DNA from: an uncultured Desulfobacteraceae bacterium
Lineage (GTDB): Bacteria > Desulfobacterota > DSM-4660 > Desulfatiglandales > HGW-15
Reading direction: 5' to 3'
Assembly (NCBI GenBank): GCA_964526655.1
Contig: CAZGIZ010000003.1
Span: 851 to 64,850, forward strand
Length of the DNA: 64,000 bases
In this document: one piece after another, positions 1 through 64,000 of the stretch
Layout of the letters: each line of letters starts with the position of its first letter
How positions within the stretch are numbered: the stretch's first letter is position 1
Program-made: the position numbers and the translations under genes
Notes under the pieces: model-generated
What the model saw: only the letters and a program-made list of their open reading frames with translations
Told to the model about the DNA's origin: nothing
The model's database searches: none

Positions 1-1307
1 GCCGTAATAACCGATTCGGGGATATCTATAGGACCCTGAAAGGCCCCGCTTACGAAGATCCCCGGCCTGGTGGTCTCCATGGGATTTGAAGAAGATGTTT
101 TACAGAAACCATGTGAGTTGATCTCGATTCCCAGCTTATCTGCCAGATCCTCATAACCGGCAGGGGGATTCAATCCAACGGACAATACCACCATATCGAA
201 TTCTTCCTCTTTTACTCCGTTCCCGGGAGTGGCGTATCTTATGGTAACGTTCTTGCTTTCAGGGATCTCTTTTCCGATGGATACGTAGCTTCTTATAAAT
301 CGAACCCCTGGAAGCTGCTCGGTTCTCTGATAGTATCGTTCAAAATCCTTGCCGAAGGCCCTGATATCGTTATGGAAAATCGTGCACTCCGCCTCCGGGT
401 CATGGTCTTTTGTCAAAATCACCTGCTTCTGGGTGTAGGTACAGCACACGCCTGAACAATAGCTGTTACCGCCTTCGATTACCTGCCTGGAACCGACGCA
501 TTGAATCCAGGCGATTTTATGGGGATGAGACCTGTCGGAAGCACGCAATATCTCGCCTTCGTATGGCCCGGTGGCGCATAGCAGCCGCTCAAAGTCCATA
601 CTTGTTACCACGTTCTGCATCTTCCCATAGCCATATTCATTCCTCGCCCTTGGATCAAAGGGCTCAAGCCCGGTAGACAAGATTATTGCACCTACGTCTA
701 TCTTTATTTCCTTTGCCGTTTGATTGAAATCTATGGCCTTGGTCTTGCATACCCCTTCACAAATACGGCATTTCTTCTCCTTGAGGTAAATACAGCTTTC
801 ATCAATATATGCGACAAGGGGGATTGCCTGGGCGTAGTATATGTGGACGGCCTTGTTCTTGGATATTTCCTGGTTAAATTGATCGGGGTATTCGATAGGG
901 CAGTATTCCACACAGGTAGTACAACCAGTGCATTTACTCTCCAAAATATATCTGGGGTTCTTGATCAGGGTTACCTTGAAGTTTCCTGCCTCCCCTTTTA
1001 CGCTGTCGATTTCAGTATAGGTAAGTACCTCTATATTGGGATGCCGGCCGACCTCGACCAGTTTGGGCGAGAGTATTCACATGGAGCAGTCATTGGTGGG
1101 AAAGGTCTTGTCAAGCTGGGCCATATGGCCGCCAATGGCAGGTGATTTCTCAACAAGATAGACCTTAAAACCCGTAGTGGCAAGATCAAGAGAGGCCTGA
1201 ATACCGCTGATCCCGCCACCAACAACCATAACGTCTCCTAAATTACTCTCTCTCTGACTTTCATAGAGTTGCTGAATTTTCTCTTTCAGCAGTAGTTCTT
1301 TTTCCAC
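1..1307 (-). CDS. HdrA-like FAD/Fe-S oxidoreductase (BamE-type paralogue), selenocysteine-containing; its 3' end lies beyond the window start
   Basis: The N-terminus [37 protein letters not shown] is a Rossmann FAD motif. The ORF track ends at TGA 1077-1079, but the same frame stays open down to base 1. It keeps aligning with the paralogue at 10122-13253: [46 protein letters not shown] versus TNDCSMCIESPKFIECDRHPNIEIMTYTEVERVEGEPGDFRVTLIR. The last codons at bases 1-60 read [20 protein letters not shown]. Confidence 0.85.
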
Positions 1308-1368
1308 TTTCTGTCACCCCAGCAGTTTTTTTATAAGGTCTCCATTATATTTAATATCTTCTCTTTCC

Positions 1369-1920
1369 TTATTCCTTTTTTGCCTCTATCATCCGGGCAA
1401 TAGTGTCCATTATCTTGTCCAATCCATATTTGTTTGCCAACGATTCCAATCCGATCTCCATTTCCTCCTGACTTTCCTCTTCTTCCATTTCCTCTTCCCT
1501 TTCTTCGTAAGTGAGGGCATCGGATATACACCACTGAACACACATAGGCTCTTTCAGTGTCGGGTCGCTTTCACACATGTCGCATTTCAGGGGGAGGCCG
1601 GAATCGGGTTCCTTGAACTCTTCCCTGGATGGGCAGGAAGCCCGGCAGAAGGCGCACTCTTCGTATTCCTTTCCGTCTATCACATATTTGTCTCTGCCCG
1701 CACATTCGGCGGCGGTATATTCTCCCGCGTAAACAGGGATGTACATGTCTTTTAATGGATGACGAATCACCCTGATCCGGGATCGCGCAGGGTTATTGCT
1801 GCTGTATTTTGGCGTAGCGTGAAAGGCCGAGCAGATCACTTCACAGGCACGGCAACCATTGCATTTATCAGCATCAATTTTTATTGTTTTTATTATTTTC
1901 TTTTTCTTTTCAACTTCCAC
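1369..1920 (-). CDS. bamC: BamC-type poly-[4Fe-4S] ferredoxin subunit of class II benzoyl-CoA reductase
   Basis: 183 aa with Cys clusters CNGCRACEVIC, CAFCRASCP and CDMC. It lies 18 nt downstream of bamB on the same strand. Confidence 0.85.
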   Translation of the reverse strand: MEVEKKKKIIKTIKIDADKCNGCRACEVICSAFHATPKYSSNNPARSRIRVIRHPLKDMYIPVYAGEYTAAECAGRDKYVIDGKEYEECAFCRASCPSREEFKEPDSGLPLKCDMCESDPTLKEPMCVQWCISDALTYEEREEEMEEEESQEEMEIGLESLANKYGLDKIMDTIARMIEAKKE

Positions 1921-1937
1921 TGTTCACTCCCTTCACT

Positions 1938-3944
1938 CTATTTCTTCTCTTTTTCCTCAGAGGTCTCTCTTGAAGGAGTATCTTCATTATTCGTCAAGAT
2001 CCCCCTCTTTATGAAGTCTTCGCTCACATAGTCCAAGCCCAATTTTTTCAATGTCTCTTTGGTAGGGATACCGTCGTTGTTCCACCCCTTGAGATTGTAA
2101 TAGGCGTCTAAGAGCTCCTTTTCAAGTTCGGGAAATCTTTTTTTCCAGTGGTTCTGCGGAGGCTTTTCATCTTTCCTCCTCATGCCTCTCCTGATATTAT
2201 TGGCCCTGACAAGGGTCCTGTACCTTTTGGCTGCCTGGGTCAGCTTTTCTTCATCCATATCGATTCCGGCCCCTGCAGATATAAATTTAGGGTAATTGTG
2301 TATATGATATGGTGGCTTCAGGGGAAATGATGATAAACCGGCGCACATCCCGAGGGCGTCATCAATGTAGTGCATCCTCTCCTGCCAGTCGACAATATCA
2401 CAACACATTTGAACCGTCGGGTAATAGGGCATGGATTTTTCTCCGCGTAGTTCCCAGTCCAGCAGGTATTGCTTGAATTTCTCATCAGGGACCTGGAACC
2501 AGTCTTTCACAAATGCCTCTCTCTCCTCTCTCGTGGGCCAGGGCGCCTGGGGGAACTGCCCTTCAATCTGTGTGATATTTATCTTTTCTCCCGTGGCATA
2601 CATAAGGAAATAGATGGGATTCAGCATGGATAGCTTTAGAGGCAGTTGCTCATGTTTCTTGATGTTATTATGGGCGTATTCTTCCGCGCCCTTGCCAATT
2701 TCTTTGGCCGCCCAATAGGTCCCGTTGGCCAGGATATCTCCTATCCCTTCCCTCCTGACAATTCTGTCAAGCAGCCAGTAAAATCTCCCCTCGTTATCGG
2801 CAGGCATTCCCGGCATGTCATCGTCGGTTAATATGCCGTTTTCATAGAGTTCAAGGGCGAAGGCCATAACCTGAGGGGTTGAGAATCCATCCACCCCATA
2901 TTCCGTAGCGCGTTGAGCGATTTTTAGACCAAAATCCAGGTCTGACATGGCAGCCATGGTATAGGTCAGTTTGGAGAAGCATTTCATCATGTAGGTCGGA
3001 TACCCCGGCGGGGAAATGGTCGCACCGCATTTCATGGGACAGTTATAGCAGCTGACCAGCCGCTTCTGCATACTTTCCATGGTCTCCATCCATTGCTTTG
3101 CGATCTCCTCGGTCCAGAAGCCCTTTCTGCGGAGGCGGGAATTGCCCCACATGAAGTTCTCGGTGTGCCACTTTTCATCATGGGTTGCCATCTCCTGCGG
3201 TGAACCGAGCCCCTGTAAAATGGTCATGACACCTGGAATCGGATTTGCGTTTCGGAATTTTATGTATTCGAGCACCTCGTTGCAAAGCGCCAGGTATTCA
3301 TCCGGCCGGGCAACATTGATGTCTCCTGTTCCACGGACGGCGACCGCCTTAACCCCCTTGTCTCCCATAACGGCGCCTATTCCCAGTCGGCTGGCGCTGG
3401 ACCTGCCCTGCTCAATGGAGGCCATATAGACCCTGTTTTCACCGGCCAGACCGATCGCGGCCACCTGGGCCTTTGGTTCGCCCAGCTCCTGGCGGATAAG
3501 TTCTCCTGTTTCGACAGCGCCTTTGCCCTCCAAGTGAGAGGCATCACGTATCTCTACCTTATCATCCTTTATCCATAAATAGACCAGACCAGGAGACTTG
3601 CCGCGGAAAATTACCTTGTCATAGCCGGCATACTTCAGTTCCGGAGCCCAGAATCCACCCATCATGGAAAAGGCCATTAACCTTGTCTGAGGAGAAATGG
3701 TGGAGACAATGGTACGATTACAACCAATGGCAGGTGTGCCGCACAAAAGACCGGCACTGAATATGAGCAGATTTTCATCGGAAAAGGGCTCAACTTCAGG
3801 GGGAACCCTATCCCAAATGAGCTTGGCGTTCGTCCCCAGCCCACCCAGATAAAGCTCGGTGTCTTTTGGATCCGTTTCCACCCTTTCAATGCTTCCCCGG
3901 GATAGATCGATTTCCAGATTAAACCCTGTCTCTGCGTACCTCAT
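1938..3944 (-). CDS. bamB: BamB, tungsten-pterin active-site subunit of class II benzoyl-CoA reductase (AOR family)
   Basis: 668 aa, colinear with Geobacter metallireducens BamB as I recall it. Shared motifs are MRYAETGF..DL..GSIERVETDP.DTELYLGGLGTNAK, EKWHTENF (His at 260), CYNCPMKCGA, YMMKCF (Cys at 322) and HYIDDALGMCAGLSSFPLKPPYHIHNYPKF. Confidence 0.92.
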   Translation of the reverse strand: MRYAETGFNLEIDLSRGSIERVETDPKDTELYLGGLGTNAKLIWDRVPPEVEPFSDENLLIFSAGLLCGTPAIGCNRTIVSTISPQTRLMAFSMMGGFWAPELKYAGYDKVIFRGKSPGLVYLWIKDDKVEIRDASHLEGKGAVETGELIRQELGEPKAQVAAIGLAGENRVYMASIEQGRSSASRLGIGAVMGDKGVKAVAVRGTGDINVARPDEYLALCNEVLEYIKFRNANPIPGVMTILQGLGSPQEMATHDEKWHTENFMWGNSRLRRKGFWTEEIAKQWMETMESMQKRLVSCYNCPMKCGATISPPGYPTYMMKCFSKLTYTMAAMSDLDFGLKIAQRATEYGVDGFSTPQVMAFALELYENGILTDDDMPGMPADNEGRFYWLLDRIVRREGIGDILANGTYWAAKEIGKGAEEYAHNNIKKHEQLPLKLSMLNPIYFLMYATGEKINITQIEGQFPQAPWPTREEREAFVKDWFQVPDEKFKQYLLDWELRGEKSMPYYPTVQMCCDIVDWQERMHYIDDALGMCAGLSSFPLKPPYHIHNYPKFISAGAGIDMDEEKLTQAAKRYRTLVRANNIRRGMRRKDEKPPQNHWKKRFPELEKELLDAYYNLKGWNNDGIPTKETLKKLGLDYVSEDFIKRGILTNNEDTPSRETSEEKEKK

Positions 3945-4019
3945 TTTTTTCCCCTTTTGATTACCTTCTTTATCTCATTTCTCTTCTCAGGTTGATAAAA
4001 TTGCTTCTAAGAGCCCTAT

Positions 4020-4235
4020 CTAATCAACCCTGATTATCTTAACCTTATGCCCCACCCAGTCTGAAGGAAGATATACCCTGCCGCTGTTCCCGCTCATCTT
4101 GATCTCCTTCTCGAGCATCTCCTCGCCGTATACCTCAAATTTTACTTTGTTGATGAATTGCTCGGTGGCGGGTTCTTTATTATAATCTCTTTCTTTTGGC
4201 ACCCTAAACGGTTCCTGCATGAAAAGTGTTGTCAT
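4020..4235 (-). CDS. small hypothetical protein, DUF2080-like C-terminus (SGNSGRVYLPSDWVGHKVKII)
   Basis: 71-aa ORF directly upstream of bamB on the same strand. I see no convincing RBS, and the family assignment is from memory of the motif only. Confidence 0.4.
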   Translation of the reverse strand: MTTLFMQEPFRVPKERDYNKEPATEQFINKVKFEVYGEEMLEKEIKMSGNSGRVYLPSDWVGHKVKIIRVD

Positions 4236-4345
4236 AGAACACTTGAAAAGCGATATGTCGGATCAGCTGTTTCAAAAATCGGGAGATTGTTAACGAGTAG
4301 CATAAAATTGGTTCTATTAATTCGCCTTCGCCAGAATACCCTGCG

Positions 4346-4374
4346 GCTTGTTGTAGCGAGGCGGAAATCCCGCT
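4346..4374. repeat. 29-nt dispersed repeat, copy 1 (GCTTGTTGTAGCGAGGCGGAAATCCCGCT)
   Basis: 25 of 29 positions are identical to 20146-20174. Both copies are intergenic. Confidence 0.6.
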
Positions 4375-4654
4375 AAAAGCCACATTCTAATTATATTTCA
4401 GCTATAAAGTAACTATAAGGGGAAGTTTTAATGATGTCAAGAAAAAAGAGGGGAAAATGGGAATCTGGAAATGAGGCGAAAAATGTTGTCAGGCTTCATT
4501 TATTGAAACAGGAGGAGGCCAAAACGATTTTTCAGATTGACAATAAATATGGCATTCGCTATCCGGATAGGGCGTGGATATTTCAAAATCAGGGATTACA
4601 TTCAATTATCCCTGTTGTATGAAAAAATTGGATCCGAAATAGAAAGGAGGCTCT

Positions 4655-5107
4655 ATGAAAGAGGGTACCGTTAAGATCAGACTCATGAAGGCCGACGATT
4701 TTGATGCTGTAGTCGGGATTGACGAAAGATTATTCAAGACTTCCAGGCGTGAGTACCATGAAATGAAATTTGAAAAGCTTTTTCATTCCAACGATTATTT
4801 ACCCGTATCACTCGTGGCGGAGAAAGAAGATGGTACGGTGGTGGGGTTCGTAATGGGGGAGCTCTACATGGGAGAATATGGTATTTTTCAGGAGGCGGCG
4901 ACTCTGGATACCATCGGTGTTGATCCCGATTATCAGCATATGGGTATCGGTAAACAGTTGATTGATGAATTCATTGATCATCTGAAAAAAGTTGGTGTTC
5001 AAAAAATAACCACCCTGATCGACTGGAACTATTCCAAAATGATACATTTCTTTAGTGCGAACAATTTCAGCCCCTCAAAAACCATTCATCTGGAAAGAAT
5101 CCTTTGA
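4655..5107 (+). CDS. GNAT-family N-acetyltransferase
   Basis: 150 aa with an acetyl-CoA-binding-type motif (IGVDPDYQHMGIGKQLI). The RBS GAAAGGAGG lies 5 nt upstream of the ATG. Confidence 0.75.
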   Translation: MKEGTVKIRLMKADDFDAVVGIDERLFKTSRREYHEMKFEKLFHSNDYLPVSLVAEKEDGTVVGFVMGELYMGEYGIFQEAATLDTIGVDPDYQHMGIGKQLIDEFIDHLKKVGVQKITTLIDWNYSKMIHFFSANNFSPSKTIHLERIL

Positions 5108-5308
5108 AGTCGGAGAGGTAACAGGAAGGATTCAAAAGGAATTCCATAAAGAAAGTAAGATTAAAGCGTCTGGCCTAAAATGCCGATGAAATAAGGGAAT
5201 AAAATGTTCACTCGGCGAAGGGCAAGCCTTCGCCTGTCTCAATCCCTTAGAGGCGTCAGAGCTCCAAGGGATTCCGTCAGCATCGTAATTAAAAAGGAGG
5301 GAGTTGAG

Positions 5309-6043
5309 GTGGTGGATGGAAAGATTAAACAGATGACAGCAGAAATTCAAAAGGACAATAAAAACGAGGATTTGGAAAGGGATAATCTTGAATTAGATAA
5401 GAACGCAAGGATAGCAACAATCTTGGCCTTGGCGAAACTCGCCGAATACAGGGATGATGATACTGGTGTCCATTTGGAGAGAATACGGGAATATACAAAA
5501 ATATTAGCTATGGATATGGCTGAAAAGCCGGGATATAGAGGCTATATTACGGCGGAATACATTGAGGACATCTATCATTCATCTATCCTTCACGATATAG
5601 GGAAAGTGGGCATACCGGACGCTATACTATTAAAGCCTGGCAAATTAACCCCCGATGAATTCGAGGTGATCAAAGGCCACTCGATGTTGGGAGGGAATGT
5701 CCTGACAGAGATTGAGATTAAAATCAAAGGCCAAACATTTCTCACACTGGGCAAGGAAATAGCCTATTACCACCATGAAAGGTGGGACGGCACCGGATAT
5801 CCAAAGGGTCTCAGGGGTGAAAAGATTCCCTTATCGGCAAGGCTTGTTGCCGCGGCAGACGTATATGATGCGCTCACGTCAGATAGGGTTTATAAAAAGG
5901 CCTTTACCCATGAAAAGGCCCGAGAAATGATCATGAGCCGAAAGGGTAAACATTTCGACCCTGATGTAGCGGACTCTTTTTTGGCCCGCGATAATGATTT
6001 CAACATGATAAGAAAGCAATGGTTCCTGGTCTCAACACATTAA
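5309..6043 (+). CDS. HD-GYP domain protein (putative cyclic-di-GMP phosphodiesterase)
   Basis: Carries HDIGK and HHERWDGTGYP motifs. The ORF track starts at 5204, but a GTG at 5309 follows the RBS AAGGAGGG (5294-5301) and is the more likely start. Confidence 0.8.
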   Translation: MVDGKIKQMTAEIQKDNKNEDLERDNLELDKNARIATILALAKLAEYRDDDTGVHLERIREYTKILAMDMAEKPGYRGYITAEYIEDIYHSSILHDIGKVGIPDAILLKPGKLTPDEFEVIKGHSMLGGNVLTEIEIKIKGQTFLTLGKEIAYYHHERWDGTGYPKGLRGEKIPLSARLVAAADVYDALTSDRVYKKAFTHEKAREMIMSRKGKHFDPDVADSFLARDNDFNMIRKQWFLVSTH

Positions 6044-6123
6044 TTATTTGAAAATACAGGAATCAGGCCTTCCCCGGAATAATGAAGCGAGGGCCTTATG
6101 ACTGTTTAACATCTCTAAAACAA

Positions 6124-6166
6124 GGGGCCCGGTAATCTCTTTTCGAGTTTACCAGGCCCCTTTTTA
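6124..6166. terminator. bidirectional Rho-independent terminator between convergent genes
   Basis: GGGGCCCGGTAA (6124-6135) pairs with TTACCAGGCCCC (6149-6160) with one non-Watson-Crick position. TTTTTAT follows on the + strand, after the HD-GYP gene. TTGTTTT follows on the - strand, after bamI. Confidence 0.6.
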
Positions 6167-6200
6167 TGGAGATTGTCGATTCCGGAGCAGAAAGTGTTCT

Positions 6201-6821
6201 CTATGCCTGTTTCTCTGATGCGTGTTTGATGGATTGTTTGGGAAACGCAAGCGCTTCGGTTAACTCGTAGGCCGCCTGGAGATAGGATGTGGGGCAGAGA
6301 GGAAAGCACTCCTTGCAGTTCCAGCACTCCTTAGAGGCTATCTCAGGGACGAAACTTATCTCCCGGGTTGGCCCCCTGTCAATAAATCCGATAGCATTTT
6401 TCTTCTTTACTTCAGCACAGTACCTTACACATAGACCGCAAAGTATGCAAAAGGAGGGCTCTTTTTCAAAACGGTTCTTGTCCGCTCCATACTCCTGAGC
6501 CAGTTCCTGTAAAGCAGGGGCATCCGGGGCATGAGCCAGCATAAGCTCTAAGAGTGTTTTGCGGGTGCTATCTATCTTCTCGGTCCTGGTTCTCACAACC
6601 AGATCCTTTTCTACCGGGTAAATGCAGGAGGCAACGAGTCTTGTCCTGCCGGCGGTCTCTACTTCTACCGTGCAAATTCGGCAAGCCCCATAGGGATTTA
6701 ATTTCTCGTGGTGACAAAGTGTGGGAATAGATATCCCTATGCTCCGGGCAGCCTCCAAAATGGTCATCCCTTCCTCTGCCTTGACTTCTTTTCCGTCGAT
6801 CTGTAAAAGGATTTCACTCAT
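6201..6821 (-). CDS. bamI: BamI-type [2Fe-2S]/[4Fe-4S] protein (NuoG N-terminal-like)
   Basis: 206 aa with a 2Fe-2S ferredoxin N-terminus (CHHEKLNPYGACRICTVEV) and further Cys clusters (CILCGLCVRYC, CWNCKECFPLCP). Its start overlaps the bamH stop by 4 nt. Confidence 0.8.
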   Translation of the reverse strand: MSEILLQIDGKEVKAEEGMTILEAARSIGISIPTLCHHEKLNPYGACRICTVEVETAGRTRLVASCIYPVEKDLVVRTRTEKIDSTRKTLLELMLAHAPDAPALQELAQEYGADKNRFEKEPSFCILCGLCVRYCAEVKKKNAIGFIDRGPTREISFVPEIASKECWNCKECFPLCPTSYLQAAYELTEALAFPKQSIKHASEKQA

Positions 6822-8752
6822 TTTTCTTTACTCTCTCTGGTTAGGGTTCTTGCTTCTTCAGGGATTGGAGGTGGAACAGGCTCTCCGGACAGCCTTGTCA
6901 CTGCTCTAAAGCGAGAGGGACAAGCCTCGAAGCAAGTCCCGCATTTTGTGCATTTGTCCTGGTCGATTACGTGGATTTGTTTCTTGCCGCCTATAATCGC
7001 CTCGGCAGGGCATTTCCTGAGGCAAATCATACAGGCCTGACATTTGTCCGGGTCAATATAATAGGAGATCAGGTCCTTGCAGACATAAGCCGGGCACCTC
7101 TTCTCCTTGATATGTGCCTCGTACTCATCCCTGAAGTGTCGTATGGTGCTCAGGACAGGGTTCGGGGCAGTCCCGCCCAAAGCGCAGAGTGCAGCCCCTC
7201 TGGTAGCCTCGCACAGCTCCTCCAGAAGCTCGATGTCTCCCTCTCTTCCCTTTCCTTTACTGATATTGGTCAGGATCTTGAGCATCTGCCTGATGCCTTC
7301 ACGGCATGGTGTGCACTTGCCGCAGGACTCATTGGAGAGGAATGTAAGGAAGTATTTGGCGACATCAATCATACAGGTGTCCTCATCCATCACGATCATG
7401 CCGCCGGAACCCATAATCGCACCGACCTTTGCCAGCTCGACATAGTCCACTTGTATATCCAGGTATTCTTCAGGTATGCACCCTCCAGAGGGACCGCCCG
7501 TCTGCACTGCCTTGAACTTCTTGCCCCCGGGTATGCCGCCGCCGACTTCATAGATAATGTCTCTCAGGGTTATGCCCATGGGGACTTCTACGAGGCCGGT
7601 ATTATTCACCTTACCAACCAGTGAAAATATCTTGGTGCCTTTGCTGGCCTCGGTGCCAATTGAGGAAAGGAAATCAGCCCCCTTGTTGATAATCAAGGGG
7701 ATATTAGCCCATGTCTCCACGTTATTAATATTTGTAGGTTTGCCCCGGTATCCTTTTTCGGCCGGATATGGCGGCCTCGGTCTCGGCTCGCCCGGCTTGC
7801 CCTCCAGAGATGCGAGAAGAGACGTTTCTTCACCACAGACAAAGGCGCCTGCTCCCTGATGTACTTTAATGGTGAAATCGAAGCCTGAACCGAGGATATT
7901 TTTCCCAAGGAAACCGTATTCCTCAGCCTGCTTGATGGCGATTCCCACATTTTCCACGGCCAAGGGGTATTCGTGCCGGACATAGATAAAACCCTCATGA
8001 GCGCCCATGGCATAGGCCCCGATTATCAGCCCTTCAAGGACTGAGTGGGGATTCCCCTCGAGCAGGGCCCTATCCATAAAGGCCCCCGGGTCTCCCTCAT
8101 CGGCGTTGACGACCACATACTTTGTCTCACCGGGGCTCTTGCGGGCGAGTTCCCATTTTATCCCGGTAGAGAAACCTGCGCCCCCCCTCCCTCTCAGGTT
8201 GGAGTTCTTGACCAGCTCCACCACCTGCTCAGGAGTCTCTTCAAAAAGTGCCTTCACGAGAGCTGAATAACCGCCAACTGCGAGATAGTCGTCAATACTT
8301 TTGGGATCGATCTTGATATTATTGCCGATAAGGTTCCGCATCTGATTCTTATAGAATGGTATCTCGGATTCATGGACTATCTTCTCATTGGTATCGGCGC
8401 CGGGAACGACATAAAGCAGCCTATCGATGATCTTCTTGGCGACAATGGTCTGGGAAATGATCTCTTCCGCATCGGTGGGCTTGACCTGAAGATAACATAT
8501 CTCCTCAGGATAAATCACAAGCAGGGGCCCTCTCTCACAGAAGCCTGGACAGCCTGTTTCCCTGATATCCACTTTCGTTTCCAGTCCCTGTTTTTTAATC
8601 TCCTCTTTAAGGGCGGTGACGACATTTGCTGCGCCCAGGGCGAGGCAACCCGCTCCAGTACATACAGAAATGCAAGGCTTATCCGGATCCCTCTTTGATA
8701 TGATGTCCTTTCTGAATTCATCCAATTCAGCAGGTGAATTTATCCTTGGCAT
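6818..8752 (-). CDS. bamH: BamH-type NADH-binding flavo-FeS subunit (NuoF-like)
   Basis: 644 aa. GRGGAGFSTGIKW is an FMN/NADH-module motif and SCGKCTPCREG is the NuoF-type 4Fe-4S motif. The C-terminus carries 2x[4Fe-4S] (CQACMICLRKCP, CTKCGTCFEACP). Confidence 0.88.
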   Translation of the reverse strand: MPRINSPAELDEFRKDIISKRDPDKPCISVCTGAGCLALGAANVVTALKEEIKKQGLETKVDIRETGCPGFCERGPLLVIYPEEICYLQVKPTDAEEIISQTIVAKKIIDRLLYVVPGADTNEKIVHESEIPFYKNQMRNLIGNNIKIDPKSIDDYLAVGGYSALVKALFEETPEQVVELVKNSNLRGRGGAGFSTGIKWELARKSPGETKYVVVNADEGDPGAFMDRALLEGNPHSVLEGLIIGAYAMGAHEGFIYVRHEYPLAVENVGIAIKQAEEYGFLGKNILGSGFDFTIKVHQGAGAFVCGEETSLLASLEGKPGEPRPRPPYPAEKGYRGKPTNINNVETWANIPLIINKGADFLSSIGTEASKGTKIFSLVGKVNNTGLVEVPMGITLRDIIYEVGGGIPGGKKFKAVQTGGPSGGCIPEEYLDIQVDYVELAKVGAIMGSGGMIVMDEDTCMIDVAKYFLTFLSNESCGKCTPCREGIRQMLKILTNISKGKGREGDIELLEELCEATRGAALCALGGTAPNPVLSTIRHFRDEYEAHIKEKRCPAYVCKDLISYYIDPDKCQACMICLRKCPAEAIIGGKKQIHVIDQDKCTKCGTCFEACPSRFRAVTRLSGEPVPPPIPEEARTLTRESKEK

Positions 8753-8761
8753 AATTATTCC

Positions 8762-9214
8762 TTAATCGTAGTTTTTTAAGACTTCCTCTGACTTGGCCGG
8801 TGCCATCTTGCCATAATATTCTCCATCGACGATCATCACCGGTCCTAAGGCGCAGCAGCCGACGCAGCTGACAGTCTCCAGGGTGAATTTTAAATCCTTG
8901 TCCGTTTCGCCGGGTCTGATTCCCAGCAGATCCTGAACCGAGTCGAGGAGACGCGGCGCACCGCGGACATGACAGGCAGTGCCCGTGCATACGTGAACTT
9001 CATGACGTCCCTTGGGGACCAGACTGAAGGCCTTATAAAAGGTCACGATATGCTGTATCCGATTTAAAGGCACTTTTAATTTTTTACTGACCTTCTCCAA
9101 TGCCTCCTTGGGAAGCCAGCGATTTTCGCTCTGAATCTCTAATAATACTTGAATGAGCGAACCTGAATCACCCTGATATTTATCTATGATCTTATCGATT
9201 TTATCGCTATCCAT
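8762..9214 (-). CDS. bamG: BamG-type [2Fe-2S] subunit (NuoE-like)
   Basis: 150 aa with the NuoE pattern CTGTACHVRG...CVGCCALGP. Confidence 0.85.
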   Translation of the reverse strand: MDSDKIDKIIDKYQGDSGSLIQVLLEIQSENRWLPKEALEKVSKKLKVPLNRIQHIVTFYKAFSLVPKGRHEVHVCTGTACHVRGAPRLLDSVQDLLGIRPGETDKDLKFTLETVSCVGCCALGPVMIVDGEYYGKMAPAKSEEVLKNYD

Positions 9215-9265
9215 GCCGCTGTCCTGTTCTTTTTTGTCCCCTTATTCCTGTACGGCGCTCTCGGA

Positions 9266-10030
9266 TCAGGCGGGAACAAAGCGCTTCTGGTTTTCATCGA
9301 ATCTGACTAATCCCTGCCTGGCTGAGTTCCCAAGGTATTTTGATGCTTCAGAAGGGTCTATGCCCATAATCTCGGAGATTTCTCCGGATGAACGGGGACT
9401 TTCCCGCAGGAGTGCCATAATCTGGCCCATTTCCAATTTATCGACAATTAATTCCTGAAAAAGCCTGTTATATTCGTCACTGTTGAAGAATTCATTATAT
9501 TCCTCTTCTGTCTCAAAACGTACTCTAAGCCTTTCCCTTTCCACCAGCTTAATATAGGGGATTATATTTTTGATCGCATCAAGTTTGGACTTTAATCCAT
9601 TAGCCCTTTCTCCTTTACCCTTGCCAAGAGGCCCCAACTCCCTCAGCTTTTTTGAAAAGTCATTCATAACTTCTGCAAAACGGATTCCTTCTGAGGCGGA
9701 TATCCACTCATGCCTCAATCTCTCGGGGTTCACCCCTGTCAGTTCCATTAATCTTCTGCATATATTCATTATGCTTAATGCAGCGTGATTCCCTTCGGTA
9801 ATATAGTGGCATTCGCCAAGCAGACAACCGCCGATAAACACCCCATCCATTCCATTTGAAAAAGCCCTGAGTATAAATGACATGTCCACCCTGCCCGTGC
9901 ACATGAGGCGGACAATCTTGATATTCGGAGGATATTGCAGTCTGGAAACTCCAGCCAGGTCAGCAGCCGAGTATCCTCACCAATTGCATAAAAAACCTAA
10001 TATTTTTGGTTTAAATTGAATTGGACTCAT
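9266..10030 (-). CDS. bamF: BamF / MvhD-like subunit with in-frame UGA (selenocysteine) at 9977-9979
   Basis: The ORF track starts at 9904 (MCTGRVD). The same frame read from ATG 10030 gives MSPIQFKPKILGFLCNW-TGA-GYSAADLAGVSRLQYPPNIKIVRL-MCTGRVD. That is the conserved MvhD/FlpD N-terminus, with the TGA in place of the second Cys of CNWC. Confidence 0.85.
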
Positions 10031-10121
10031 GTGTCCTCAACTCCTTTGTTAATAGTCACGGCTTTACTGCTTCTGTGAAAACAGACTTAAACCTTGAACC
10101 CTGAACCGTATAACCCTGTTT

Positions 10122-13100
10122 CTACACATCCCCAACCGCTGCATCAAATTGCTGGGTAATTTCTTCTTCTGTAGCAGAAGCCGCGTCAATTTGAGAGAAG
10201 ATCTCTTCATCGGTAAAGTGTTTTAGAAAAATAGCCCCTGTCGGGCACCTTGAGTTGCAAAGGCCGTCTCCTTTACAGAGGACAGGATTAACCCTGGCCT
10301 TTTTACCCTTTGGCGTTTCAACAAACTCTATGGCCCCATACTTACAAACAGATATACATGCCCCGCAAGATACACAATCGTTCTCATTTACCTCGCAAAT
10401 TGCCCCGGATGCTATGACCGCGTCACTTGCAAGTATGTTAACGGCCCGACCCGCGGCCCCGTAAGCCTGGCTGATTGTTTCTGTTATGTGTTTGGGATAG
10501 TGGGCTGTCCCGCACAGGAAAACGCCATCCGCGGCAAAGTCAACGGGCCTTAGTTTTACATGGGCCTCCTGGAAGAACCCATCGGGGTTTAAAGAAACTT
10601 TAAACAATTTGGATATCTCACTAATCGTTGCTGAAGGAATAACCGCGGCTGCAAGGGCCAGCAGATCGGCATTCAGCTCAAGCTTCTGACCCAAAACAGG
10701 ATCGGGGACGGTAATCTTCAGGACTGGTCTCCCTTCCTCTTCACCAACTTCCACCTCTGGTTTGGTTTCAGGAGTGTACCTGATGAACCTTACATCCTTG
10801 TCCGCGGCCTCCCGGTAATAATCCTCCTTAAATCCATAGGTCCTCATATCCCGGAAGATAATGGTAATATCCATATCAGGGTTCAGCTCTTTCAATTTCA
10901 GGGCGTTCTTTATGGAATGGCTGCAGCATACACGGCTGCAGTAATTTCTGTCTTCGTTTCTACAGCCCACACACTGGATCATCGCGAGACTTTTTGCGTT
11001 AATTACCTTTTCGTTTCCTTCTGCGATACGCTCGCCCAGCTCAATATTTGTAAATACCCTATCATCTTCACCATAGAGGTATTCCGTGGGCCGGTATTCT
11101 TCAGCGCCCGTGGCGATGATGGCTATTCCATGGTGAATCTCCTTGACCGTTCCTACGGACTTCACCCTGGTTATAAAATTTCCAACATAACCGGTAGAAT
11201 CTGTAATGGCAGAATTCGTATACACGTGAATCGAGGGGTGCTTGTAGACCTTGTGTATCAGATCATCAAGATATGCCTGGACATCCAGCCCTTCCAGGGT
11301 AAAATAAATTCTTCGGGCCATCCCGCCAAGGTCTTTGTCCTTTTCAATGAGGTAGACCTCAAAGCCCTGCTCAGCCAGGCTCAGGGCGCTGGTCATACCG
11401 GCAATGCCCCCTCCGACCACGAGTCCCCTTTTGTCAACGGGAAGCTCAAATTCCTGCAAAGGCTCCAAAAGAGCGCTCCTGGCTATCGCCATCCGGACTA
11501 TGTCCTTCGCCTTGGCCGTGGCGTCTTCCTTTTCTTTTGAGTGGACCCAGGAGCAATGCTCTCTTATATTGGCCATCTCAAAATAATAGGGATTAATCCC
11601 CCCTTCACGACAGGTGTCCCGGAACAATGGCTCATGGGTCCTGGGGGTGCATGCCGCCACGACAACACGATTGAGCCCTTTTTCCCGGATCGTGTTTGAT
11701 ATCTGCTGGGCATTATCGGTGGAACAGGCAAAGAGGCTTTCCTGGGCGTGGACAACATTGGGTAAGGCGGAGGCGTATTCAACCACGGAAGGGACATCAA
11801 CTACCCTTCCGATATTGGCTCCGCAATGACACACGAAGACACCAACCCTGGGCGTTTCTCCCGAGGCATCCCTTTCCAGAGGATACACCCTTTCTGTATC
11901 CAACTTTCCACGGCGGTAGGCAAGGAACTGGCTGCAAAGGGCATCGGCCCCGCTCGCGGTCATGACCGATTCGGGGATATCTATGGGACCCTGGAAGGCC
12001 CCGCTTACAAATATTCCCGGACGGGACGTCTCAATAGGGTTGACAGTATTGTTCTTGCAGAATCCGTGGGCATTTAGCTCGATGCCGAACTTTTCTGCCA
12101 GATTCTCCACATCATCGGGAGGATTCAATCCCACGGACAATACCACCAGATCGAATTCCTCTTCCTTTACCCCTTCATCAAAAGTAGAGTACCTTATGGT
12201 AACATTCTTGCTTTCAGGGATCTCTTTCCCTATTGACACATAGCTCCTGATAAACCGGACCCCGGGAAGGCTCTCCGCCCTCTGGTAAAACCGCTCAAAA
12301 TCCTTGCCAAAGGCACGGATATCGTTATGGAAAACCGTACACTCCGCCTCTGCATCATGGTCTTTTGTCAGGATCACCTGCTTCTGGGTATAGGTGCAGC
12401 ACACGCCAGAACAGTAACTGTTGCCCCCTTCAAGGATCTGCCTGGAACCCACGCATTGAATCCAGGCTATTTTATGGGGATGCTTCCTGTCGGAAGGGCG
12501 CCTTATCTCACCTTCATAGGGCCCCGTGGAGCATAACAGCCGTTCAAAATCAAGACTGGTTACCACGTTTTCAAACTTTCCATAGCCGTAGTCGTTCCTC
12601 AACCCGGGATCAAATATCCTGTAGCCCGGGGACAGGATGATCGCTCCCACCTCCACCTCAACCTTCTCCGCTTCCTGGTGAAGATCTATGGCTTCATTCT
12701 TACAGGCTCCGATACAGATGTTGCATTTCCCGTCTTTAAAGTAGAGGCAGGCTTCAGGATCCACATAGGTGATAAGGGGAACCGCTTGATTAAAGTATAT
12801 GTGGATGGCCTTGTTCAATGACAGGTTTTGATTAAAGGGGTCAGGGACCTTTACCGGACAGTACTCCACACAGGTTCCGCAACCCGTGCATCTGTCCTCT
12901 CTGATGTACCTGGGTTTCCTGATCAGGGTTACCCTGAAGTCTCCGGGTTCACCTTCTACACGTTCCACTTCAGTATAGGTCATGATCTCTATATTGGGAT
13001 GCCTGTCACATTCAATAAACTTTGGGGACTCAATGCACATGGAGCAGTCATTTGTTGGAAAGGTCTTGTCAAGCTGGGCCATCTTGCCCCCAATGGCAGG

Positions 13101-13253
13101 GGATTTATCCACCAGGTAGACCTTAAAACCAGTGTCAGCAAGGTCAAGGGCGGCCTGGATGCCGCTGATCCCAGCGCCTACAACCAAAACGTCTCCAAAT
13201 TTATCGTCCGATGAATTATCCAATACCTTTTCTTCAACTATTTCTTTTTCCAA
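10122..13253 (-). CDS. bamE: BamE-type HdrA-like FAD/Fe-S oxidoreductase (Cys version)
   Basis: 1043 aa with two dinucleotide-binding motifs (VVGAGISGIQAALDLA and VVGGGIAGMTSALSLA), several Cys clusters and C-terminal 2x[4Fe-4S] (CVSCGACISVC, CKGDGLCNSRCP). TGC at 13035-13037 occupies the position of the TGA in the paralogue at 1-1307. Confidence 0.88.
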   Translation of the reverse strand: MEKEIVEEKVLDNSSDDKFGDVLVVGAGISGIQAALDLADTGFKVYLVDKSPAIGGKMAQLDKTFPTNDCSMCIESPKFIECDRHPNIEIMTYTEVERVEGEPGDFRVTLIRKPRYIREDRCTGCGTCVEYCPVKVPDPFNQNLSLNKAIHIYFNQAVPLITYVDPEACLYFKDGKCNICIGACKNEAIDLHQEAEKVEVEVGAIILSPGYRIFDPGLRNDYGYGKFENVVTSLDFERLLCSTGPYEGEIRRPSDRKHPHKIAWIQCVGSRQILEGGNSYCSGVCCTYTQKQVILTKDHDAEAECTVFHNDIRAFGKDFERFYQRAESLPGVRFIRSYVSIGKEIPESKNVTIRYSTFDEGVKEEEFDLVVLSVGLNPPDDVENLAEKFGIELNAHGFCKNNTVNPIETSRPGIFVSGAFQGPIDIPESVMTASGADALCSQFLAYRRGKLDTERVYPLERDASGETPRVGVFVCHCGANIGRVVDVPSVVEYASALPNVVHAQESLFACSTDNAQQISNTIREKGLNRVVVAACTPRTHEPLFRDTCREGGINPYYFEMANIREHCSWVHSKEKEDATAKAKDIVRMAIARSALLEPLQEFELPVDKRGLVVGGGIAGMTSALSLAEQGFEVYLIEKDKDLGGMARRIYFTLEGLDVQAYLDDLIHKVYKHPSIHVYTNSAITDSTGYVGNFITRVKSVGTVKEIHHGIAIIATGAEEYRPTEYLYGEDDRVFTNIELGERIAEGNEKVINAKSLAMIQCVGCRNEDRNYCSRVCCSHSIKNALKLKELNPDMDITIIFRDMRTYGFKEDYYREAADKDVRFIRYTPETKPEVEVGEEEGRPVLKITVPDPVLGQKLELNADLLALAAAVIPSATISEISKLFKVSLNPDGFFQEAHVKLRPVDFAADGVFLCGTAHYPKHITETISQAYGAAGRAVNILASDAVIASGAICEVNENDCVSCGACISVCKYGAIEFVETPKGKKARVNPVLCKGDGLCNSRCPTGAIFLKHFTDEEIFSQIDAASATEEEITQQFDAAVGDV

Positions 13254-13275
13254 TTTTCTATGTCCTTGATATAGA

Positions 13276-13360
13276 GCTTTCAGCAGTCAGCGGTCAGCAA
13301 TCAGCCAACATCTCTTCTTTTATATTTTTTACTGAAAGCCGAAAGCTAAATGCTGATCGC
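13276..13360. repeat. intergenic hairpin built from tandem heptads (NNTCAGC)x4 and an inverted GCTGANN-type array
   Basis: Left arm, 13276-13305: GC TTTCAGC AGTCAGC GGTCAGC AATCAGC. Right arm, 13332-13360: CTGAAAG CCGAAAG CTAAATG CTGATCG C. It belongs to the same family as 36904-36985. Confidence 0.65.
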
Positions 13361-13393
13361 TCTCATCCATAAACGCCGTTTTATGGATGAGTG

Positions 13394-14545
13394 TTAAATC
13401 ACTTCCGCGATTATCTCCGTAATATCCTTGACCTCCAGCTTTTCCTCAACATCCAGGGTCAGCCTGCTGTCCTCAAAATTGCTGATGCAGTAAGGGCAGG
13501 ATGTAACCAGGACCTCGGCACCTACCTCCATGGCCTGTTCCAGTCTGAGGTCCGAGAATCTCTCACCCTTCGGGGTCTCCATCCAGATCCTGCCTCCCCC
13601 GCCCCCGCAGCAGAGACTGTCTTCACGCGAATCAGCCATCTCGCTCAGCTCCAGGCCGGGTATTTTCTGTAATACCTCCCTCGGTTCATCATAAATACCA
13701 TTGTGCCTCCCAAGGTAGCATGGATCATGATAGGCAACCTTCTTCCCATACTCCCCGGTGATCTCAAGCCTTCCTTCTTTAATAAGCTCGAACAGGTACT
13801 GGGTAATATGAACCACCTCAAATTTCACCATAAACTCGGGATACTCGTTCTTGAAGGTGTGATAACAATGGGGGGAAGAAACAAGGATCTTTTTCACACC
13901 GTTTTCGATAAAGTTCTTGATATTTTCCCTGGCCAGGCGCTTGAATAACTCCTCATCACCAGTCTTGCGGATGCTCTCCCCGCAGCAGCTTTCCTTTGAT
14001 CCCAATATCCCGAACTCCACTCCTGCCTTTTTAAGTATCTTTGCCGTGGCGGCTGCCACCTTCTTTAACCTCGGATCATAGCTGAGATAACAGCCGGAGA
14101 AATATAAAATCTCCATATCTTCGGTAAAGGGTTTGACTGACAGTTCTTTTGACCAGTCCGCCCTTTTTCCCCTCTCTTCTCCAAAGGGATTGCCTTCAGA
14201 GACAAGGTTCGCGTTTATGGTGCGTATCGGTTTGACAGGCGCCGGAAATACCCCGAATTCCGAGGCTATCCTTCGAGAGGAAACATTTACTTCTATCTGA
14301 TTCACCCCCCTCGGACATCTTTGAGGGCATCTCCCGCAGGTGGTGCAACGCCAGATCTCTTCCGTCTCTATCTCGGTCAGACCAAAGGTGGCCTGCCGGA
14401 TCAGCTTGCGCATGCTGAAGTCCCGAACCCTGTTCCAGGGACAGACAGCGTCACACAGTCCACATTGATAGCAATACTTGTAAGATTCCCCACCGGTCTC
14501 TTTTATGAGATCCAGTACCTCTCCTAAGGGCGTTACGGTTTCCAT
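13394..14545 (-). CDS. bamD: BamD-type HdrD-like Fe-S protein with two CCG domains
   Basis: Carries CYQCGLCDAVCP and CTTCGRCPQRCP plus CCG motifs (SKESCCGES, DSLCCGGGGG). The ORF track starts at a TTG at 14617, which abuts a repeat. The in-frame ATG at 14545 (METVTPLGE...) is preferred. Confidence 0.85.
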   Translation of the reverse strand: METVTPLGEVLDLIKETGGESYKYCYQCGLCDAVCPWNRVRDFSMRKLIRQATFGLTEIETEEIWRCTTCGRCPQRCPRGVNQIEVNVSSRRIASEFGVFPAPVKPIRTINANLVSEGNPFGEERGKRADWSKELSVKPFTEDMEILYFSGCYLSYDPRLKKVAAATAKILKKAGVEFGILGSKESCCGESIRKTGDEELFKRLARENIKNFIENGVKKILVSSPHCYHTFKNEYPEFMVKFEVVHITQYLFELIKEGRLEITGEYGKKVAYHDPCYLGRHNGIYDEPREVLQKIPGLELSEMADSREDSLCCGGGGGRIWMETPKGERFSDLRLEQAMEVGAEVLVTSCPYCISNFEDSRLTLDVEEKLEVKDITEIIAEVI

Positions 14546-14615
14546 GGTATCTCTTAGCCTCTGTTGTTGTTTCTTATTATTAGCCCTTCTCCCTATCTGC
14601 CTGGAAAAAGGGGCC

Positions 14616-14703
14616 AAGGATTCGAGGACTCAAGGGTCCAAGTGTCTAAAACCGTTTGTGCTCTTTATGCATTTCACTTGAATCCTTGACCCCTTGAATC
14701 CTT
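14616..14703. repeat. intergenic imperfect inverted repeat (29-nt arms made of ~8-nt CAAGGNNN units)
   Basis: AAGGATTCGAGGACTCAAGGGTCCAAGTG (14616-14644) faces CACTTGAATCCTTGACCCCTTGAATCCTT (14675-14703). It lies between bamC and bamD. Confidence 0.6.
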
Positions 14704-14744
14704 TCTTATAATCCACCAACTGCTTTCTATATTGTCCCTGCGTT

Positions 14745-15299
14745 TTACCCCTTCGACAATCGACTAAAGGTATCCAACACCTTCTTCTTTCCATATTTTT
14801 TAACCAATACTTCGTATGCCAGCTCCATATCCTCCCGCTTCACTTGCTCCTCTTCTTTATCGACTTCCACTTCCCTTTCTTCGTAGGTCAGGGCACCAAA
14901 GGTGCACGCGTCCACGCACATGGGCACTTCCAGGGGCGGGACACTTTCACACATATCGCACTTCAGGGGCAGACCGGAATCCGGTTCCCTGAAGGCTCCC
15001 CTCGAGGGGCAGGAGGCAGGGCAGAAGGTGCACTCGTCGTACTCCTTGCCGTCGATCACGTAGCGGTTTCTACCGTTACATTCCGCCTGGGTATATTCGC
15101 CGGCCCGTATCGGCACAAATATATCCCGGAATTCGTCCATGACGACCATGATCCGGGAGCGTGCGGGATTAACCGAGCTATATTTCGGTACTGCGTGGAA
15201 GGCGGAACACGCTATCTCACATGCCCTGCAGCCCACGCATTTGCTGGTATCCACCTTTATCTCTTTGACTATTTTTTTCTTTTTTCCATTGCCGTTCAC
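14745..15299 (-). CDS. bamC: BamC-type poly-[4Fe-4S] ferredoxin (second copy)
   Basis: 184 aa with the same Cys pattern as 1369-1920 (CVGCRACEIAC, CTFCPASCP, CDMC). Confidence 0.85.
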   Translation of the reverse strand: MNGNGKKKKIVKEIKVDTSKCVGCRACEIACSAFHAVPKYSSVNPARSRIMVVMDEFRDIFVPIRAGEYTQAECNGRNRYVIDGKEYDECTFCPASCPSRGAFREPDSGLPLKCDMCESVPPLEVPMCVDACTFGALTYEEREVEVDKEEEQVKREDMELAYEVLVKKYGKKKVLDTFSRLSKG

Positions 15300-15315
15300 G
15301 GTGACGCCCCCTTCT

Positions 15316-17274
15316 TTATTCCTTCTCTTTCTCGGCCCTGGGATCCTTTAGGGCAGTGACTTCATTCCCTGTCAGAACCCCTTCCTTGATAAGGTCTTCC
15401 GCCACGTAGCCCAGGCTCAATTTCTCCAGGGTCTCTTTGGTGGGAATCCCATCAAAAGTCCAGCCTTTAAAGTCATAATATTTGGTAAGCAACTGCTGCT
15501 CATATTCTTCATTCCTTACGGCCCAGTGATCCTCCGGTGGCCTCTCCATGTGTCTCCTCAGGCCTCTTCTGCTATTGAGGGCCCTGGCAAGGGTCCGGAT
15601 CCTCTGGAAGCATTCCCATAGCCTGTCTTTGTCCATCTCGATCCCAGCCACGAGACTGATTACATCAGGCATATTCCATACGTGATATCCTGTGGTGCCG
15701 CCAAACTGGCCCCTGAATGAGGACACGAATCCGCAAAGCCCCAATGAATCATCCAGGTAGTGCATGCACTCATTCCAATCACTAATTTCGACCATGGCCT
15801 GGTCGGGCAACTGATCGCGTTTTTCCCACTGCCTGAACCACTCATGGAACTTCTTATCAGGGACCGCGACCCAGTTCTTGATGAACTCTTCCCTCAGCTC
15901 AGGATCCGAGATCGGATCCTGGGGGAAGGAGCCTTCAGTCTGGGTGATAGCCATTTCCTCACCCGTGGCTATCATAAGAAAATAGGCCGGATTGAGTTTG
16001 CCCAGCTTTATGGGCAACTGCTCGAATTTCTTGACAGTGTTGTGATCAAATTGCTCGGAGCCCTTACCGATTATGGCAGCCGCGCCGGATACGCCATGGG
16101 CTAAAACATCTCCTATGCCGTCTCTATATGCTATTTTGTGAAGGAGATAGTAGAACCTTTGCCTGATGTCGGTAGGCATATCGGGAAAGTCTTTTTCCGT
16201 CAGGATCCCTGCATCCAGGAGCTCGAGGGCAAAGGCGATAACCTGCGGCGTTGAGTAGGAGTCCAACCCCAGGTCCATGGCAATAGGGAGTATCTCGTAG
16301 GTGAAGTCCAGCTCCTGGAAGGCGGCCATGTGATAGGTGTCTTTTCCGTAGCATTTGTAGGAAAATCTTCGCCGGTTCGGCCATTTGATGAGATTGTGGC
16401 ATGCCTTCGGACAGTTCCAGCAACCTGTCCAGCGGCTCATGTGGTCGTACTTGAGGTTCCGCCATCTCTCTTCGAGCTCCGGGCTCCAGAAGGTCTTTCT
16501 CCGTACACGGGCATTGCCCCAGGAGAAATTGTTGTGATGGAAGCTGTCATCTTCATCGGTGGCCATCCAGTCCCCGATATTCGGGTTCGCATCAAGCTCC
16601 TTCCTCAGGCGTGAGCACATCTCCCAGGCTTCAGCGGGGTGGGCGAGATTGACGTCTCTTGTCCCGCGGACGGCAATCGCCTTCAGCTTTTTGGCCCCCA
16701 TGACCGGCCCGACCGTTCGAGCGGCGCTCGAGTTGCCGCAATCGATGGAGGCCATAATGACCCTGTTCTCCCCGGCCGGACCAATAGCTGCCACCCAGGC
16801 CCTTTTGTCTTTCAACTCATCCTTGATCAAGGTCTGCGTCTCATCCATAAGTCTTCCACGGAGATGCCTGGCATCACGGATCTCGACTTTGTCGTCATGT
16901 ATCGCTAAATAGACCAGGTCGGGCGCCTCGCCCTTAATGACTATTCTGTCATAACCGGCCATTTTCATTTCCGCCCCGAAAAATCCGCCCATCAGGGAAT
17001 GCCCCAGAAATCCGTTCAACGGGGCAATCGTATCCACCGACACTCGGTTTGCCCCTGGAACGCATGTGCCGTTTAAAAGGCCATTACCGAATATAAGCAG
17101 GTTGTCGGGAGACCATGGATCCGTGCCCGGAGGAACCCGATCAAATAGCAGCTTCACGTTCATGCCGAGCCCCCCTAAAAACAATTCAGTATCTCTCGGA
17201 TCGGTCTCTACCTTTTCAATGCTTCCCTTTGACAGATCAACTTCTAATTGGAAGCCTGTCTCAGCGTACCTCAT
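15316..17274 (-). CDS. diverged BamB paralogue (AOR-family W-pterin subunit)
   Basis: 652 aa. The N-terminus is nearly identical to BamB (MRYAETGFQLEVDLSKGSIEKVETDPRDTELFLGGLG). It keeps CWNCPKAC, the KC Cys (FSYKCY) and a His in FHHNNFSWGN, but is diverged elsewhere. Confidence 0.85.
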   Translation of the reverse strand: MRYAETGFQLEVDLSKGSIEKVETDPRDTELFLGGLGMNVKLLFDRVPPGTDPWSPDNLLIFGNGLLNGTCVPGANRVSVDTIAPLNGFLGHSLMGGFFGAEMKMAGYDRIVIKGEAPDLVYLAIHDDKVEIRDARHLRGRLMDETQTLIKDELKDKRAWVAAIGPAGENRVIMASIDCGNSSAARTVGPVMGAKKLKAIAVRGTRDVNLAHPAEAWEMCSRLRKELDANPNIGDWMATDEDDSFHHNNFSWGNARVRRKTFWSPELEERWRNLKYDHMSRWTGCWNCPKACHNLIKWPNRRRFSYKCYGKDTYHMAAFQELDFTYEILPIAMDLGLDSYSTPQVIAFALELLDAGILTEKDFPDMPTDIRQRFYYLLHKIAYRDGIGDVLAHGVSGAAAIIGKGSEQFDHNTVKKFEQLPIKLGKLNPAYFLMIATGEEMAITQTEGSFPQDPISDPELREEFIKNWVAVPDKKFHEWFRQWEKRDQLPDQAMVEISDWNECMHYLDDSLGLCGFVSSFRGQFGGTTGYHVWNMPDVISLVAGIEMDKDRLWECFQRIRTLARALNSRRGLRRHMERPPEDHWAVRNEEYEQQLLTKYYDFKGWTFDGIPTKETLEKLSLGYVAEDLIKEGVLTGNEVTALKDPRAEKEKE

Positions 17275-17357
17275 TTTTTTACCCCTTTAAGTTATCTTAG
17301 CAGCCTGATGTCCGGCTGCGTAGGTTGTTCATATCTCACGTGCCTTCATAGCAGTTT

Positions 17358-17567
17358 CTAATGGCGAAAGGTCATTGAACCATGTCCGCCTTTCTTTTCC
17401 TTTACTTCCGGTCTGCCGGATTTTTCTCTTGCCGGAGGCGCCAAAGGAGTCTCTGTGATTGGAAGCAACCAGATGATATCTCCTAACTGATCCCTAAGAA
17501 TCTGCTCGGCGGCTTCTTTATCCGGGGCTTCAATTTCTAATTGGTTACAGTAAACCCTGAAAAACAT
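17358..17567 (-). CDS. hypothetical small protein
   Basis: 69-aa ORF with a strong RBS (GAGGAGGA, 6 nt upstream of ATG 17567), lying upstream of the BamB paralogue on the same strand. I recognise no motif. Confidence 0.4.
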   Translation of the reverse strand: MFFRVYCNQLEIEAPDKEAAEQILRDQLGDIIWLLPITETPLAPPAREKSGRPEVKEKKGGHGSMTFRH

Positions 17568-17634
17568 GCCTTATCCTCCTCTAATCACTTACTACCCGTC
17601 CCGCAATGATTGTTCATTGCAGGTTGCCCATATT

Positions 17635-17709
17635 TCATGGATCGGTTTCAAGCTTATAAATGCTTCCCCAGGATAGATCAATTCCCAGATTCACTCCTGT
17701 CTCTGCCAT
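17635..17709 (-). pseudogene. relic of a bamB 5' end (24 codons plus stop)
   Basis: It reads MAETGVNLGIDLSWGSIYKLETDP*, against MRYAETGFNLEIDLSRGSIERVETDP in BamB. At nucleotide level it closely resembles 3890-3944. Confidence 0.6.
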
Positions 17710-17851
17710 TTCATCTTTAAGGTCCATCTCGGTTAAAAAATCTTAAATTCTTAATCAAAATAGTGACTTGTTTATTAGAACTTCCCTTTTAGGGCTCACA
17801 CTCTACGGGATTCGACATTGTGTGTCAAGCCGGAATCAGGACAGGGATAAG

Positions 17852-17876
17852 TTTCATAATATGAAATAACATTTCA
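17852..17876. promoter_or_regulatory. array of TTTCA/TGAAA half-sites at 10-bp spacing (candidate IclR operator, distal)
   Basis: TTTCA-TAATA-TGAAA-TAACA-TTTCA. It contains the palindrome TGAAAT-AAC-ATTTCA (17862-17876). Confidence 0.35.
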
Positions 17877-18064
17877 ATATTGATAATATAAATATCATAT
17901 GGGAAATAATCAAGTCAAGAGAAAAATTCGCCATATTTTTGTACGGCATCGAGTGGAAATTAATCATTTTTTAGCAGGACTTAGGGAAAAGCGTCGCAGT
18001 GGGAGCCGCGTATTGCAAAGTCTATCTCGAATTAGTTTGACATTTTATAAAAATATGTATAAAT

Positions 18065-18079
18065 TGAAACATTATTTCA
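18065..18079. promoter_or_regulatory. candidate IclR operator (TGAAAC-ATT-ATTTCA), proximal to the regulator gene
   Basis: A near-palindrome of the same type as 17862-17876. It lies between a TTGACA (18037-18042) / TATAAA (18058-18063) promoter-like pair and the iclR-type start at 18158. Confidence 0.35.
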
Positions 18080-18157
18080 CAATATGGAATTTTGTTGACA
18101 CTTTACTCCGGTTCATTTAGAAGTTTCAACCCGTTTTTAAGATTAGATTAACAAAAC

Positions 18158-18940
18158 ATGGCGGCCGAAGACAGAAAAGAATTTGCATACAGGGTACAGG
18201 CCCTCGAAAGGGCCCTGGATATACTCGAGTGTTTTTCCCTTCAGGACAGGGAATTGACCCTCTCAGAGGTGGCCGTTAAAACCGGGCTCAATAAAACAAC
18301 GGCTAAAAGGCTTATATCTAATCTCACTGTAAGGGGCTATCTTAGAAGGCTTGATTCAAAGCGCTATCAATTGGGTCTCAGATTGTTTGAGCTGGGAGGT
18401 ATTGTCCAGTCATCATTAAATCTTCGTGAGGCCACTTCCGCTCCCATGTTTCAAATTCAGAAAGAGACAGGAGCGACGGTACTATTGGGAACGGTAATGG
18501 AAGATCAGCTTGCATTGATTGATAAGAGGGAGGGGCGGAGTTTCATCAGGATCTCCGCTGATGTGGGCTGGAGGGGGCCCCTGCACTATGGGATGTTAGG
18601 CATGGTATTGATGGCCTTTCTTGAGCCCCAAGAGGTAAGAAAAATTCTCAAAAAGGATAAACTGCAGGCCTATACCCCATTTTCCATAACGAATGAGGAG
18701 GCCTTCAGTCTGAAACTTGAGCATATCAGGAACCAGGGGTATGTGATAGAAAAAAACGAAGCAGTCGAAGGTATCGTGGGGATCGCAGCCCCGATCAGGG
18801 ATTTCTCCCGCCAGGTAATCGCGGCTTTAGGGATAGTGCTCACAAACGATCAGGCCGGAAACGGGATGAACGAATATGTTGAACTTGTAAAAAAGAGCTG
18901 TGAAAAGATTTCCCGAGAGCTGGGGTACCTTACGATCTAA
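18158..18940 (+). CDS. IclR-family transcriptional regulator
   Basis: 260 aa with an N-terminal wHTH (LERALDILECF...LTLSEVAVKTGLNKTTAKRLISNL) and a C-terminal IclR effector-domain pattern. Confidence 0.85.
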   Translation: MAAEDRKEFAYRVQALERALDILECFSLQDRELTLSEVAVKTGLNKTTAKRLISNLTVRGYLRRLDSKRYQLGLRLFELGGIVQSSLNLREATSAPMFQIQKETGATVLLGTVMEDQLALIDKREGRSFIRISADVGWRGPLHYGMLGMVLMAFLEPQEVRKILKKDKLQAYTPFSITNEEAFSLKLEHIRNQGYVIEKNEAVEGIVGIAAPIRDFSRQVIAALGIVLTNDQAGNGMNEYVELVKKSCEKISRELGYLTI

Positions 18941-19767
18941 TCCGGATCAATGTCTTTTCCTCTGATCCGTTTCTCTCCGCACGGCACGATGAAACCTGAT
19001 TTCTTGTCCATGCATACCAGCGTCATATTAAGTTTTAACCCTAATTCCACGGCCATTGAAGTAGGATGCGATATGCTAATCAAGATGGGAATGCTTGCGC
19101 GCGCGGCCTTCTGGATAATCTCGAAGCTGATCCTGGAGGAAACCACGGCCAGAAACACGTCAGAGAGTCTATGCCCCAGGAACAGGGCTCCGATTGACTT
19201 GTCCATCGCATTATGGCGTCCAACATCCTCCGCCTTCACAATGATATCAAGTCCCGAATCAAAGAGCATGACGGCGTGTGTTCCCCGTGTTCGAGTGTAA
19301 TACTCCTGGTGCCGGAAAAATTTGTTTACGCATTCAAGAACCTGCTTGTAACTTATCCCGGATTCTCCATCAACAGCCTTCAGATTATCGGTCAAATCCT
19401 CTATCATCTCCCTGCCGCATATCCCGCAACTGGTCTGGCTGAGAAAGCCCCCTCTCTCAAGCTGTCCCGTAACCGATTTCTTTCTCTTGTCATTCAATTG
19501 GATCATGATGCTGTTTTCATCTATATCGCTGCAGAAACCTATTGAGGCAAAATCCTCAGGAGTATCAACCAGTCCTTCCGAAAGGCAGAAACCTGCCGCG
19601 TGCGCGATCTCATCACCCGGAGTCCGCATAACCACGGCGTAGGGCCTGCCTTCCACGTTTATCAGCAGGGGCTCCTCTCGTACAAAATCCTGCATGTATC
19701 TGTTCATAAGACCATCTTCATAACGCGCAAGATCATAGGTCTCTAATACTTGTCTATTCCCTTCCAT
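18937..19767 (-). CDS. fdhD: FdhD-type sulfurtransferase / formate dehydrogenase accessory protein
   Basis: 276 aa with the FdhD signature SCGICG and C-terminal VSSRISFEIIQKAARASIPIL. Confidence 0.8.
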   Translation of the reverse strand: MEGNRQVLETYDLARYEDGLMNRYMQDFVREEPLLINVEGRPYAVVMRTPGDEIAHAAGFCLSEGLVDTPEDFASIGFCSDIDENSIMIQLNDKRKKSVTGQLERGGFLSQTSCGICGREMIEDLTDNLKAVDGESGISYKQVLECVNKFFRHQEYYTRTRGTHAVMLFDSGLDIIVKAEDVGRHNAMDKSIGALFLGHRLSDVFLAVVSSRISFEIIQKAARASIPILISISHPTSMAVELGLKLNMTLVCMDKKSGFIVPCGEKRIRGKDIDPD

Positions 19768-20145
19768 AATCTTCTCCGTAAATCCGCATCCCGAATACTA
19801 TATCTCAGGAATGAAGCTCCCTCCCATTATGCTGTCTTCGGGTGCGTCAATTTATACAATCGCTTCGCGATTCTATACAAGGCGGCTTGTCTGCCCTGAC
19901 CGGCTTGTCTGCCTCTGGCAGGCTTGACCGCTCTAAAAATGGAAATTCCTAAGCTATCAAGTTTAACCTAATACAATATAAGGCTCCATTGTTTTATTTT
20001 CCATGAAATGGGACAAATAGTTGATGGATAGCCGATAAAATCAGTGCTTTCAGCTGCCTCTGATGTATGGAGCCCCTTAGATAGGGCCATATCCCTTACA
20101 TGCCCTATTTTGAATCTGCGGCGGACAAGGGGTTGCTTCTCCGCT

Positions 20146-20174
20146 GCTTGTCGAAGCGAAGCGGAGATCCCGCT
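20146..20174. repeat. 29-nt dispersed repeat, copy 2 (GCTTGTCGAAGCGAAGCGGAGATCCCGCT)
   Basis: See 4346-4374. It lies just downstream of the CoA-ligase gene. Confidence 0.6.
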
Positions 20175-20294
20175 TATCGGGGCGGCGTTAAATTGCCTTT
20201 GTGGATACCCAGCTACTCTGCGGCGGGGCAGTTCATTTCTCCTGGAGGGAAGAGAGAGCCTGATGGCTCAGACCAAAGGGAACCGGGTCCTGTC

Positions 20295-21878
20295 TTACAG
20301 GTCGCGAAGCCTGAACCTTTGTATCTTTCCGGTCGAGCTTTTTGGCAGCTCCTTTACGAACTCGATCCATCGCGGATATTTGTATTTGGCCAATCTTTCC
20401 AGGACCCATTTTTGTAATTCTTTGGCAAGTTCATCCCTGGGTTCTACTCCTTCACGAAGGATGACAAAGGCCTTCGGCTTGGTAAGGCCCTTTTCATCCT
20501 CGTGACCGATAACCGCGGTCTCAAGAACCGCCGGATGGCTTGTCAGACAATTTTCAACCTCCAGGGGAGAGACCCAAATGCCTCCGACCTTTAACATATC
20601 GTCAGACCTGCCTGCACACCAGTAGAATCCGTCCTTGTCCATATAGTATTTGTCACCCGTATTTATCCATTCCCCGACCATGGTCTGGCGGGATTTCTCC
20701 CTCTTGCGCCAGTACATCTGGGCGGCGCTTGCACCCTTTACCATAAGGGTGCCCGTCTCCCCCTGGGGCACCTCGTTTCCTTCGTCATCCAGGAGTTTGA
20801 TCTCATAGCCCGGGACCGGCTTTCCCGTGGAGCCGGGCTTCAATTCTCCTGGACGGTTTGAGAGGAAGATATGGCCCATCTCCGTTGACCCGATCCCATC
20901 CAGGATATCAACACCATAGCGTTTTTTCCAACGATCATAGATATCGATGGGAAGGGCCTCCCCGGCGGATACGCATATCCGCACAGATGAGAGGGCATGA
21001 TCCGAATTCGGGTCCAGGTCTTCACCTGTCTCTTTATCCAGGCGGTACTGGTATTCCAGCATCTGGCCATAGAGGGTAGGGACCCCGAAAAAGATAGTGG
21101 GCCTGTACTTTATGAGATACTCAAAGACATTCTCCGGTTTGGGAGCCTGGGGATTCAGGACAACGGAGCATCCCGCGTACATGGGGAAAAAGACACTGTT
21201 CCCGAGTCCATAGGAGAAAAACATGCGCGCGGCGGAAAAAATAACATCATCCTCCTTGATACCCAGGACCTTTTTGGCATAGGACTCGGAGGTCACAACC
21301 ATGTCATACTGGGAATGGATGGCCCCCTTAGGTGCACCAGTGGAACCTGAGCTGTACAACCAGAATCCGACGTCATCCCTTGTCGTAAAGGCCGTCTTGA
21401 TATCGGCCGTGGCGCGTTTATATTTCTGTTTGAATGGTATCCTCGCGCCTTCGACCTCGGATACTACGACAATATCGCGGAGATAGGGGAGGTCCCCCTG
21501 GATATTATTGATCACGGGCAAAAGCTCCTCGGAGACGGCGAGCACGCGGGAACGGCTGTCGTTCAGATAGAACTCATAATCATCAGGTGTCAGCATCGTG
21601 TTTACGGGAATGGGAACGGCGCCGATCCTGATTGATCCCCAGAACATTGCATAGAACTGCGGGATATCGAGCATCAGTATCATTACCTTGTCTTCGATAC
21701 GCACCCCCAGATCGCGCATGGCGTTCGCCGTCTTGTTCACCATTTTTTGGATTTCATTGTAGGTGTAGTTACGGTAGTCCGTGTAGATGGCCGCTTTATG
21801 GCCCCTTCCCTGGCGAATATTCCGGTCTATAAAAAAGTCGGTCGCGTTAAAAAAATCCGGTATTTCCTGCTGAGACAT
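20295..21878 (-). CDS. benzoate-CoA ligase-type AMP-forming acyl-CoA synthetase (BamY/BclA-like)
   Basis: 527 aa with adenylate-forming motifs (YSSGSTGAPKG, GEWINTGDKY, SSTGKIQR). The N-terminal pattern is typical of aromatic acid-CoA ligases (FFNATDFFIDRNI...GRGHKAAIY). Confidence 0.8.
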   Translation of the reverse strand: MSQQEIPDFFNATDFFIDRNIRQGRGHKAAIYTDYRNYTYNEIQKMVNKTANAMRDLGVRIEDKVMILMLDIPQFYAMFWGSIRIGAVPIPVNTMLTPDDYEFYLNDSRSRVLAVSEELLPVINNIQGDLPYLRDIVVVSEVEGARIPFKQKYKRATADIKTAFTTRDDVGFWLYSSGSTGAPKGAIHSQYDMVVTSESYAKKVLGIKEDDVIFSAARMFFSYGLGNSVFFPMYAGCSVVLNPQAPKPENVFEYLIKYRPTIFFGVPTLYGQMLEYQYRLDKETGEDLDPNSDHALSSVRICVSAGEALPIDIYDRWKKRYGVDILDGIGSTEMGHIFLSNRPGELKPGSTGKPVPGYEIKLLDDEGNEVPQGETGTLMVKGASAAQMYWRKREKSRQTMVGEWINTGDKYYMDKDGFYWCAGRSDDMLKVGGIWVSPLEVENCLTSHPAVLETAVIGHEDEKGLTKPKAFVILREGVEPRDELAKELQKWVLERLAKYKYPRWIEFVKELPKSSTGKIQRFRLRDL

Positions 21879-22030
21879 CTATTTTCCTTCCCTGGGCCCT
21901 TATGGGTGAGTGGGCCCATTTTTAAAGGTCTTAAAATCCGGTACTCTGGATCGGGTCAGAGTTCATAGACTCTGCCTGGAAGATAATTATCCGGCAGTGT
22001 CTATCTCTTCAAGATAATATAATAAAAGCA

Positions 22031-22132
22031 GGCGTAAGGCGTAAGGCGCAAGGCTAAAGGTTCCCTAAAAATAAAGTTTAAGGATTTTATTGTTGTTCCC
22101 TGCGCCCTACGCCTTCAGCCCTTAGCCTTCGG
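22031..22132. repeat. intergenic hairpin built from heptads (GCNNAAG)x4 and their inverted complements
   Basis: GCGTAAG GCGTAAG GCGCAAG GCTAAAG (22031-22058) faces CCCT GCGCCCT ACGCCTT CAGCCCT TAGCCTT CGGC (22097-22132). Confidence 0.6.
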
Positions 22133-22241
22133 CTGATATTATCTTTCAGAGACACACACTGCCTTCCTAAGTTTGTAGAATCCTGTGGTGTCGGATATTC
22201 ATTTCAACACAAAAGCCGGGTCCTCCGGGCTCGGATCTTTA

Positions 22242-23576
22242 CTAATATTTGCCGTACTTTTCCGCTGCTTCCAGAAGGGCCCGGGTCGTGTCCGCCTTTC
22301 CTTCATCCAGACCAGCTCCCGTGGTCAATATATAACCCCCGTCAGTCCCGCAGGTCTCGATCAGTTTCCTGCAATATTCATCCACCTGCGCGGCGCTGCC
22401 AGTAACCATCATGCTGGTCGGAACATTCCCCGCAATACATACAGTGTCGCCTATCTGCTTTTTTGCCTCTGCCAGATCTGTCTGGTCAAAGAGCCAAAAT
22501 GTCGTGCCCTTGGGGAGTTCCTTGAGATATTTGAGCCTTGAATTGTAACCGCCTTCCGCGAACAGATATGGGACACATCCCTCCATGACAAGGCCCAAAA
22601 TAACAGCCTTGAGACTCGGCCAGTAGATCTCCTTGAACTGTTCATCCGACATGAATCCGTCCGCCCCTTTGTGCAAGGGCATGAACACAATGGGATTGCC
22701 ACTAATATTGACAGCCCTGACAGCCCCTTTGATCTGTAAAGGCGTCAACCGTTCCATGGCATTTTGAATGGCCTGGGAATTTCTGAACATGTCCATGATC
22801 ATCCCCCTTGATGCCCTCATAGTGTCGGCCAGGATGTCGAAGGGGGCCTTTGCACCGCCTCCAGTGTGCATGGGGAAACCCATTTCGGTCATTATTTTAT
22901 ATCGATACTTCCCAAGGGCCTCTCTTACCTTTAACATCTCTTCACCAGCGTCTGCCAGTCTGTTAAGGGCCTCCCGCATACCCGGCAATCCGAAGTTCGC
23001 AAGGTTATGGACATTCGGGAGCTCGATGATACCATTCAGCGGAGCTAATGAAGAAAAAGGCTCCATTAAACCGAAAATCCTCGGCAGGTAGGATCTCAGC
23101 CAGAAATCAGAGGGATCCTCGATCAGGGCCTCGTATTCTTCCGCTTTCATCCATTCCCCTTCGACGGCCTGGAAAGATACATTGTCATTCAGGCCGTGAC
23201 CAGGCCATTTGTAGAGGCGATAGTCCAGCAGCTCCATGGCCCTGCCTATTCCGCAGTAAGAAGGCCCCTTCATCAAATCGCTGGGATATTCTCCTGCGAA
23301 GCGGAGCCAGGTATCTACTGCCAGGTCAATGTCATACATAAATTCCCTGCAATTGACGCCGTATATAAAGCAGGGGAGGAAACTTGCGGGTGACAGTGTG
23401 GGTACACGGTCGGGCGTCTTTTCAAGGGTTATGGCATCGACCACCCTTTGGACCCGGGCCCGGTAGGTCTCTTTTATCTCTTCGGATGCAAATTCAGTAT
23501 TGGGAGGATTCATCCAGGTATCGAATCTTGCCTTCTGGCGCTCCTTTTCAGTCATATCTTTCCATTCTGTGGCCAT
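22242..23576 (-). CDS. uroporphyrinogen-decarboxylase (URO-D) superfamily protein, function unknown
   Basis: 444 aa. The overall pattern matches the long URO-D-like / MtaA-like family (PFDILADTMRASRGMIMDMF, YWPSLKAVILGL, FAEGGYNSRL, GNVPTSMMVTGSAAQVDEYCRKLIE, GGYILTTGAGL). The assignment is from memory, not a search. Confidence 0.5.
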   Translation of the reverse strand: MATEWKDMTEKERQKARFDTWMNPPNTEFASEEIKETYRARVQRVVDAITLEKTPDRVPTLSPASFLPCFIYGVNCREFMYDIDLAVDTWLRFAGEYPSDLMKGPSYCGIGRAMELLDYRLYKWPGHGLNDNVSFQAVEGEWMKAEEYEALIEDPSDFWLRSYLPRIFGLMEPFSSLAPLNGIIELPNVHNLANFGLPGMREALNRLADAGEEMLKVREALGKYRYKIMTEMGFPMHTGGGAKAPFDILADTMRASRGMIMDMFRNSQAIQNAMERLTPLQIKGAVRAVNISGNPIVFMPLHKGADGFMSDEQFKEIYWPSLKAVILGLVMEGCVPYLFAEGGYNSRLKYLKELPKGTTFWLFDQTDLAEAKKQIGDTVCIAGNVPTSMMVTGSAAQVDEYCRKLIETCGTDGGYILTTGAGLDEGKADTTRALLEAAEKYGKY

Positions 23577-24038
23577 TGTTCCCCCTCGATTTTTTTGGGG
23601 GGATCTTAGATAATTTTGAAGATCAGGTCAAGAACGAGATATTCCAATTATTTTAATATTCAATTCACTGATTTTCCTGATAAAATACAATTTTCCTTAT
23701 CCCGGTGAGATTTATTAGGGGGTAAAAAAAGAGCTTGACAAATCATCAAGCCCTATATGATTATATTTTTATAATGTTATAAAGATATATCGTTACAAAT
23801 CAGGTCCCGGGGCGTATTAATGAGGCAGAAGTTACTAAACTCCTGATTCATGTGCCCGATATTTCTTAAATAAATCGTTTCGGGCCGGCGTAACCCCTGA
23901 AGCATTAACAAACAACCTCTACCCGTTTAATCCAAATAGGAAAAATCATTATCAACCCTGCATTTCATGTGGGTATGGCGGAACAATCCCACAGGATATA
24001 ATATCAATTTAATCTCAATTTATTCTATTTTTTATTAA

Positions 24039-25907
24039 ATGAGATGTGAAATGTCACGCGGTTATCAAGAAAAAATACTATGGGTGGATTTAAGTGAAAA
24101 CGAGTTCAAGGAAGAAATCCTCGATGAGGAGATTTGCAGACAATTTGTAGGAGGCTATGGCCTTGGCGCCAAAATCCTTTATGATCGACAACAACCCGGG
24201 GCAGACCCGCTAAGCGCCGATAATAATATCGGGATCATTACCGGGCCTTTGACTGGTACGGCAGCCATCGGTGGGTCACGCTATACGCTGGTGGGTAAAT
24301 CGCCTCTGACCGGCGGCTGGGGGGATGCCAACTCCGGTGGCTATTTTGGTCCCTACCTGAAGTTTGCAGGCTACGATGCTGTCTTTGTGGCCGGTGCAGC
24401 CAAAAAGCCCGTGTACCTTTTTATTAATAACGGCCGTCCAGAGCTACGCGATGCCAATCATTTATGGGGCAAAGATTGTTATGAAACCGAAGATATACTC
24501 ATAGCTGAATTGGGCCGCGGGGTGAAAGTGGCCTGTATAGGACAGGCCGGGGAGAATATGGTCAGGTTCGCGGCAGTAATGAACGACCACGGCAGGGCCG
24601 CGGGCCGTTCGGGCCTCGGGGCCGTGTTGGGTTCTAAGAAACTCAAGGCCGTTGTTGTCGGAGGCCATATGAGGGTGCCGGTTGCAGACAGGCAAAGATT
24701 GGATGACCTCAGAAAGAAATACCGTCCCCTGCTCACCAATACCATCGATTGGCTGGGAAACCACGGGACTGCTTTTGTGACTGCCGGTTCGGCCCACAGC
24801 GGTGATTCACCCGTAAAAAACTGGGGCGGGGTCGGGATTTTGGATTTCCCGGATGTGGAGGCCCTGCGGGCGGAAAACATCACCTCCCTTCGTACCAAAA
24901 AATATGCCTGCTACGGCTGCCCCATTGGATGCGGGGCCAACATGAAGGCCGGTACGGGCGAATATCGATACGAAGCAGGCTGCCACCGGCCTGAATACGA
25001 AACCCTGGCCATGATGGGTTCCAACTGCCTCAACAACAACCTTCATTCCATAATAAAACTCAACGACATGTGCAATCGTTACGGTCTGGATACTATTTCG
25101 ACGGGTGCGGTATTGGCCTTTGTCATGGAATGCCGGGAAAAGGGTCTGCTTACTGCAGCCGATACGGACGGCATTGAGATGAACTGGGGAAATCACCGCT
25201 CCATGGTGGAAATGACCGAAAAGCTTGCCAATCGCGAGGGTTTCGGTGACGTAATCGCCGACGGAGTTAAGTTGGCCGCCGAAAGGATTGGAAAAAAGTC
25301 CGATGCCTATGCCATGCATATCCAGGGGCAGGAACTCCCAGCCCATGATCCCAAGCACGATTATCACTGGGGTCTGGCCTATATACTGGACCCCACCCCT
25401 GCGCGTCATTCCCAAAACGCCGAAATCTTCAAGCCAATGGGCGAAGTGGTTCACGCTGATAGAAAATACTTCAAAGACGAAGGCAAAGGCTACCGTACCA
25501 CCACGGCGTTGCAGCATGTGGTAAACAGCTCGGGGTTGTGTGCCTTTGTCTACAGTTGCTTTCCCCATGTGGAGGTCTTTGCTGAATTCATGGCTGCGGC
25601 GACAGGCTGGGACCGATCCATAGAGGATCTGGTTCCCGCCGGGGAGAGGATCCTCGCCATGCGTCAGGCCTTCAATTTGAAGGAAGGGCTGAACACGGCC
25701 ACCTATAAAATACCTGGCCGGATGTTGGGCGACCCTCCCTTTAAAGAGGGTCCCCTGACCGACGTGAGCCTCGACAGGTCAAACCTGTTAAAAACCTGTT
25801 TCGCGGCCCTCGAATGGGATGAAAATACAGCCAAACCGAAAAAAGCGAAGCTGCTGGAGCTGGGGTTGGAGGATCTGGCCCAGCAGCTCTGGGAAAGGGC
25901 TGTTTGA
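24039..25907 (+). CDS. aldehyde:ferredoxin oxidoreductase family tungsto-/molybdopterin enzyme (AOR-1)
   Basis: 622 aa with GKSPLTGGWGDANSGGYFGPYLKFAGYD, GRAAGRSGLGAVLGSKKLKAVVV, CYGCPIGCG and EYETLAMMGSNC. An alternative in-frame start is at 24051. Confidence 0.9.
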   Translation: MRCEMSRGYQEKILWVDLSENEFKEEILDEEICRQFVGGYGLGAKILYDRQQPGADPLSADNNIGIITGPLTGTAAIGGSRYTLVGKSPLTGGWGDANSGGYFGPYLKFAGYDAVFVAGAAKKPVYLFINNGRPELRDANHLWGKDCYETEDILIAELGRGVKVACIGQAGENMVRFAAVMNDHGRAAGRSGLGAVLGSKKLKAVVVGGHMRVPVADRQRLDDLRKKYRPLLTNTIDWLGNHGTAFVTAGSAHSGDSPVKNWGGVGILDFPDVEALRAENITSLRTKKYACYGCPIGCGANMKAGTGEYRYEAGCHRPEYETLAMMGSNCLNNNLHSIIKLNDMCNRYGLDTISTGAVLAFVMECREKGLLTAADTDGIEMNWGNHRSMVEMTEKLANREGFGDVIADGVKLAAERIGKKSDAYAMHIQGQELPAHDPKHDYHWGLAYILDPTPARHSQNAEIFKPMGEVVHADRKYFKDEGKGYRTTTALQHVVNSSGLCAFVYSCFPHVEVFAEFMAAATGWDRSIEDLVPAGERILAMRQAFNLKEGLNTATYKIPGRMLGDPPFKEGPLTDVSLDRSNLLKTCFAALEWDENTAKPKKAKLLELGLEDLAQQLWERAV

Positions 25908-26015
25908 AATAAATGGTTAGCATCAGGTGACTCTGATAAAACCGCAAAAATGAAGTATTAACCGTATGTAGTGAGGGCCAAGACTGTTTACTTTAATTGT
26001 GAAAGGAGGAAAGAG

Positions 26016-27248
26016 ATGGAAACGAAAGTGATGAAAAGGTTCGGATTGAAAGGTACCAGGAGCTCGATTGTTGCCGTCACACTTGTTTTTTTGCTTGTAT
26101 GCGGGCTGGCCGTGACCCTGCCCGGGGCCGCGCAGGCAAAGGACAAGACCCTCAAGATCGGTTATCTCCTGTGCCTGAGCGGCTGGTATTCGGTCTTTGA
26201 CGCTGTTGAGGAAGGGCATGTCAAGATCGTGGCCCAGATGATAAACGATAGGGGCGGTCTGACCATAAAAGGGGAAAAATACATGATTGAACTGGTGGGT
26301 GAAGACGGCAAAAGCACTCTCGACGGCATCACTGCCGGAGCCAACCGCCTGGCCTATGACCAAGAGGTGAAATTTGTGGTGGGGCCAACGGGTTTCTTTT
26401 CCACAGGATCATCCCCCGTGTTTGAGCAGAACCGGATATTGCACGTCTCCGGGTATGTATCCAATCAACCGGGTGAACTGGATTCAAGCACTCCCTATGG
26501 ATTTTTAGCCTTCGACGCGAGCGTCGGCACTACCATCGGGGCCATGAAGGCCATGAAGAAAGAATATCCCGATGTGAAAAAAATCGCCATCGTTACCCCG
26601 GACGACGGGGCCATACCCTATCTGATTCCCATTGTGAAAAATTTGATGACCGAAAAGGGATACACCGTGGTAGGGGATGCCGTGGCATTCCCTAATGAGA
26701 TGGAGGATTTCAGCCCTATCGCGGCAAAGCTGAACGCCATTAAGGATGCCGACGCCGTGTTTGTGGAAAACGGCAGCCCCGTGGCCGTGGGCATGATCGC
26801 CAAAGGGTTGAGGGCCCTGGGCAACAACAAGCCCGTGGTCTACCAGGGCCTGTCTTCGTGCAAGGATATCCGGGCCATTGCAGGGAAAGAGGCGTCCAAC
26901 GACATCATTACCATGGGTCTGACGCCCCTGGCCAAGGGTAACCCCCCTCTCATGGACGAGGTCTACAAAAGGAGCGGAAACAAGGAACCTATCTTTTTAT
27001 TTAATCCAAACGGTTTGTGGGTCCTTGCCAAGGTGATTCAGGCCGCCGACAGCCTGGATCCTGCAAAAGTAAAGGCAAAATGGGAGACAATGGATACGGT
27101 AGAGTGCCTCTTCGGAACGGGTATCTTTAGCGGAGACAAGACATATGGACTCAAACATCATGCCTTGGGTCATCCGCTACCCTACCAGAAGCTGGTGAAC
27201 GGGGAGGTCATCTACGGCGGCTGGATCGACGTGGGTCCCATACCATAA
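26016..27248 (+). CDS. ABC transporter substrate-binding protein, Leu/Ile/Val-binding (Peripla_BP_6) type
   Basis: Has a signal-peptide-like N-terminus (SIVAVTLVFLLVCGLAVTLPGAAQA) and a LivK-like fold pattern. ATG 26016 follows the RBS GAAAGGAGG; the ORF track starts at 25971. Confidence 0.8.
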   Translation: METKVMKRFGLKGTRSSIVAVTLVFLLVCGLAVTLPGAAQAKDKTLKIGYLLCLSGWYSVFDAVEEGHVKIVAQMINDRGGLTIKGEKYMIELVGEDGKSTLDGITAGANRLAYDQEVKFVVGPTGFFSTGSSPVFEQNRILHVSGYVSNQPGELDSSTPYGFLAFDASVGTTIGAMKAMKKEYPDVKKIAIVTPDDGAIPYLIPIVKNLMTEKGYTVVGDAVAFPNEMEDFSPIAAKLNAIKDADAVFVENGSPVAVGMIAKGLRALGNNKPVVYQGLSSCKDIRAIAGKEASNDIITMGLTPLAKGNPPLMDEVYKRSGNKEPIFLFNPNGLWVLAKVIQAADSLDPAKVKAKWETMDTVECLFGTGIFSGDKTYGLKHHALGHPLPYQKLVNGEVIYGGWIDVGPIP

Positions 27249-27272
27249 ATAACTGTTAAACATTGGTGAAAT

Positions 27273-27317
27273 GACCTGCCGGCTAAAGTGTGAATTTCCA
27301 CTTAATAGCGGCAGGTC
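27273..27317 (+). terminator. hairpin between the binding-protein and permease genes (possible attenuator or mRNA stabiliser)
   Basis: GACCTGCCG (27273-27281) pairs with CGGCAGGTC (27309-27317): a perfect 9-bp stem with a long loop, followed by TTAATTTAT. Confidence 0.35.
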
Positions 27318-27336
27318 TTAATTTATAGGACACCGA

Positions 27337-29193
27337 ATGGAACTATTTATTCAAACGGCCACGAATGTCCTTATTCTCGCATCCGTTTATATCCTGGTAT
27401 CGCTGGGTTTTGCATTTCTTTTTAACATGTCAGGCATCCTCAACCTGGCCCACGGCGCCATTTACATGGTCGGCGGGTATCTCGGCTATTTCTTCATTAT
27501 GAACGCCGGGTTAAACAACTGGGTAGCCCTGCTGTTATCCACCCTCATTGTCGCTGCTTTGGGTGTCTTATTGGAAAAATTCTGTTTTCGCCCCTTTGTC
27601 GGCGATCTCAACAGCATAGTGATGGTGTGCGTGGCAATCACGGTCATCCTAACCACCACGGTAAACATCCTGATCGGCACCAAGGTCATGGCCTTGCCCA
27701 CCTTCATGGAAGGCGCCGTGAGCATGGGTCCGGTCTCCCTGAATAACGACAGGATCGTAACCTTCATCATAGGAGCCGCCATCCTGCTTTTGACGGCCCT
27801 GTTCGTTAATTACACCAAGTGGGGCCTGCAGATGCAGGCCGTTACCCAGAATCGCGGGGCGGCCTCGTTGCAGGGCATCAGCATCGGCCGTATTTCAGCG
27901 GTCGCCTGTGCCCTGGGCTTCGGGCTGGCTGCCGTGGCCGGTTGTCTGATGGGCGCCCTGTATAACCTGAGTCCTTTTATGGGAAACCTGACCCTGGTGA
28001 AGGTCTTAATGGTGGTGATTCTGGCCGGGGTAGGCAGTTTTCAGGGAATCTTTATTGTGGGACTGATTCTCGGGTGCCTCTACGGGGCATTGCCCGTGCT
28101 TCTGCCGGGAGCTGCCAGCGATGCCATTGCCGTGACGATCTTCATCATTATTCTGCTGATCAAACCCCAGGGTTTTTTCGGCCGTGAGGCCGAGATCGTG
28201 ACGGACACCTCCATGTCCGCCGCTTCGGAGCCCATCCAGTTTTTTTCCAGGCACAAATGGTTAAAACCCGCGGGAATCTCCTGCCTGTTGGCGTTCATGG
28301 CGGTTTTGCCCCTTTTCAGCTCCCCCTATACCCAGCATATCCTAAGCCTGACCTTCATTTATATCGTGGCCTCCGTGAGCCTGCGCACCATATCTTTCTC
28401 AGGCCAGTTTCCCCTGGCCCACGGGGCCTTCATGGGGATCGGGGCCTATCTTTCGGGAATGGCAGCCAAATGGCTGGGCCTGTCCCCCTGGGTAACCGTC
28501 CCCCTGGCTGCCCTGGCTACGGCCGGCCTGGGAATACTTTTTGGATATCCCTTTGCAAGACTCCGGGCACTCTACTATGCCATGGGAAGCCTTTTCCTGG
28601 GTGTGGGATTGATGCAAATAATGTCGGCCGGTGGCATGTGGACCGGCGGATACAGCGGCCTGACGGGTATCCGGCCTATTTTTATGGGTTCGCGTACCAC
28701 CTATTACTATTTTTTCCTGGCCCTGAGCCTGGTCAGCGTGGTGGCCCTTTACCGGTTCGAATTCAGTCGCATTGGCAAGGTCATCAAGGCTGTTGCCCAG
28801 TCTCATCTGGTCGCCTCCAGCGTGGGCATAAATGAAGGAGGGTACCGGATCCTGGCCGTGGGGGTGGGATCTTTTTTCGTGGGGCTGATAGGTGCCGCCT
28901 ATGCCCACTACAACCTGGTGCTGTCTCCCACCTCCTTTGATCTTTCGGCAACCCTGTGGCTGGTCATGTACGTGCTCATCGGCGGTATCAACAGCTTTGC
29001 CGGTCCAATCGTGGGAACTGCCATCCTGGTCTTGATCCCGGAATTTTTCCGCGATCTGAAGACCTATTCCCCGTTTATCTCGGCCATTATTTTATTACTG
29101 GTTGTCTATCTGCTTCCCCAGGGGCTGGTGAGCCTGCCCAGGCTGGTGGCTTCGTGGATCGTGCGCGTAAGGAAAGGAGATGTGGTTGCCTGA
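27337..29193 (+). CDS. fused LivH-LivM-type branched-chain/aromatic-acid ABC permease
   Basis: 618 aa. The first ~290 aa are LivH-like and the remainder is LivM-like. Both halves are polytopic and joined by a short polar linker (EIVTDTSMSAASEPIQFFSRHKW). Confidence 0.8.
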   Translation: MELFIQTATNVLILASVYILVSLGFAFLFNMSGILNLAHGAIYMVGGYLGYFFIMNAGLNNWVALLLSTLIVAALGVLLEKFCFRPFVGDLNSIVMVCVAITVILTTTVNILIGTKVMALPTFMEGAVSMGPVSLNNDRIVTFIIGAAILLLTALFVNYTKWGLQMQAVTQNRGAASLQGISIGRISAVACALGFGLAAVAGCLMGALYNLSPFMGNLTLVKVLMVVILAGVGSFQGIFIVGLILGCLYGALPVLLPGAASDAIAVTIFIIILLIKPQGFFGREAEIVTDTSMSAASEPIQFFSRHKWLKPAGISCLLAFMAVLPLFSSPYTQHILSLTFIYIVASVSLRTISFSGQFPLAHGAFMGIGAYLSGMAAKWLGLSPWVTVPLAALATAGLGILFGYPFARLRALYYAMGSLFLGVGLMQIMSAGGMWTGGYSGLTGIRPIFMGSRTTYYYFFLALSLVSVVALYRFEFSRIGKVIKAVAQSHLVASSVGINEGGYRILAVGVGSFFVGLIGAAYAHYNLVLSPTSFDLSATLWLVMYVLIGGINSFAGPIVGTAILVLIPEFFRDLKTYSPFISAIILLLVVYLLPQGLVSLPRLVASWIVRVRKGDVVA

Positions 29194-29953
29194 GTTCTTT
29201 CAAATGGAACATCTCAGCAAGCGGTTCGGCGGCCTGGAAGCCGTGTCGGATTTCAGCATGCACGTTAAAAAGGGGGAGCTTGTGGGCCTGATCGGTCCCA
29301 ACGGGGCGGGAAAGTCCACCGTTTTTAATCTTATCACGGGCATCTTCCCCCCAAGCAGTGGCCGTGTGGTCTTCGAGGATAAAGACATTACCGGCCTGAG
29401 GCCCGACAAGATCGCGGCTCTGGGGATAGGCCGTACCTTTCAGCTCAACCCGCTCTTTGCGGATTACAGCGTGCTGGAAAACGTTTCGTCTTCCTTTCAC
29501 TTGAGCCAGAAGGCCAATCTATTCAAGATGTATTTTAATACAGCCTCCCATCGCCGGGATGAGGAGCATATATTCGAGATGTCCCTTGAGATACTCAAGT
29601 TTCTTGGACTCCAGGCCGTAAAAGATGAACCGGCCCGCAACCTGCCCCACGGATATCAAAAAATGCTGGGGATGGCGCGCGCCCTGGCGACCCGTCCCCG
29701 CCTGCTGCTGCTCGATGAACCCTTGGGCGGCATGAATCCCGCTGAAATCGAGTTTGCACTGGATGCGATCAAGAAAACCCAGGAGCAGGGTATGACCATT
29801 TTGATGGTGGAACACAACATGCAGATCCTTGATTTATGCGATCGGGTTGTGGTGATCAGCTTCGGGCAAAAGATATGCCATGGCCTGCCCGGGGAGGTCA
29901 GGGAAAATCCGGAAGTGATTCAGGCCTATTTCGGAGGGGGCAGCCGTGCTTGA
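29180..29953 (+). CDS. ABC transporter ATP-binding protein (LivG-like)
   Basis: Walker A GPNGAGKST, signature LPHGYQKML, Walker B LLLLDEP. Confidence 0.85.
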   Translation: MWLPEFFQMEHLSKRFGGLEAVSDFSMHVKKGELVGLIGPNGAGKSTVFNLITGIFPPSSGRVVFEDKDITGLRPDKIAALGIGRTFQLNPLFADYSVLENVSSSFHLSQKANLFKMYFNTASHRRDEEHIFEMSLEILKFLGLQAVKDEPARNLPHGYQKMLGMARALATRPRLLLLDEPLGGMNPAEIEFALDAIKKTQEQGMTILMVEHNMQILDLCDRVVVISFGQKICHGLPGEVRENPEVIQAYFGGGSRA

Positions 29954-30650
29954 GATGAACCATGTATCCGTTTACTACGGCAAATCCATGGCACTCCAGG
30001 ATGTTTCCCTGAAGGTAGACCAGGGAGACGCCGTGAGCATTATCGGGGCAAACGGAGCCGGGAAAAGCACGGTGTTGAAGGCCCTGTTCGGAATAACTCC
30101 CTTAAGAGCTGGGGAGATCAGGTTTATGGGGAAACGGCTGGACGGTAAAAAAACGGCCGACATTGTCAGGATGGGCATAAGCCTCTCGCCCGAGGCGCGC
30201 CAGCTTTTCCCCTATATAAGCGTCTATAAAAACCTCAAGCTTGGCGCCACCTTGCGCAAGGACAAGGGGGAAATAAAAAAAGACTACGAAGAGGTATACC
30301 GTCTGTTTCCTGTATTGAGCCGGCGGAAGAATCAATTGGCAGGAACGCTCAGCGGGGGTGAACAACAGATGCTGGCCATTGCAAGGGCCCTTATGGCAAG
30401 GCCCAGACTGCTTTGCATGGACGAACCGTCTCTGGGTCTCGCACCGGTGGTGATCGAGGAGCTGGGCGAGGTGATCATGAATATCAATGCAAAGGGCATG
30501 AGCGTGCTCCTGGTGGAACAGAACGTTCACCTTGCCCTGGAGATAGCCTCGCACGGGTATGCCCTGCAGGTGGGGCGGGTGGTGCTGGCCGGTGATATAG
30601 AAGAAATCAGGACCAGTGATGTCATAAAAAGGGCCTATTTGGGAGGTTGA
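29946..30650 (+). CDS. ABC transporter ATP-binding protein (LivF-like)
   Basis: Walker A GANGAGKST, signature LSGGEQQML, Walker B LLCMDEPS. Confidence 0.85.
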   Translation: MLEMNHVSVYYGKSMALQDVSLKVDQGDAVSIIGANGAGKSTVLKALFGITPLRAGEIRFMGKRLDGKKTADIVRMGISLSPEARQLFPYISVYKNLKLGATLRKDKGEIKKDYEEVYRLFPVLSRRKNQLAGTLSGGEQQMLAIARALMARPRLLCMDEPSLGLAPVVIEELGEVIMNINAKGMSVLLVEQNVHLALEIASHGYALQVGRVVLAGDIEEIRTSDVIKRAYLGG

Positions 30651-30816
30651 TAGAGTCCTGTCGTATTTTGAATGATTAGGGTCCGGATAATTTTCCAGGA
30701 CCGAAGGCAACGGCGCTCCCTGGATCCCGGCTTGACGGGGAGATGACATCTCGCTGGTGCCCAGGGGTGGAGATCAACTGTTGACAGACATTATAAACAT
30801 ATAATAATATAATAAT

Positions 30817-31581
30817 ATGAATAAAATGAGACTCAATAAAAGGGATATCCCCCTCTATGTCCAGCTTGAACAGATCCTCAAATCCCAAATCATGACGGGA
30901 GAGCTTCTACCTGAAAAACGGATACCCACGGAAAAAGAACTGGCCAAAATCTACCATGTCAGCAGTATTACCGCGCGACAGGCAATCATGAGGCTTGTTC
31001 AGGAAGGGCTTCTGCTTCGTAAACAGGGCAAAGGCACCTTCGTCAGAAAAGGGCTCAAGAATACAAAAAATATCATGACCTTTAACGTGGCGGGCGACAT
31101 CAAGGACGTGGTTCCGGAGGGCTTGATATCACAACAGGTGACTGTCTTGGGGATTGAAACAGTGAAGAGTTCCAGGCTCGTGGCCGAGGCCCTGGAAATG
31201 GCTGAGCAGGAGGACGTAAGCCGTATTACGAGGACAAGGGCCGATAATAACGTCGTCATTTCCTATATAAAAAATTACTTGCCGGTGGATATAGGTAAGA
31301 AGATTACCAAGGAAGACCTGTTAGCCAAACCCATGCTCCATGTACTGAAAAATAAGCTGAAACTGTCTTTAAAAAAAGGCATTCAGTATGTTGTGGCGGT
31401 TACTGCTGATTATGAGATAGCCTCTGCCCTTTCCATCAGCATTTCATCGCCTGTTTTATATTTGGAGACTATTATTTATGATATGAATGACAGGCCAGTT
31501 GATTTCGTGCAGACATTTTACCGGTCTGACCTTTTTAGATATACGCTCAAAATTGATATGAAAGAGATTATGTCGGCCTGA
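30817..31581 (+). CDS. GntR-family regulator with UTRA effector domain (HutC subfamily-like)
   Basis: N-terminal wHTH (PLYVQLEQILKSQIMTGELLPEKRIPTEKELAKIYHVSSITARQAIMRLVQEGLLLRKQGKGTFV) followed by a ~150-aa C-terminal domain. Confidence 0.8.
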   Translation: MNKMRLNKRDIPLYVQLEQILKSQIMTGELLPEKRIPTEKELAKIYHVSSITARQAIMRLVQEGLLLRKQGKGTFVRKGLKNTKNIMTFNVAGDIKDVVPEGLISQQVTVLGIETVKSSRLVAEALEMAEQEDVSRITRTRADNNVVISYIKNYLPVDIGKKITKEDLLAKPMLHVLKNKLKLSLKKGIQYVVAVTADYEIASALSISISSPVLYLETIIYDMNDRPVDFVQTFYRSDLFRYTLKIDMKEIMSA

Positions 31582-31633
31582 TGATCCGGATTTGTCTACC
31601 TAACGATTACACAAAATATAGAGGAAACAAGAT

Positions 31634-33025
31634 ATGCAGAAAAAACAATCATCCACATTAGCCCAATTTCTGGCAGATTTTTTGGTCGAGTGCAAGTACG
31701 AAGATATCCCCGCTGATACGGTCCAAAAGGTAAAACATTATGTTATCGATGTGATGGGGTGTATGGTGGGAGCATCCCGCGAGAAACAGGCAGAGATTAT
31801 AAAAGCAGTGCTGACTGAAGAGGGGGGCAATCCCCATAGCTCGGTTTTTGCCGGCGGATACAAGACCTCTGTTATGAACGCTGCCCTCATCAATGGTGCC
31901 CAGGGGCATATGTTTGATTTTGATGACGATCACCGGGAAGGAACCATGCATCCTTCCGTAGCCGTGTTCCCGGCTGTCTTTGCATTGGGTGAAAAGTTAG
32001 GGGTCAACGGAAAGGAATTGGTCAGGGCCTTTATCCTTGGGTTGGAGGTGATGATACGGCTGGGAGAGTCATTTCTTGGGAAATCTTACTACCAGGGGTT
32101 TCATCCCACGGGCACCTGTGGCGTTTTTGGGGCCGCGGCCGGCTGCGCCATCCTGTTGGGGCTTGATAATATCCAAACCAAATACGCCCTGGGCCTGGCC
32201 GGCAGTTTCGCAGCCGGAAGCATTGAATGTACGGGTGAAGGTGCCTGGGCCAAGCCATTGCAGGCAGGTCATCCGGCCATGGGCGGGGTACTGGCGGCCT
32301 CCCTGGCCGCAAAAAACTATATCGGTCCCGGAACCATTCTGGACGGTGCCGATGGTGGGCTGATCCGCGCCTTTTCCTTTAAGGATCAATACGATTATGG
32401 CCGTATTACTGACAACATCGGAAAAAAATGGGAGATGATGGATACCAGCATCAAGGTTCATGCCTGCTGCCGTTTTTCAGCACCCGTGGCCGATTGCGCC
32501 ATAGATCTGTATCGACAGGGTGTGCGCGCAAAAGAGGTCAAGGATATCCTGGCAAAGGCAGGTGATTTTACTATCAAAACCCTTTGCAATCCACCGGAGC
32601 GAAAACTGAGGCCCCAAACCCATGTGGATGCCCAGTTCAGCCTGCCCTATGCCATTGCCGTGGCCATTTGCAAGAATAGAACCGGTATTGACGAGTTTAA
32701 AACTGATGTCCTGGGTGATCCGGAGGTCTTGGCGTTGATCGATAAGGTACGCTGGGAGGTCGATCCTGAGGCGGAGGCGATGTATCCCAAGGCCTATCCG
32801 GCCACTGTGATTGCCACCCTGAATGACGGCCGTGTCTTTGAATCCCACGTGGATTATCCAAAGGGTGATCCTGAAAACCCTGCTACCTTAGGGGAAATAA
32901 TAGACAAATTTCATTTGCTGACGAAGAAATACATGGAAGAAGAAAAACGCGACCAGATCATCGCAATGATTGAAGGACTTGAGGAAGTTGATAACATCTC
33001 CGGCCTTGCAGACCTGCTGCGATAA
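31634..33025 (+). CDS. MmgE/PrpD-family protein (2-methylcitrate dehydratase superfamily), copy 1
   Basis: 463 aa with the typical PrpD-family pattern (DVMGCMVGAS, GAQGHMFDFDD.H, HPSVAVFPAV, FHPTGTCGVFGAAA, KVHACCRFSAP, YPKGDPENP). Confidence 0.8.
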   Translation: MQKKQSSTLAQFLADFLVECKYEDIPADTVQKVKHYVIDVMGCMVGASREKQAEIIKAVLTEEGGNPHSSVFAGGYKTSVMNAALINGAQGHMFDFDDDHREGTMHPSVAVFPAVFALGEKLGVNGKELVRAFILGLEVMIRLGESFLGKSYYQGFHPTGTCGVFGAAAGCAILLGLDNIQTKYALGLAGSFAAGSIECTGEGAWAKPLQAGHPAMGGVLAASLAAKNYIGPGTILDGADGGLIRAFSFKDQYDYGRITDNIGKKWEMMDTSIKVHACCRFSAPVADCAIDLYRQGVRAKEVKDILAKAGDFTIKTLCNPPERKLRPQTHVDAQFSLPYAIAVAICKNRTGIDEFKTDVLGDPEVLALIDKVRWEVDPEAEAMYPKAYPATVIATLNDGRVFESHVDYPKGDPENPATLGEIIDKFHLLTKKYMEEEKRDQIIAMIEGLEEVDNISGLADLLR

Positions 33026-33034
33026 TAGATGATG

Positions 33035-33270
33035 GGGGAAATGCTATGAATCGATCCCTTCACCGAAAAAACCATCGGGACAGGGGGAAAACATCAAATT
33101 CCTTTATCAGAATTCCCCTCCCTCCGGGGCGTAGGTCCTCAGGGCCGGAGGCTCAGGAATTCTGATAAAATTTATTTCTTTGTGTTCTCTGCGACTCCCT
33201 GGCACGCCATCTTGTCTCGTCGAAGCCTTGGCGAAGGCGGAAGCCCTTGGGCGACGGCGGCTGCGGTGAA
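33035..33270. repeat. partial, rearranged copy of the triple-hairpin MITE-like element seen at 43034-43209
   Basis: It shares GGGGGAAA..CTATGAATCGATCCCTTC, the 14-bp stem TTTATCAGAATTCC (33103-33116) / GGAATTCTGATAAA (33156-33169), and a TGTGTTCTCTGCG...GCTGCGGTGAAA outer-arm remnant. Confidence 0.6.
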
Positions 33271-33308
33271 ATCGTTTTTGGATATTAGTGAGAAAGGACG
33301 GTCTTTTA

Positions 33309-34469
33309 ATGATAAAGGGATATCGAAAAATTTACTGTGTCATCCAGCGGGCCGGTACCAGCAAGGGAGTCTATCTCCACGAGAAGGATCTGCCCATGGA
33401 CCCGGACGCGCGGCAGAAAATCATCCTGGCAATCTTCGGCAGTCCTGACATACGGCAGATTGACGGCCTGGGGGGGGCGGACCCTTTGACGAGCAAATGT
33501 GCCATTATCGGGCCTTCGGAGAGACCGGACGCGGATGTCAATTACACCATGGCACAGGTAGGCATAGTGGATGCCCTGATCGATTTCGGGGGAAACTGCG
33601 GGAACATATCCTCAGGTGTCGGCCCCTTTGCCATCGACGAAGGTCTGGTTAAGGTCCAGGAACCGGAGACACTGGTGCGCATATACAACACCAACACAAA
33701 AAAGATCCTCAAGGCCTATGTGGCCACTGAGAATGGAAAATCCGTATACACGGGTGATTATTCCATAGACGGTGTCCCCGGAACGGGTAGCAAGATCCTG
33801 CTCGATTATTCCGGGACCGGAGGGACCTTGACAGGAAATATTTTACCCACAGGGAACCCCGTGGATATGGTGGCCGTGCCAGGGATGGGAGAAATTGAGA
33901 TTTCAATTGTGGATGCGGGTAATCCCACGTGTTTCCTGAGTCCCGAGGTCCTCGGCTTTTCAGGGATTGAGGGTCCCCAGGATCCGAAGATCATCAGCTC
34001 CCTTGACCGTATCGAGCTGATCCGGGGAACCGTTTCAAAGATGCTCGGGCTGGCCGAAGAGGCTGAAAAGGCCAGGATACAGAGCCCGACCCGTCCAATG
34101 ATCGCCTTTGTATCGCCGCCGGCAGAATATACAAGCTATACGGACGGGGCGCGGATCGGCATCCATGAGATCGACTTTGTTTCACGCCTCTTTTTCATGC
34201 AGACCATGCATAAGACCTATGCCGGCACGGGCACCGTATGCACGGGTGCGGCTGCCATGATCGAAGGCACAATCGTCAACAGGGTATGTTCGGCAAGGGC
34301 CGGAAAGGACAGGGTGGTCAGGATAGGCCATCCGAGCGGAATAATATCCATAGAGGTAGAAGTCGAGAACAGGCCTGGCGGCCCGGAACTGCGCCTGGCG
34401 GCCTTCGGACGCACTTCGCGAAGGATCATGGAAGGATATGTCTACGTGCCGGAGAGTGTTTTTGAATAG
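33309..34469 (+). CDS. PrpF-family isomerase (3-methylitaconate isomerase / aconitate isomerase / oxalomesaconate tautomerase family)
   Basis: Carries RAGTSKGVYL, GGADPLTSKCAIIG and the GGNCGN motif. ATG 33309 has the RBS AAAGGA upstream; the ORF track start at 33288 lies next to the repeat. Confidence 0.8.
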   Translation: MIKGYRKIYCVIQRAGTSKGVYLHEKDLPMDPDARQKIILAIFGSPDIRQIDGLGGADPLTSKCAIIGPSERPDADVNYTMAQVGIVDALIDFGGNCGNISSGVGPFAIDEGLVKVQEPETLVRIYNTNTKKILKAYVATENGKSVYTGDYSIDGVPGTGSKILLDYSGTGGTLTGNILPTGNPVDMVAVPGMGEIEISIVDAGNPTCFLSPEVLGFSGIEGPQDPKIISSLDRIELIRGTVSKMLGLAEEAEKARIQSPTRPMIAFVSPPAEYTSYTDGARIGIHEIDFVSRLFFMQTMHKTYAGTGTVCTGAAAMIEGTIVNRVCSARAGKDRVVRIGHPSGIISIEVEVENRPGGPELRLAAFGRTSRRIMEGYVYVPESVFE

Positions 34470-34515
34470 ATTAAAAAGGGGCTGACCCTGTTTGGGAAAT
34501 ATCAAGGGAAGAGAC

Positions 34516-35883
34516 ATGAAGGAAACCATTGATTTTGTAAAGAAGATATCTGCCATCAGGTACGAGGACCTGTCGGACCTGGCAATCGAAATGGCGGAAA
34601 AATGCCTTTTGGACTATATCGGCTGCACATACGCGGGGCTTTCCTATGAATCAAGCAACATCGTGAGGGAGTTTGCTTTGGAGAATTATGCCCCCGGGAA
34701 TTGTACCATAATCGGCTCGGGGCAAAAGCTTGTGCCGGGCGGCGCCTGTTACACAAATGGGACCACGGGCCATGCCGTTGAGCTGGATGACTGTACCAAC
34801 GAGGGGGGGGGGCATCCGGCCGTGACCATAATGCCCGTTGTACTTGCCATGGCCGAAGAGACTGGTGCAAGCGGAAAGGATGTGCTCACGGCAATTGTCG
34901 CGGGATATGAAACCTTCATAAGAATCGGGAAGGCATCCAATTACCAGTCCATGTTCGTGCGGGGCTTTCATCCGACGGCCCTCCTTGGCATGTTCGGCGC
35001 CACAATGGCGGCCGCGCACCTTCTCGATTTGAATATTGAGCAGGCGGCCAATGCCATGGGGATCGTGGGAAGCTATGTTTCCGGGAACCTGGAGTGCTAC
35101 ACGGACGGCAGTTACACAAAGCGGCTGCACGGGGGCACATCCTCATCAGCCGGTGTAACGGCGGCGCTTCTCGCGAAAAAGGGCTACACGGGGCCCAAAA
35201 CCATCCTTGAGGGGCAGAGGGGCTTTTTTCACGCCTATTGCATGGATCCAAGGCTGGAGGAGCTCTTCAAGACCGGACCCCTTGAAATCGAAAGGGTCAG
35301 CTTCAAACCCCATGCCTGCTGCCGCTTCAACCAGGCGGGTATTGACGCGGTGCTGGAGATCTTTGAACAAAACAGCATTGATTGGAAAAAGATCCAATCG
35401 ATTCTGATCGAGCTTTCAGAGACTCCCTACAATATCGTGGGCCAGCCTCAGGAAATCAAGTTCAATCCCAAGAGCGCGGTGGATGGACAGTTCAGCGCGC
35501 CCTACAGCGTGGCTATCGCGTGTATTGAAAACAGGGCATTTCTCGAAGAGTATACGGACGAATCCGTCAAAAGGCCGGATGTGCTGGAGTGTCTTAAAAA
35601 GATTACTGTAAAACACTCAACCGAGCTGGATAGGTTTTTCCCAGAATCTTTCCCAACGAGGATCACAATAACCATGGAAGACGGCAAGAACTTTGTGAGG
35701 GAGGTCCGTTATCCAAAGGGGGACCCTGAAAACCCCCTTTCCTGGGAGGATCTGCTGCAGAAATTTGACCGTTGTATGGTTGGCTCAAGTATGCTGCAGG
35801 AAAATAAAAGGAAGCTGATAGAATATATCAGAAATCTGGAGAATGCCGGGGACATGAAGGATATCACGGCACTGTTGTGTTGA
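34516..35883 (+). CDS. MmgE/PrpD-family protein, copy 2
   Basis: Same family pattern as copy 1 (GTTGHAVELDD, HPAVTIMPVV, FHPTALLGMFGATMAAA, KPHACCRFNQA, YPKGDPENP). The ORF track start at 34492 is a TTG; ATG 34516 is preferred. Confidence 0.8.
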   Translation: MKETIDFVKKISAIRYEDLSDLAIEMAEKCLLDYIGCTYAGLSYESSNIVREFALENYAPGNCTIIGSGQKLVPGGACYTNGTTGHAVELDDCTNEGGGHPAVTIMPVVLAMAEETGASGKDVLTAIVAGYETFIRIGKASNYQSMFVRGFHPTALLGMFGATMAAAHLLDLNIEQAANAMGIVGSYVSGNLECYTDGSYTKRLHGGTSSSAGVTAALLAKKGYTGPKTILEGQRGFFHAYCMDPRLEELFKTGPLEIERVSFKPHACCRFNQAGIDAVLEIFEQNSIDWKKIQSILIELSETPYNIVGQPQEIKFNPKSAVDGQFSAPYSVAIACIENRAFLEEYTDESVKRPDVLECLKKITVKHSTELDRFFPESFPTRITITMEDGKNFVREVRYPKGDPENPLSWEDLLQKFDRCMVGSSMLQENKRKLIEYIRNLENAGDMKDITALLC

Positions 35884-35964
35884 CCTTGGCAGGAATGCCA
35901 TAAGATAATCGATTTTTTCCTTTTATAAAAGTGGGCTATAAATAAATAACGAGGATCCCGACAC

Positions 35965-36861
35965 ATGAAAAAGACAATGGGATTGAGAGAATTGATCCGG
36001 AAACCGGAAATTCTGGTGGCGCCTGGGGCATATGATGCCTTTTCCGCCAAACTTATTGAAGCCGCGGGCTTTGATGCCGTTTACATGAGCGGGTTCGGCA
36101 CGGCGGCGGGTATATTCGGGCTGCCCGATATCGGAATGGTGACCATGACGGAGATGGTTGAAAATGCCAAGAGAATATCCAATTCCGTGGGAATACCGGT
36201 TATCGCCGATGCGGACACGGGCTATGGAAATCATCTAAATGTTATTAGAACCATAGAGGAATATGAAAAGGCGGGCGTAGCGGGCATTCAAATTGAGGAC
36301 CAGATATCTCCCAAGCGATGCGGACACATGGAGGGGCAAAAGATTGTTCCAATACCGGAGATGGTTGCAAAACTGCGTGCCGCGATCGAGGTAAGGAGCA
36401 ATGAGGATACGGTCATCATCGCCCGCACGGACGCTATTTCGGCGAGCGGTTTTGACGAGGCCATTAAGCGAGGGAATATCTATCGGGACGCCGGGGCTGA
36501 CCTCCTCTTTATAGAGGCCCCGAGGACACGGGAGCAGTTGGAAAAGATACCGAAACTGATAAACGGGCCGGTCCTGGTCAATATCGCGCCTAAAACTCCC
36601 TTTATGCATGTCAAGAAGTATGAAGAGTTCGGGTATGCAATGGCTATCTACCCGGCTATTACACTGACAGCCGCTTTCGGGTCGATCAAAGACAAGCTGA
36701 AGGAGCTCAAGGACCACGGCATTACGGAGGATGACGGCCATGGCAACGTGCCCTTTGAAGAATTGATTGAATTCCTGGGCCTTTCGAAATACAGGAACCT
36801 GGAGGCCAAGGTGCTGTCAGACCGAAAGGAGAATAAGCCTGAAGACGAGATTGTCTCATAA
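35965..36861 (+). CDS. isocitrate lyase / PEP mutase superfamily C-C lyase (methylisocitrate- or dimethylmalate-lyase-like)
   Basis: 298 aa with APGAYDAFSAKLIE, ADADTGYGN and the lyase signature PKRCGH. Confidence 0.8.
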   Translation: MKKTMGLRELIRKPEILVAPGAYDAFSAKLIEAAGFDAVYMSGFGTAAGIFGLPDIGMVTMTEMVENAKRISNSVGIPVIADADTGYGNHLNVIRTIEEYEKAGVAGIQIEDQISPKRCGHMEGQKIVPIPEMVAKLRAAIEVRSNEDTVIIARTDAISASGFDEAIKRGNIYRDAGADLLFIEAPRTREQLEKIPKLINGPVLVNIAPKTPFMHVKKYEEFGYAMAIYPAITLTAAFGSIKDKLKELKDHGITEDDGHGNVPFEELIEFLGLSKYRNLEAKVLSDRKENKPEDEIVS

Positions 36862-36903
36862 CGTTATTAATACTCACCCATAATCTGACGTTCTTTGATT
36901 CGT

Positions 36904-36985
36904 GCTATCAGCTATCAGCATTCAGCAATCAGCAAAAGACATGAAAAAAGGTTTGGCTGACCGCTGATCGCTGAATGCTGAAAGC
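36904..36985. repeat. intergenic heptad hairpin: (NNTCAGC)x4, loop, (GCTGANN)x4
   Basis: GC TATCAGC TATCAGC ATTCAGC AATCAGC (36904-36933) faces GCTGACC GCTGATC GCTGAAT GCTGAAA GC (36956-36985). Confidence 0.7.
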
Positions 36986-37085
36986 TCCATTCAGAAATTG
37001 GCTGTTTCTGGATGGAGCCTACTAAGATACCAGGGGAAACCTGAAGTAACTTTAATTCTTTAGAGGAAAAGCAGGAGGACACTAA

Positions 37086-37853
37086 ATGAGACTTGCTGAT
37101 AAAGTGGCTATTATCACGGGAGCTGGTTCCGGAATGGGAAGGGCAAGCGCCCTTATGTTTGCCAAAGAAGGGGCCAAAATAGTTGCAGCGGACATGAACG
37201 AAGAGACCGGCCTGGAAACGGTGGGCAGCATCAAGGCCGACGGAGGGGAAGCAGTATTCGTAAAGGTCGATGTGTCAAATGAAGAGGATGTGAAAAGGAT
37301 GATCCAAACTGCCGTTGATAGTTTTGGCAAACTCAGCATCCTTTTCAACATTGCAGGATGTCCTCAGCCCACAAAGGCCTTTGAGACTATTGAGAATGAG
37401 GAATGGGACCGGATCATGGCTGTCAACGTTAAGAGTATATTCTATGCAGCAAAATATTCCCTGCCAGAATTGAAAAAGGAAAAGGGCGTGATCCTCAATA
37501 TAGCCTCCGTGGGCGGGGAGCTTCCCAGGCCGGGAAGCCTTGCCTATGCAACCTCCAAAGGCGCGGTCATCAATATGACCAGGGCCCTGGCCGTGGAACT
37601 GGCCAGATACAGGATACGGGTGAACTGTATCAACCCGGGGCCCACGGATACGCCGATGATGTTCAAGTTTATCCCGGAATTCAATGAGGATATCAAAAAA
37701 ACAATCGGATCCCATACTCCGCTTGGTAGCTGGGTAATGCCCGAGGACATAGCCAACGCGGGTGTCTTTCTGGCTTCTGACGAGGCTTCTAAGATTACAG
37801 GTTCCGCCCTCTCAGTGGACAGCGGCCTCAGAATCGGAAGAGGGGAAGTATAG
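37086..37853 (+). CDS. short-chain dehydrogenase/reductase (SDR)
   Basis: TGAGSGMG cofactor motif and catalytic YATSKGAV. Confidence 0.85.
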   Translation: MRLADKVAIITGAGSGMGRASALMFAKEGAKIVAADMNEETGLETVGSIKADGGEAVFVKVDVSNEEDVKRMIQTAVDSFGKLSILFNIAGCPQPTKAFETIENEEWDRIMAVNVKSIFYAAKYSLPELKKEKGVILNIASVGGELPRPGSLAYATSKGAVINMTRALAVELARYRIRVNCINPGPTDTPMMFKFIPEFNEDIKKTIGSHTPLGSWVMPEDIANAGVFLASDEASKITGSALSVDSGLRIGRGEV

Positions 37854-37886
37854 TTATTCTCAGGAAATATACGAGGAGATACTGAT

Positions 37887-39815
37887 ATGCAGGAATACCC
37901 CAATCTGTTCAAACCCATAACAATAAGAAATGTTGCCTTCAGGAACAGGATTTTTTCCACACCGAACCAGACGCGTTTCAAAGACAATGTGGAGATGGCC
38001 TATATGGAGGCCAAGGCCAGGGGAGGGGCGGCCCAGGTCACTGTCGGTGAAACGCCGGTTACAGGCAGATATGTGCGACAGTCCAGCGCCTATACCTTCG
38101 TGCTGGATGATCCCAGGGATATGAGGCTGCTGGCCGAGACTGCCCTGGCGATCAGGCTCCACGGGGCCGTGGCCTCCATCCAGCTCTATCATCCGGGTAA
38201 ATACACGGTGCTACACTTCAAGGGTGATCCAAATCCAATAGGCCCCATGGGATTTACACGGAACGACGGAGTAGAAGTCAAGGCCATGGATGAAGACATG
38301 ATCGAGCAGATAACCGAAACCTACGGCCTGGCAGCCGCCTTTGTCAAACGCGCGGGATTCGAATGCTGTCAGGTACACGGGGGACACGGGTGGCTGTTAT
38401 CACAATTCTTATCTCCTCTGACGAACCAGAGAACGGATAAATATGGCGGAAGCCTTGAAAACAGGGCGAGATTCCCAAAAGCCGTGGTTGAACGTATCAG
38501 GGAGAAATGCGGGCAGGATTTTGTGATCGAGTACAGGATAAGCGGGGATGAGCTTGTTGAAGGCGGGATGAGGATCGATGATGTTATCGAATTCATAAAG
38601 ATAATCGAGAACACCATCGACATTGTTCATGTCTCAGTAGGCGTTCATGAATCTCCAGAGACGGTCCACCGCATGTTTCCGCATATGTCTTTTACGGAGC
38701 ACGGCTGCAATGTTCACCTGGCAGCGGCCATGAAAAAGGCCGTGAACATCCCGGTCATAACCGTTGGCGGCATCTCCGATCCCGCACACGCGGAGAGGAT
38801 TCTGGAGGAAGGCAAGGCGGATATTATCGGGATGGCAAGGGCCCTGCTTGCAGATCCGGAACTCCCCAACAAGGCACGCAACGGCCGTTATCATGAGATT
38901 GTACCCTGTATCAGATGCAACAGGTGCCTGCATGGTGTGGGTTACAACGACGTAATTGCCTGCTCTGTAAACCCCCAGACAGGAAGGGAATTGCGATGGC
39001 AGACTGCGCCCCGTCCGGGTTCATCCCGAAAGGTGCTGGTCATCGGCGGCGGCCCGGCCGGCATGAAGGCCGCGATAACGGCCGTTGAAAGGGGCCATGA
39101 TGTAACCCTTTTTGAAAAAAGCGGATCCCTCGGCGGTCTCTTGAAGGTATCTGATTATGATCCTTTGAAGGATGATATAAGGGTATTTAAGAATTATTTG
39201 ATTAATAAGACCTTGTCCATGGTCAAAGTCAGGTTTAACACTGAGGCAACGAGGGAATTGGTGGAAAGAATCGCGCCGGATGTGGTAATCGCCGCGGTCG
39301 GATCGAGTCCCCTTTTACCCCCTATTCCGGGTATTAACGGGGAAACGGTAATGACTGCCCTGGATGCCTATTACAACGTGACGAAAGTCGGTGAAAAAGC
39401 GACTGTAATAGGCGGCGGACTGGTAGGCTGCGAGGTCGGCCTGTTCCTGGCTGAGAAAGGAAAGGATGTAACAATCGTTGAAATGACCGGTGATATAGGT
39501 GACCCCGTTTACTGGAGGCATACCATCCCATTGGTCATGAGAATGGATGCTACGGCGAATCTCAGATACAGGACCAATCAAAAATGTACGGAGATTACAG
39601 GTGCCGGCATAAGGATTAAGGATAAGGAAGGGAAGGAAGATTTCATCGAAGCCGATACCGTAGTTATCGCGGCAGGCATGGTTCCGAACAGGGCCGTTTT
39701 AGAGGAGCTACGCGATAGTGTACGGAATTTTTTCCCCATCGGTGACTGTGTAAAACCCCAAAATATCATGGAGGCCATGCAGGGCGGGTATTACGCGGCA
39801 CTCGATATAATTTAA
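37887..39815 (+). CDS. OYE-type FMN / FAD / [4Fe-4S] oxidoreductase (2-enoate reductase / 2,4-dienoyl-CoA reductase family), copy 1
   Basis: 642 aa with a TIM-barrel OYE part (QVHGGHGWLLSQFLSP), the Cys motif CIRCNRC...C, and a C-terminal GGGPAGM dinucleotide fold. Confidence 0.85.
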   Translation: MQEYPNLFKPITIRNVAFRNRIFSTPNQTRFKDNVEMAYMEAKARGGAAQVTVGETPVTGRYVRQSSAYTFVLDDPRDMRLLAETALAIRLHGAVASIQLYHPGKYTVLHFKGDPNPIGPMGFTRNDGVEVKAMDEDMIEQITETYGLAAAFVKRAGFECCQVHGGHGWLLSQFLSPLTNQRTDKYGGSLENRARFPKAVVERIREKCGQDFVIEYRISGDELVEGGMRIDDVIEFIKIIENTIDIVHVSVGVHESPETVHRMFPHMSFTEHGCNVHLAAAMKKAVNIPVITVGGISDPAHAERILEEGKADIIGMARALLADPELPNKARNGRYHEIVPCIRCNRCLHGVGYNDVIACSVNPQTGRELRWQTAPRPGSSRKVLVIGGGPAGMKAAITAVERGHDVTLFEKSGSLGGLLKVSDYDPLKDDIRVFKNYLINKTLSMVKVRFNTEATRELVERIAPDVVIAAVGSSPLLPPIPGINGETVMTALDAYYNVTKVGEKATVIGGGLVGCEVGLFLAEKGKDVTIVEMTGDIGDPVYWRHTIPLVMRMDATANLRYRTNQKCTEITGAGIRIKDKEGKEDFIEADTVVIAAGMVPNRAVLEELRDSVRNFFPIGDCVKPQNIMEAMQGGYYAALDII

Positions 39816-39905
39816 AGATAAGCTTTTGGTTCATTTTATTTGGGAAACCACCGTCGTGGAGGAGCAGGGAACAGAGGCTATGCCATAGGAGTCATTGCTC
39901 CGGTC

Positions 39906-40134
39906 GGGTTCTTTTTTTCAAGCCCTATCTATAGGCCAAGGTGGCGGTTCCCGCAGATGGAAGGGTTCAAGAGGACAGGTCATTTCATCTGAAAGGGACA
40001 TTCTGTCCTTCGGCTTTGCTCAGGACCGTGAGCTTGCCGAACGGCCAGGGGCTTTGTGGCGTGAACCTCCCATCTGCGGGAACGGCAGAGTCTGGTGGAA
40101 TTCTTTTTGAGATAGGGCTTGAAAGAAAGAACCC
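39906..40134. other. ~230-nt nested-hairpin element (structured RNA or MITE) in an intergenic gap
   Basis: Outer 25-bp stem at 39906-39930 / 40110-40134 with one G.U position. Second stem with a 14-bp perfect core (GTTCCCGCAGATGG) at 39943-39968 / 40063-40086. Two inner hairpins at 39972-40009 and 40010-40040. Confidence 0.6.
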
Positions 40135-40193
40135 AACCTCCGCTGTGGCTCCAAACCCTGGTCCTATGGCTCAGGATCTTAACTTCAGCCGTC

Positions 40194-40213
40194 ATTCCGG
40201 CGAAGGCCGGAAT
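40194..40213. repeat. ATTCCGGC-GAAG-GCCGGAAT hairpin unit (VIPAKAGIQ-type repeat)
   Basis: Perfect 8-bp stem with a tetraloop. The same unit, with a GAAA loop, occurs at 52137-52156. Confidence 0.6.
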
Positions 40214-40241
40214 CCAGAGTGAACTAAAAAAGAGGTCGGAA

Positions 40242-41051
40242 ATGAAAGGTATGAAGGTCTACATAATGCGAAGCGGGATCATTACGGACATGCCCAAAGA
40301 AATGCTCATCAGCACGGGAGCGCCCGTGGACCCGGAAGATGTGGTAAGGCTGCCCGTGTTGAGCTATTTGATTGATCACCCGGAGGGCATTGTCCTCTAT
40401 GATACGGGGCACAGCAGGGAGGAGCGCTATTTCAAGCCCACCGAACAGAAAGACAAGCCGGCCTGGCGGGTCCCTGAAGAGGATGAGCTGCCGAACCAGC
40501 TTAAACGGCTCGGCGTTGCCTTTAAAGACGTAAAGTACGTGGTCTGCTCCCACCTGCATATCGATCATACGGGGTACCTTGAATATTGCACAAATTCTGA
40601 AATAATAGCCAGTGATGCGGAGTTTTCTCATATGGCGAAGATGCATGCCCTGGGAAAACTGGATTATCCCTTTGTGAACGCCGATTTTGAGGAATGGCTG
40701 AGGGTGGGCCTAAACTGGCGGCTCATAGAGTCGGATGTCCAGGAATTTCAGCTCCTGGAAGGAATCAGGGTCTTTAATTTCGGTCCGGGCCATTCCTACG
40801 GGATGTTAGGTGTCCTCCTTGAGCTCGAGGAAACAGGAAATGTCATTATTATATCAGATGCCGTCTACTGCAGTGAAAACATGGGACCCCCGGTCCGTTT
40901 GCCGGGCTTTATCGTGGATAACGAGGGATACATTCGGACGGCCGAGCGCATTTTGCAACTCGCAGAGAAATATAATGCCCAAATCTGGTATGGCCATGAC
41001 ATGGAGCAATACGAGGGCCTGACATTAATGGATGACGGCTATTACAGCTAA
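40242..41051 (+). CDS. metallo-beta-lactamase-fold hydrolase, N-acyl-homoserine-lactonase-like
   Basis: HLHIDHTG (HxHxDH) motif. ATG 40242 follows AAAAGAGG. The ORF-track extension back to 40119 only translates repeat sequence. Confidence 0.75.
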   Translation: MKGMKVYIMRSGIITDMPKEMLISTGAPVDPEDVVRLPVLSYLIDHPEGIVLYDTGHSREERYFKPTEQKDKPAWRVPEEDELPNQLKRLGVAFKDVKYVVCSHLHIDHTGYLEYCTNSEIIASDAEFSHMAKMHALGKLDYPFVNADFEEWLRVGLNWRLIESDVQEFQLLEGIRVFNFGPGHSYGMLGVLLELEETGNVIIISDAVYCSENMGPPVRLPGFIVDNEGYIRTAERILQLAEKYNAQIWYGHDMEQYEGLTLMDDGYYS

Positions 41052-41069
41052 TAATATGGAGGGAATAAA

Positions 41070-43028
41070 ATGGGTCAATTCGAGCACGTCCTTTCCCCAT
41101 TTACCTTCGGTAATGTCAGAGTAAAAAACAGGATTGAGCTCGCCCCTGCCTGTTACATGTTGACCACGCACGACGGTTTTGTGACCAGGGAGATGATTGC
41201 TTACTATCAGAACTTTGCGAGGGGAGGGGCCGGGATCGTCACCATCGGAGAATCGCCCATCGACTTCGAGTATGCTAAGGGACACGAGTTCCAGTTAAAC
41301 TTGGGCGACGACAGGGTGATCAACGGGTTGAGCCGTATTGTGGAGGCCGTGCATCGATACGGGGCAAAGCTGTCCATAGAGCTTCATCATCCCGGCAGGT
41401 ATGTTCTGAACAAAAGGCCTGTTACCATTGGTCCTTCGCCTATCCCGGCGATGATGGAGGAATTGGCCGCTGCCAGGGACGACCGTCCGATCAGACCCAT
41501 CATTGAGATGAATCAGGAAATGATCGATAGGGTCATCGAGCATTTCGCGGAGGCTGCATACCGTTGCCTGAGAGCGGGATTCGAAATGGTCATGGTCCAC
41601 GGGGCGCACGGGCACCTGATTGCCCAGTTTCTCTCACCCTACACCAACAAGAGGAGCGACGGTTACGGGGGGAGCCTTGAGAACAGGGCCAAATTCGCCA
41701 TCCAGGTCCTCTCGGCCATAAGAAAGAAAGTGGGCGACAAGCTGGCCCTTGAGTATCGTATCAGCGCGGACGAGCTTGTAAAAGGCGGCATGGGCGCGGA
41801 GGAGACGATCGAGTTCGTGAAGATGATTGAGGACAAGATCGACCTTCTCCACGTCTCCGCTGGCATCCTCGCCCACCCGAAAATTATTCCTTTAATGATA
41901 CAGCCCACGTACCTTCCCCATATGTACAATGTGCATTACGCGGAACTGTTCAAAAAGGCCCTGAAGGTGCCCATCGTGACCGTGGGCTCCATCACGGATA
42001 TGGAAATGGCGGATCAGATCATTGCCGGGGGCAAGGCCGATATGGTAGCCATGGCCCGGGCCATTTTGGCTGATCCGGAGATCGTGAACAAGACCCGCCG
42101 TGGACAGGCCGAAGATGTGAGACCCTGCCTACGCTGTCATACCTGCAACAAGCTGACAGGTGCTTTCTACCCGATCCGCTGTGCCGTAAACCCTGTCCTC
42201 GGGAGGGAGCTGGATTATATCCCCCTTCCAATGGCAAGTGAAAAAAAGAAAGTTGTTGTCATAGGCGGTGGTCCGGCAGGTATGCAGGCGGCCATCACCG
42301 CATCGCAGAGGGGACATGAGGTAATCCTTTTTGAAAAAAGCGACGGGCTGGGGGGTAACCTGGTCCTGGCTGCCGGCCTGGATATCAAAGCAGACATGAA
42401 ACGCTATCTGAAATGGCTTGTCAACCAGACGGAGAAGGCCCCCCGTGTAACGGTCAGGCTGGGAAGGTCGGCGGACGCGGAGACCATCGCAGCGGAAAAG
42501 CCCGATGCCCTAATCATCGCCGCGGGAGCCGATCCTGTCATTCCGTCCATACCAGGGGTCGAGAAAGGGCATGTGGTCTGGGTGGGAGACGTGGATACGG
42601 GGAAAAAAGAGGTTGGTAAAACCGTGTTAGTGGCAGGGGGAGGGTCCACAGGAGGCGAAACAGCTTTGCAATTGGCAAAGGACGGAAAAAAGGTCACTAT
42701 AATTGAAATGCTCGGGTACGGCGAAGTGATCACAGGGTGGCCGAGGGGGCTTATGGATCAGTTGGAGGAGCTTGGCGTGCCATTTCTTACGGAGACAAAG
42801 CTGGAGGAGATAACGGATAAAGGCGCCGTTGTTATTGACAATAAGTGGAATCGATACGAGATCCCCGCGGATACGGTTATCCTCTCTCTGGGTTTTAAGC
42901 CCCGCACTGCGGTCGTTAATGAATTCAGTGGAATAACTTCGGATGTCCATGTGATCGGCGACTGCTTTAAGCCAAGGACGATCAAGGAAGCTGTTCATGA
43001 TGGATTTAACGTCGCTGTAGAAATATAG
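41070..43028 (+). CDS. OYE-type FMN / FAD / [4Fe-4S] oxidoreductase, copy 2
   Basis: 652 aa with VHGAHGHLIAQFLSP, the Cys motif CLRCHTC...C, and GGGPAGM. Confidence 0.85.
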   Translation: MGQFEHVLSPFTFGNVRVKNRIELAPACYMLTTHDGFVTREMIAYYQNFARGGAGIVTIGESPIDFEYAKGHEFQLNLGDDRVINGLSRIVEAVHRYGAKLSIELHHPGRYVLNKRPVTIGPSPIPAMMEELAAARDDRPIRPIIEMNQEMIDRVIEHFAEAAYRCLRAGFEMVMVHGAHGHLIAQFLSPYTNKRSDGYGGSLENRAKFAIQVLSAIRKKVGDKLALEYRISADELVKGGMGAEETIEFVKMIEDKIDLLHVSAGILAHPKIIPLMIQPTYLPHMYNVHYAELFKKALKVPIVTVGSITDMEMADQIIAGGKADMVAMARAILADPEIVNKTRRGQAEDVRPCLRCHTCNKLTGAFYPIRCAVNPVLGRELDYIPLPMASEKKKVVVIGGGPAGMQAAITASQRGHEVILFEKSDGLGGNLVLAAGLDIKADMKRYLKWLVNQTEKAPRVTVRLGRSADAETIAAEKPDALIIAAGADPVIPSIPGVEKGHVVWVGDVDTGKKEVGKTVLVAGGGSTGGETALQLAKDGKKVTIIEMLGYGEVITGWPRGLMDQLEELGVPFLTETKLEEITDKGAVVIDNKWNRYEIPADTVILSLGFKPRTAVVNEFSGITSDVHVIGDCFKPRTIKEAVHDGFNVAVEI

Positions 43029-43033
43029 CTATT

Positions 43034-43209
43034 TCACCACAGAGACACAGAGAACACAGAGTGTTCTTTTCATAGTATTTTTCCCTGAGAGGGGGAAAAA
43101 TACTATAAATCGATCCCTTCGGGAAAAAGGCAAATACCTTTATCAGAATTCCCTTCTCAGGAATTCTGATAAAATATCTTTCTCTGCGTCCTCTGTGTCT
43201 CTGCGGTGA
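43034..43209. repeat. 176-nt triple-hairpin MITE-like element
   Basis: Outer 28-nt inverted repeat: TCACCACAGAGACACAGAGAACACAGAG / CTCTGCGTCCTCTGTGTCTCTGCGGTGA, with 3 transition mismatches. Inner perfect 14-bp stems at 43072-43085/43093-43106 and 43139-43152/43160-43173. Confidence 0.7.
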
Positions 43210-43240
43210 GAAGACACACGATTAAACTGCGGGCAGTCCC

Positions 43241-44509
43241 ATGGGAATGACGATAACCGAAAAAATATTAGCCGATCACGCAGGATTAAAGGAAGTCTCT
43301 CCGGGTGATCTCATTGACGCCGAAATAGATGTCATTATGGGCCACGACCTTTCCACACCCCTTGCGATAAAGGAGATGGAAAGAATCGGGGCAAAGCGTG
43401 TCTTTGATCCGGAAAAGATTATCATCGTTCCCGACCACTTTACTCCGAACAAGGACCTGAAGGCCGCTGAAACCTGCAAGGGGCTCAGGAACTTCTGCAG
43501 GAATCAGGGAATCAACAATTATTTCGAGGTGGGGAGGATGGGAATATCCCACGCCCTGCTTCCCGAACAGGGGCTCGTGCTCCCCGGTGACCTTGTTGTG
43601 GGCGGAGACAGCCACACGTGCACTTACGGGGCCCTGGGCTGTTTTTCCACGGGAGTGGGCAGCACGGACCTTGCGGCAGCCATGATGACAGGGAAGTTGT
43701 GGTTTAAGGTCCCGGAGTCAATAAAATTTATTTACCACGGCAATCTCAACAAATGGGTATGCGGAAAGGACCTGATCCTTTTCACCATAGGGGATATCGG
43801 GGTTGACGGCGCTTTATATAGTGCAATGGAATTTGCAGGAAGCGCCATTGATAGATTGACCATATCAGACAGGTTGACCATGGCAAACATGGCCGTGGAG
43901 GCCGGGGCCAAAAACGGGATTTTTCAAGCAGATATAAAGACGGAGGAATATGTAAGGCACAGGGCGAAAAGGCCCTATAAGATCTTTCAAAGCGATCCTG
44001 ATGCATCTTATGCCGGTGTCCGGACCTATGATGTGGGAAAAATAGAGCCCCAGGTCGCCGTACCCCATCTCCCCAGTAATACAAGACCCCTAAGCCAACT
44101 GGCCGACATTACCATAGACCAGGTTGTCATAGGGTCCTGCACAAATGGGAGGATAGAGGATCTCAGGAGCGCGGCAAAGGTCCTCAAAGGAAACAGGGTC
44201 GCCCCCTATGTAAGGCTTATCATTATACCCGCCACCCAGCAGATATACCGCCAGGCAGTTCATGAAGGGCTTTTTGAGATTTTCATCGATGCGGGCGCGG
44301 CGATTTCGACCCCGACATGCGGCCCATGCGTGGGGGCCCACATGGGGCTGCTGGCAAAGGGAGAGCGGGCGGTCTCCACAACAAACAGAAATTTCATAGG
44401 ACGAATGGGTGATCCCGAGAGTGAAGTCTATCTTTCAAATCCTGCCGTTGCAGCCGCAAGCGCCGTGAAAGGGAGAATTGCACACCCTGATGAAGTGGTA
44501 AAAGATTAA
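43241..44509 (+). CDS. aconitase-family hydro-lyase large subunit (LeuC / homoaconitase / dimethylmaleate hydratase type)
   Basis: 422 aa with GGDSHT, GSCTNGR and CGPCVG cluster ligand motifs. Confidence 0.85.
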   Translation: MGMTITEKILADHAGLKEVSPGDLIDAEIDVIMGHDLSTPLAIKEMERIGAKRVFDPEKIIIVPDHFTPNKDLKAAETCKGLRNFCRNQGINNYFEVGRMGISHALLPEQGLVLPGDLVVGGDSHTCTYGALGCFSTGVGSTDLAAAMMTGKLWFKVPESIKFIYHGNLNKWVCGKDLILFTIGDIGVDGALYSAMEFAGSAIDRLTISDRLTMANMAVEAGAKNGIFQADIKTEEYVRHRAKRPYKIFQSDPDASYAGVRTYDVGKIEPQVAVPHLPSNTRPLSQLADITIDQVVIGSCTNGRIEDLRSAAKVLKGNRVAPYVRLIIIPATQQIYRQAVHEGLFEIFIDAGAAISTPTCGPCVGAHMGLLAKGERAVSTTNRNFIGRMGDPESEVYLSNPAVAAASAVKGRIAHPDEVVKD

Positions 44510-44522
44510 GACGGAGGGAAAA

Positions 44523-45017
44523 ATGATTTTCAGGGGACGGGCCTGGGTCTTTGGAGATGACATAGACACGGATGTGATTATTCCTGTCAGGTTTTGCAAC
44601 ACCACGGACCCGGATGAATTCGGCAAACACTGTATGCATGGGATCGATCCCGATTTCCCGAAAAAAATAGCCAGGGGCGATATCATTGTGGCCAGGAAAA
44701 ATTTTGGATGCGGCTCCTCCAGGGAACCGGCGCCAATATCCATTAAGGCCGCGGGTATCTCATGCGTAATTGCCAGGACGTTCGCCAGAATCTTTTACAG
44801 AAATGCCTTTAATGTCGGGCTTCCTCTCCTGGAGTGCACGGATGCGCCGGATGAGATAAGAGAGGGGGATGAAATAGAGGTCAATATAGATACGGGGGAG
44901 ATACTTGATGTCTCGACTAATAAAAAATTCAATGCGAAACCGATTCCCCCGTTTATGCAGGATTTAATCCGTGACAACGGATTAATGAATCACTTGGCAA
45001 AAACACTGGCTTTGTGA
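44523..45017 (+). CDS. aconitase-family hydro-lyase small subunit (LeuD type)
   Basis: 164 aa with GRAWVFGDDIDTD and NFGCGSSRE motifs. Confidence 0.85.
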   Translation: MIFRGRAWVFGDDIDTDVIIPVRFCNTTDPDEFGKHCMHGIDPDFPKKIARGDIIVARKNFGCGSSREPAPISIKAAGISCVIARTFARIFYRNAFNVGLPLLECTDAPDEIREGDEIEVNIDTGEILDVSTNKKFNAKPIPPFMQDLIRDNGLMNHLAKTLAL

Positions 45018-45058
45018 AAATAACAGATTCATAGGATTTCTATTCCGGAGGAGCTGCA

Positions 45059-46897
45059 ATGAAATCAAATGAACAGTACACCTTAAAAGTGCTTCGCGTG
45101 GATTTAAGCCGGAATCAGGTTCAGGCCGAGGAAATCGACGCGGATATTACCAAGCTTACCATAGGTGGCACGGGGATTGAGGCACGAATACTTTATGAAG
45201 AAGTCCTATCGGGGATAGAGTGGTCTGACCCGGAAAACAGATTGATCTGGTTCACCGGGCCGCTGGCCGGCACCAGGGTTGCCGGCGGGGGAACAGTCTC
45301 AATTGCCACCAAGGGTCCCATGACCAATATGGCCGGCATATCACAGGCCAATGGGTTTTTCGGTGCTTTCCTGAGGCTGTCCGGGTTGCATGGAATTATT
45401 GTACAGGGCGCCGCAAAGGAATGGTCACGCCTACATATCCATGACGGAACCGCTGAAATCCTGGATGCACGTGATCTCCAGGGAATGGGCAGCTTGCAAG
45501 CGGAAAAGACCATTCGGGCCTCCGTGAAAAAACGTTGCAGCATCTATACCATCGGAGTGGGTGGTGAGAATCTTGTGAGGTTTGCAGGGATTATCGGAGA
45601 TCACGGACACGCGGCTGCACACAATGGTCTGGGGGCCGTCATGGGCTCCAAAAAGCTCAAGGCCGTGTCCGTTGAGAGGGGGCAAATGGAGGTGCCCGTG
45701 GCTCACCCGGAGCGCTTAAAAAAGGCATCCAAAGCCCTTTTCGAGGCGGCCGTCGCGGCGGACCCCAATCTGGGAAAGGACGGAACCGCGTTTGCCTTTG
45801 AGGTGCTCATGCCCATTGGTGCTATTCCGATCAGGAATTATACCACCAATGAATTCCCTGAGGTGGACAAATTTACCGGAAAGTACATTCGATCCCATTT
45901 TAAGACCAAACCCACGCCGTGCTGGGCCTGCCGTATGGGCCATTGCACCCAGATAGAAGTCACAGAAGGACCTTATAAAGGAGTAAAAGGGGAAGAGCCG
46001 GAATATGAAGCCTTTGCTGCCATGGGACCCTTGATCTATCAAAAAGACCCGGGCGCGGCGGTCATGCTGTCCAACCTGATTGATGATCTGGGAATAGACG
46101 TCAATGAGTCGGGGTATCTCATCGCCTGGATCATGGAGTGCTATGAGAAAGGCCTTTTGACCAAAAGCGATCTGGACGGCATCGAGATGCACTGGGGAGA
46201 TCCGGAGGCCGCGGCCGCCATGCTCCGAAAGATTGCCAACCGCGAGGGATGCGGCGCCCGTTTTGCCGATGGGGTCAAACGCGCGGCCGAGGCCATGGGT
46301 GGCGAGGCCCTGGAATGCGCGATTTTCACGAAAAAGGGTGCATCCCCGAGGGGGCACGACCATAGAAGTCTCTGGATGGAATTGATCGATACCTGCGTCT
46401 CCAATACGGGTACCATTGAAACGGGCGGACCTTTGGCCAAACCGGCCGTGCTGGGTGTTGAACCCCCGAAGGATCGCTTCGATCCAATGGGCATGTCGAG
46501 GCAAAATGCGCAATTAAACGGGGGCCGGCAATTTGAGGATTGCCTGGGGACCTGCCGATTTTGTACCACGGACTTTCAACTTACCGTGGACTGCCTGAAC
46601 GCGGTTACGGGCTGGGAGCTTACTATTGCCGATGCCATGGAAGCCGGCCGTAGGGCAATTAATCAACTGCGGGTCTTCAATTTTCGACACGGCCTCACAA
46701 AAGAGATTGAGGCGCCGTCCGTGCGCTATTCCTCCACGCCCGTGGACGGGCCCGTAAAGGGCATCGGTATTGCCGGCCAATGGGAAAATATACGAAGCAA
46801 TTACTACAAGGAGATGGGCTGGGATCCTGAGACCGGGAAACCACTTCCTGATACCCTGAAAAAACTGGGTCTCGGCGACTTGATCAAAGATATATAG
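45059..46897 (+). CDS. AOR-family tungsto-/molybdopterin oxidoreductase (AOR-2, diverged)
   Basis: 612 aa with GGENLVRFAGII, AAHNGLGAVMGSKKLKAVSV, CWACRMGHC and EPEYEAFAAMG. RBS GGAGGAG. Confidence 0.85.
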   Translation: MKSNEQYTLKVLRVDLSRNQVQAEEIDADITKLTIGGTGIEARILYEEVLSGIEWSDPENRLIWFTGPLAGTRVAGGGTVSIATKGPMTNMAGISQANGFFGAFLRLSGLHGIIVQGAAKEWSRLHIHDGTAEILDARDLQGMGSLQAEKTIRASVKKRCSIYTIGVGGENLVRFAGIIGDHGHAAAHNGLGAVMGSKKLKAVSVERGQMEVPVAHPERLKKASKALFEAAVAADPNLGKDGTAFAFEVLMPIGAIPIRNYTTNEFPEVDKFTGKYIRSHFKTKPTPCWACRMGHCTQIEVTEGPYKGVKGEEPEYEAFAAMGPLIYQKDPGAAVMLSNLIDDLGIDVNESGYLIAWIMECYEKGLLTKSDLDGIEMHWGDPEAAAAMLRKIANREGCGARFADGVKRAAEAMGGEALECAIFTKKGASPRGHDHRSLWMELIDTCVSNTGTIETGGPLAKPAVLGVEPPKDRFDPMGMSRQNAQLNGGRQFEDCLGTCRFCTTDFQLTVDCLNAVTGWELTIADAMEAGRRAINQLRVFNFRHGLTKEIEAPSVRYSSTPVDGPVKGIGIAGQWENIRSNYYKEMGWDPETGKPLPDTLKKLGLGDLIKDI

Positions 46898-47139
46898 GAT
46901 GGGCCTGAAATGTTTTAACTGGTGATCGAAATTACGCCACTTTCATGGAACAACACCATTCAGGGCATCATTACTCAGTATCACCGTGATATCTCAATAA
47001 ATAGGGGTAAGGAGCTTTTTCAACCCTATTTTCACCGCCGAGGCGCTGAGAACGCAAAGAAACTTTTTTATTCGGCCGCCCCTGTTTATTGAGCAGATAC
47101 GTATCACCTGTACTTGAGCAGGAGTTCAGGCAGGCCGGC

Positions 47140-47382
47140 CTATTGACCGGTTTTCCCCTTAATACGGCTTGCGACCGCTGATATAATCCCCTCCGTTTGC
47201 TTGCCGTAAGCAAGTGCCTTATCGTCGCTTCGTTTATAAACGTTGACACCCAAGACAGCGAGCCCGATTCCCCATAGGGCTGACATGTGTCCCATTGCAG
47301 TGATAGTGCTGCCGGCCGTATCCGGTTTGAAAAGGATTTGATACGTAACGGCCAGCATGATGGCCCCCCAGGTCAGGGCCAT
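47140..47382 (-). CDS. small membrane protein, holin-like
   Basis: 80 aa with two hydrophobic segments, lying immediately downstream of the muramidase gene. Confidence 0.4.
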   Translation of the reverse strand: MALTWGAIMLAVTYQILFKPDTAGSTITAMGHMSALWGIGLAVLGVNVYKRSDDKALAYGKQTEGIISAVASRIKGKTGQ

Positions 47383-47402
47383 GACATATCCGAACTCACC
47401 TC

Positions 47403-48191
47403 CTAATAAAGCCCCAACGCTTGTCGCGTTTTAGGTCCACAAATGCCGTCTACAGTTAGACCTTTGCTCTCCTGGAATTCCCGCAAGGCCGTTTCCGTTC
47501 GTGACCCCATGATGCCATCCACCGCCAAATTGAAACCAAAACGGTTGAGTGCCCGTTGTATATCCTTTATTCCCGCATTGGGTTCCACTGTCTCGGTCTT
47601 GAATCGTTCATAGGCCTCAGCCAATCTCATATGATAGTGGTTCTTTTCATACTCCGGACCGTTGTATCCCTCTGCAAATTTGCGCCAGTCCTCGATCTGC
47701 AGATATTTTTCATAACCCTTGGATAGAATGAAATTGATGCCGCACTGTAACTGCATGCCTTCGGAAACGTACTGCACCCCGATAAAGTCAAAAAGATTGT
47801 CATAACCCGCTGCTTTGTGGTTGAAACCCATTATTTGGAAAAGCCCCCATGATGAGGCACGATGAGCGGCCGTAAAATCAAGGGCCGCTGCCTCCCGGAG
47901 GCGGTCATGTTCTTTTATGCCGCCGGAATAAAGATCGCGGCTCCAAGTAGGCCGTGAGAGCGATGGGTGGTTGACATCGAATCTGCCGCCCGTTTCCCGG
48001 CTAAAAATGTGTGCCTCGAAAAGAATCTTGGGCAGACGCGGGTCATTTTCATATTTACCGAGAAAACCTGATCCGGAAGCTTCAACGGCAATGACTGCCC
48101 TAATGTGCGCTTCCGTGACCTTGAGTAGTTTTGCGGCCGATGTAACATCACCGGCTTCAAGAGGCCGTCCCATTATGTTTTCGCTTTTCAT
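47403..48191 (-). CDS. phage-type endolysin: N-acetylmuramidase (DUF3380-like) with C-terminal peptidoglycan-binding domain
   Basis: 262 aa. The C-terminus IQRALNRFGFNLAVDGIMGSRTETALREFQESKGLTVDGICGPKT is a PG_binding_1 pattern. The N-terminal part resembles the muramidase family found in phage lysis cassettes. Confidence 0.75.
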   Translation of the reverse strand: MKSENIMGRPLEAGDVTSAAKLLKVTEAHIRAVIAVEASGSGFLGKYENDPRLPKILFEAHIFSRETGGRFDVNHPSLSRPTWSRDLYSGGIKEHDRLREAAALDFTAAHRASSWGLFQIMGFNHKAAGYDNLFDFIGVQYVSEGMQLQCGINFILSKGYEKYLQIEDWRKFAEGYNGPEYEKNHYHMRLAEAYERFKTETVEPNAGIKDIQRALNRFGFNLAVDGIMGSRTETALREFQESKGLTVDGICGPKTRQALGLY

Positions 48192-48558
48192 AACGCCTCC
48201 TTTATTTCAAAATCTTTCACCTTCAGCATTTTAGCCGACGTGCAAGTATCGGCTAAAACCAGTGATCGCATAGTCTTCCGTATGGGATTGTATTTTTTGG
48301 GATTGCTCGATATGGGAAATGGGATGTTTTTCAGGGGGCGGTGTCTCATGGTTAACCACCTGTGAGATTGATTAATTCAATGTATCACAACTTCACCTGA
48401 AATCAATGTGCAAGGCGTTCAGTGTTCGATTTTTAGAAAAATTCAGTGGAGATATATGGAACAAGAAAAGTAATATGAGATTCATTACTTATAGCATAAA
48501 ATTAAAAACATAGCAATAATAAGCTTGATAATAATTGCTCCCCGAAGCGCGTTAATGA

Positions 48559-49113
48559 CCGCATCTCCCTGAAAGGGTCAATGACCGTAAAGCCCGGTGC
48601 GTCGCGGCCACCGAAAATTTACAGCGTGAAGACCTCTCCGCCATTGAGAAGGTTGAGTACATAGTGGATATCGTGGACGCGGAACTGATTAATGACAAGG
48701 AATATGCCTCAATGGGGAAAGACCCGACCGGCCGGGTGAAAAAATTATTAGGAAGTCTTCACTCCATAACAAACAGTAAAAGTCGAGGATCTCAGGTATC
48801 TAAAAAGTCAGAGTTGCTGTTGAATAAATTTATTCAACAGGTGGAGAAAATCTTTAAAAATCTGCCTAAACCTTTGGAATGGCGGTCATTTTACAATCAT
48901 GATCTTCCCCTGGTAACGGACTTTTGTGAAGACATACAGGGGGTATCAATCCGTCACCAGCTCAATCGATCCCAGACAAGGGCATTAAAAAAACCGATAA
49001 AAATAAAACAATGCCGTTATAGGTCCAGAGCGCTTTCCGCCGGCGTTAAATTAAAACGAACGGGTTTTAAGAACGTTTATGTACTAAGAGGCGGTCTGAT
49101 ATGTCGTCGTTAG
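48559..49113 (+). pseudogene. mosaic fragment: ParB-like nuclease-domain piece lacking its N-terminus, with a rhodanese-like tail
   Basis: The open frame begins after a stop at 48556-48558. It contains ENLQREDLSAIEKVEYIV (ParB box-like) but no upstream domain, and ends in FKNVYVLRGGL. Confidence 0.35.
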
Positions 49114-49490
49114 CCGGCTGTTTGAGTTGGCTTTAGGTTGGCTGGACCTTCCACTTGTGTTTCAGCTTTGGCTAATAACGCCGATATAGCGGAAAGGATC
49201 GCGATTCCAGACGCGGCCAGAAACGCCCATCTTAGACCATTGAGGAAAATCCCCAGTTGATCGGACGCGAATAATCCCGCGTGACCTTGAGTGGTGAAGG
49301 GAGCTAAATTGTACACAATCGTGCCCGCGATAGCGATACCAAACACCATACCGACATTACGCATCATGGCCAGGATACTGGAAGCGACACCTCGAAATTG
49401 AATTGGAGCGCTGCCCATGGCCGCGCTATTCATAGGGCTCTGGAACAAACCACCTCCCAGTCCACAGACGGCCAACCGCCAAACAATGTC
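49110..49490 (-). pseudogene. C-terminal fragment of an MFS transporter
   Basis: Only about 3 transmembrane segments remain (LAVCGLGGGLFQSPMNSAAMGSAP...). There is no N-terminal half, and the start is a TTG. Confidence 0.5.
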
Positions 49491-49541
49491 TATGGTTTTG
49501 GCGTCCTTAAATTTAATCTGAGGGTCTCCTTTGCCTTTTTA

Positions 49542-49745
49542 TCAACACCTGTAACAACTGTCTTTACCAAATTCACTGCTCCCCAATATTCGCTCATCAG
49601 AAAGAATTTTACTCCCGGCGCTCCTCAGTGAAAGAACCTGTGGCCATCCGCCAAGACTGCGTTTAAGAACCCCACCAACCAGATCCGGCAGTCTTCCTTC
49701 TGCTATACCGTTTACAATGAACTCATCACATTTTTCTATCGCTCT
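49542..49745 (-). pseudogene. internal fragment of an IS200-like/REP-associated-type transposase-family ORF
   Basis: It reads AEGRLPDLVGGVLKRSLGGWPQVLSLRSAGSKILSDERILGSSEF, a motif I associate with that family. It has no catalytic N-terminus and no start codon. Confidence 0.4.
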
Positions 49746-49810
49746 TTTTCGCCTCTTTCCAACCTGCCGTCTTTGGACAAAAGCGTTTGTAAATTGATTT
49801 TAATTCGAAG

Positions 49811-49838
49811 TTGACATCTACCTTTTTCGGAGTATAAT
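49811..49838 (+). promoter_or_regulatory. near-consensus sigma70 promoter
   Basis: TTGACA (49811-49816), a 16-nt spacer, then TATAAT (49833-49838), about 38 nt upstream of ATG 49876. Confidence 0.5.
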
Positions 49839-49875
49839 CCAGAATGGTTAAACTGATTTGGAGAATATTCCGAAA

Positions 49876-51036
49876 ATGGCCCAAATAGACAGGATCTTAA
49901 ATATCTCCCTTCCATCAGGACAGTCGGCATTTCTATGGGGGCCGAGAAAAACTGGAAAATCTACTTACTTAAAGATGAATTTTCCTGAAAGTCTGGTCTA
50001 TGACTTTCTCCAAACCGATCTGTTTTTAGAGCTTTCGAAAAAACCATGGTTGTTGAGGGAAAGATTGCTCTCAAAAAATGTAGAAATTTTGAATCATCCG
50101 GTGATTCTGGACGAGGTTCAGAAGGTGCCCCAAGTCCTGGACGAAGTACATTGGCTAATAGAGAATAAGGGAATGCGTTTCATTATGTGCGGATCAAGCG
50201 CCCGGAAGTTAAAAAGGGGCAAGGCAAACCTCCTGGGAGGCCGTGCATGGCGTTATGAAATGTTCCCGCTTGTCTCGGCTGAACTGGAAGAAATGAATCT
50301 TTTGACGATTTTAAATCGCGGAATGATTCCCGAGCATTATACCAGCCCTGATTATGCAAGGGCCTTGAAAGCTTACACACAGGACTACCTTAAGGAGGAG
50401 GTATTTGATGAGGGGCTGACCCGGAATATCCCGGCGTTCTCCAGGTTCTTCGATGCAATGGGATATTCCCACGGTGAACTCACGAACTATTCGAATATAG
50501 CCAGGGAGTGTGGAGTGGATTCAAAAACTGTTAAGGAATATTATCAGATACTCCTGGATACGCTTTTAGGCAGAATGATTGCTCCGTTTAAAAAAAGGCA
50601 GGACCGGCAGGTGATTAGCCGTGCCTCGAAATTTTACATGTTTGACGTGGGTGTCGCTGGCTCAATGATAAAGCGACATATAGAGGAAGAAAAAGGGGAA
50701 TTGTTCGGGAAGGCATTTGAACATTTCATCTTAATGGAGTTATATGCCTACAATTCCTACAATGAACTGGATTTTGAAATTAATTTCTGGAGGACAAAAT
50801 CCGGTCAGGAAGTGGATTTCATATTGGGAGGGGGGGAGGTGGCAATAGAAGTAAAAGGGACCTCTCGCATAGATAAAAGAGATCTGCGTTCTCTTAATAC
50901 TTTTACCGAGCAATATTTACCCCGGAAATCTTTGGTTGTCTGTAATGAGCAAGAGGAACGTATCCATGGAAAGATACAAATCATGCCCTGGAGAAAATTC
51001 CTTCATGATTTGTGGAATGGCGAGATTATTCACTGA
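49876..51036 (+). CDS. AAA-family ATPase (AAA_14 + DUF4143-type)
   Basis: Walker A GPRKTGKST and Walker B VILDEVQ, with a C-terminal restriction-endonuclease-like DUF4143 pattern (EVDFILGGGEVAIEVK). The ORF track starts at a TTG at 49858. Confidence 0.75.
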   Translation: MAQIDRILNISLPSGQSAFLWGPRKTGKSTYLKMNFPESLVYDFLQTDLFLELSKKPWLLRERLLSKNVEILNHPVILDEVQKVPQVLDEVHWLIENKGMRFIMCGSSARKLKRGKANLLGGRAWRYEMFPLVSAELEEMNLLTILNRGMIPEHYTSPDYARALKAYTQDYLKEEVFDEGLTRNIPAFSRFFDAMGYSHGELTNYSNIARECGVDSKTVKEYYQILLDTLLGRMIAPFKKRQDRQVISRASKFYMFDVGVAGSMIKRHIEEEKGELFGKAFEHFILMELYAYNSYNELDFEINFWRTKSGQEVDFILGGGEVAIEVKGTSRIDKRDLRSLNTFTEQYLPRKSLVVCNEQEERIHGKIQIMPWRKFLHDLWNGEIIH

Positions 51037-51100
51037 ACTGAACTTATTAAAAGGCGAGAGACCCGCTGAACAATATCTTTAAAGTTCTTTCAGAAACTTA

Positions 51101-51523
51101 ATGGATAGGTTTGCCCTAAAGGGTTGGTGGTGTCAAAGGCCGTTTAAAATTGAGCCATTTTCGGTCGTCAAAATTGAGCCGGTACTGGAGAAACTCAACG
51201 AGCTGAAGCTGAACCTGGCCCACAACGACAGGACAGGGAGCAAGTGGCAGGAAAAAATCGCCGATCTCATCATGAGATACCCTAATGTTTACACGGACAA
51301 CTCCTACGATACTGAGATGTGGTACATGCCGAGGCGATGTTTTCGCAGCATCAAGCGCATGCTTGAGACCCCCAAATTCCAGGATCGTGTGCTGTACGGC
51401 ACGGACTGGTACATGGGCAGATGGCTATGGACGGAGGCATCCTACCTGAAATGGTTCACCCTTTACCCTCAAAAAATCTTCTGGTGCGACGTTGTATTTA
51501 GGGAAAAGGGGACAATCCTATAG
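51101..51523 (+). pseudogene. C-terminal fragment of an amidohydrolase-2-type protein
   Basis: Only the tail is recognisable (...RVLYGTDWYM...). The metal-binding N-terminal half is absent. Confidence 0.35.
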
Positions 51524-51614
51524 TCTCCTGTCAAGCAAAAAATAAAAGGTTACAATATCAATGAGTTAAAGCGCCTCCTGATTTTGGAAAGGGGGACGTA
51601 GGTTCTAAAACAAT

Positions 51615-51770
51615 TTAAATATATTTTCTAATCTCCGGCAACTCATCGGGCACGGCTAAACGATTAACCGCTGAAGTTGTGATACCAAGAAACCGCGCCA
51701 CGTCCGCTTCGGAATATCCCATCCTCAAAGTACAGGAAACAACAGGCAATCCCTCACGTCCGGATCTGTG
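51615..51770 (-). pseudogene. C-terminal HTH fragment (MGYSEADVARFLGITTSAVNRL...)
   Basis: Resembles the HTH tail found at the end of the same transposase-like family as 49542-49745, but there is no upstream body. Confidence 0.3.
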
Positions 51771-52084
51771 CGGGGATGCCATGTTACCGGCATTCCCATT
51801 GCGATCCCTTTACATAAAACACCTCTGTTTTCCTCCTAAAATAGGGGATATACCCCATTGTAGAACCTTCCCCTCTTCGGTTATGTTGGAGATGATGTTG
51901 GCTGTTGTGTAAAAAAGGTTTTTCGATGATGAATCTTTATCCGTTAATTGGGAGGGCTGAATCCGGGACGATAGAACATAACACTGTATGGAGATTGGAT
52001 TTTGTCACTTTTTCTACGAATGATCGAAATTCATTATAGGAAACCGGGTCTTAAGGGCCGGGATAAAGATAATATGTGGTCGGA

Positions 52085-52241
52085 CCCAATGTCATTAACT
52101 TAAGCCTTCAGCCCCGATATATAAGTCTCAGGCGTCATTCCGGCGAAAGCCGGAATCCAGTCTTTTCAGGCCTTCTGGACCCCGGCTTTCGCCGGGGTGA
52201 CGGTGTGGGAATACAATTCCCCTTAAGTTAATGGCAGTGGG
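52085..52241. mobile_element. 157-nt MITE-like element
   Basis: 20-nt terminal inverted repeats: CCCAATGTCATTAACTTAAG (52085-52104) and CTTAAGTTAATGGCAGTGGG (52222-52241). They enclose two inverted copies of a 27-nt self-hairpin unit, with stems at 52137-52156 and 52180-52197. Confidence 0.6.
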
Positions 52242-52443
52242 ACCATGGTAACCATTTGGAGTGATTAGACAATTCTCTAAGAATAGCCTCTATAAGGGCT
52301 TAAACAATCAATTTTGATGCCGAAACGAACGTTTTCTCAAAAGGAAGGTTCCCTCAGGCATTTTCGGACGTTTTGTATCCAAATATCCAGATCTGGATTA
52401 ATTTTATCTTGACAGGAAAATATTATTGTAGATAGATAGAATT

Positions 52444-52458
52444 TTACACAATGTGTAA
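52444..52458. promoter_or_regulatory. perfect 7+1+7 palindrome TTACACA-A-TGTGTAA upstream of ORF 52467
   Basis: It ends 9 nt before the TTG start and lies downstream of a TTGACA at 52409-52414. Confidence 0.35.
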
Positions 52459-52466
52459 TTTTAATT

Positions 52467-52928
52467 TTGCAAATAACATCCATGCCATTTGTAGATGCCA
52501 TGAAACATAAAGCTAATACAGACAATATGGTAGATGAAGAGCAATTTGATGTATACGAACAATTTACACCTAAAGTAAGAAAAATCCTGCGTGAATACCG
52601 CAAGCACCGCAAACTTTCGGCCATTGCCAACAGTATAGGCATCAATCCGGTCCGCCTGGCCGAGATGATCAATAAGGACAGAAGAGGCCAATATAAAAGA
52701 AAGGTTACCCCCTATTACCTCTCCAAATTTTTTGACGGAAGGGTAATGACCGTCGAACAAGTCCTGGATGGTCGCAGCCTGGAAGACCTCCCCAATCGCG
52801 TACAGCTCTTTTTCGAAAGGCATATTTTGCCAAGGAAGACAATCCGACTCGTTATTGAGGCCCAGAGACGTGGAATTGATATCGATAGAGTTCTCGAACT
52901 GATTCTTTATCCGGAGAATGAGGGATAG
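52467..52928 (+). CDS. hypothetical protein, possible HTH
   Basis: 153-aa ORF containing LSAIANSIGINPVRLAEMINKDRRG (HTH-like). I do not recognise a family. Confidence 0.4.
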   Translation: MQITSMPFVDAMKHKANTDNMVDEEQFDVYEQFTPKVRKILREYRKHRKLSAIANSIGINPVRLAEMINKDRRGQYKRKVTPYYLSKFFDGRVMTVEQVLDGRSLEDLPNRVQLFFERHILPRKTIRLVIEAQRRGIDIDRVLELILYPENEG

Positions 52929-53058
52929 ATTTTGCTTTGTGCTCATCCACAAACTGACGTTTCTGGATGGGTACTAACTACATAATATAGAGGGGGCGAT
53001 TGATATGGAACAGGTGAGTTCAAAAGATACCTATAAAAATTAGGAGACCGCTCACAAG

Positions 53059-53570
53059 GTGGCGGGTATGGCAGACCCTCGCGAATGGGCAAAAACAGGC
53101 AGCCAGATTTATATTGAGGGTTCCGGGTCCAAGCTGACGGGGATTGACGGAAAGGGATACCTTGATGCGACATCTTGCGGGCTGACAAACAACATAGGTT
53201 ATGGGAACCGGGAGATGGCTGAGGCAGCAAAGGAGCAGATGATCAAACTGTACCATGTCCCTAATTTTGGGGGCCAAGTCGGCCTGCCCTATATCAAGCT
53301 GGCACAAAAGCTTGCTGAAATCTCACCCATGCAACGCTTCCTGGTGGAGAATAGCGGATCGGAGGTGGTGGACGCCGCTTTCAAGGTCGCACGGTTGTAT
53401 TGGCGGGAAAACGGCCTCGATAAGTATAAGATTATCTCCCTGGAACGGGCCTATCATGGCTTCACCTTCGGTGCGTTGAGCGCAATGGGTGTCCCCATGT
53501 TTAAGAGTTCAATCTTTAATCCTCTGGTCCCGGGAACTCTATGTCTTGAGCTCCCGGTAACGGCCGTTGA
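53059..53570 (+). pseudogene. N-terminal ~170 codons of a class-III (omega-type) aminotransferase, truncated
   Basis: GSKLTGIDGKGYLDATSCGLTNNIGYGNREMAEAAKEQM...ENSGSEVVDAAFKVARLYW...LERAYHGFTFGALSAMG matches the family. Homology stops near 53570, the PLP-lysine region is missing, and the frame runs into the AOR-3 gene. Confidence 0.6.
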
Positions 53571-53611
53571 AACCCAAGGCCATAAATTTACAAACCAAAT
53601 GGAGGTGAAAC

Positions 53612-55525
53612 ATGGCATACGGTTATATGGGGAAGATCCTGTTCGTGGACCTTTCCACGGGTAAGGTCGGGCAGGAAACACCTGAAGAGAGTTTTTATCG
53701 CGCATACATAGGGGGTTATGGTGTCGGTGCCAGGATCGTCTTCAGCCGGCAAAAAGCCGGGGTCGATCCTCTTGGTCCGGAGAACACGCTCGGCTTTATG
53801 ACCGGGCCGCTCACGGGGACCGATTTTCCATTCGGCGGGAGGTATACGGTTTTTGTGGGCAAATCACCGCTGACAGGCGGGTGGGGAGATGCCAATTCAG
53901 GGGGAGATTTCGGACCCTACCTGAAGTTCAGCGGCTACGACGGCGTTGTGTTCACCGGAGCGTCCGAGAAACCGGTTTACCTCTATATAAAAGATGGCAA
54001 AGCAGAGATAAAAGACGCCTCTCACCTCTGGGGAAGAGATACCGTTGAAACGGAGGATATGCTGAAGGAGGAACTGGGAAAGGATGTAAGGGTCGCCTGT
54101 ATCGGAGCTGCCGGGGAAAATCTTTCACTGATCTCAAGTGTGATAAATAACAAGGGGAGGGCGGCCGCCCGCTCCGGCGTGGGCGCCGTCATGGGCTCGA
54201 AGAAGCTGAAGGCGGTTGCAGTGGCCGGGACCGCGGAGATTCCCGTGGCCGACAGGGAGGAGGCCAAAAAATTAAGGAAAAAGATTGTCGGGAAGCTGAA
54301 AGAGTTTCAAACGGCCAATTTGTTTATCCAATATGGCAGTTCCGGCATAACGGCCCAATTTGCTGAGTTCGGGGAGGCTCCGATAAAAAATTGGGGAGGT
54401 GTCGGTGCCAGGGATTTCCCCAATTTCGCCCTTATCAGTGATGATCATGTGATCAATCTCCAGGAGAGAAAGTATGGGTGTTACCGCTGCCCGATAAGCT
54501 GCGGCGGTCACATGAAAGCGGGGACGGGGGAATATCATTACAGGGCCGGCGCTCATAAACCCGAGTATGAGACGCTTGGGGCCTTTGGGACCACTTGCCT
54601 TAATGATAATCTCGAGTCGATCGTCATGGCCAATGAAATTTGCAATCGACAGGGACTGGACACTATTTCAGCGGGCGCGACCATTGCCTTTGCCATGGAA
54701 TGCTATGAGAAGGGCATCATTACCAAAGAGGATACGGGCGGATTGGATCTCACCTGGGGCAACCATAAAGCTATTGTGGCATTGACCGAACAAATGGCCC
54801 GGAGGGAGGGTTTCGGCGGCGTCCTGGCCGATGGCGTGAAGGTGGCCTCGGAGAAGATCAAGAGAGGATCGGAAAAATACGCCATCCACATTCACGGGCA
54901 GGAGCCGCCCATGCACGATCCCCGAAATACCCCCAGCTTTGCCACCGTGTATAAATCCGACGCGACACCGGGCCGTCACATGCAGGGAAGCTGCGCCCAC
55001 TTTGAAATGGGAATCCTCGAGGGTCTGGAATTTCCCCACTTCGGGATTACCATTCCTCCTGTGGACAGGGAGACCTTTAAACACACCTACACCGGAAAGG
55101 GTAAATGGGAAACCCTGTTTAGGAGCCAGAGCCATTTGGGCAATACAGCCGGCGCATGTCTTATCGCCGACCTGGGACCGGGCATGGTCACACCGGTTGA
55201 CACCATACCCAATTTTCTTTCCGTGGTTACGGGCTGGCAGATATCCCCTGAGGAAATGCTGAGAATCGGAGAGAGGATTGCAACTATCCGGCAGGCTATC
55301 AATGTGCGCGAGGGTTTGAGGCCTGCAGACTTCAAAATGCCGGGACGTGTAACAGGGAATCCGCCTCTCGATGAGGGGCCGACCGCGAATATTACCGTGG
55401 ACGCAGAGACGTTGGTGGCGGAATATTACAAGGCAATGGATTGGGACCTGGAGACTGGGAAACCCAGCAAGAAGAAGCTGATCGACCTGGATCTGGAAGA
55501 TGTGGCCCGGGAATTCTGGTCATAA
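53612..55525 (+). CDS. aldehyde:ferredoxin oxidoreductase family enzyme (AOR-3)
   Basis: 637 aa, the closest paralogue of AOR-1 (GKSPLTGGWGDANSGGDFGPYLKFSGYD, GRAAARSGVGAVMGSKKLKAVAV, CYRCPISCG, EYETLGAFGTTC). RBS GGAGGTGA. Confidence 0.9.
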   Translation: MAYGYMGKILFVDLSTGKVGQETPEESFYRAYIGGYGVGARIVFSRQKAGVDPLGPENTLGFMTGPLTGTDFPFGGRYTVFVGKSPLTGGWGDANSGGDFGPYLKFSGYDGVVFTGASEKPVYLYIKDGKAEIKDASHLWGRDTVETEDMLKEELGKDVRVACIGAAGENLSLISSVINNKGRAAARSGVGAVMGSKKLKAVAVAGTAEIPVADREEAKKLRKKIVGKLKEFQTANLFIQYGSSGITAQFAEFGEAPIKNWGGVGARDFPNFALISDDHVINLQERKYGCYRCPISCGGHMKAGTGEYHYRAGAHKPEYETLGAFGTTCLNDNLESIVMANEICNRQGLDTISAGATIAFAMECYEKGIITKEDTGGLDLTWGNHKAIVALTEQMARREGFGGVLADGVKVASEKIKRGSEKYAIHIHGQEPPMHDPRNTPSFATVYKSDATPGRHMQGSCAHFEMGILEGLEFPHFGITIPPVDRETFKHTYTGKGKWETLFRSQSHLGNTAGACLIADLGPGMVTPVDTIPNFLSVVTGWQISPEEMLRIGERIATIRQAINVREGLRPADFKMPGRVTGNPPLDEGPTANITVDAETLVAEYYKAMDWDLETGKPSKKKLIDLDLEDVAREFWS

Positions 55526-55546
55526 AAGGCGCATGGGAAAAGGGCA

Positions 55547-56503
55547 ATGACTGCATACATTATACGGCGCCTGATACAGGGAATATTCGTTATTATTCTT
55601 GTAACAATAGTTATTTTTATCGCTATGCGTATCCTGCCTGGCGACCCTCTCAAGATTTATATCGTGGAGCAAGATATCAGCCTTGTCACCCCCGAATTGG
55701 AAGCGCAGCTACGGCATAAATTCGGATTAGATAAAAACATGGTGATGCAATATTTTGATTGGATGGGGGGGTTGTTCCGCGGCGATATGGGAATATCCAT
55801 ACATTACCAAGACTCCGTAGCCGTCCTGATGGCCAAGCGTGTGCCTATAACATTGCTCCTGGGCCTCCTGTCCTTTTTCATTAGCAGCATTCTTGGTATG
55901 CTAACCGGCGTGCTATCAGCGCTCAGGCGAGCCAGCCTGATGGATAATATTCTAACATCTTTTGCTAATCTTGGTATATCCGTCCCCCCATTTTGGCTGG
56001 GTATATTATTGATTTACTTATTCGCAGTAAATCTTGGATGGTTGCCGGTCCAGGGTTATGTTTCACCACTTGATGACCTGTGGGAAAGTGTCAAGCGTTT
56101 GATCCTGCCCGTTTCCGTGTTATCTTTTTGGGGCATGGCTTTTGTCTCTCGCCAGGCCCGCTCAAGCATGCTTGAGGTCCTCACACAGGACTATGTACGC
56201 ACTGCCTGGTCTAAAGGTTTGCGAGAACAGGTCATCGTATTGCGGCATGTCTTGAAAAACGGGCTAATCCCGGTGGTGGCTGTAATAGGCATGCGGCTTA
56301 GCTTCCTTATCGGGGGGATGGTCATTCTGGAGAATGTATTTAATATACCCGGGGTGGGCCGGTTGTTGGTGACCAGTGTCCTTAGTCAGGATTACCAGGT
56401 CGTTCAAGCCGGGATTTTGATTATTGCCATATCTGTAGTGGTGGTAAATCTCTTCATCGATATCTGCTACGGTTGGATCGACCCAAGAATCAAGTATCGC
56501 TGA
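55547..56503 (+). CDS. ABC permease, DppB/OppB type
   Basis: 318 aa with the N-terminal pattern YIIRRLIQGIFVIILVTIVIF..RILPGDP and a BPD_transp_1 core. Confidence 0.85.
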   Translation: MTAYIIRRLIQGIFVIILVTIVIFIAMRILPGDPLKIYIVEQDISLVTPELEAQLRHKFGLDKNMVMQYFDWMGGLFRGDMGISIHYQDSVAVLMAKRVPITLLLGLLSFFISSILGMLTGVLSALRRASLMDNILTSFANLGISVPPFWLGILLIYLFAVNLGWLPVQGYVSPLDDLWESVKRLILPVSVLSFWGMAFVSRQARSSMLEVLTQDYVRTAWSKGLREQVIVLRHVLKNGLIPVVAVIGMRLSFLIGGMVILENVFNIPGVGRLLVTSVLSQDYQVVQAGILIIAISVVVVNLFIDICYGWIDPRIKYR

Positions 56504-56514
56504 GGAACTTAAAA

Positions 56515-57411
56515 TTGAAAAAGAACAAGACAGATGAAAGAGAATTTTCAGAAGTAAGACCCCGCGTCGCTGAATTCCGACGCTTCATCCGGATAATGGG
56601 TGGGAGGTGGGTAGTAATTTTCGGCACAATCATTATCGTGATTCTGATAATCACTGCTGCTTTTGCGCCTCAAATAGCCCCCTATGATCCTAATAAACCA
56701 GATCTACCCAACCGGCTTCTTAAACCATGCAGGGAGCACCTTCTCGGTACGGACTCTATGGGGAGGGATACGCTGAGCCGCATTATTTTCGGTGGCCGAA
56801 TCGCCTTATCCGTCGGTGTGGTGGCTACCAGCATTGCTGCCATGATAGGGATAACCCTGGGTCTGATTGCGGGTTATTTAGGTGGTATTTTATCTGTAAT
56901 TATTATGCGGCTGGTGGACTCGCTTATGGCTTTCCCCATCATAGTGATGTCTTTGGTGCTCGCTGTGGTACTCGGCGGTGGACTTACTAATATCATGATT
57001 GCAGTAGGTATCGGTCTATCTTCCACATATGCCAGGGTAATGTGCGCTACCGTGCTCAGTGTAAAGGAGAACGAATACATCGAGGCGGCCCGGGCTATGG
57101 GGGCCAGTAACATGAGAATAATGATAAACCATGTCTTCATGAATTGCTTTCCGCCAATCCTGGTGGTAATAACGATGAACATGGGGACTGCCATCATGAT
57201 TGAAGCCGCACTAAGTTACCTCGGTGTTGGTGTTGCGCCGCCCACAGCGGCTTGGGGTTCGCTTGTCACCGAAGGCTACAGGTATCTCATGACCAATCCA
57301 ACGCTGGCCCTGTCCCCGGGCATAGCTATAATGTTAGTGGTATTTTCTTTCAATATGGTCGGAGACGGTTTAAGGGATGCGCTTGACCCGAGGTTGAGGG
57401 GAACGATTTAG
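56515..57411 (+). CDS. ABC permease, DppC/OppC type
   Basis: Carries APYDPNKPD...LGTDSMGRDTLSRIIFG and a BPD_transp_1 core. The start is uncertain: a TTG at 56515 after GAGGA, or a TTG at 56473. Confidence 0.8.
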   Translation: MKKNKTDEREFSEVRPRVAEFRRFIRIMGGRWVVIFGTIIIVILIITAAFAPQIAPYDPNKPDLPNRLLKPCREHLLGTDSMGRDTLSRIIFGGRIALSVGVVATSIAAMIGITLGLIAGYLGGILSVIIMRLVDSLMAFPIIVMSLVLAVVLGGGLTNIMIAVGIGLSSTYARVMCATVLSVKENEYIEAARAMGASNMRIMINHVFMNCFPPILVVITMNMGTAIMIEAALSYLGVGVAPPTAAWGSLVTEGYRYLMTNPTLALSPGIAIMLVVFSFNMVGDGLRDALDPRLRGTI

Positions 57412-57565
57412 CTTAAACTGTTCGTATCCAAAGGAAGGAGGTGATGTAATATGATATAATATATAGTGAAGACTGTTTTTCAATATGTGTAGTCGGTCAA
57501 ACAAATATTAGAAGTCTATCTATGGAAGTAAAAAAATAGGCAAACATTGTTAATAAATTTGGAAT

Positions 57566-58459
57566 ATGGCAAATGAAAGGAAAAATAACATGAACAATAT
57601 TGATAGTTTGACGTCCGGCGCTATTGATATGCATGTACATTTCGGACCTGAGTCCCTGATGGAAAGGCGCCAGGATGCATTAAGATTAGCTCGGACGGCC
57701 AAAGAGATCGGCCTAAGAGCCCTGGTACTCAAGTGCCGGGAATATAATACCGTTCCTATTGCGCAACTGGTAAGTGAGTTAGTCCCGGAGGTCCAGGTGT
57801 TCGGCAGTTTGACCCTTGAAAATGAAATCGGTGGGCTTAATCCTGCCGCCGCAATATCCGCTGCACGGATGGGAGCCAAGGTCATCTGGATGCCCACGTT
57901 TTCCTCCTCCAACTCCAAATCAGTGGTGGAAAAGGTCCTGGGCTTCACTCTGCCCGGAGAAGAACAGGCGATCCTGGATTCCGGTGGTCAATTGAAGGCT
58001 GAAGCTAAGGATATCCTCAAGATAGCGAAGGAGTTTGATATCGTTGTTGCCAACGGGCATATCTCTCCTAAAGAGACTTTCGCTCTTGCCGAGGAAGCTC
58101 AAAAAATCGGTTTTAAAAAGCTATTGATCACCCACGCCCTTCAAGGCGCACTCACCAGCGTTCTATGCAGCAGTGATCAACTCAGACAACTGGCGGCCGG
58201 GGGCGTATACATCGAGCATTCTTTCTGGGACCTGTTGCCCACCATGAATAGCATTGATCCGGAACAAATTGTGGAACTGGTGGGAACCGTTGGCGCAGAA
58301 ATGTGTATTATGAGTACCGACCTCGGCCAGAGCTATAACCCTCCCGCACCGGAAGGCATGCGTTTGTTCATCGGGACCATGTTGAGAAAAGGACTTAAAG
58401 AGGACCAGGTCGAAGTGATGGTGAAAACGAATCCTGCGAAACTTTTAGGGCTGAATTAA
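57566..58459 (+). CDS. amidohydrolase-superfamily-like TIM-barrel protein of unknown function
   Basis: GAIDMHVHFGPE (metal-binding HxH-type start), ANGHISPKE and LLITHA. Family membership is from motif memory only. Confidence 0.45.
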   Translation: MANERKNNMNNIDSLTSGAIDMHVHFGPESLMERRQDALRLARTAKEIGLRALVLKCREYNTVPIAQLVSELVPEVQVFGSLTLENEIGGLNPAAAISAARMGAKVIWMPTFSSSNSKSVVEKVLGFTLPGEEQAILDSGGQLKAEAKDILKIAKEFDIVVANGHISPKETFALAEEAQKIGFKKLLITHALQGALTSVLCSSDQLRQLAAGGVYIEHSFWDLLPTMNSIDPEQIVELVGTVGAEMCIMSTDLGQSYNPPAPEGMRLFIGTMLRKGLKEDQVEVMVKTNPAKLLGLN

Positions 58460-58474
58460 ATACGAGGAAAAACC

Positions 58475-59788
58475 TTGCAAAATACCGAGATAAACTTGCC
58501 GTTCGGTGATTCTTTTCTTCCGGTAACCTTACCATTTGACAATGTATGCAGTGTTATTGAAGCGAAACACGTTCCCGGTGTGAGAGACGAAAGAGAAGCG
58601 ATACAAGAGGGTCTACGAAATCCCATAGGAAGTGTCAAACTGCTGGAGCGAATCCATAAAAATGACAAAGTACTAATAATAACTACCGATAATACCCGTC
58701 ATTGTCCGGACTATAAAATAGTTCCGGTCTTATTAGACGAACTTGAACAGAAAGTGCCGCGACGGAATATAACCTGTATAGTGGCTTTGGGTTTGCATAC
58801 CCCTTTGAGCCGGGAGGAGTTGATTAAGAAACTTGGAAAGAGAATCATCAATGATTACAAGGTATTAAACCATAATCCGGATCAGGTTGTGTCACTTGGA
58901 ACAACCTCTTTCGGGACACCGGTTGAGGTAAATTCAGAATTAACCAAAGCGGATTTCCGCATCGGCATAGGTTTTATCGAGCCCCACTTCTTTGCAGGGT
59001 TTTCCGGTGGTAGAAAGAGCGTAGCTCCCGGCTTAAGCAGTGCCAACGCGATTAGAAAAAACCACAGTTATGCAATGATAGAACATCCCAATGCCCAGGC
59101 AGGGATTCTGAAGGGGAATCCAATCCATGAAGATATGGTAGAGCAGGCTAAAATGGCTAACCTCGATTTTATTGTGAATGTGCTCCTGAATAAGGAAAAA
59201 CAGATCTCCCATGTCTTCGCCGGAGACCCCTGGTTAGCTCATGAATTGGGTTGTGATGTCGAGAAAGGAATAGTCGGGGTGGAAGTAGACCATATGGTAG
59301 ATATTGCTCTTGTTACCAACGGGGGCGCACCTCTGGATTTGGATTTTTATCAAACATGCAAAGGAATCTATACCGCTTCCCGGATAACCCGTCCTGGTGG
59401 GATAATCATAGTAGCTTCCTGTTGTAGCAGCGGCCTTGGACCGGATGCATTCAAGAACCTGCATTCTTCGAATGCTTCACCCGGAGAGGTCCTGGAAATG
59501 ATAAGGGACAGCCATCATGTTGGAGTACAATGGCAGAACCAGATCTTAGCCCATGCTCAATTGGATCATGCTATCTATCTTCTATCAAATCTTTCGGATG
59601 ACGAAGTTAAAAAGATGATGGTAACCCCCATTCATACAATAGAAAAGGGATTGGACGAGGCCTTTGGTATTTTAGGGAAAAAAGCAGAGATAGCCGTGAT
59701 CCCGGAAGGGCCTTTAATCCTACCGATAGTAAGCCGGGCTGATAGTCAGCAATCGGTTCAGCCACTAAAGGGGATAAATACGCAATGA
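58475..59788 (+). CDS. LarA-like nickel-pincer (NPN) dependent 2-hydroxyacid racemase/epimerase family protein (DUF2088)
   Basis: 437 aa with ALGLHTP, GFIEPHFFAGFSGGRKSVAPG and KGNPIHEDM. The catalytic His, tethering Lys and Ni-ligand His positions, as I recall them from LarA, are all present. TTG start after GAGGA. Confidence 0.75.
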   Translation: MQNTEINLPFGDSFLPVTLPFDNVCSVIEAKHVPGVRDEREAIQEGLRNPIGSVKLLERIHKNDKVLIITTDNTRHCPDYKIVPVLLDELEQKVPRRNITCIVALGLHTPLSREELIKKLGKRIINDYKVLNHNPDQVVSLGTTSFGTPVEVNSELTKADFRIGIGFIEPHFFAGFSGGRKSVAPGLSSANAIRKNHSYAMIEHPNAQAGILKGNPIHEDMVEQAKMANLDFIVNVLLNKEKQISHVFAGDPWLAHELGCDVEKGIVGVEVDHMVDIALVTNGGAPLDLDFYQTCKGIYTASRITRPGGIIIVASCCSSGLGPDAFKNLHSSNASPGEVLEMIRDSHHVGVQWQNQILAHAQLDHAIYLLSNLSDDEVKKMMVTPIHTIEKGLDEAFGILGKKAEIAVIPEGPLILPIVSRADSQQSVQPLKGINTQ

Positions 59789-59933
59789 ATTTTTTATCCG
59801 TAGTATTTTTTCTTGATGCCAGCAGAAATTCCTGCGTAGGCCTCGGAAAGGAGAATTCTCATCTCTATCCGTTTATAGACAACCTACCAGGCTTACGAGA
59901 CAACCTTATCAATAACATATAGGAGGTGTTATT

Positions 59934-61430
59934 ATGCATCTGTTTGGAACATATGACGTAGTGGTTGTGGGTGGCGGGGCATCCGGCTGCGCGGCCGCCA
60001 TTGCTTCAGCAAGGGCTGGAGCCAAAACGATCCTCATTGAGCGCTTTGGCATCCTGGGAGGCTCGATGAACGTTTCCGGCCCTCCAGGATGGGCCTTCTC
60101 TCACCTCTGGAACGACCACGGAGAAACCATTCTTGCCGGCATCGTTGAGGAGACGCATCACCGGCTGGAAAAAGAAGGGCATGCCCTGCCTTACCCCAAG
60201 CCGGAGGACCGGGACTATTTCAACGCCTATGCCTTCGTCGATCCCGACTGGTGGGGGCTTCTCATCTTCGAGATGATGACGGAAGAAAAGGTGAAGTTGC
60301 TGATGCACTCCCCGGCGGTCGACGTGCTGAAAGAGGGCGACGCCCTTAAGGGCGTGATCGTCGAGAACACCTCCGGCCGGATGGCGGTCATGGGCAAGGT
60401 GATCATTGAAGCCACGGGTGAGGGAGATATCGCCGTCCGGGCCGGTGTCCCTTACACCAAGATCGACAGGACCAAGGAAGAGATCGATCCGCCTTCCATT
60501 ACCTTCCACATGGACGGTGTGGACTGGGACAAGGTCACGGCGTACGTAAAAAATAACCTGGATGAATTCGTTCCCGAAACCCATTACGGCCTGAAACGAT
60601 CGCCTCATGAACAGGAGATCGCTAAACGAAGCCGAGAGAAAATTAAAAACTGCAAGTCCATCATCGATCTGGTCAAGGAAGGGACTATGGGAACCATCAC
60701 CTTCCCCAAGTTCACGCGCCAGGCCCTGGATGCCGGCGAGCTACCCCCATACGGGGTCGATCTGGGGTTCTTCTTCACCCCGAAAGACGGCGGGCACATC
60801 CAGCCCATCTTCCAGCACTCGGCCCAGGTGCCCGACTGTGATACCAACGATATAAGGGAGCTGAGCGCTGGGGAGGCGGAGGCCAGGAGGCAGGTTGCCA
60901 TCGCCCTGAAAGCCGCCAGGAAGTATCTCCCCGGCTTCGAAAATGCCTACTTCACCAGGCTGACCTCCTATATAAGGACCCGGGAGGGACGTCACATGAT
61001 CGGCGATTACCAGATGCAAAGCGAGGATGTCGAAGCGTCAAGGAAATTTCCGGATGTCATCGCCAAGTGCGCCATGCCCACGCAGGCAGGAGGGCCTTTC
61101 CACTCTGCCGCCCACGAAGGTGAGTCCATGAATATCGACCCCAATCGCAAAAGGTGGAGCCCTAAGGATGGCGGGTCATTCGACATCCCGTACCGGAGCC
61201 TGGTGCCGAAGAACGTCGAGGGCATGCTGATAACCGGTAAATTGATGTCATGTTCGGAAGACTTTAAAAGAGACCTCTTACCGGACAACATGGTCTGGGG
61301 CCAGGCGAGCGGAGTGGCCGCGGCCATCTGTGCCAGAAAAGGCATCACTCCTCGCCAGCTTGAGGAAGATGTCTCGGAGCTCCAGGAGATCCTGCAAAAG
61401 CAGGGCGCTATCCTGTTCGGAACGAAGTAA
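59934..61430 (+). CDS. FAD-dependent oxidoreductase (PF12831-like), tandem copy 1
   Basis: N-terminal YDVVVVGGGASGCAAAIASARAGAKTILIERFGILGG. RBS AGGAGG. Confidence 0.7.
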   Translation: MHLFGTYDVVVVGGGASGCAAAIASARAGAKTILIERFGILGGSMNVSGPPGWAFSHLWNDHGETILAGIVEETHHRLEKEGHALPYPKPEDRDYFNAYAFVDPDWWGLLIFEMMTEEKVKLLMHSPAVDVLKEGDALKGVIVENTSGRMAVMGKVIIEATGEGDIAVRAGVPYTKIDRTKEEIDPPSITFHMDGVDWDKVTAYVKNNLDEFVPETHYGLKRSPHEQEIAKRSREKIKNCKSIIDLVKEGTMGTITFPKFTRQALDAGELPPYGVDLGFFFTPKDGGHIQPIFQHSAQVPDCDTNDIRELSAGEAEARRQVAIALKAARKYLPGFENAYFTRLTSYIRTREGRHMIGDYQMQSEDVEASRKFPDVIAKCAMPTQAGGPFHSAAHEGESMNIDPNRKRWSPKDGGSFDIPYRSLVPKNVEGMLITGKLMSCSEDFKRDLLPDNMVWGQASGVAAAICARKGITPRQLEEDVSELQEILQKQGAILFGTK

Positions 61431-61475
61431 TCGAAAAAAAACACAAAATGGTTACATGGAAAGGAGTTTGTCAAC

Positions 61476-62975
61476 ATGGAAATTTATGGGGAATATGACG
61501 TCGTGGTGGTAGGAGGGGGAGTATCAGGGTGCGCGGCCGCCATCTCTTCAGCCAGGGTCGGGGCCAAGACAATACTTATCGAGCGCTTTGGCATCCTGGG
61601 AGGCTCGTTGAATGTTTCCGGCCCTCCAGGATGGGCCTACTCTCACCTCTGGAACGACCAGGGAGAAACCATTATCGCCGGCATTGTCGAGGAGACGCAT
61701 CACCGGCTGGAAAAAGAAGGGCATGCCCTGCCCTACCCAAAGCCCGAGGTTCGAGACTTTCAGAACAGCTTTGCTTTCGTCGATCCCGACTGGTGGGGGC
61801 TTCTCATCTTCGAGATGATGACGGAAGAAAAGGTGAAGTTGCTGATGCACTCCCCGGCGGTCGACGTGCTGAAAGAGGGCGACGCCCTTAAGGGCGTGAT
61901 CGTCGAGAACACCTCCGGCCGGATGGCGGTCATGGGCAAGGTGATCATTGAAGCCACGGGTGAGGGAGATATCGCCGTCCGGGCCGGTGTCCCTTACACC
62001 AAGATCGACAGGACCAAGGAAGAGATCGATCCGCCTTCCATTACCTTCCACATGGACGGCGTGGACTGGGACAAGGTCACCGCGTACGTGAAAGAGAACA
62101 TGGATGATTTTGCCGAGGAAATCCGGGGTATGGGGACCAGGTTGGGAACGTCCCAGGATGAACAGCGCAGGAACAATCGCGTGGAAAACCTTAAAAACTG
62201 CAGGTCAATCATCGACCTTGTCAAAGACGGGACCCTGGGAGCGATTAATTTTCCCACACTAACGAAACAGGCCCTGGATGCCGGCGATTTTCATGGCCAC
62301 GGCGATCTGGGATTCTTCTTCACCCCGAGGGACGGCGGGCACATCCAGCCCATCTTCCAGCACTCGGCCCAGGTGCCCGACTGCGATGCCAACGATGTAA
62401 GGGAGGTGAGCGCGGGGGAGGTGGAGGCCAGGAGGCAGGTTGCCATCGCCCTGAAAGCCGCCAGGAAGTATCTCCCCGGCTTCGAAAAGGCCTACTTCAC
62501 CAGGCTGACCTCCTACATGAGGACCAGGGAGGGACGTCACATGATCGGCGACTACCAGTTGGTCATCGAAGATGTAGCCGATGCGAGAAAATTCGACGAT
62601 GTCATCGCAAAAAGCGGCATGCCGGCCTCGGCGGGGGGGCCCTTCCACTCCGCAGCGCACCCCGGTCGAGCCATGAATCTTGATCCCAATAGAAAGATGG
62701 CAAGACCCAAGGATGGCGGGTCATTCGACATCCCGTACCGGAGCCTTGTGCCGAAGAACGTCGAGAACATGTTGATGTCCGGAAAACTTATCTCGTGGAC
62801 AGAGGACTTTAAGAGAGACCTCCTGCCGGAAAACATGGTGACCGGCCAGGCAGCAGGCGTGGCAGCCGCCCTGTGCGTCAAGAAAGGCATCACTCCTCGC
62901 CAGCTTGAGGGGGATGTCTCGGAACTCCAAGAGATACTTGTCAAACAGGGGGCCATATTAACCGGGACTCACTGA
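61476..62975 (+). CDS. FAD-dependent oxidoreductase (PF12831-like), tandem copy 2
   Basis: N-terminal YDVVVVGGGVSGCAAAISSARVGAKTILIERFGILGG. Colinear with copy 1 at a constant offset of 1542 nt over the N-terminal third, including the identical tract. Confidence 0.7.
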   Translation: MEIYGEYDVVVVGGGVSGCAAAISSARVGAKTILIERFGILGGSLNVSGPPGWAYSHLWNDQGETIIAGIVEETHHRLEKEGHALPYPKPEVRDFQNSFAFVDPDWWGLLIFEMMTEEKVKLLMHSPAVDVLKEGDALKGVIVENTSGRMAVMGKVIIEATGEGDIAVRAGVPYTKIDRTKEEIDPPSITFHMDGVDWDKVTAYVKENMDDFAEEIRGMGTRLGTSQDEQRRNNRVENLKNCRSIIDLVKDGTLGAINFPTLTKQALDAGDFHGHGDLGFFFTPRDGGHIQPIFQHSAQVPDCDANDVREVSAGEVEARRQVAIALKAARKYLPGFEKAYFTRLTSYMRTREGRHMIGDYQLVIEDVADARKFDDVIAKSGMPASAGGPFHSAAHPGRAMNLDPNRKMARPKDGGSFDIPYRSLVPKNVENMLMSGKLISWTEDFKRDLLPENMVTGQAAGVAAALCVKKGITPRQLEGDVSELQEILVKQGAILTGTH

Positions 62976-63036
62976 ACAAGTGGCAAAGGCCGTTAAACAA
63001 TTTTCTTAAACCTACATGGATAGGAGGTGCTTTACC

Positions 63037-64000
63037 ATGAAAAGATTAATGAAAACTATTCTATTCTGTATCTTAATTCTTACCATAGTAGGAGTCGGGT
63101 TAGTCAGCACAGGGCATGCCAAACCGAAGTACGGCGGAAATTTTACAAATATCTTCAACAACATGCCCCGTCAGTTCGGGTATACTCCTACCTTTGCAGC
63201 CGCTGAGGTGGCACCTGCGTACCCGTGCGTCGAACCCCTAATCAAGTCAGACAGAAAGGGTGCACCCACACCTCATCTGGCTACGGACTGGCAAATAGCC
63301 CCTGACGGGAGCTCCATTACGTTTCACCTGAGGAAGGGCGTCAAGTTTCAGGACGGCACGGACTTCAATGCCGAGGCTGTCAAATACAATCTTGACCTGG
63401 TAATGAAGGAGCGTCCAGGGGAGTTGATTGGGGTAAAGTCTGTAGAGGTCGTTGACGAACATACCGTACGGTTGAACCTTGACTTCTTCGCCAATAATAT
63501 CTGGAGCAGGCTGGGTTCGAGAATTTTAATTTCTTCGCCCACACATCTTGCCAAGGGCGAAGATGCTGTCAAATTCCATCCGCTGGGCACAGGGCCCTTC
63601 GTCTTTAAGGATTTTGAGCGTGATGTATTCGTATCCTATACCCGGAACGATAATTACTGGCAAAAGGGTAAACCATATCTTGATACCATGAAATTTGTAT
63701 GGATCGCAGACCCGATGACGGCTGCCGCCTCCTTTCGGGCAGGAGAAGGAGACGCCTTCCGCGTTGGAAGGGAGTTTAAAGAGGCCCATGATCTGGAAAG
63801 TGAAGGATTTATCGCCAATGCTATTCCAAGTTTGCTCATGGGGTTGGCGCCCGATACCAAGAATCCTAATTCGGTTTACAAGGATATCAGGGTACGCGAA
63901 GCTATCGAGTATGCTATTGACCGGAACGCCCTGACGAAAGCCTTCGGATACGGATTTCTTAAGCCCCGTCCCCTGTTTAGTCCGCCCGGATCTCCAGGCT
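63037..64000 (+). CDS. ABC transporter substrate-binding protein, family 5 (DppA/OppA/NikA type); its 3' end lies beyond the window
   Basis: Not in the ORF track because no stop is reached. ATG 63037 follows TAGGAGG. It has a signal peptide (MKRLMKTILFCILILTIVGVGLVSTGHA) and then typical SBP_bac_5 motifs (LATDWQIAPDGSSITFHLRKGVKFQDGTDFNAEAVKYN, GTGPFVFKDFERD). Confidence 0.8.
   Translation, partial: MKRLMKTILFCILILTIVGVGLVSTGHAKPKYGGNFTNIFNNMPRQFGYTPTFAAAEVAPAYPCVEPLIKSDRKGAPTPHLATDWQIAPDGSSITFHLRKGVKFQDGTDFNAEAVKYNLDLVMKERPGELIGVKSVEVVDEHTVRLNLDFFANNIWSRLGSRILISSPTHLAKGEDAVKFHPLGTGPFVFKDFERDVFVSYTRNDNYWQKGKPYLDTMKFVWIADPMTAAASFRAGEGDAFRVGREFKEAHDLESEGFIANAIPSLLMGLAPDTKNPNSVYKDIRVREAIEYAIDRNALTKAFGYGFLKPRPLFSPPGSPG

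Follow-up and report, generated by a model that had tools for sequence, protein, structure and literature searches.

The MvhD-like adaptor BamF of the Geobacter metallireducens benzoyl-CoA reductase was described in a 2026 cryo-EM preprint as a protein that exceeds MvhD by more than 100 residues and whose winged helix-turn-helix (HTH) contacts BamI. According to the same preprint, the [2Fe-2S] cluster of BamF passes on electrons that come from the BamGHI module and are bound for the bifurcating BamE FAD, and a selenocysteine (Sec19), which replaces the cluster-adjacent cysteine of methanogen MvhD, possibly acts through a selenenylsulfide. A 2026 review counts MvhD/VhuD (PF02662) among the CxxU selenoprotein families, and the occurrence of Sec and Cys at one codon is the standard signature for calling bacterial selenoproteins (PMC13188914). 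Sec has also been reported in MvhD, HdrA and BamE of Desulfococcus multivorans. A first-pass annotation of the DNA analysed here had pointed to Sec in subunits of this type from G. metallireducens and from methanogens; with Sec19 seen in G. metallireducens BamF and MvhD/VhuD among the listed CxxU families, that precedent is a real one.

We examined a bamF gene on the minus strand of a 64-kb stretch of DNA (the window, in whose numbering all positions are given). On the evidence of its sequence, we assign a probability of about 0.92 to the reading that the gene product is a selenoprotein of 254 residues, which serves as the MvhD-like adaptor in a tungsten (class II) benzoyl-CoA reductase, BamBCDEFGHI. 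The gene resembles G. metallireducens bamF in its place in the gene order, in the combination of an MvhD-like domain with a C-terminal winged-HTH extension of ∼120 residues and in the CxxU position, which falls at residue 18 in the window and at residue 19 in both G. metallireducens BamF and the Desulfuromonadales orthologue L021. With the Sec forms of MvhD/VhuD from methanogens and sulfate reducers, window BamF shares the fold family and the Cys/Sec position by the [2Fe-2S] cluster. MvhD/VhuD differ in their shorter chain (∼140 aa), which has no HTH extension, and in their partners, which are hydrogenase/Hdr and not benzoyl-CoA reductase. Two Sec residues are listed for archaeal VhuD, in contrast to window BamF, and archaeal selenoprotein genes have their SECIS outside the coding region, unlike window bamF (PMC13188914). 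Window BamF is a further example of a selenoprotein that is already known, and earlier work has described its Sec site, the family and the mechanism.

Gene model, domains and gene cluster

The open reading frame given for this gene in the ORF list spans 9266–9904 (−) and encodes 212 aa. An ATG at 10030–10028 (−) lies in frame with it, 126 nt upstream of 9904, and the frame from this ATG reads MSPIQFKPKILGFLCNW-TGA-GYSAADLAGVSRLQYPPNIKIVRL-MCTGRVD, joining the listed ORF at 9904. The in-frame TGA at 9979–9977 (−) is the sole interruption. The full-length bamF CDS is therefore modelled at 9266–10030 (−) with 254 codons plus a stop, in which codon 18 is the putative UGA selenocysteine codon (9977–9979), the second position of the motif C15-N-W-U18; the gene's own stop (9268–9266) is also TGA. 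Shine-Dalgarno-like sequences (10034–10047; AAAGGAG at 10047–10041 and GAGGA at 10038–10034) stand ahead of ATG 10030, and no similar sequence lies before the starts chosen in public gene calls, ATG 9904 and ATG 9883. A promoter and terminator scan from 10122 to 9904 returned nothing informative. When the sequence was read again, the frame from ATG 10030, the TGA, the hairpin and the GGATA/TATCC segments all lay where the first-pass annotation had placed them. TGA is an ordinary stop in the window, ending 14 of the 42 confident genes (bamF included), which excludes a reassigned genetic code; the recoding of bamF must therefore be local. Other candidate TGA-interrupted genes in the window were all antisense to, or downstream of, real genes and were rejected.

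For homology searches, the read-through protein carried Cys in place of the UGA stop. The Pfam profile FlpD/MvhD (PF02662) covers residues 10–133 over its entire length (positions 1–123 of 123; 168 bits, E = 1.1e-49), whereas the 212-aa ORF alone matches only positions 34–123 with 106 bits, so that the 42-codon extension adds 62 bits and completes the profile. This domain, with the [2Fe-2S]-binding cysteines, is encoded at 9632–10003 (−). It is followed by the C-terminal HTH of the BamF-specific extension (residues 203–233; 9332–9424, −), recognized through matches to HTH_5 and MarR_2 that span residues 201–250, and the total of 254 aa compares with ∼140 aa for MvhD. A protein search with the read-through sequence recovered thousands of relatives, of which the best full-length homologues are ∼255 aa long, are 70–77% identical, cover 98–100% of the query including the N-terminus and read ...FKPRILGFLCNWCCY... 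in this region; homologues thus do align upstream of M43. The closest relatives are Desulfobacterales-type MAGs (∼75% identity). Solved MvhD chains match with E values from 1e-46 to 1e-26; they align from query residue 5 (e.g. 5odc_D, E = 1e-46), and the CNWC cysteine of MvhD 5odc_D falls on the bamF UGA. The completed profile, the ∼255-aa homologues and the solved MvhD chains bear out the proposal that reading through the UGA restores the missing MvhD/FlpD N-terminus.

The gene lies between bamE and bamG in a complete cluster with the order bamBCDEFGHI, all on the minus strand (upstream genes 10122–17274, downstream genes 6201–9214). Its members were recognized by domain content: BamB, of the aldehyde:ferredoxin-oxidoreductase (AOR) family (17274–15316), BamC, a small Fe-S protein (15299–14745), BamD, an HdrD-like CCG-domain protein (14617–13394), BamE, a double HdrA-like flavoprotein of 1043 aa (13253–10122), BamF itself (10030–9266), BamG, which is NuoE-like (9214–8762), BamH, which is NuoF-like (8752–6818), and BamI, a 2Fe-2S/4Fe-4S protein (6821–6201). 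The class II (tungsten) benzoyl-CoA reductase has its genes in this order, and the gene is identified as bamF on that account; by gene content and order, it is assigned to a class II benzoyl-CoA reductase cluster. A benzoate-CoA ligase is encoded nearby (20295–21878). Directly upstream of the bam cluster and adjoining the ligase are an FdhD-type sulfurtransferase (18937–19767, −) and an IclR/PcaR-type regulator (18158–18940, +); the position of FdhD beside a tungsten enzyme cluster may have a bearing on cofactor maturation.

BamE was also inspected for a second Sec codon and none was found: the gene has a normal start, no TGA and Cys at both N-terminal CxxC positions (C70-S-M-C73). In this it differs from the BamE reported with Sec in D. 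multivorans. In one related locus (L036), TGA (43–45) occupies the second CxxC position of BamE, a site that the 3-kb flanks rarely span. Five genes of the AOR family occur within the 64 kb (1938–3944, −; 15316–17274, −; 24039–25907, +; 45059–46897, +; 53612–55525, +). The first of these, with the BamC-like Fe-S gene that comes after it (1369–1920), may form a second BamBC pair, and the remaining ones sit among ABC-transporter and acyl-CoA/OYE-type reductase genes. A 201-aa ORF (53059–53664, +) that overlaps the AOR start at 53612 is probably what remains of a truncated gene; of the 403 positions of a class-III aminotransferase profile, it matches only 12–166.

Codon 18 and the hairpin downstream of it

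To read codon 18 across the family, 80 loci were fetched from species-representative genomes using the part of BamF downstream of M43, and the frame upstream was then read, which yielded 78 orthologous genes with a C-x-W-X motif. The codon for X is TGA in 51 of the 78, TGC in 14 and TGT in 13. This column and the alignment to MvhD structures agree with the earlier proposal that UGA takes the place of the second Cys of the CNWC motif. The TGA orthologues come from MAGs and isolates labelled as many phyla, with a highly conserved flanking peptide. Fitch parsimony on a neighbour-joining tree gives at least nine Sec/Cys changes, a count that is indicative only, the tree being built from the C-terminal region with the Sec segment excluded and carrying no support values. 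With at least nine switches, the association between TGA and the hairpin described below does not trace to one event. Window BamF is of the Sec type, yet has after the hairpin the residues YPP that are typical of Cys-type genes, and its nearest neighbours in the C-terminal tree include the Cys-type loci L001 and L003; this suggests, from the sequences compared, a recent Sec/Cys switch or recombination between N-terminal modules. Locus L020, a Thermoleophilia MAG, has two Sec-type BamF-like genes (L020:1987 and L020:2926) ∼940 nt apart, each with TGA and hairpin.

In the window, the sequence CTGGA-GTT-TCCAG (9954–9942, −) starts at the 23rd nucleotide after the TGA, leaving 22 nt between them. 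It forms the centre of the putative core SECIS hairpin GGCUGGAGUUUCCAGAC (9940–9956, −), in which the stem CUGG(A)/(U)CCAG (9954–9942) encloses a GUU (or AGUUU) loop and is extended by a G-C pair past a bulged A at 9941. The RNA segment compared reaches from 12 nt ahead of codon 18 to 72 nt beyond it; it aligns without gaps in all genes, and the hairpin statistics use 50 distinct TGA sequences and 27 Cys genes. The pattern G-[G/U]-CUGG-N-GU-N-N-CCAG-[A/G]-C is nearly invariant in the 50 TGA sequences, synonymous sites included. The 4-bp core CUGG/CCAG is formed in 50 of 50 TGA genes and in none of the 27 Cys genes, and in all 50 the core stem is extended, either by G-C past a bulged A (n = 34, the window included) or by a direct U-A pair (n = 16). 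Within the hairpin, third codon positions have an entropy of 0.38 bits in TGA genes compared with 1.47 bits in Cys genes, whereas saturation downstream of the element is equal in the two sets (1.48 and 1.41, respectively). The Arg codon in the hairpin is AGA or AGG in every TGA gene (50/50) and CGN in 25 of the 27 Cys genes; the Ser/Thr codon is NCC in every TGA gene. In the 64 kb there is a single copy of the motif CTGGNGTNNCCAG (0.2 expected over both strands), placed exactly at the bamF site.

Folding energies gave a mixed picture. The local minimum free energy (MFE) is lower in Sec genes than in Cys genes (−7.2 versus −4.4 kcal/mol, p = 1.5e-6), but over the region from the UGA to +50 as a whole the Sec genes fold no better and the Cys genes are at least as stable. 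General folding stability was therefore rejected as a SECIS signal, the Cys genes being the more stable over the whole region. Single-sequence folding of the window element is unremarkable (z = −0.79), and its unconstrained MFE fold (−15.3 kcal/mol) bypasses the apical hairpin. RNAalifold on the 50 Sec sequences returned the 4-bp core only, with zero covarying pairs; since the stem is invariant, it has no compensatory changes to offer. A search of Rfam at gathering and permissive thresholds gave chance-level matches only, and Rfam has no family with which a bacterial SECIS could be scored. The case for a SECIS accordingly rests on synonymous-site conservation specific to the TGA genes, and not on thermodynamics or compensatory changes.

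The published bacterial SECIS (bSECIS) criteria call for a loop of 3–9 nt, an upper stem of at least 4 bp, a G in the first two loop positions (usually then G or U), 16–37 nt from UGA to loop and an MFE of −7.5 kcal/mol or lower (PMC13188914). The window hairpin falls within these limits on every count, with a GUU (or AGUUU) loop, a stem of 5 bp plus the extension, a loop that begins G-U, a UGA-to-loop spacing of 26–27 nt and −14.1 kcal/mol when the hairpin is enforced. Against the bacterial SECIS consensus (the Zhang & Gladyshev model, as given in PMC13188914), the element shares the in-frame position directly downstream of the UGA, the small apical loop initiated by G-U, the bulged base below the upper stem and the loop distance, which lies inside 16–37 nt. 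Together with the 50/50 versus 0/27 distribution, this supports the reading of the bamF hairpin as a bacterial SECIS, maintained by codon choice in UGA-bearing orthologues only, and upholds the first-pass proposal of a SECIS-like hairpin downstream of the UGA. In E. coli fdhF, the minimal hairpin starts ∼11 nt after the UGA. The spacing in bamF is longer, with the stem starting 22 nt after the UGA gaplessly in 50 of 50 sequences, and the window stem is short (5 bp plus 1–3) and unrelated in sequence; by its start position, the window element is not of the fdhF type.

The first-pass annotation had also enclosed the hairpin in an outer helix, and this part of its model was rejected as a conserved feature. 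In the window, GGATA (9976–9972, −) and TATCC (9934–9930, −) can indeed pair, and the pairing extends to GAGGAUA (9972–9978, −), a 5′ arm that begins inside the UGA codon, and UAUCCUC (9928–9934, −), the 3′ arm. The C at 9931 (column 61) that makes the second outer pair is found in one of the 50 sequences, that of the window. The outer helix is 83% paired in the Sec set, through positions fixed by the protein, namely the G of the Gly/Ala codon and the UA of two Tyr codons. The freely varying outer pair 18–60 shows no association (with A, 19 U and 6 C; with G, 14 U and 6 C), and there is no real covariation among the 50 Sec sequences. The residues YPP after the hairpin of window BamF account for an outer helix that is perfect only here.

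Proposed decoding and alternative readings

The predicted recoding of bamF is of the standard bacterial SECIS-directed kind. Translation could start at ATG 10030, behind the Shine-Dalgarno sequence, and reach the UGA of codon 18 at the conserved CNW-C position, with the hairpin 22 nt downstream and its loop G 27 nt after the UGA. Following the established bacterial mechanism, SelB-GTP-Sec-tRNA(Sec) would bind the apical GU-containing loop as the ribosome arrives at the UGA, out-compete RF2 and lead to insertion of selenocysteine; the terminal UGA of bamF, which has no such hairpin, would terminate normally. If the G. metallireducens structure is a guide, the selenol would be adjacent to the BamF [2Fe-2S] cluster without being a ligand, and may help to turn one-electron delivery by BamGHI into two-electron reduction of the bifurcating BamE FAD, possibly by way of a selenenylsulfide. 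No selA, selB, selD or tRNA-Sec was found within the 64-kb window, which holds no tRNA of any kind.

That last result would also sit with decoding of the UGA without selenium, whether by near-cognate read-through (Trp or Cys) or by a Cys-loaded tRNA-Sec. We regard such decoding as very improbable, as the conserved hairpin agrees with the model of a SelB-dependent SECIS, the enzyme purified from G. metallireducens has Sec at the equivalent residue and the use of TGA to end 14 of 42 window genes shows that this codon is neither leaky nor reassigned in general. Still less probable is a pseudogene created by a recent nonsense mutation from TGY to TGA, which would leave the cell without functional full-length BamF, at most with an N-terminally truncated form. 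A single base change converts TGT or TGC to TGA, the products of the public gene callers are indeed truncated (205 and 212 aa) and the same missing Sec machinery could be cited, but 51 orthologues, from different phyla, have TGA at this codon, the 17 codons ahead of it and the Shine-Dalgarno sequence are undamaged and agree with the consensus, and the hairpin is identical to a family consensus that is absent from every Cys gene. In a truncated product, moreover, C15 would be missing, as would positions 1–33 of the FlpD profile.

That one base of a Cys codon was miscalled in sequencing or assembly is barely credible: the source looks to be of the metagenome type, with an identical BamG on a read-archive contig, but one wrong base cannot also create the Sec-type codons downstream (GCU GGA GUU UCC AGA C; U-G, not C-C), and a 212-aa JGI gene call in the same 90% cluster is likewise truncated. 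The idea that the hairpin has another role (mRNA stability or translational pausing) and stands near the UGA incidentally, for which the want of covariation in the stem might speak, is just as implausible given its perfect co-occurrence with TGA across at least nine switches, a spacing to the UGA that is fixed without gaps in all 50 sequences and a loop that obeys the SelB-type G-U rule. SECIS-directed insertion of selenocysteine at codon 18 is thus the reading that we retain.

Sec-type and Cys-type BamF

The Cys-type orthologues (CNWCC) have the same length, domains and operon as window BamF and are 70–77% identical to it outside the N-terminal segment; they differ in having TGY in place of TGA and no hairpin. 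Further differences lie next to the exchanged residue. Sec-type BamF reads CNW-U-[G/A]-Y (the codon after the UGA is at 9974–9976 in the window) and R-[L/Q]-QY, while Cys-type BamF reads CNW-C-C-Y in 26 of 27 loci and in 118 of 119 database proteins (P0002–P0120), followed by R-[Y/F]-QYPP and often by a further Cys in DL-C-GV. Methanogen MvhD reads CNWC-[T/S] at this point. The swap from Sec to Cys is consistently coupled to a second, vicinal cysteine (CNW-U-[GA] versus CNW-C-C), and it has occurred repeatedly on the rough tree (at least nine switches). These patterns raise the possibility, doubtful as we hold it, that Sec-type and Cys-type BamF are two discrete chemical designs and not a simple one-residue swap; alternatively, it may be RNA or termination context, not chemistry, that determines the G/A after the UGA. 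If the Cys-Cys pair does replace the selenol (e.g. a vicinal disulfide for a selenenylsulfide), it would provide a handle on how electrons pass from the [2Fe-2S] cluster of BamF to the bifurcating BamE FAD.

In public databases, the only entries that are 100% identical to window BamF are truncated calls, P0001 (205 aa, NCBI), which starts at M50, and P0121 (212 aa, JGI), whose length equals that of the ORF starting at M43; both public calls in the 90% cluster of bamF are truncated. The full-length protein is 42–49 codons longer than these calls (254 versus 212 and 205 aa). All 119 full-length top matches in the protein database are of the Cys type. Gene callers presumably truncate other Sec-type BamF proteins likewise, and such truncation would leave the protein databases with almost only Cys-type sequences at full length. 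Of the BamF orthologues in the sample of species-representative genomes, some two thirds (51/78) are of the Sec type, which is under-represented in the protein databases.

The bamF gene of the window leaves current understanding unchanged. Its practical outcome is an annotation correction, to a bamF of 254 codons with a predicted Sec18, where the truncated public products are without the selenol and one of the cluster cysteines. As a marker for recovering Sec-type bamF genes, the 17-nt hairpin is simple and, in this sample, perfectly specific (50/50 versus 0/27), and it could serve to predict, from environmental genomes, whether anaerobic aromatic degradation depends on selenium.

Follow-up and report, generated by a model that had tools for sequence, protein, structure and literature searches.

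The gene cluster at 23.7–46.9 kb of the 64-kb stretch of DNA analysed (the window) is predicted from its gene content to convert ring-shaped or branched organic acids, most likely, to pyruvate with no need for coenzyme A or vitamin B12. More fully, we lean toward a reading in which cyclic or branched carboxylic acids would be imported and catabolized without oxygen, CoA or B12, through feeder enzymes that lead into a terminal module of isomerization, hydration and retro-aldol cleavage; as part of this reading we think it somewhat probable that the whole region forms one regulon under a GntR/UTRA repressor (Table 1). The cluster is conserved among sediment and gut bacteria that avoid oxygen, and we found no description in the literature that assigns it, in keeping with a first-pass annotation that could match it to no named pathway.

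All 12 open reading frames that the annotation had placed at 30817–46897 were confirmed, all on the + strand and with correct coordinates, and Pfam and NCBIfam profiles support every family given to them: GntR+UTRA, MmgE/PrpD (two), PrpF, PEP_mutase/ICL, SDR, Lactamase_B, Aconitase, Aconitase_C, AFOR_N+AFOR_C and two Oxidored_FMN+Pyr_redox_2 proteins of 642 and 652 aa. The GNCGN, PKRCGH and HxHxDH motifs it had named are all present. Its boundaries were too narrow, since the unit begins at about 23735 and includes a second AOR and an ABC importer, as indicated by orthologous linkage in other loci and by a palindrome common to both promoters. Orthologues of AOR1 (64–67% identity) adjoin the core genes in the related metagenomic loci L006 and L082, with AOR genes next to the core in L086 and the P0026 contig as well. 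In L006 the core is linked, too, with importer orthologues (65–70% identity), and L082, L086 and L060 have an importer of equal architecture. The window has just two copies of this palindrome, ATTATA-N4-TATAAT, at 23760 and 30790, against 0.09 expected by chance. The promoter at the second site has TTGACA, a spacer of 16–18 nt and a TATAAT-like element, and an identical TTGACA-ACATTATA-N4-TATAAT layout lies upstream of the GntR orthologue of L006. The gap-filling repeats noted earlier are genuine dispersed repeats: the one at 36867–36990 matches 13271–13397, and the gaps at 36862–37085 and 39816–40241 are filled by families other than that in Table 1. These hairpin-repeat gaps of 210–430 bp could break transcription of the region into four or five units.

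Table 1. Features of the cluster, in window coordinates
Feature	Position	Strand	Basis or remark
Candidate GntR operator, site 1	23735–23775	+	Palindrome ATTATATTTTTATAAT and promoter-like TTGACA, upstream of AOR1
AOR1, tungsten-type aldehyde:ferredoxin oxidoreductase	24039–25907	+	AFOR_N+AFOR_C; start possibly 24051
Liv-type ABC importer, whole	25971–30650	+	Pfam/NCBIfam profiles; orthologues in L006
Importer: Peripla_BP_6 binding protein	25971–27248	+	
Importer: fused LivH/M permease	27337–29193	+	
Importer: two ATPases	29180–29953, 29946–30650	+	
Candidate autoregulatory operator, site 2	30781–30813	+	Palindrome ATTATAAACATATAAT overlapped by sigma-70-like promoter
GntR/UTRA (HutC-type) regulator	30817–31581	+	Pfam GntR+UTRA; orthologues 64–68% identical in L006, L060
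PrpD1, MmgE/PrpD family	31634–33025	+	Not 2-methylcitrate dehydratase (57 bits vs PrpD cut-off 950)
Dispersed intergenic repeat, internal hairpins	33034–33200	.	Second copy 43093–43201, ~85% identity
Mii-like PrpF-fold isomerase, predicted alkylidenesuccinate (methylitaconate-type) delta-isomerase	33309–34469	+	Mii homology
PrpD2, MmgE/PrpD family	34492–35883	+	~31% identical to PrpD1; start possibly 34516
Dml-like ICL/PEP-mutase-family C-C lyase	35965–36861	+	Closest PDB match 2,3-dimethylmalate lyase 3fa3, 201 bits
Accessory feeder pair SDR + ER1	37086–39815	+	Profile matches, motifs
SDR	37086–37853	+	Only ~31% identical to SDR282 conserved in other loci
Ene-reductase ER1	37887–39815	+	FMN, FAD/NAD and [4Fe-4S]
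Feeder pair MBL lactonase-type hydrolase + ER2	40242–43028	+	Profile and PDB matches
MBL-fold lactonase-type hydrolase	40119–41051 (ORF)	+	HxHxDH; probable start 40242–40251
Ene-reductase ER2	41070–43028	+	Closest PDB match 2-naphthoyl-CoA reductase, 300 bits
DmdAB-like two-subunit [4Fe-4S] hydro-lyase	43241–45017	+	E. barkeri DmdA/DmdB homology
LeuC-type subunit	43241–44509	+	
LeuD-type subunit	44523–45017	+	
AOR2, divergent AOR-family protein, accessory	45059–46897	+	Cluster motif CxxCxxxxC

The predicted terminal module is established by homology and synteny. The Mii-like isomerase, whose probable true start (Table 1) gives 386 aa, matching database copies, is 52% identical to the Mii gene product of Eubacterium barkeri, whose enzymes are characterized, scores 406 bits against the Mii structure 3g7k versus 226 for PrpF, and keeps the catalytic TSK lysine and GNCGN cysteine (GNCGN at residue 102). 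The lyase is 46% identical to E. barkeri Dml and has PKRCGH at residue 116; R241 and R270 of E. coli PrpB are replaced by T and F here and by Y and F in Dml. Isomerase and lyase fall under the PrpF and PrpB cut-offs, as do genuine Mii and Dml. The LeuC- and LeuD-type subunits are 57% and 58% identical to DmdA and DmdB, and the former has the three cluster cysteines. It also passes the LEU2 equivalog cut-off, but so does real DmdA (726 bits), and DmdAB and biosynthetic LeuCD are thus inseparable by sequence; the LeuD-type subunit lies below its own cut-off (218 vs 246). Overall, the PrpF-like, LeuCD-like and ICL-like proteins side with the E. barkeri enzymes and are far more distant from PrpF and PrpB. 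The Mii-like protein would move the double bond of an alkylidenesuccinate of the (methyl)itaconate type, producing a dialkylmaleate; hydration of this by the DmdAB-like Fe-S enzyme would form a 2-hydroxy-2,3-dialkylsuccinate, which the Dml-like lyase would split into pyruvate (or a different 2-oxo acid) and acetate or propionate. Such a module, served by different feeders, had been suggested in the first-pass annotation and is supported by these identities and PDB scores and by synteny across phyla.

The neighborhood is indeed conserved in other anaerobes, with the core (PrpD-like, Mii-like, lyase and LeuCD-like genes) found in 11 of about 13 related loci and its synteny kept across phyla. All four parts are co-located in L006, L007, L008, L060, L082, L083, L086, L087 and the P0026 and P0035 contigs; L009 has PrpD-like, Mii and lyase genes together, with LeuCD not in range, and L005 and L085 have Mii, PrpD and ER, with no lyase or LeuCD found within 10 kb. 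DmdAB-like orthologues (65–76% identity) accompany the core in most related loci. A simpler version in gut Oscillospiraceae holds a PrpR-like activator, PrpD-like, MBL, Mii, lyase and LeuCD genes, a D-2-hydroxyacid dehydrogenase and a TRAP or SSF transporter.

The attached feeder genes differ between loci, with a reductase and a ring hydrolase paired in almost every one: the ene-reductase may accompany a lactonase, cyclase, hydantoinase or amidohydrolase (variants ER+MBL, ER+cyclase, ER+HydAB, PreA/PreT+Amidohydro_1+M20 and ER+CN_hydrolase). Here both ene-reductases carry the CxxCxxC...C motif, and the lactonase has HLHIDH at residue 145 and matches the AhlS family at 244 bits, under the cut-off of 475; the first 41–44 N-terminal residues of its ORF are read through a repeat. 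In L008 (Dehalococcoidaceae) LeuC is split from LeuD by insertion of the lactonase–ER2 pair (52% and 70% identity), L005 has an ER2 orthologue (73%) beside an MBL gene, and in L082 an ER1 orthologue (77%) follows LeuD. AOR1 scores 390 bits against P. furiosus AOR (1aor) and has a CxxCxxxC motif; AOR2 is 33% identical to it and has no orthologue in the related loci, its closest match there being an AOR1 orthologue (35%). SDR–ER1 and AOR2 are accessory, outside the conserved core, and may have another role.

The two PrpD-like proteins (57 bits vs PrpD cut-offs of 458–950) group with IDS-epimerase and IRG1 within their family, away from PrpD. The top PDB matches of PrpD1 are IDS-epimerase and a B. 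subtilis "IRG1" protein (~154 bits); it retains equivalents of IRG1 D93, H103, H159, K207 and K272, while T97, H277 and L278 are replaced, and the C4-dicarboxylate-binding residues are conserved. The MmgE/PrpD family has been described as working on free C4-dicarboxylate substructures, with succinate-type compounds as the free substrates of every known member (PMC12290011). PrpD1 orthologues are 67–74% identical in environmental loci and ~50% in gut clusters; those of PrpD2 (63–66%) come after Mii in L005, L006 and L082, and L086 has a PrpD-like gene in the same position. We infer all feeder steps, including the role of these proteins, as follows. ER2 and ER1 would reduce a ring C=C of a heterocycle, and a hydrolase (the MBL lactonase here; a cyclase, hydantoinase A/B, amidohydrolase or CN-hydrolase elsewhere) would open the ring to a substituted succinate. 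The PrpD-family pair, taking the place of Hmd and the B12 mutase in nicotinate fermentation, would convert this directly to the (methyl)itaconate-type alkylidenesuccinate that is then isomerized, hydrated and cleaved. The conversion could be loss of a hydroxyl or amino group through beta-elimination (2-(hydroxymethyl)succinate type), epimerization or IRG1-like decarboxylation. The SDR and tungsten AORs may interconvert alcohol, aldehyde and acid forms of the released side chain; an AOR role in a route ending in acids is not obvious, which counts against this reading. The earlier suggestion of a lactone or unsaturated polycarboxylate as substrate is a guess.

Mii is reported to be a slow itaconate isomerase, and LeuCD hydrates citraconate. 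An unlikely alternative builds on these activities: in a CoA-independent aconitate/itaconate route, one PrpD-like protein would be an IRG1-type cis-aconitate decarboxylase (CAD) yielding itaconate and the other a citrate/isocitrate-type dehydratase, the Mii-like enzyme would form citraconate, LeuCD (R)-citramalate and the lyase pyruvate plus acetate, with the reductases, lactonase and AORs as side activities. The PrpD-like proteins are closer to IRG1/CAD than to PrpD and four of the residues above (H103, H159, K207, K272) are conserved; minimal TRAP+Mii+LeuCD+lyase clusters (L025, L044, L048) imply a free dicarboxylate such as itaconate as direct substrate, and gut and herbivore-gut sources are numerous among the related loci. 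Against it stand the three replaced residues, the two closest PDB relatives, of which one is IDS-epimerase and the other, from B. subtilis, is regarded as not a CAD in PMC12290011, and the near-universal reductase–ring hydrolase pairing and amino-acid-type ABC importer, which it leaves unexplained.

It is improbable that the region is a mosaic in which only PrpD, PrpF and the lyase belong together, with LeuCD for leucine/isoleucine biosynthesis, the AORs for scavenging aldehydes in general, and the ene-reductases, lactonase and SDR as xenobiotic reductases. The LEU2 score of LeuC, the long repeat-filled gaps that set sub-blocks apart, the lack of SDR, ER1 and AOR2 orthologues in most related loci and the five AOR-family genes in the window fit such a view, but the DmdA and LeuD scores given above do not, and LeuA and LeuB were not found in the 64 kb. 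Linkage of LeuCD with Mii and lyase genes moreover extends over Desulfobacterota, Dehalococcoidia, Syntrophales and Firmicutes, the L008 arrangement ties in the lactonase and ER2, and AOR1 and the transporter show orthologous linkage and carry the shared candidate operator.

We give little credence to an electron-sink system, in which unsaturated branched dicarboxylates or maleimide/lactone-type compounds would be imported and then reduced by the ene-reductases, the PrpD-like proteins would be methylsuccinate-type epimerases and cleavage would be partial. Activated C=C bonds are the normal target of this reductase class, MmgE/PrpD-family methylsuccinate isomerases have been characterized (PMC12290011, PMC9875883), and PMC12290011 cites work on gut bacteria respiring itaconate-type acceptors. 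However, the host is apparently a Desulfobacterota-type anaerobe that would have other electron sinks, alkylsuccinate products would have no obvious fate, and a complete cleavage module with an importer favors carbon catabolism.

As to the favored catabolic route, the absences reported earlier stand for a B12 mutase and PrpC, which, like LeuA, LeuB, enamidase and the other E. barkeri nic proteins tested, have no homologue in the window. No CoA ligase or transferase was found inside the cluster, but a CoA ligase does lie nearby (20295–21878, minus strand); it is of the benzoate-CoA ligase family and adjoins a Bam-like benzoyl-CoA reductase cluster, and so belongs to a different unit. CoA independence is consistent with, and not proven by, this absence and the use of free substrates by the MmgE/PrpD family (PMC12290011).

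It is very improbable that the cluster serves ordinary nicotinate fermentation, with the B12 mutase and enamidase encoded elsewhere in the genome, or an ordinary 2-methylcitrate cycle, with prpC and acnD encoded elsewhere: PrpD, PrpF, PrpB-like and LeuCD-like annotations fit either superficially, but the PrpD, PrpF and PrpB equivalog cut-offs are missed by wide margins and PrpC is absent from the window, which supports the earlier verdict against a methylcitrate cycle. Genuine nicotinate clusters carry the mutase, enamidase and others beside Mii and never PrpD, whereas this window has neither mutase nor enamidase, and the exclusion is mutual: eight mutase-bearing nicotinate-type loci have no PrpD-like gene, and the PrpD-type loci have no mutase. 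The overlap of this cluster with E. barkeri nicotinate fermentation is confined to the last three steps.

The genes behind the GntR/UTRA regulator form a real, conserved and catabolic cluster that is apparently undescribed and has a known terminal module at its centre, and they do not amount to a system of a new kind. The first-pass annotation had placed its gene set on the + strand at 30817-46897, and ORF listing finds twelve genes there, all running in the same direction. Pfam and NCBIfam give the families that it had named: GntR with UTRA, MmgE/PrpD (two), PrpF, PEP_mutase/ICL, SDR, Lactamase_B, Oxidored_FMN with Pyr_redox_2 (two, ~650 aa), the aconitase large and small subunits, and AFOR_N/AFOR_C. 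The motifs GNCGN, PKRCGH and HLHIDH are likewise present, as is CxxCxxC...C in both ene-reductases (ER1 and ER2). The terminal module at the core of the earlier interpretation is supported and the boundaries are not, as an aldehyde oxidoreductase (AOR1) and an importer upstream have to be added. The gaps that had been described as repeat-filled do hold dispersed hairpin repeats; there are at least three families of these short intergenic elements with internal hairpins, REP/MITE-like in character. The lactonase ORF as annotated starts inside a repeat and thus carries a spurious N-terminal extension (...VIPAKAGIQ...). The isomerase probably has 386 aa, matching identical database copies, with the start listed.

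Features of the window discussed in the text (window positions)
Feature	Position	Strand	Remark
AOR-like gene with partner	1369-3944	-	668 aa (AOR-family gene 1938-3944); partner 183 aa
Bam-like class II benzoyl-CoA reductase cluster	6201-17274	-	
AOR-family gene	15316-17274		
IclR-type regulator	18158-18940		aromatic-acid unit with the CoA ligase
FdhD-like gene	18937-19767	-	same unit
Benzoate-CoA ligase family	20295-21878	-	sole AMP-ligase
URO-D-domain protein	22242-23576	-	444 aa, domain C-terminal; divergent from AOR1 promoter
AOR1	24039-25907	+	AFOR_N, AFOR_C; CxxCxxxC
Liv-type ABC importer	25971-30650	+	
GntR/UTRA regulator	30817-31581	+	
PrpD1	31634-33025	+	
Repeat	33034-33200		~85% identical to 43093-43201
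Mii-like isomerase	33309-34469	+	probable start
PrpD2	34492-35883	+	
Dml-like lyase	35965-36861	+	
Repeat	36867-36990		second copy at intergenic 13271-13397
SDR	37086-37853	+	
ER1	37887-39815	+	
Repeat	40185-40217		within 39816-40241; recurs at 52128-52160
Lactonase (MBL) start	40242 or 40251	+	probable
ER2	41070-43028	+	
LeuCD-like hydratase	43241-45017	+	
AOR2	45059-46897	+	AFOR_N, AFOR_C; CxxCxxxxC, unusual against CxxCxxxC
Hydroxy-acid block (possible)	53612-62975	+	AOR-family gene 53612-55525

When all 16 ORFs of the Eubacterium barkeri nicotinate locus (L023) are compared with the window by tblastn, the only matches are 3-methylitaconate isomerase (Mii, 52% identity to the window protein), 2,3-dimethylmalate lyase (Dml, 46%) and the dimethylmaleate hydratase subunits DmdA (57%) and DmdB (58%). 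The isomerase scores 406 bits with E. barkeri Mii (3g7k) and at most 232 with other PrpF-fold structures (PrpF 226, LigU 211), and it keeps the catalytic Lys/Cys pair of Mii as the TSK lysine and the GNCGN cysteine. The closest solved structure to the lyase is 2,3-dimethylmalate lyase. At the positions of E. coli PrpB R241 and R270, which we take to be the arginines that grip succinate, the leaving group, by its distal carboxylate, the window lyase has T and F and E. barkeri Dml has Y and F; provided that this role is right, the replacement of both suggests a mono-acid leaving group.

The LeuC-type subunit has cysteines at 300, 360 and 363. Its score of 685 against the LEU2 equivalog cut-off of 611 was dropped as proof of leucine biosynthesis, since a real DmdA, used as NCBIfam control, passes too (726). 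The LeuD-type subunit scores 218, under its cut-off of 246; E. barkeri DmdB lies above it at 262. Both E. barkeri genes (dmdA and dmdB, L023 15233-17029) thus exceed the equivalog cut-offs and would automatically be named isopropylmalate dehydratase. Dml and Mii give the same below-cut-off PrpB and PrpF/OMA-tautomerase pattern as the window lyase and isomerase. Because genuine DmdA, Dml and Mii score like the cluster proteins, the names that NCBIfam-type pipelines give these genes are not to be trusted: the labels PrpD, PrpF, PrpB-like and LeuCD imply a methylcitrate cycle and leucine synthesis, both of which are probably absent. The LeuD loop reads NT in the window protein and in DmdB, and we judge it uninformative on specificity. 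Assignment of the pair to the dimethylmaleate-hydratase type fits, and on sequence alone isopropylmalate isomerase would also be compatible; no LeuA or LeuB is found in the 64-kb window, and a biosynthetic role is disfavoured by the linkage of the pair to Mii and the lyase across many phyla.

The three enzymes homologous to Mii, DmdAB and Dml thus make up a module, and its genes are linked to those for PrpD-family proteins, for pairs of a reductase and a ring hydrolase, for an AOR and for an importer. In the route that we propose, reduction and hydrolysis of a heterocyclic or unsaturated acid would give a substituted succinate, and the oxidation state of a side chain would be adjusted by the SDR and the AORs. 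The PrpD-like enzymes would form an alkylidenesuccinate, whether by beta-elimination, by epimerisation or by decarboxylation, and so take the place of Hmd and the B12 mutase in E. barkeri. From this product the terminal module would release pyruvate (or another 2-oxo acid) and acetate or propionate. On balance we lean towards this scheme as a whole, from ring reduction/hydrolysis to Mii/DmdAB/Dml-like cleavage of the PrpD-made alkylidenesuccinate. A bolder proposal is offered tentatively, as possible rather than probable: an undescribed, widespread and anaerobic "methylitaconate shunt", free of B12 and CoA, in which a new MmgE/PrpD reaction (beta-elimination or decarboxylation of ring-opened lactones or lactams) would supply (methyl)itaconate-type acids to Mii/DmdAB/Dml. 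Sequence by itself speaks neither for nor against 2-pyrone-4,6-dicarboxylate, coumalate, isonicotinate/citrazinate, vitamin B6 lactone, maleimides, paraconate/aconate-type butenolides, uracil-5-acetate or trans-aconitate as the substrate.

PrpD1 and PrpD2 score 57 bits each on PrpD models with equivalog cut-offs of 458-950, are 25% identical to E. coli PrpD and only ~25-30% to any characterised MmgE/PrpD member; the nearest are iminodisuccinate epimerase and B. subtilis "IRG1". The main rival reading of their role is IRG1-like decarboxylation within an aconitate/itaconate route. The comparison with the IRG1/CAD active site covers PrpD1 (mouse numbering). Equivalents of D93, H103, H159, K207 and K272 are retained, these being family-wide dicarboxylate-binding residues, and the CAD-specific T97, H277 and L278 are altered to D, C and R. 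The cis-aconitate decarboxylase set is thus incomplete in PrpD1, and we consider this rival unlikely.

The core of the gene set recurs across Desulfobacterota, Dehalococcoidia, Syntrophales and gut Oscillospiraceae, as found by the neighbourhood check that the first-pass annotation had proposed. Isomerase homologues of at least 72% identity number more than 100 proteins in public metagenomes, and the closest genome matches appear to be MAGs of Desulfobacterota, Dehalococcoidia and Syntrophales. We compared ~13 loci in which the isomerase reaches at least 66% identity, within a wider comparison of 80-odd loci. PrpD-like, Mii and lyase genes occur together in 11 of the ~13 (L006, L007, L008, L009, L060, L082, L083, L086, L087 and the P0026 and P0035 contigs), with LeuCD also in range in 10 of the 11 (all but L009); two related loci (L005, L085) have no lyase or LeuCD within 10 kb. 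Locus L006 holds orthologues (64-77%) of AOR1, the entire importer, GntR, PrpD1, Mii, PrpD2, the lyase and LeuCD.

The feeder genes vary. ER2 with MBL is found in the window, L008, L005 and L087; a 696-aa ER with a PF04199 cyclase in L005, L006 and the P0026 and P0035 contigs; a 643-aa ER with a cyclase in L086; hydantoinase A/B in L060, joined by an ER1 orthologue in L082; a CN-hydrolase with an ER in L085; PreA/PreT with Amidohydro_1 and an M20 peptidase in L065 and L036; and Amidohydro_1 with an ER in L039. In L008, from Dehalococcoidaceae, LeuC and LeuD are separated by the lactonase-ER2 pair (52% and 70% identity), an arrangement hard to reconcile with unrelated functions, and we regard a mosaic of unrelated units as improbable. 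Locus L085 (11347-16682) has, after its Mii-like gene, a weak candidate for an MftA-like peptide gene, then a radical-SAM/SPASM maturase, two ene-reductases and genes for ETF; this hints at a mycofactocin-like redox partner for ene-reductases of this type.

A compact version occurs in gut Oscillospiraceae and relatives (among them Marasmitruncus, Neopoerus and Enterocloster hominis), comprising a PrpR-like sigma-54 activator, a PrpD1-like protein (~50% identity), MBL, a TRAP or SSF transporter, Mii, lyase, LeuCD and a D-2-hydroxyacid dehydrogenase; L025, L044 and L048 have TRAP, Mii, LeuCD and lyase alone. Marasmitruncus massiliensis, Enterocloster hominis, Neopoerus faecalis and Sporomusa sp. 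KB1 are carriers in culture. The gut TRAP DctP matches many structures, among which no nearest ligand stands out. If the shunt is true, its minimal and gut versions would give itaconate-type acids their first CoA-independent pathway, with a bearing on the use of host or fungal itaconate by gut bacteria.

AOR1 and the Liv-type importer lie directly upstream of the GntR-headed genes on the same strand. By its domains, cysteine motif and closeness to characterised AORs (390 bits with the P. furiosus enzyme), AOR1 is predicted to be a tungsten aldehyde:ferredoxin oxidoreductase; SDR-ER1 and AOR2 are accessory genes. The reading of the cluster as a reductive electron-sink system ranks slightly below the mosaic. 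The palindrome ATTATA-N4-TATAAT has exactly two copies in 64 kb (0.09 expected by chance), one inside a TTGACA promoter ~280 bp upstream of AOR1 and the other overlapping the TTGACA/TATAAT promoter of the GntR gene, and L006 has a matching promoter-palindrome layout ahead of a 64%-identical GntR orthologue. We infer that it is a candidate operator of the GntR repressor, in which case 23.7-46.9 kb would be one regulon. Rfam gives no riboswitch or leader RNA upstream of AOR1, and the ABC binding protein (best PDB match 33 bits) gave no clue to the ligand. The URO-D-domain protein has no NCBIfam match; a 44% orthologue adjoins the ER2 orthologue in L005 (4012-5352), and it is possibly part of the system.

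The window has five AOR-family genes in all. Besides an AOR-family protein of 652 aa and a 184-aa ORF, the Bam-like cluster has an HdrA-like protein of 1043 aa, an HdrD-like CCG protein and, with small ORFs beside it, a NuoF-like protein; its presence identifies the host as an obligate anaerobe that degrades aromatic compounds. The block at the far end holds ABC permeases, a DUF6282 protein, a LarA-like nickel-pincer racemase (429 against the lactate racemase cut-off of 460, 391 against 500 for malate racemase) and two ~500-aa proteins, at least one an FAD-dependent oxidoreductase; it may be another hydroxy-acid pathway.

If the proposed route is confirmed, the final three steps of nicotinate fermentation would be a portable module reused on other substrates, a role would be assigned to a large unannotated branch of MmgE/PrpD, whose few known reactions are dehydratase, decarboxylase and epimerase, and branched or heterocyclic acids would be mineralised in sediments and guts independently of oxygen, CoA and B12. 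No publication assigning the gene set was found in a body of literature that leaves out most subscription journals; the first-pass annotation had likewise been able to name no matching pathway.

An ordinary methylcitrate or nicotinate pathway is the least credible reading. The 2-methylcitrate cycle (PrpBCDE or AcnD/PrpF) has the MmgE/PrpD, PrpF and ICL/PEP-mutase families in common with the window, but the PrpD-like proteins, the isomerase (268 against the PrpF cut-off of 441) and the lyase (280 against 354 for PrpB) are all under the equivalog cut-offs. Moreover, the lyase does not keep PrpB R241 and R270, and in most of the related loci the genes go together with a LeuCD-type hydratase, an enzyme that the cycle does not use. 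PrpC, AcnD and PrpE are lacking in the window: E. coli PrpC has no tblastn match, and the AcnD model gives 63 bits for the single gene of the aconitase family. The cycle is thus rejected, as the first-pass annotation had held. Its statement that there is no CoA ligase is correct for the cluster itself; one does lie nearby (664 bits against a cut-off of 375), in a separate unit adjoining the Bam-like cluster, and was rejected as a member.

The nicotinate branch of E. barkeri shares all three enzyme types, the catalytic motifs and the gene clustering, and by analogy the window module may likewise work without oxygen or CoA. Nicotinate dehydrogenase, 6-hydroxynicotinate reductase, enamidase, Hgd, Hmd and the B12-dependent 2-methyleneglutarate mutase all lack tblastn matches in the window, which rules out a genuine nicotinate cluster; it has instead two MmgE/PrpD proteins, ene-reductases, an MBL hydrolase, an SDR, tungsten-type AORs and an ABC importer. 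Among the 80-odd loci the two types are mutually exclusive: PrpD-like genes are missing from all eight true nicotinate-type loci, which have the mutase together with other nic genes, and no PrpD-type locus has the mutase. In most mutase-type clusters (L010, L012, L024, L026, L031, L034) the large subunit of the hydratase is ~37-40% and the small one 39-49% identical to its window counterpart, with values in a similar range against E. barkeri DmdAB, while PrpD-type clusters have the DmdAB-like subtype (57-63%); because the subtypes differ, dimethylmaleate hydratase may have arisen in two LeuCD lineages.

According to a 2025 study (PMC12290011), every known MmgE/PrpD member acts on free acids that contain a succinate substructure, and the study brings a methylsuccinate isomerase into the family (also PMC9875883). 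IRG1/CAD, iminodisuccinate epimerase and the (S)-(R)-methylsuccinate isomerase PA0881 have their fold in common with the window PrpD-like proteins; the characterised enzymes keep the C4-dicarboxylate-binding His and Lys, like PrpD1, and by analogy the window proteins may also take free acids rather than CoA esters. The Pseudomonas member, too, sits within catabolism of a branched dicarboxylate, itaconate, although the genomic partners in the window are entirely different and do not include Ict, Ich or Ccl. Finally, the lower pathway of protocatechuate 4,5-cleavage and gallate (LigI, LigU/GalD, LigJ, LigK) runs through lactone hydrolysis, PrpF-fold double-bond isomerisation, hydration and C-C cleavage to pyruvate, oxygen-independent throughout, and the proposed route resembles it in this order of reaction types. 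The window lactonase, hydratase and lyase come from other protein families than LigI, LigJ and LigK, and the isomerase is nearer to Mii than to LigU; the likeness is one of logic only.

What the first reader, a model, noticed from the sequence alone, without database searches (positions are those of the whole stretch)
53612..64000. AOR-led operon with four enzymes embedded between the ABC permeases and their binding protein
The gene order is AOR-3, DppB-like, DppC-like, an amidohydrolase-like TIM-barrel protein, a LarA-like protein, two FAD oxidoreductases, and then the family-5 binding protein. All are on the + strand with short gaps.

No ABC ATPase gene is visible inside the window. The LarA homologue retains the motifs I associate with nickel-pincer cofactor binding and catalysis (PHFFAGFSGGRK, GNPIH). 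No larB, larC or larE is nearby.

LarA homologues racemise or epimerise 2-hydroxy acids. Combined with a tungsten AOR and two flavoenzymes, this points to uptake and stereo-inversion/oxidation of a hydroxy acid or a peptide-like compound. I cannot match it to a described pathway.
Basis: partly seen in the sequence, partly recalled or inferred. Interest (0 to 1): 0.6.

Follow-up and report, generated by a model that had tools for sequence, protein, structure and literature searches.

The report
Importer-linked flavoenzyme, hydrolase, nickel racemase cluster
The genes are real, but the conserved unit is an uncharacterised nutrient-breakdown set (an uptake system, an unknown flavoenzyme, an unknown metal hydrolase and a nickel-cofactor lactate/glycerate racemase), and the tungsten aldehyde oxidoreductase at its head looks like a local add-on.

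Summary
All eight genes are present at the stated coordinates on the + strand. The LarA homologue keeps every catalytic and nickel-pincer-binding residue. It carries the published lactate-racemase-group signature F175/F176/W358/Q359, and enzymes of that group racemise lactate and glycerate in vitro.

Comparison with about 90 related loci changes the picture.
- **Conserved core:** a PF12831 flavoenzyme and DUF6282 (73-84% identical in loci whose labelled relatives are Chloroflexota), usually with a LAR-type LarA.
- **Link to the importer:** in four other loci, three of them from Desulfobacterota or Zixibacteria MAGs, a PF12831 flavoenzyme sits inside a Dpp-like ABC operon.
- **Closest relative (L174):** it holds FAD-FAD-SBP-permB-permC-LarA in a different block order.
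- **Block borders:** in the window they coincide with two AT-rich gaps, so it may not be one transcript.
- **AOR:** it is not an orthologous partner (36% identity to the AORs near related clusters, and five AOR paralogues lie in this window).
- **ATPases:** they are also absent from L174 and the Zixibacteria locus.

DUF6282 relatives repeatedly sit next to glycerate kinase or tartronate-semialdehyde-reductase-like genes.

Best reading (about 0.4): an imported carboxylated solute is converted by the flavoenzyme and the hydrolase to a C3 2-hydroxy acid, and LarA then inverts it. The substrate is unknown and no paper in the library describes the cluster. Moderately interesting; a new variant of a known kind.

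The parts
53059..53664 (+). Truncated class-III aminotransferase fragment (context, probable pseudogene). It marks a rearrangement junction just upstream of and overlapping the AOR start.
   Evidence: Pfam Aminotran_3 covers only profile positions 12-166 of 403. The ORF overlaps the AOR start by 53 nt. It gave no hit at E<=1e-10 to the aminotransferase next to L084/L095.
53612..55525 (+). AOR-family tungsten/molybdopterin aldehyde:ferredoxin oxidoreductase (637 aa). It is adjacent to the cluster but is not a conserved member of it.
   Evidence: AFOR_N 261 bits and AFOR_C 356 bits. Best solved relative is P. furiosus AOR 1aor, 368 bits. A CxxCxxxC motif is visible in GCYRCPISCGG. Only 36% identical to the AORs beside L084/L095.
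55547..56503 (+). ABC importer permease, DppB/OppB/NikB-like (318 aa).
   Evidence: BPD_transp_1 + BPD_transp_1_N. NCBIfam hits lie below all equivalog cut-offs; best is Opp2B at 298 bits. 64-70% identical to the permeases of L174 and L004.
56473..57411 (+). ABC importer permease, DppC/OppC/NikC-like (312 aa from a TTG; the true start may lie a few codons downstream).
   Evidence: BPD_transp_1 + OppC_N. 65-72% identical to the permeases of L174 and L004.
57412..57589 (.). AT-rich intergenic gap (29% GC). It is the border between the transporter block and the DUF6282-LarA block, and a possible internal promoter region.
   Evidence: Composition and sequence. The block border is inferred from the L174 comparison.
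57590..58459 (+). DUF6282 protein, a metal-dependent amidohydrolase-fold (TIM barrel) enzyme of unknown reaction (289 aa; the ORF could start at 57566).
   Evidence: PF19799 200 bits. A 289-aa form, 100% identical over the 97% of the ORF it covers, is on record as P0121. HxH (15/17), H157, H182 and D244 are invariant in 42 homologues. Model pLDDT 91; Foldseek TM 0.6-0.68 to dipeptidase-like, PTE-like lactonase, LigI-like and decarboxylase amidohydrolases.
58475..59788 (+). LarA homologue: a nickel-pincer-nucleotide-dependent 2-hydroxy-acid racemase of the lactate racemase (LAR) group, predicted to act on lactate/glycerate.
   Evidence: Lar_N + LarA_C. NF033504 429 bits against a cut-off of 460. 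264 and 256 bits to LarA structures 2yjg and 5huq. Residues D72 R75 H108 H174 F175 F176 K184 H200 Y294 Q295 K298 W358 Q359. LAR signature taken from PMC11770544.
59789..59933 (.). Intergenic gap with a promoter-like site (TTATCA-18-TATTAT, TG-extended) at 59906-59935. It is the border between the DUF6282-LarA block and the FAD-FAD-SBP block.
   Evidence: block border.
59934..61430 (+). PF12831-type FAD-dependent oxidoreductase, copy 1 (498 aa), reaction unknown.
   Evidence: PF12831 281 bits over the full length. GxGxxG at residues 13-18. 73-78% identical to the flavoenzyme next to DUF6282 in L084/85/87/90/95. 88% identical to the upstream copy in L174.
61476..62975 (+). PF12831-type FAD-dependent oxidoreductase, copy 2 (499 aa). 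It is a tandem paralogue of copy 1 with a gene-conversion tract.
   Evidence: PF12831 283 bits. 83% nucleotide identity to copy 1, with a 284-nt identical run. Model pLDDT 90.9; only the FAD-binding domain resembles solved structures, best 3oz2 at TM 0.44.
63037..64000 (+). Family-5 (Opp/Dpp/Nik-type) periplasmic solute-binding protein: N-terminal 321 aa with a signal peptide, cut by the window end.
   Evidence: SBP_bac_5 185 bits. Nearest solved relatives are GsiB/YliB 102 bits, NikA 93 bits and AgaA 89 bits, all distant. 61-64% identical to the SBPs of L174 and L004.

Best explanation
The interval holds a conserved but uncharacterised catabolic gene set built from three blocks: [permease B, permease C], [DUF6282, LarA] and [flavoenzyme, flavoenzyme, binding protein]. 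An AOR gene has been joined on at the 5' end.

Proposed working:
1. A Dpp/Opp-type ABC importer takes up a small carboxylated organic solute. Its ATPase subunits are encoded elsewhere.
2. The PF12831 flavoenzyme oxidises the solute.
3. The metal-dependent amidohydrolase-fold DUF6282 enzyme hydrolyses, ring-opens or decarboxylates the product.
4. The route ends in a C3 2-hydroxy acid (glycerate or lactate). In this genome it may pass through an aldehyde that the neighbouring AOR oxidises with ferredoxin.
5. The LAR-type nickel-pincer racemase then inverts C2. Enantiomer-specific enzymes encoded elsewhere (glycerate kinase or a D-lactate dehydrogenase) can then use the product.

Shown: gene content, residue conservation, and co-occurrence of the families across lineages.
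Inferred: the substrate, the order of the steps and the role of AOR.
For: 1. The same gene set recurs in the closest relative with the blocks shuffled. L174 reads FAD(88%)-FAD(83%)-SBP(61%)-permB(64%)-permC(65%)-<LarA(78%).
2. PF12831 flavoenzyme genes sit inside or beside Dpp-like ABC operons in four other loci: L174, L004 (Zixibacteria), L092 (Deltaproteobacteria) and L126.
3. Among the ten DUF6282 loci at 75% identity or more (window included), the flavoenzyme is adjacent or within two genes in 8. One has no flavoenzyme (L094) and one is not assessable (L127). LarA is adjacent in 5. Two distant DUF6282 paralogues (41-46%) also sit next to divergent LarA-family genes.
4. LarA keeps all NPN-binding and catalytic residues and the LAR signature F-F-W-Q. 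LAR-group enzymes racemise lactate and glycerate, and the Q359-type LarAH43 is slightly more efficient on glycerate than on lactate (PMC11770544).
5. There is a glycerate theme around DUF6282. A glycerate kinase (TIGR00045, 467 bits against a cut-off of 168) lies beside the core in L084/85/87/95 and beside 51-53% paralogues in L102/L104. A gene like 2-hydroxy-3-oxopropionate reductase lies beside the 62-65% group.
6. Aldehyde-oxidising enzymes of different families occur near several relatives: AOR in L084/L095/L088, an AOR-ADH fusion in L100/101, and an NAD-ALDH in L004.
Against: - No glycerate kinase or D-lactate dehydrogenase lies in this 64-kb window.
- The reactions of the flavoenzyme and of DUF6282 are unknown. 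Neither has a close solved or characterised relative.
- The binding protein's nearest solved relatives bind glutathione, nickel chelates or an opine, not hydroxy acids.
- The window's LarA is only 58% identical to the LarAs in the glycerate-kinase-linked loci. Many 60-70% relatives of it sit in other contexts.
- GC3 heterogeneity and the AT-rich gaps suggest recent assembly and possibly separate transcription.
- The AOR is not orthologous to those near related clusters.
Confidence: 0.4

Rival explanations
1. Oxidative, non-phosphorylative sugar or deoxy-sugar route. This is a specific version of the main idea.
- The flavoenzyme is a sugar 1-dehydrogenase and DUF6282 is the sugar lactonase.
- Later steps (dehydratase, then an aldolase or a dehydrogenase plus hydrolase) give pyruvate plus L-lactaldehyde/L-glyceraldehyde or L-lactate/L-glycerate.
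- AOR oxidises the aldehyde and LarA inverts the L-acid.
For: - The Pfam families that some DUF6282 relatives also hit include Amidohydro_2 and PTE, both of which contain lactonases.
- The known non-phosphorylating L-fucose/L-rhamnose pathway uses a dehydrogenase, a cog3618 amidohydrolase lactonase, a dehydratase, then an aldolase or an SDR plus FAH hydrolase, and ends in L-lactate. It is reported in SAR202 Chloroflexi (PMC11199699).
- Related loci carry matching families: an FAH-family hydrolase directly after FAD-DUF6282 (L090); an SDR above the 'glucose 1-dehydrogenase' subfamily cut-off; a two-subunit AcnX dehydratase; a glycerate kinase (L085, L087); and DHDPS-type aldolase-like genes near paralogues.
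Against: - No PF12831 enzyme is known as a sugar dehydrogenase.
- The FAH protein scores better as HpaG-like than as rhamnonate-pathway hydrolase.
- No dehydratase, aldolase or glycosidase lies in this window's cluster.
- Family-5 binding proteins take oligosaccharides rather than monosaccharides (my knowledge).
Confidence: 0.15
2. Catabolism of a peptide-like, opine-like or other amino-acid-derived compound.
- The Dpp-type importer brings in an N-substituted amino acid, a dipeptide or a cyclic amide.
- DUF6282 acts as a dipeptidase or cyclic amidase.
- The flavoenzyme oxidises a C-N bond or a D-amino acid.
- LarA handles a 2-hydroxy acid formed from the resulting 2-oxo acid.
For: - The binding protein and permeases are nearest to GsiB, NikA, AgaA (agropinic acid) and CntA/C types.
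- The top Foldseek TM scores of the DUF6282 model include renal-dipeptidase-like proteins (2i5g, GliJ, Sco3058, PvdM; TM 0.62-0.68).
- Sarcosine oxidase, proline dehydrogenase and NikD appear among the flavoenzyme's fold matches.
- Relatives of both enzymes sit next to UGSC (seleno)protein, thioredoxin-reductase-like and EutA-like genes, which are typical of amino-acid-derivative metabolism in anaerobes.
Against: - All matches are distant and cover only generic fold elements.
- The HxH motif is not the HxD motif of renal dipeptidases (motif from my knowledge).
- The glycerate kinase and tartronate-semialdehyde-reductase neighbours are not explained.
Confidence: 0.2
3. LarA acts first, not last. 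The cell takes up or forms a 2-hydroxy acid (lactate or glycerate). LarA equilibrates the enantiomers. The flavoenzyme is the enantiomer-specific 2-hydroxy-acid dehydrogenase. DUF6282 then processes the 2-oxo acid, for example by decarboxylation to an aldehyde that AOR oxidises.
For: - LarA genes commonly accompany stereospecific lactate dehydrogenases (for example the Acetobacterium woodii lct operon; my knowledge).
- In L087 the LarA gene directly follows ETF, GlcD-like and CCG-domain genes.
- The Amidohydro_2 relatives of DUF6282 include non-oxidative decarboxylases.
- Several invariant arginines in the flavoenzyme fit a carboxylate substrate.
Against: - Hydroxy acids are normally imported by permeases or TRAP systems, not Dpp-type ABC systems.
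- The flavoenzyme is tied to the importer even where LarA is absent (L004, L092, L126).
- The glycerate kinase next to the core points to glycerate as an end product.
Confidence: 0.15
4. Mosaic of unrelated genes. The blocks were brought together by recombination next to a decayed region and do not form one pathway.
For: - Gene fragments, a muramidase gene, an AAA/DUF4143 gene and nested inverted repeats lie directly upstream.
- GC3 runs from 0.44 to 0.72 within the cluster.
- Two AT-rich gaps lie at the block borders.
- The AOR is not a conserved partner.
Against: The flavoenzyme, binding protein, permeases and LarA are together again in L174 in another order. Flavoenzyme-DUF6282-LarA recurs in several loci in three different arrangements.
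Confidence: 0.1

Closest known systems
Lactate racemase LarA of Lactiplantibacillus plantarum and the LAR group of the LarA superfamily (PDB 5HUQ, 2YJG; LarAH43/51 in PMC11770544)
   Same: - Two-domain LarA fold.
- Catalytic H108/H174, K184 (cofactor attachment), H200 (Ni ligand), R75, Q295 and K298 are all kept.
- Specificity signature F-F-W-Q.
   Different: - It scores 429 bits, just under NCBI's 460-bit equivalog cut-off.
- There is no larBCE and no lar-type nickel transporter nearby.
- It is embedded with a flavoenzyme, DUF6282 and a Dpp-type importer rather than in a lar operon.
- The physiological substrate is untested.
Dpp/Opp/Gsi/Nik (PepT-family) ABC importers
   Same: A family-5 binding protein with a signal peptide plus two BPD_transp_1 permeases with OppB/OppC N-terminal features.
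   Different: - No ATPase genes in the interval. They are also absent from L174 and L004, although L092 and L126 have them.
- Four enzyme genes separate the permeases from the binding protein.
- All equivalog scores lie far below their cut-offs, so the ligand is unassigned.
Non-phosphorylating L-fucose/L-rhamnose pathway (dehydrogenase, amidohydrolase-type lactonase, dehydratase, then aldolase or dehydrogenase plus FAH hydrolase; ends in L-lactate or L-lactaldehyde) (PMC11199699)
   Same: - An oxidoreductase is paired with an amidohydrolase-fold hydrolase.
- The end product is a C3 L-2-hydroxy acid or aldehyde.
- FAH hydrolase, SDR, dehydratase-type and aldolase-type genes occur in related loci.
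   Different: - The oxidoreductase here is an FAD enzyme of an uncharacterised family, not an NAD(P) dehydrogenase.
- DUF6282 is not cog3618.
- No dehydratase or aldolase lies in this cluster.
- No activity has been tested.
Archaeal non-phosphorylative Entner-Doudoroff end steps (glyceraldehyde:ferredoxin oxidoreductase of the AOR family, then glycerate kinase)
   Same: An AOR-family enzyme sits next to a route that, in related loci, is tied to glycerate kinase.
   Different: - The resemblance is recalled from my knowledge and was not tested.
- There is no glycerate kinase in the window.
- The AOR is not conserved with the cluster.

Membership tests
LarA superfamily (NPN-dependent 2-hydroxy-acid racemases/epimerases) | Lar_N and LarA_C domains | tested here: met
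   PF09861 205 bits and PF21113 97 bits.
LarA superfamily (NPN-dependent 2-hydroxy-acid racemases/epimerases) | Two catalytic histidines (H108, H174), Lys184 for covalent cofactor attachment, His200 as nickel ligand, and Arg75 | tested here: met
   All are kept on alignment to 5HUQ/2YJG and in a 128-sequence alignment.
LarA superfamily (NPN-dependent 2-hydroxy-acid racemases/epimerases) | Cofactor biosynthesis genes larB, larC and larE in the genome | not testable with these tools
   None lies in the 64-kb window. The rest of the genome could not be retrieved.
Lactate racemase (LAR) group / NCBIfam NF033504 equivalog | Specificity residues F175, F176, W358, E/Q359 | tested here: met
   F-F-W-Q in the window protein and in all LarAs co-located with FAD-DUF6282. 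Rule taken from PMC11770544.
Lactate racemase (LAR) group / NCBIfam NF033504 equivalog | Score above the curated equivalog cut-off (460 bits) | tested here: not met
   429.4 bits. It is still the best-scoring model, ahead of the malate racemase models (391 and 335 bits against cut-offs of 500 and 462).
Lactate racemase (LAR) group / NCBIfam NF033504 equivalog | Racemase activity on lactate (or glycerate) | not testable with these tools
   Needs the purified enzyme loaded with NPN.
AOR family (tungsten aldehyde:ferredoxin oxidoreductase) | AFOR_N plus AFOR_C domains and the [4Fe-4S] cysteine motif | tested here: met
   368 bits to 1aor. CxxCxxxC is visible in the translation. The fourth cysteine and the pterin ligands were not checked individually.
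PepT-type (Opp/Dpp) ABC importer | Family-5 binding protein plus two permeases plus two ATPases with the oligo_HPY domain | tested here: not met
   The binding protein and both permeases are present. No ATPase lies in 53.6-64 kb, and the contig ends about 1.8 kb after the window. Close relatives L174 and L004 also lack ATPases.
Amidohydrolase superfamily | (beta/alpha)8 barrel with HxH after strand 1, His after strands 5 and 6, and Asp after strand 8 | tested here: met
   H15/H17, H157, H182 and D244 are invariant. The model has pLDDT 91 and barrel matches. The bridging ligand and the metal content are unknown.
PF12831 FAD-dependent oxidoreductases | Full-length match to the family profile and an N-terminal GxGxxG dinucleotide-binding motif | tested here: met
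   281 and 283 bits over profile positions 1-416. G13-G15-G18 are invariant. No member with a known reaction was found.

The most novel reading that the evidence does not exclude
The PF12831-type flavoenzyme and DUF6282 form a previously undescribed two-enzyme route of anaerobes. It converts an ABC-imported solute into L- or racemic glycerate (or lactate). A nickel-pincer racemase is the obligatory stereochemical gate before glycerate kinase. This would be the first physiological role for glycerate racemisation, and the first function for DUF6282 and for this flavoenzyme clade.
Probability: 0.2. Interest if true: 0.65.

Novelty: new variant of a known kind. Interest (0 to 1): 0.45.

Why it matters
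LarA-type nickel-pincer racemases were recently shown to act on glycerate and other small hydroxy acids in vitro. The authors state that the physiological meaning is unknown (PMC11770544).

This cluster and its relatives give a concrete genomic context in which to test that. A LAR-type racemase is tied to two uncharacterised enzyme families: DUF6282, with about 4,300 representatives at 50% identity, and a PF12831 flavoenzyme clade found in MAGs labelled Chloroflexota, Deltaproteobacteria, Zixibacteria, Bathyarchaeia and Firmicutes. It is also tied to a dedicated importer and, in relatives, to glycerate kinase.

Identifying the imported substrate would assign functions to two large 'unknown' families common in anoxic sediments and soils.

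Tried and rejected
**Downstream sequence (missing ATPases, rest of the binding protein).**
- Exact look-ups of window proteins found no contig on record.
- The source (an NCBI contig of 65,848 nt from a deltaproteobacterial MAG) is not among the GTDB representatives.

**AOR and the aminotransferase as conserved partners: rejected.**
- AOR-3 is 36% identical to the AORs beside L084/L095, about the same as another AOR paralogue in this window (35%).
- The aminotransferase fragment has no significant match to theirs.

**Malate, 2-hydroxyglutarate or gluconate specificity for LarA: rejected.** The signature residues and the lower NCBIfam scores argue against them.

**Function of the flavoenzyme and DUF6282 from structure.**
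- Both models are good (pLDDT about 91).
- PDB Foldseek returns only generic FAD-domain and amidohydrolase-barrel matches.
- Profile searches of PDB sequences add nothing.

**Gene fusions as a clue.** A search of 1.8 billion representatives found only a tandem DUF6282-DUF6282 protein and one fusion whose extra C-terminal ~330 aa looks by eye like a solute-binding-protein domain; that domain was not searched.

**Regulatory elements.** No Rfam match, no sigma-54 promoter above chance, and no convincing terminator between the genes.

**Literature.** Searches for DUF6282, PF12831, 'glycerate racemase' and 'lactate racemase' + 'glycerate kinase' found nothing relevant.

Full report
**Observation.**
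The ORF list and profile searches confirm eight co-directional genes between 53.6 kb and the window end:
- an AOR-family gene (53612-55525);
- two Dpp/Opp-type permeases (55547-56503 and 56473-57411);
- a DUF6282 protein (57566/57590-58459);
- a LarA-like protein (58475-59788);
- two PF12831 FAD oxidoreductases (59934-61430 and 61476-62975);
- a family-5 binding protein that starts at 63037 and is cut after 321 aa.

Most gaps are short (15-61 nt, plus one overlap). Two are long and AT-rich: 57412-57589 (178 nt, 29% GC) and 59789-59933 (145 nt, with a promoter-like site). No Opp-type ATPase lies in the interval. The only ABC ATPases in the window (29180-30650) belong to a Liv-type system. No larB, larC or larE was found among any non-nested ORF of 200 aa or more. 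The AOR start overlaps the 3' end of a truncated class-III aminotransferase fragment. Further fragments and a muramidase gene lie upstream. The 5' border of the cluster is therefore a rearrangement scar.

**The LarA homologue.**
It aligns over its full length with solved LarAs (2yjg 264 bits, 5huq 256 bits). It is the best hit of NCBI's lactate racemase model, at 429 bits against a cut-off of 460. In an alignment with 120 homologues and the L. plantarum enzyme it keeps D72, R75, H108, H174, K184, H200, Y294, Q295 and K298. It has F175, F176, W358 and Q359 at the four specificity positions.

Urdiain-Arraiza et al. (PMC11770544) report that the lactate racemase (LAR) group 'usually exhibits F, F, W and E/Q' there. 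They also report that LAR enzymes racemise lactate, glycerate and 2-hydroxybutyrate, and that the Q359 enzyme LarAH43 is slightly more efficient on glycerate than on lactate.

**What is conserved.**
The source contig (NCBI, 65,848 nt, a deltaproteobacterial MAG by the label of a 90%-identity cluster member) could not be retrieved. I therefore compared related loci.

The closest one, L174, has FAD (88% to copy 1), FAD (83% to copy 2), the binding protein (61%), permease B (64%), permease C (65%), a flavoenzyme fragment, and then LarA (78%) on the opposite strand. This is the same set as in the window, but three blocks are permuted: [permB permC], [DUF6282 LarA] and [FAD FAD SBP]. The block borders in the window are exactly the two AT-rich gaps.

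Other loci repeat the link between flavoenzyme and importer:
- A Zixibacteria locus (L004) has FAD-SBP-permB-permC-FAD at 58-72% identity and no ATPase.
- A Deltaproteobacteria locus (L092) has FAD-SBP-permB-permC-ATPase-ATPase.
- L126 has SBP-permB-permC-FAD-ATPase.

A PF12831 flavoenzyme embedded in a Dpp-like operon is thus a recurrent design, and absent ATPases are a feature of this subgroup rather than only an effect of the window edge.

**The flavoenzyme-DUF6282-LarA core.**
I collected 85 loci with a DUF6282 gene (look-ups; metagenome scan). I called ORFs in them and clustered the ORFs.
- Ten loci carry DUF6282 at 75% identity or more (window included). Eight have the flavoenzyme adjacent or within two genes, one does not (L094), and one is not assessable (L127). 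Five have a LAR-signature LarA adjacent.
- Between the window and these loci (labelled relatives are Chloroflexota or Dehalococcoidales) the flavoenzyme is 73-78% identical and DUF6282 75-84%. LarA is only 57-58% identical and AOR 36%.
- The gene order differs among them (FAD-DUF-LarA and LarA-FAD-DUF). This argues for selection rather than mere shared ancestry.
- Matching 'longest contig' lengths in the three protein hit lists (for example 18,304, 4,715, 4,496, 28,747 and 24,728 nt for DUF6282 and FAD; 14,058 nt for DUF6282 and LarA) suggest further co-located cases, but only indirectly.
- Two distant DUF6282 paralogues also neighbour divergent LarA-family genes.

**Hints to the chemistry.**
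A glycerate kinase (467 bits against a cut-off of 168) and a two-subunit AcnX-type dehydratase flank the core in L084, L085, L087 and L095. The glycerate kinase also flanks DUF6282 paralogues of 51-53% identity in L102 and L104; in L104 an AcnX large subunit is there too. The 62-65% group sits next to a gene like 2-hydroxy-3-oxopropionate reductase. One locus has an FAH-family hydrolase right after FAD-DUF6282.

More distant paralogues (38-50%) sit mostly next to UGSC-domain proteins of about 600 aa (31 of 85 loci). Other neighbours there are glycyl-radical enzymes with their activases, URO-D-like, DHDPS-like and thioredoxin-reductase-like genes, and family-5 binding proteins.

The structure models are confident (pLDDT about 91) but uninformative about the reactions.
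- The flavoenzyme shares only its FAD domain with solved proteins; the best match is 3oz2 at TM 0.44.
- DUF6282 is an amidohydrolase barrel with HxH, His, His and Asp ligands. It is about equally distant from dipeptidases, PTE-like lactonases, LigI-like hydrolases and decarboxylases.
- The binding protein is distantly nearest to GsiB, NikA and AgaA.
- The AOR is nearest to P. furiosus AOR.

**Interpretation.**
The best-supported reading is a substrate-specific catabolic module. In it, an imported carboxylated solute is processed by the flavoenzyme and DUF6282. A LAR-type racemase then inverts a C3 2-hydroxy acid (glycerate or lactate) for enantiomer-specific downstream enzymes. In this genome the AOR may oxidise an aldehyde intermediate, but it is not a conserved member of the set.

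I give this scheme about 0.4. The rivals are a sugar-oxidation variant, an amino-acid-derivative/opine variant, a 'LarA first' variant and a mosaic reading. They are listed in the rival explanations with their evidence. The single-operon claim is doubtful. The 'AOR-led' and 'LarA + PF12831 + AOR triad' claims are not supported.

**Novelty.**
No paper in the searchable library mentions DUF6282. None links LarA to glycerate kinase or gives a function for PF12831. All parts belong to known superfamilies, and the LarA is a member of a known group. I therefore class this as a new variant of a known kind, with moderate interest. It offers a testable physiological context for the recently found glycerate activity of LAR enzymes, and an entry point to two large uncharacterised families.

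Noticed in passing
window 6201-17274 (- strand): A Bam-type class II benzoyl-CoA reductase-like gene set. It has a BamB-like AOR-family gene (15316-17274, 690 bits to PDB 4z3w) followed by HdrD-like, HdrA-like (1043 aa), MvhD-like, NuoF-like and Fe-S subunit genes. The window therefore comes from an obligate anaerobe that degrades aromatic compounds.
   Followed up: partly
window 1938-3944, 15316-17274, 24039-25907, 45059-46897, 53612-55525: Five AOR-family paralogues lie within 64 kb. This density lowers the weight of any single AOR adjacency.
   Followed up: partly
window 30817-44509 (+ strand): A second uncharacterised organic-acid cluster. It holds a GntR/UTRA regulator, two MmgE/PrpD proteins, PrpF, a PEP-mutase/isocitrate-lyase-like protein, an SDR, two OYE-plus-pyridine-nucleotide-disulphide-type enoate-reductase-like proteins, a metallo-beta-lactamase-fold protein and an aconitase-family protein. 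Upstream lie an AOR and a Liv-type ABC system (24039-30650).
   Followed up: no
window 47403-53664: A low-GC stretch (0.44) directly upstream of the cluster. It holds an N-acetylmuramidase gene, an AAA/DUF4143 ATPase gene, an Amidohydro_2 fragment (51101-51523), a class-III aminotransferase fragment (53059-53664) and nested inverted repeats at 52082-52244. It looks like a rearrangement or mobile-element scar.
   Followed up: partly
window 59934-62975: The two flavoenzyme genes are tandem paralogues with 83% nucleotide identity. One run of 284 nt is identical (alignment columns 301-584), which indicates recent gene conversion. Their GC3 (0.72) is far above that of LarA (0.44).
   Followed up: yes
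L100 4051-6897 and L101 3544-6390: A single 949-aa ORF fuses an AOR (AFOR_N + AFOR_C) to an iron-containing alcohol dehydrogenase. It lies near a DUF6282 paralogue.
   Followed up: no
31 of 85 DUF6282 loci, e.g. L126 10929-12755, L129, L136: DUF6282 paralogues of 38-50% identity are usually flanked by proteins of about 600 aa with an N-terminal UGSC (seleno)protein domain. They are often accompanied by thioredoxin-reductase-like, URO-D-like, DHDPS-like and glycyl-radical-enzyme genes. This is an uncharacterised anaerobic gene neighbourhood in its own right. UGSC proteins also lie near flavoenzyme homologues in L092 and L093.
   Followed up: partly
L084, L085, L087, L095 (e.g. L085 3887-6985): A two-subunit AcnX-type (aconitase X) dehydratase and a glycerate kinase stay adjacent to the FAD-DUF6282-LarA core through three different gene orders. 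The AcnX scores only weakly against cis-3-hydroxy-L-proline dehydratase, so its substrate is open.
   Followed up: partly
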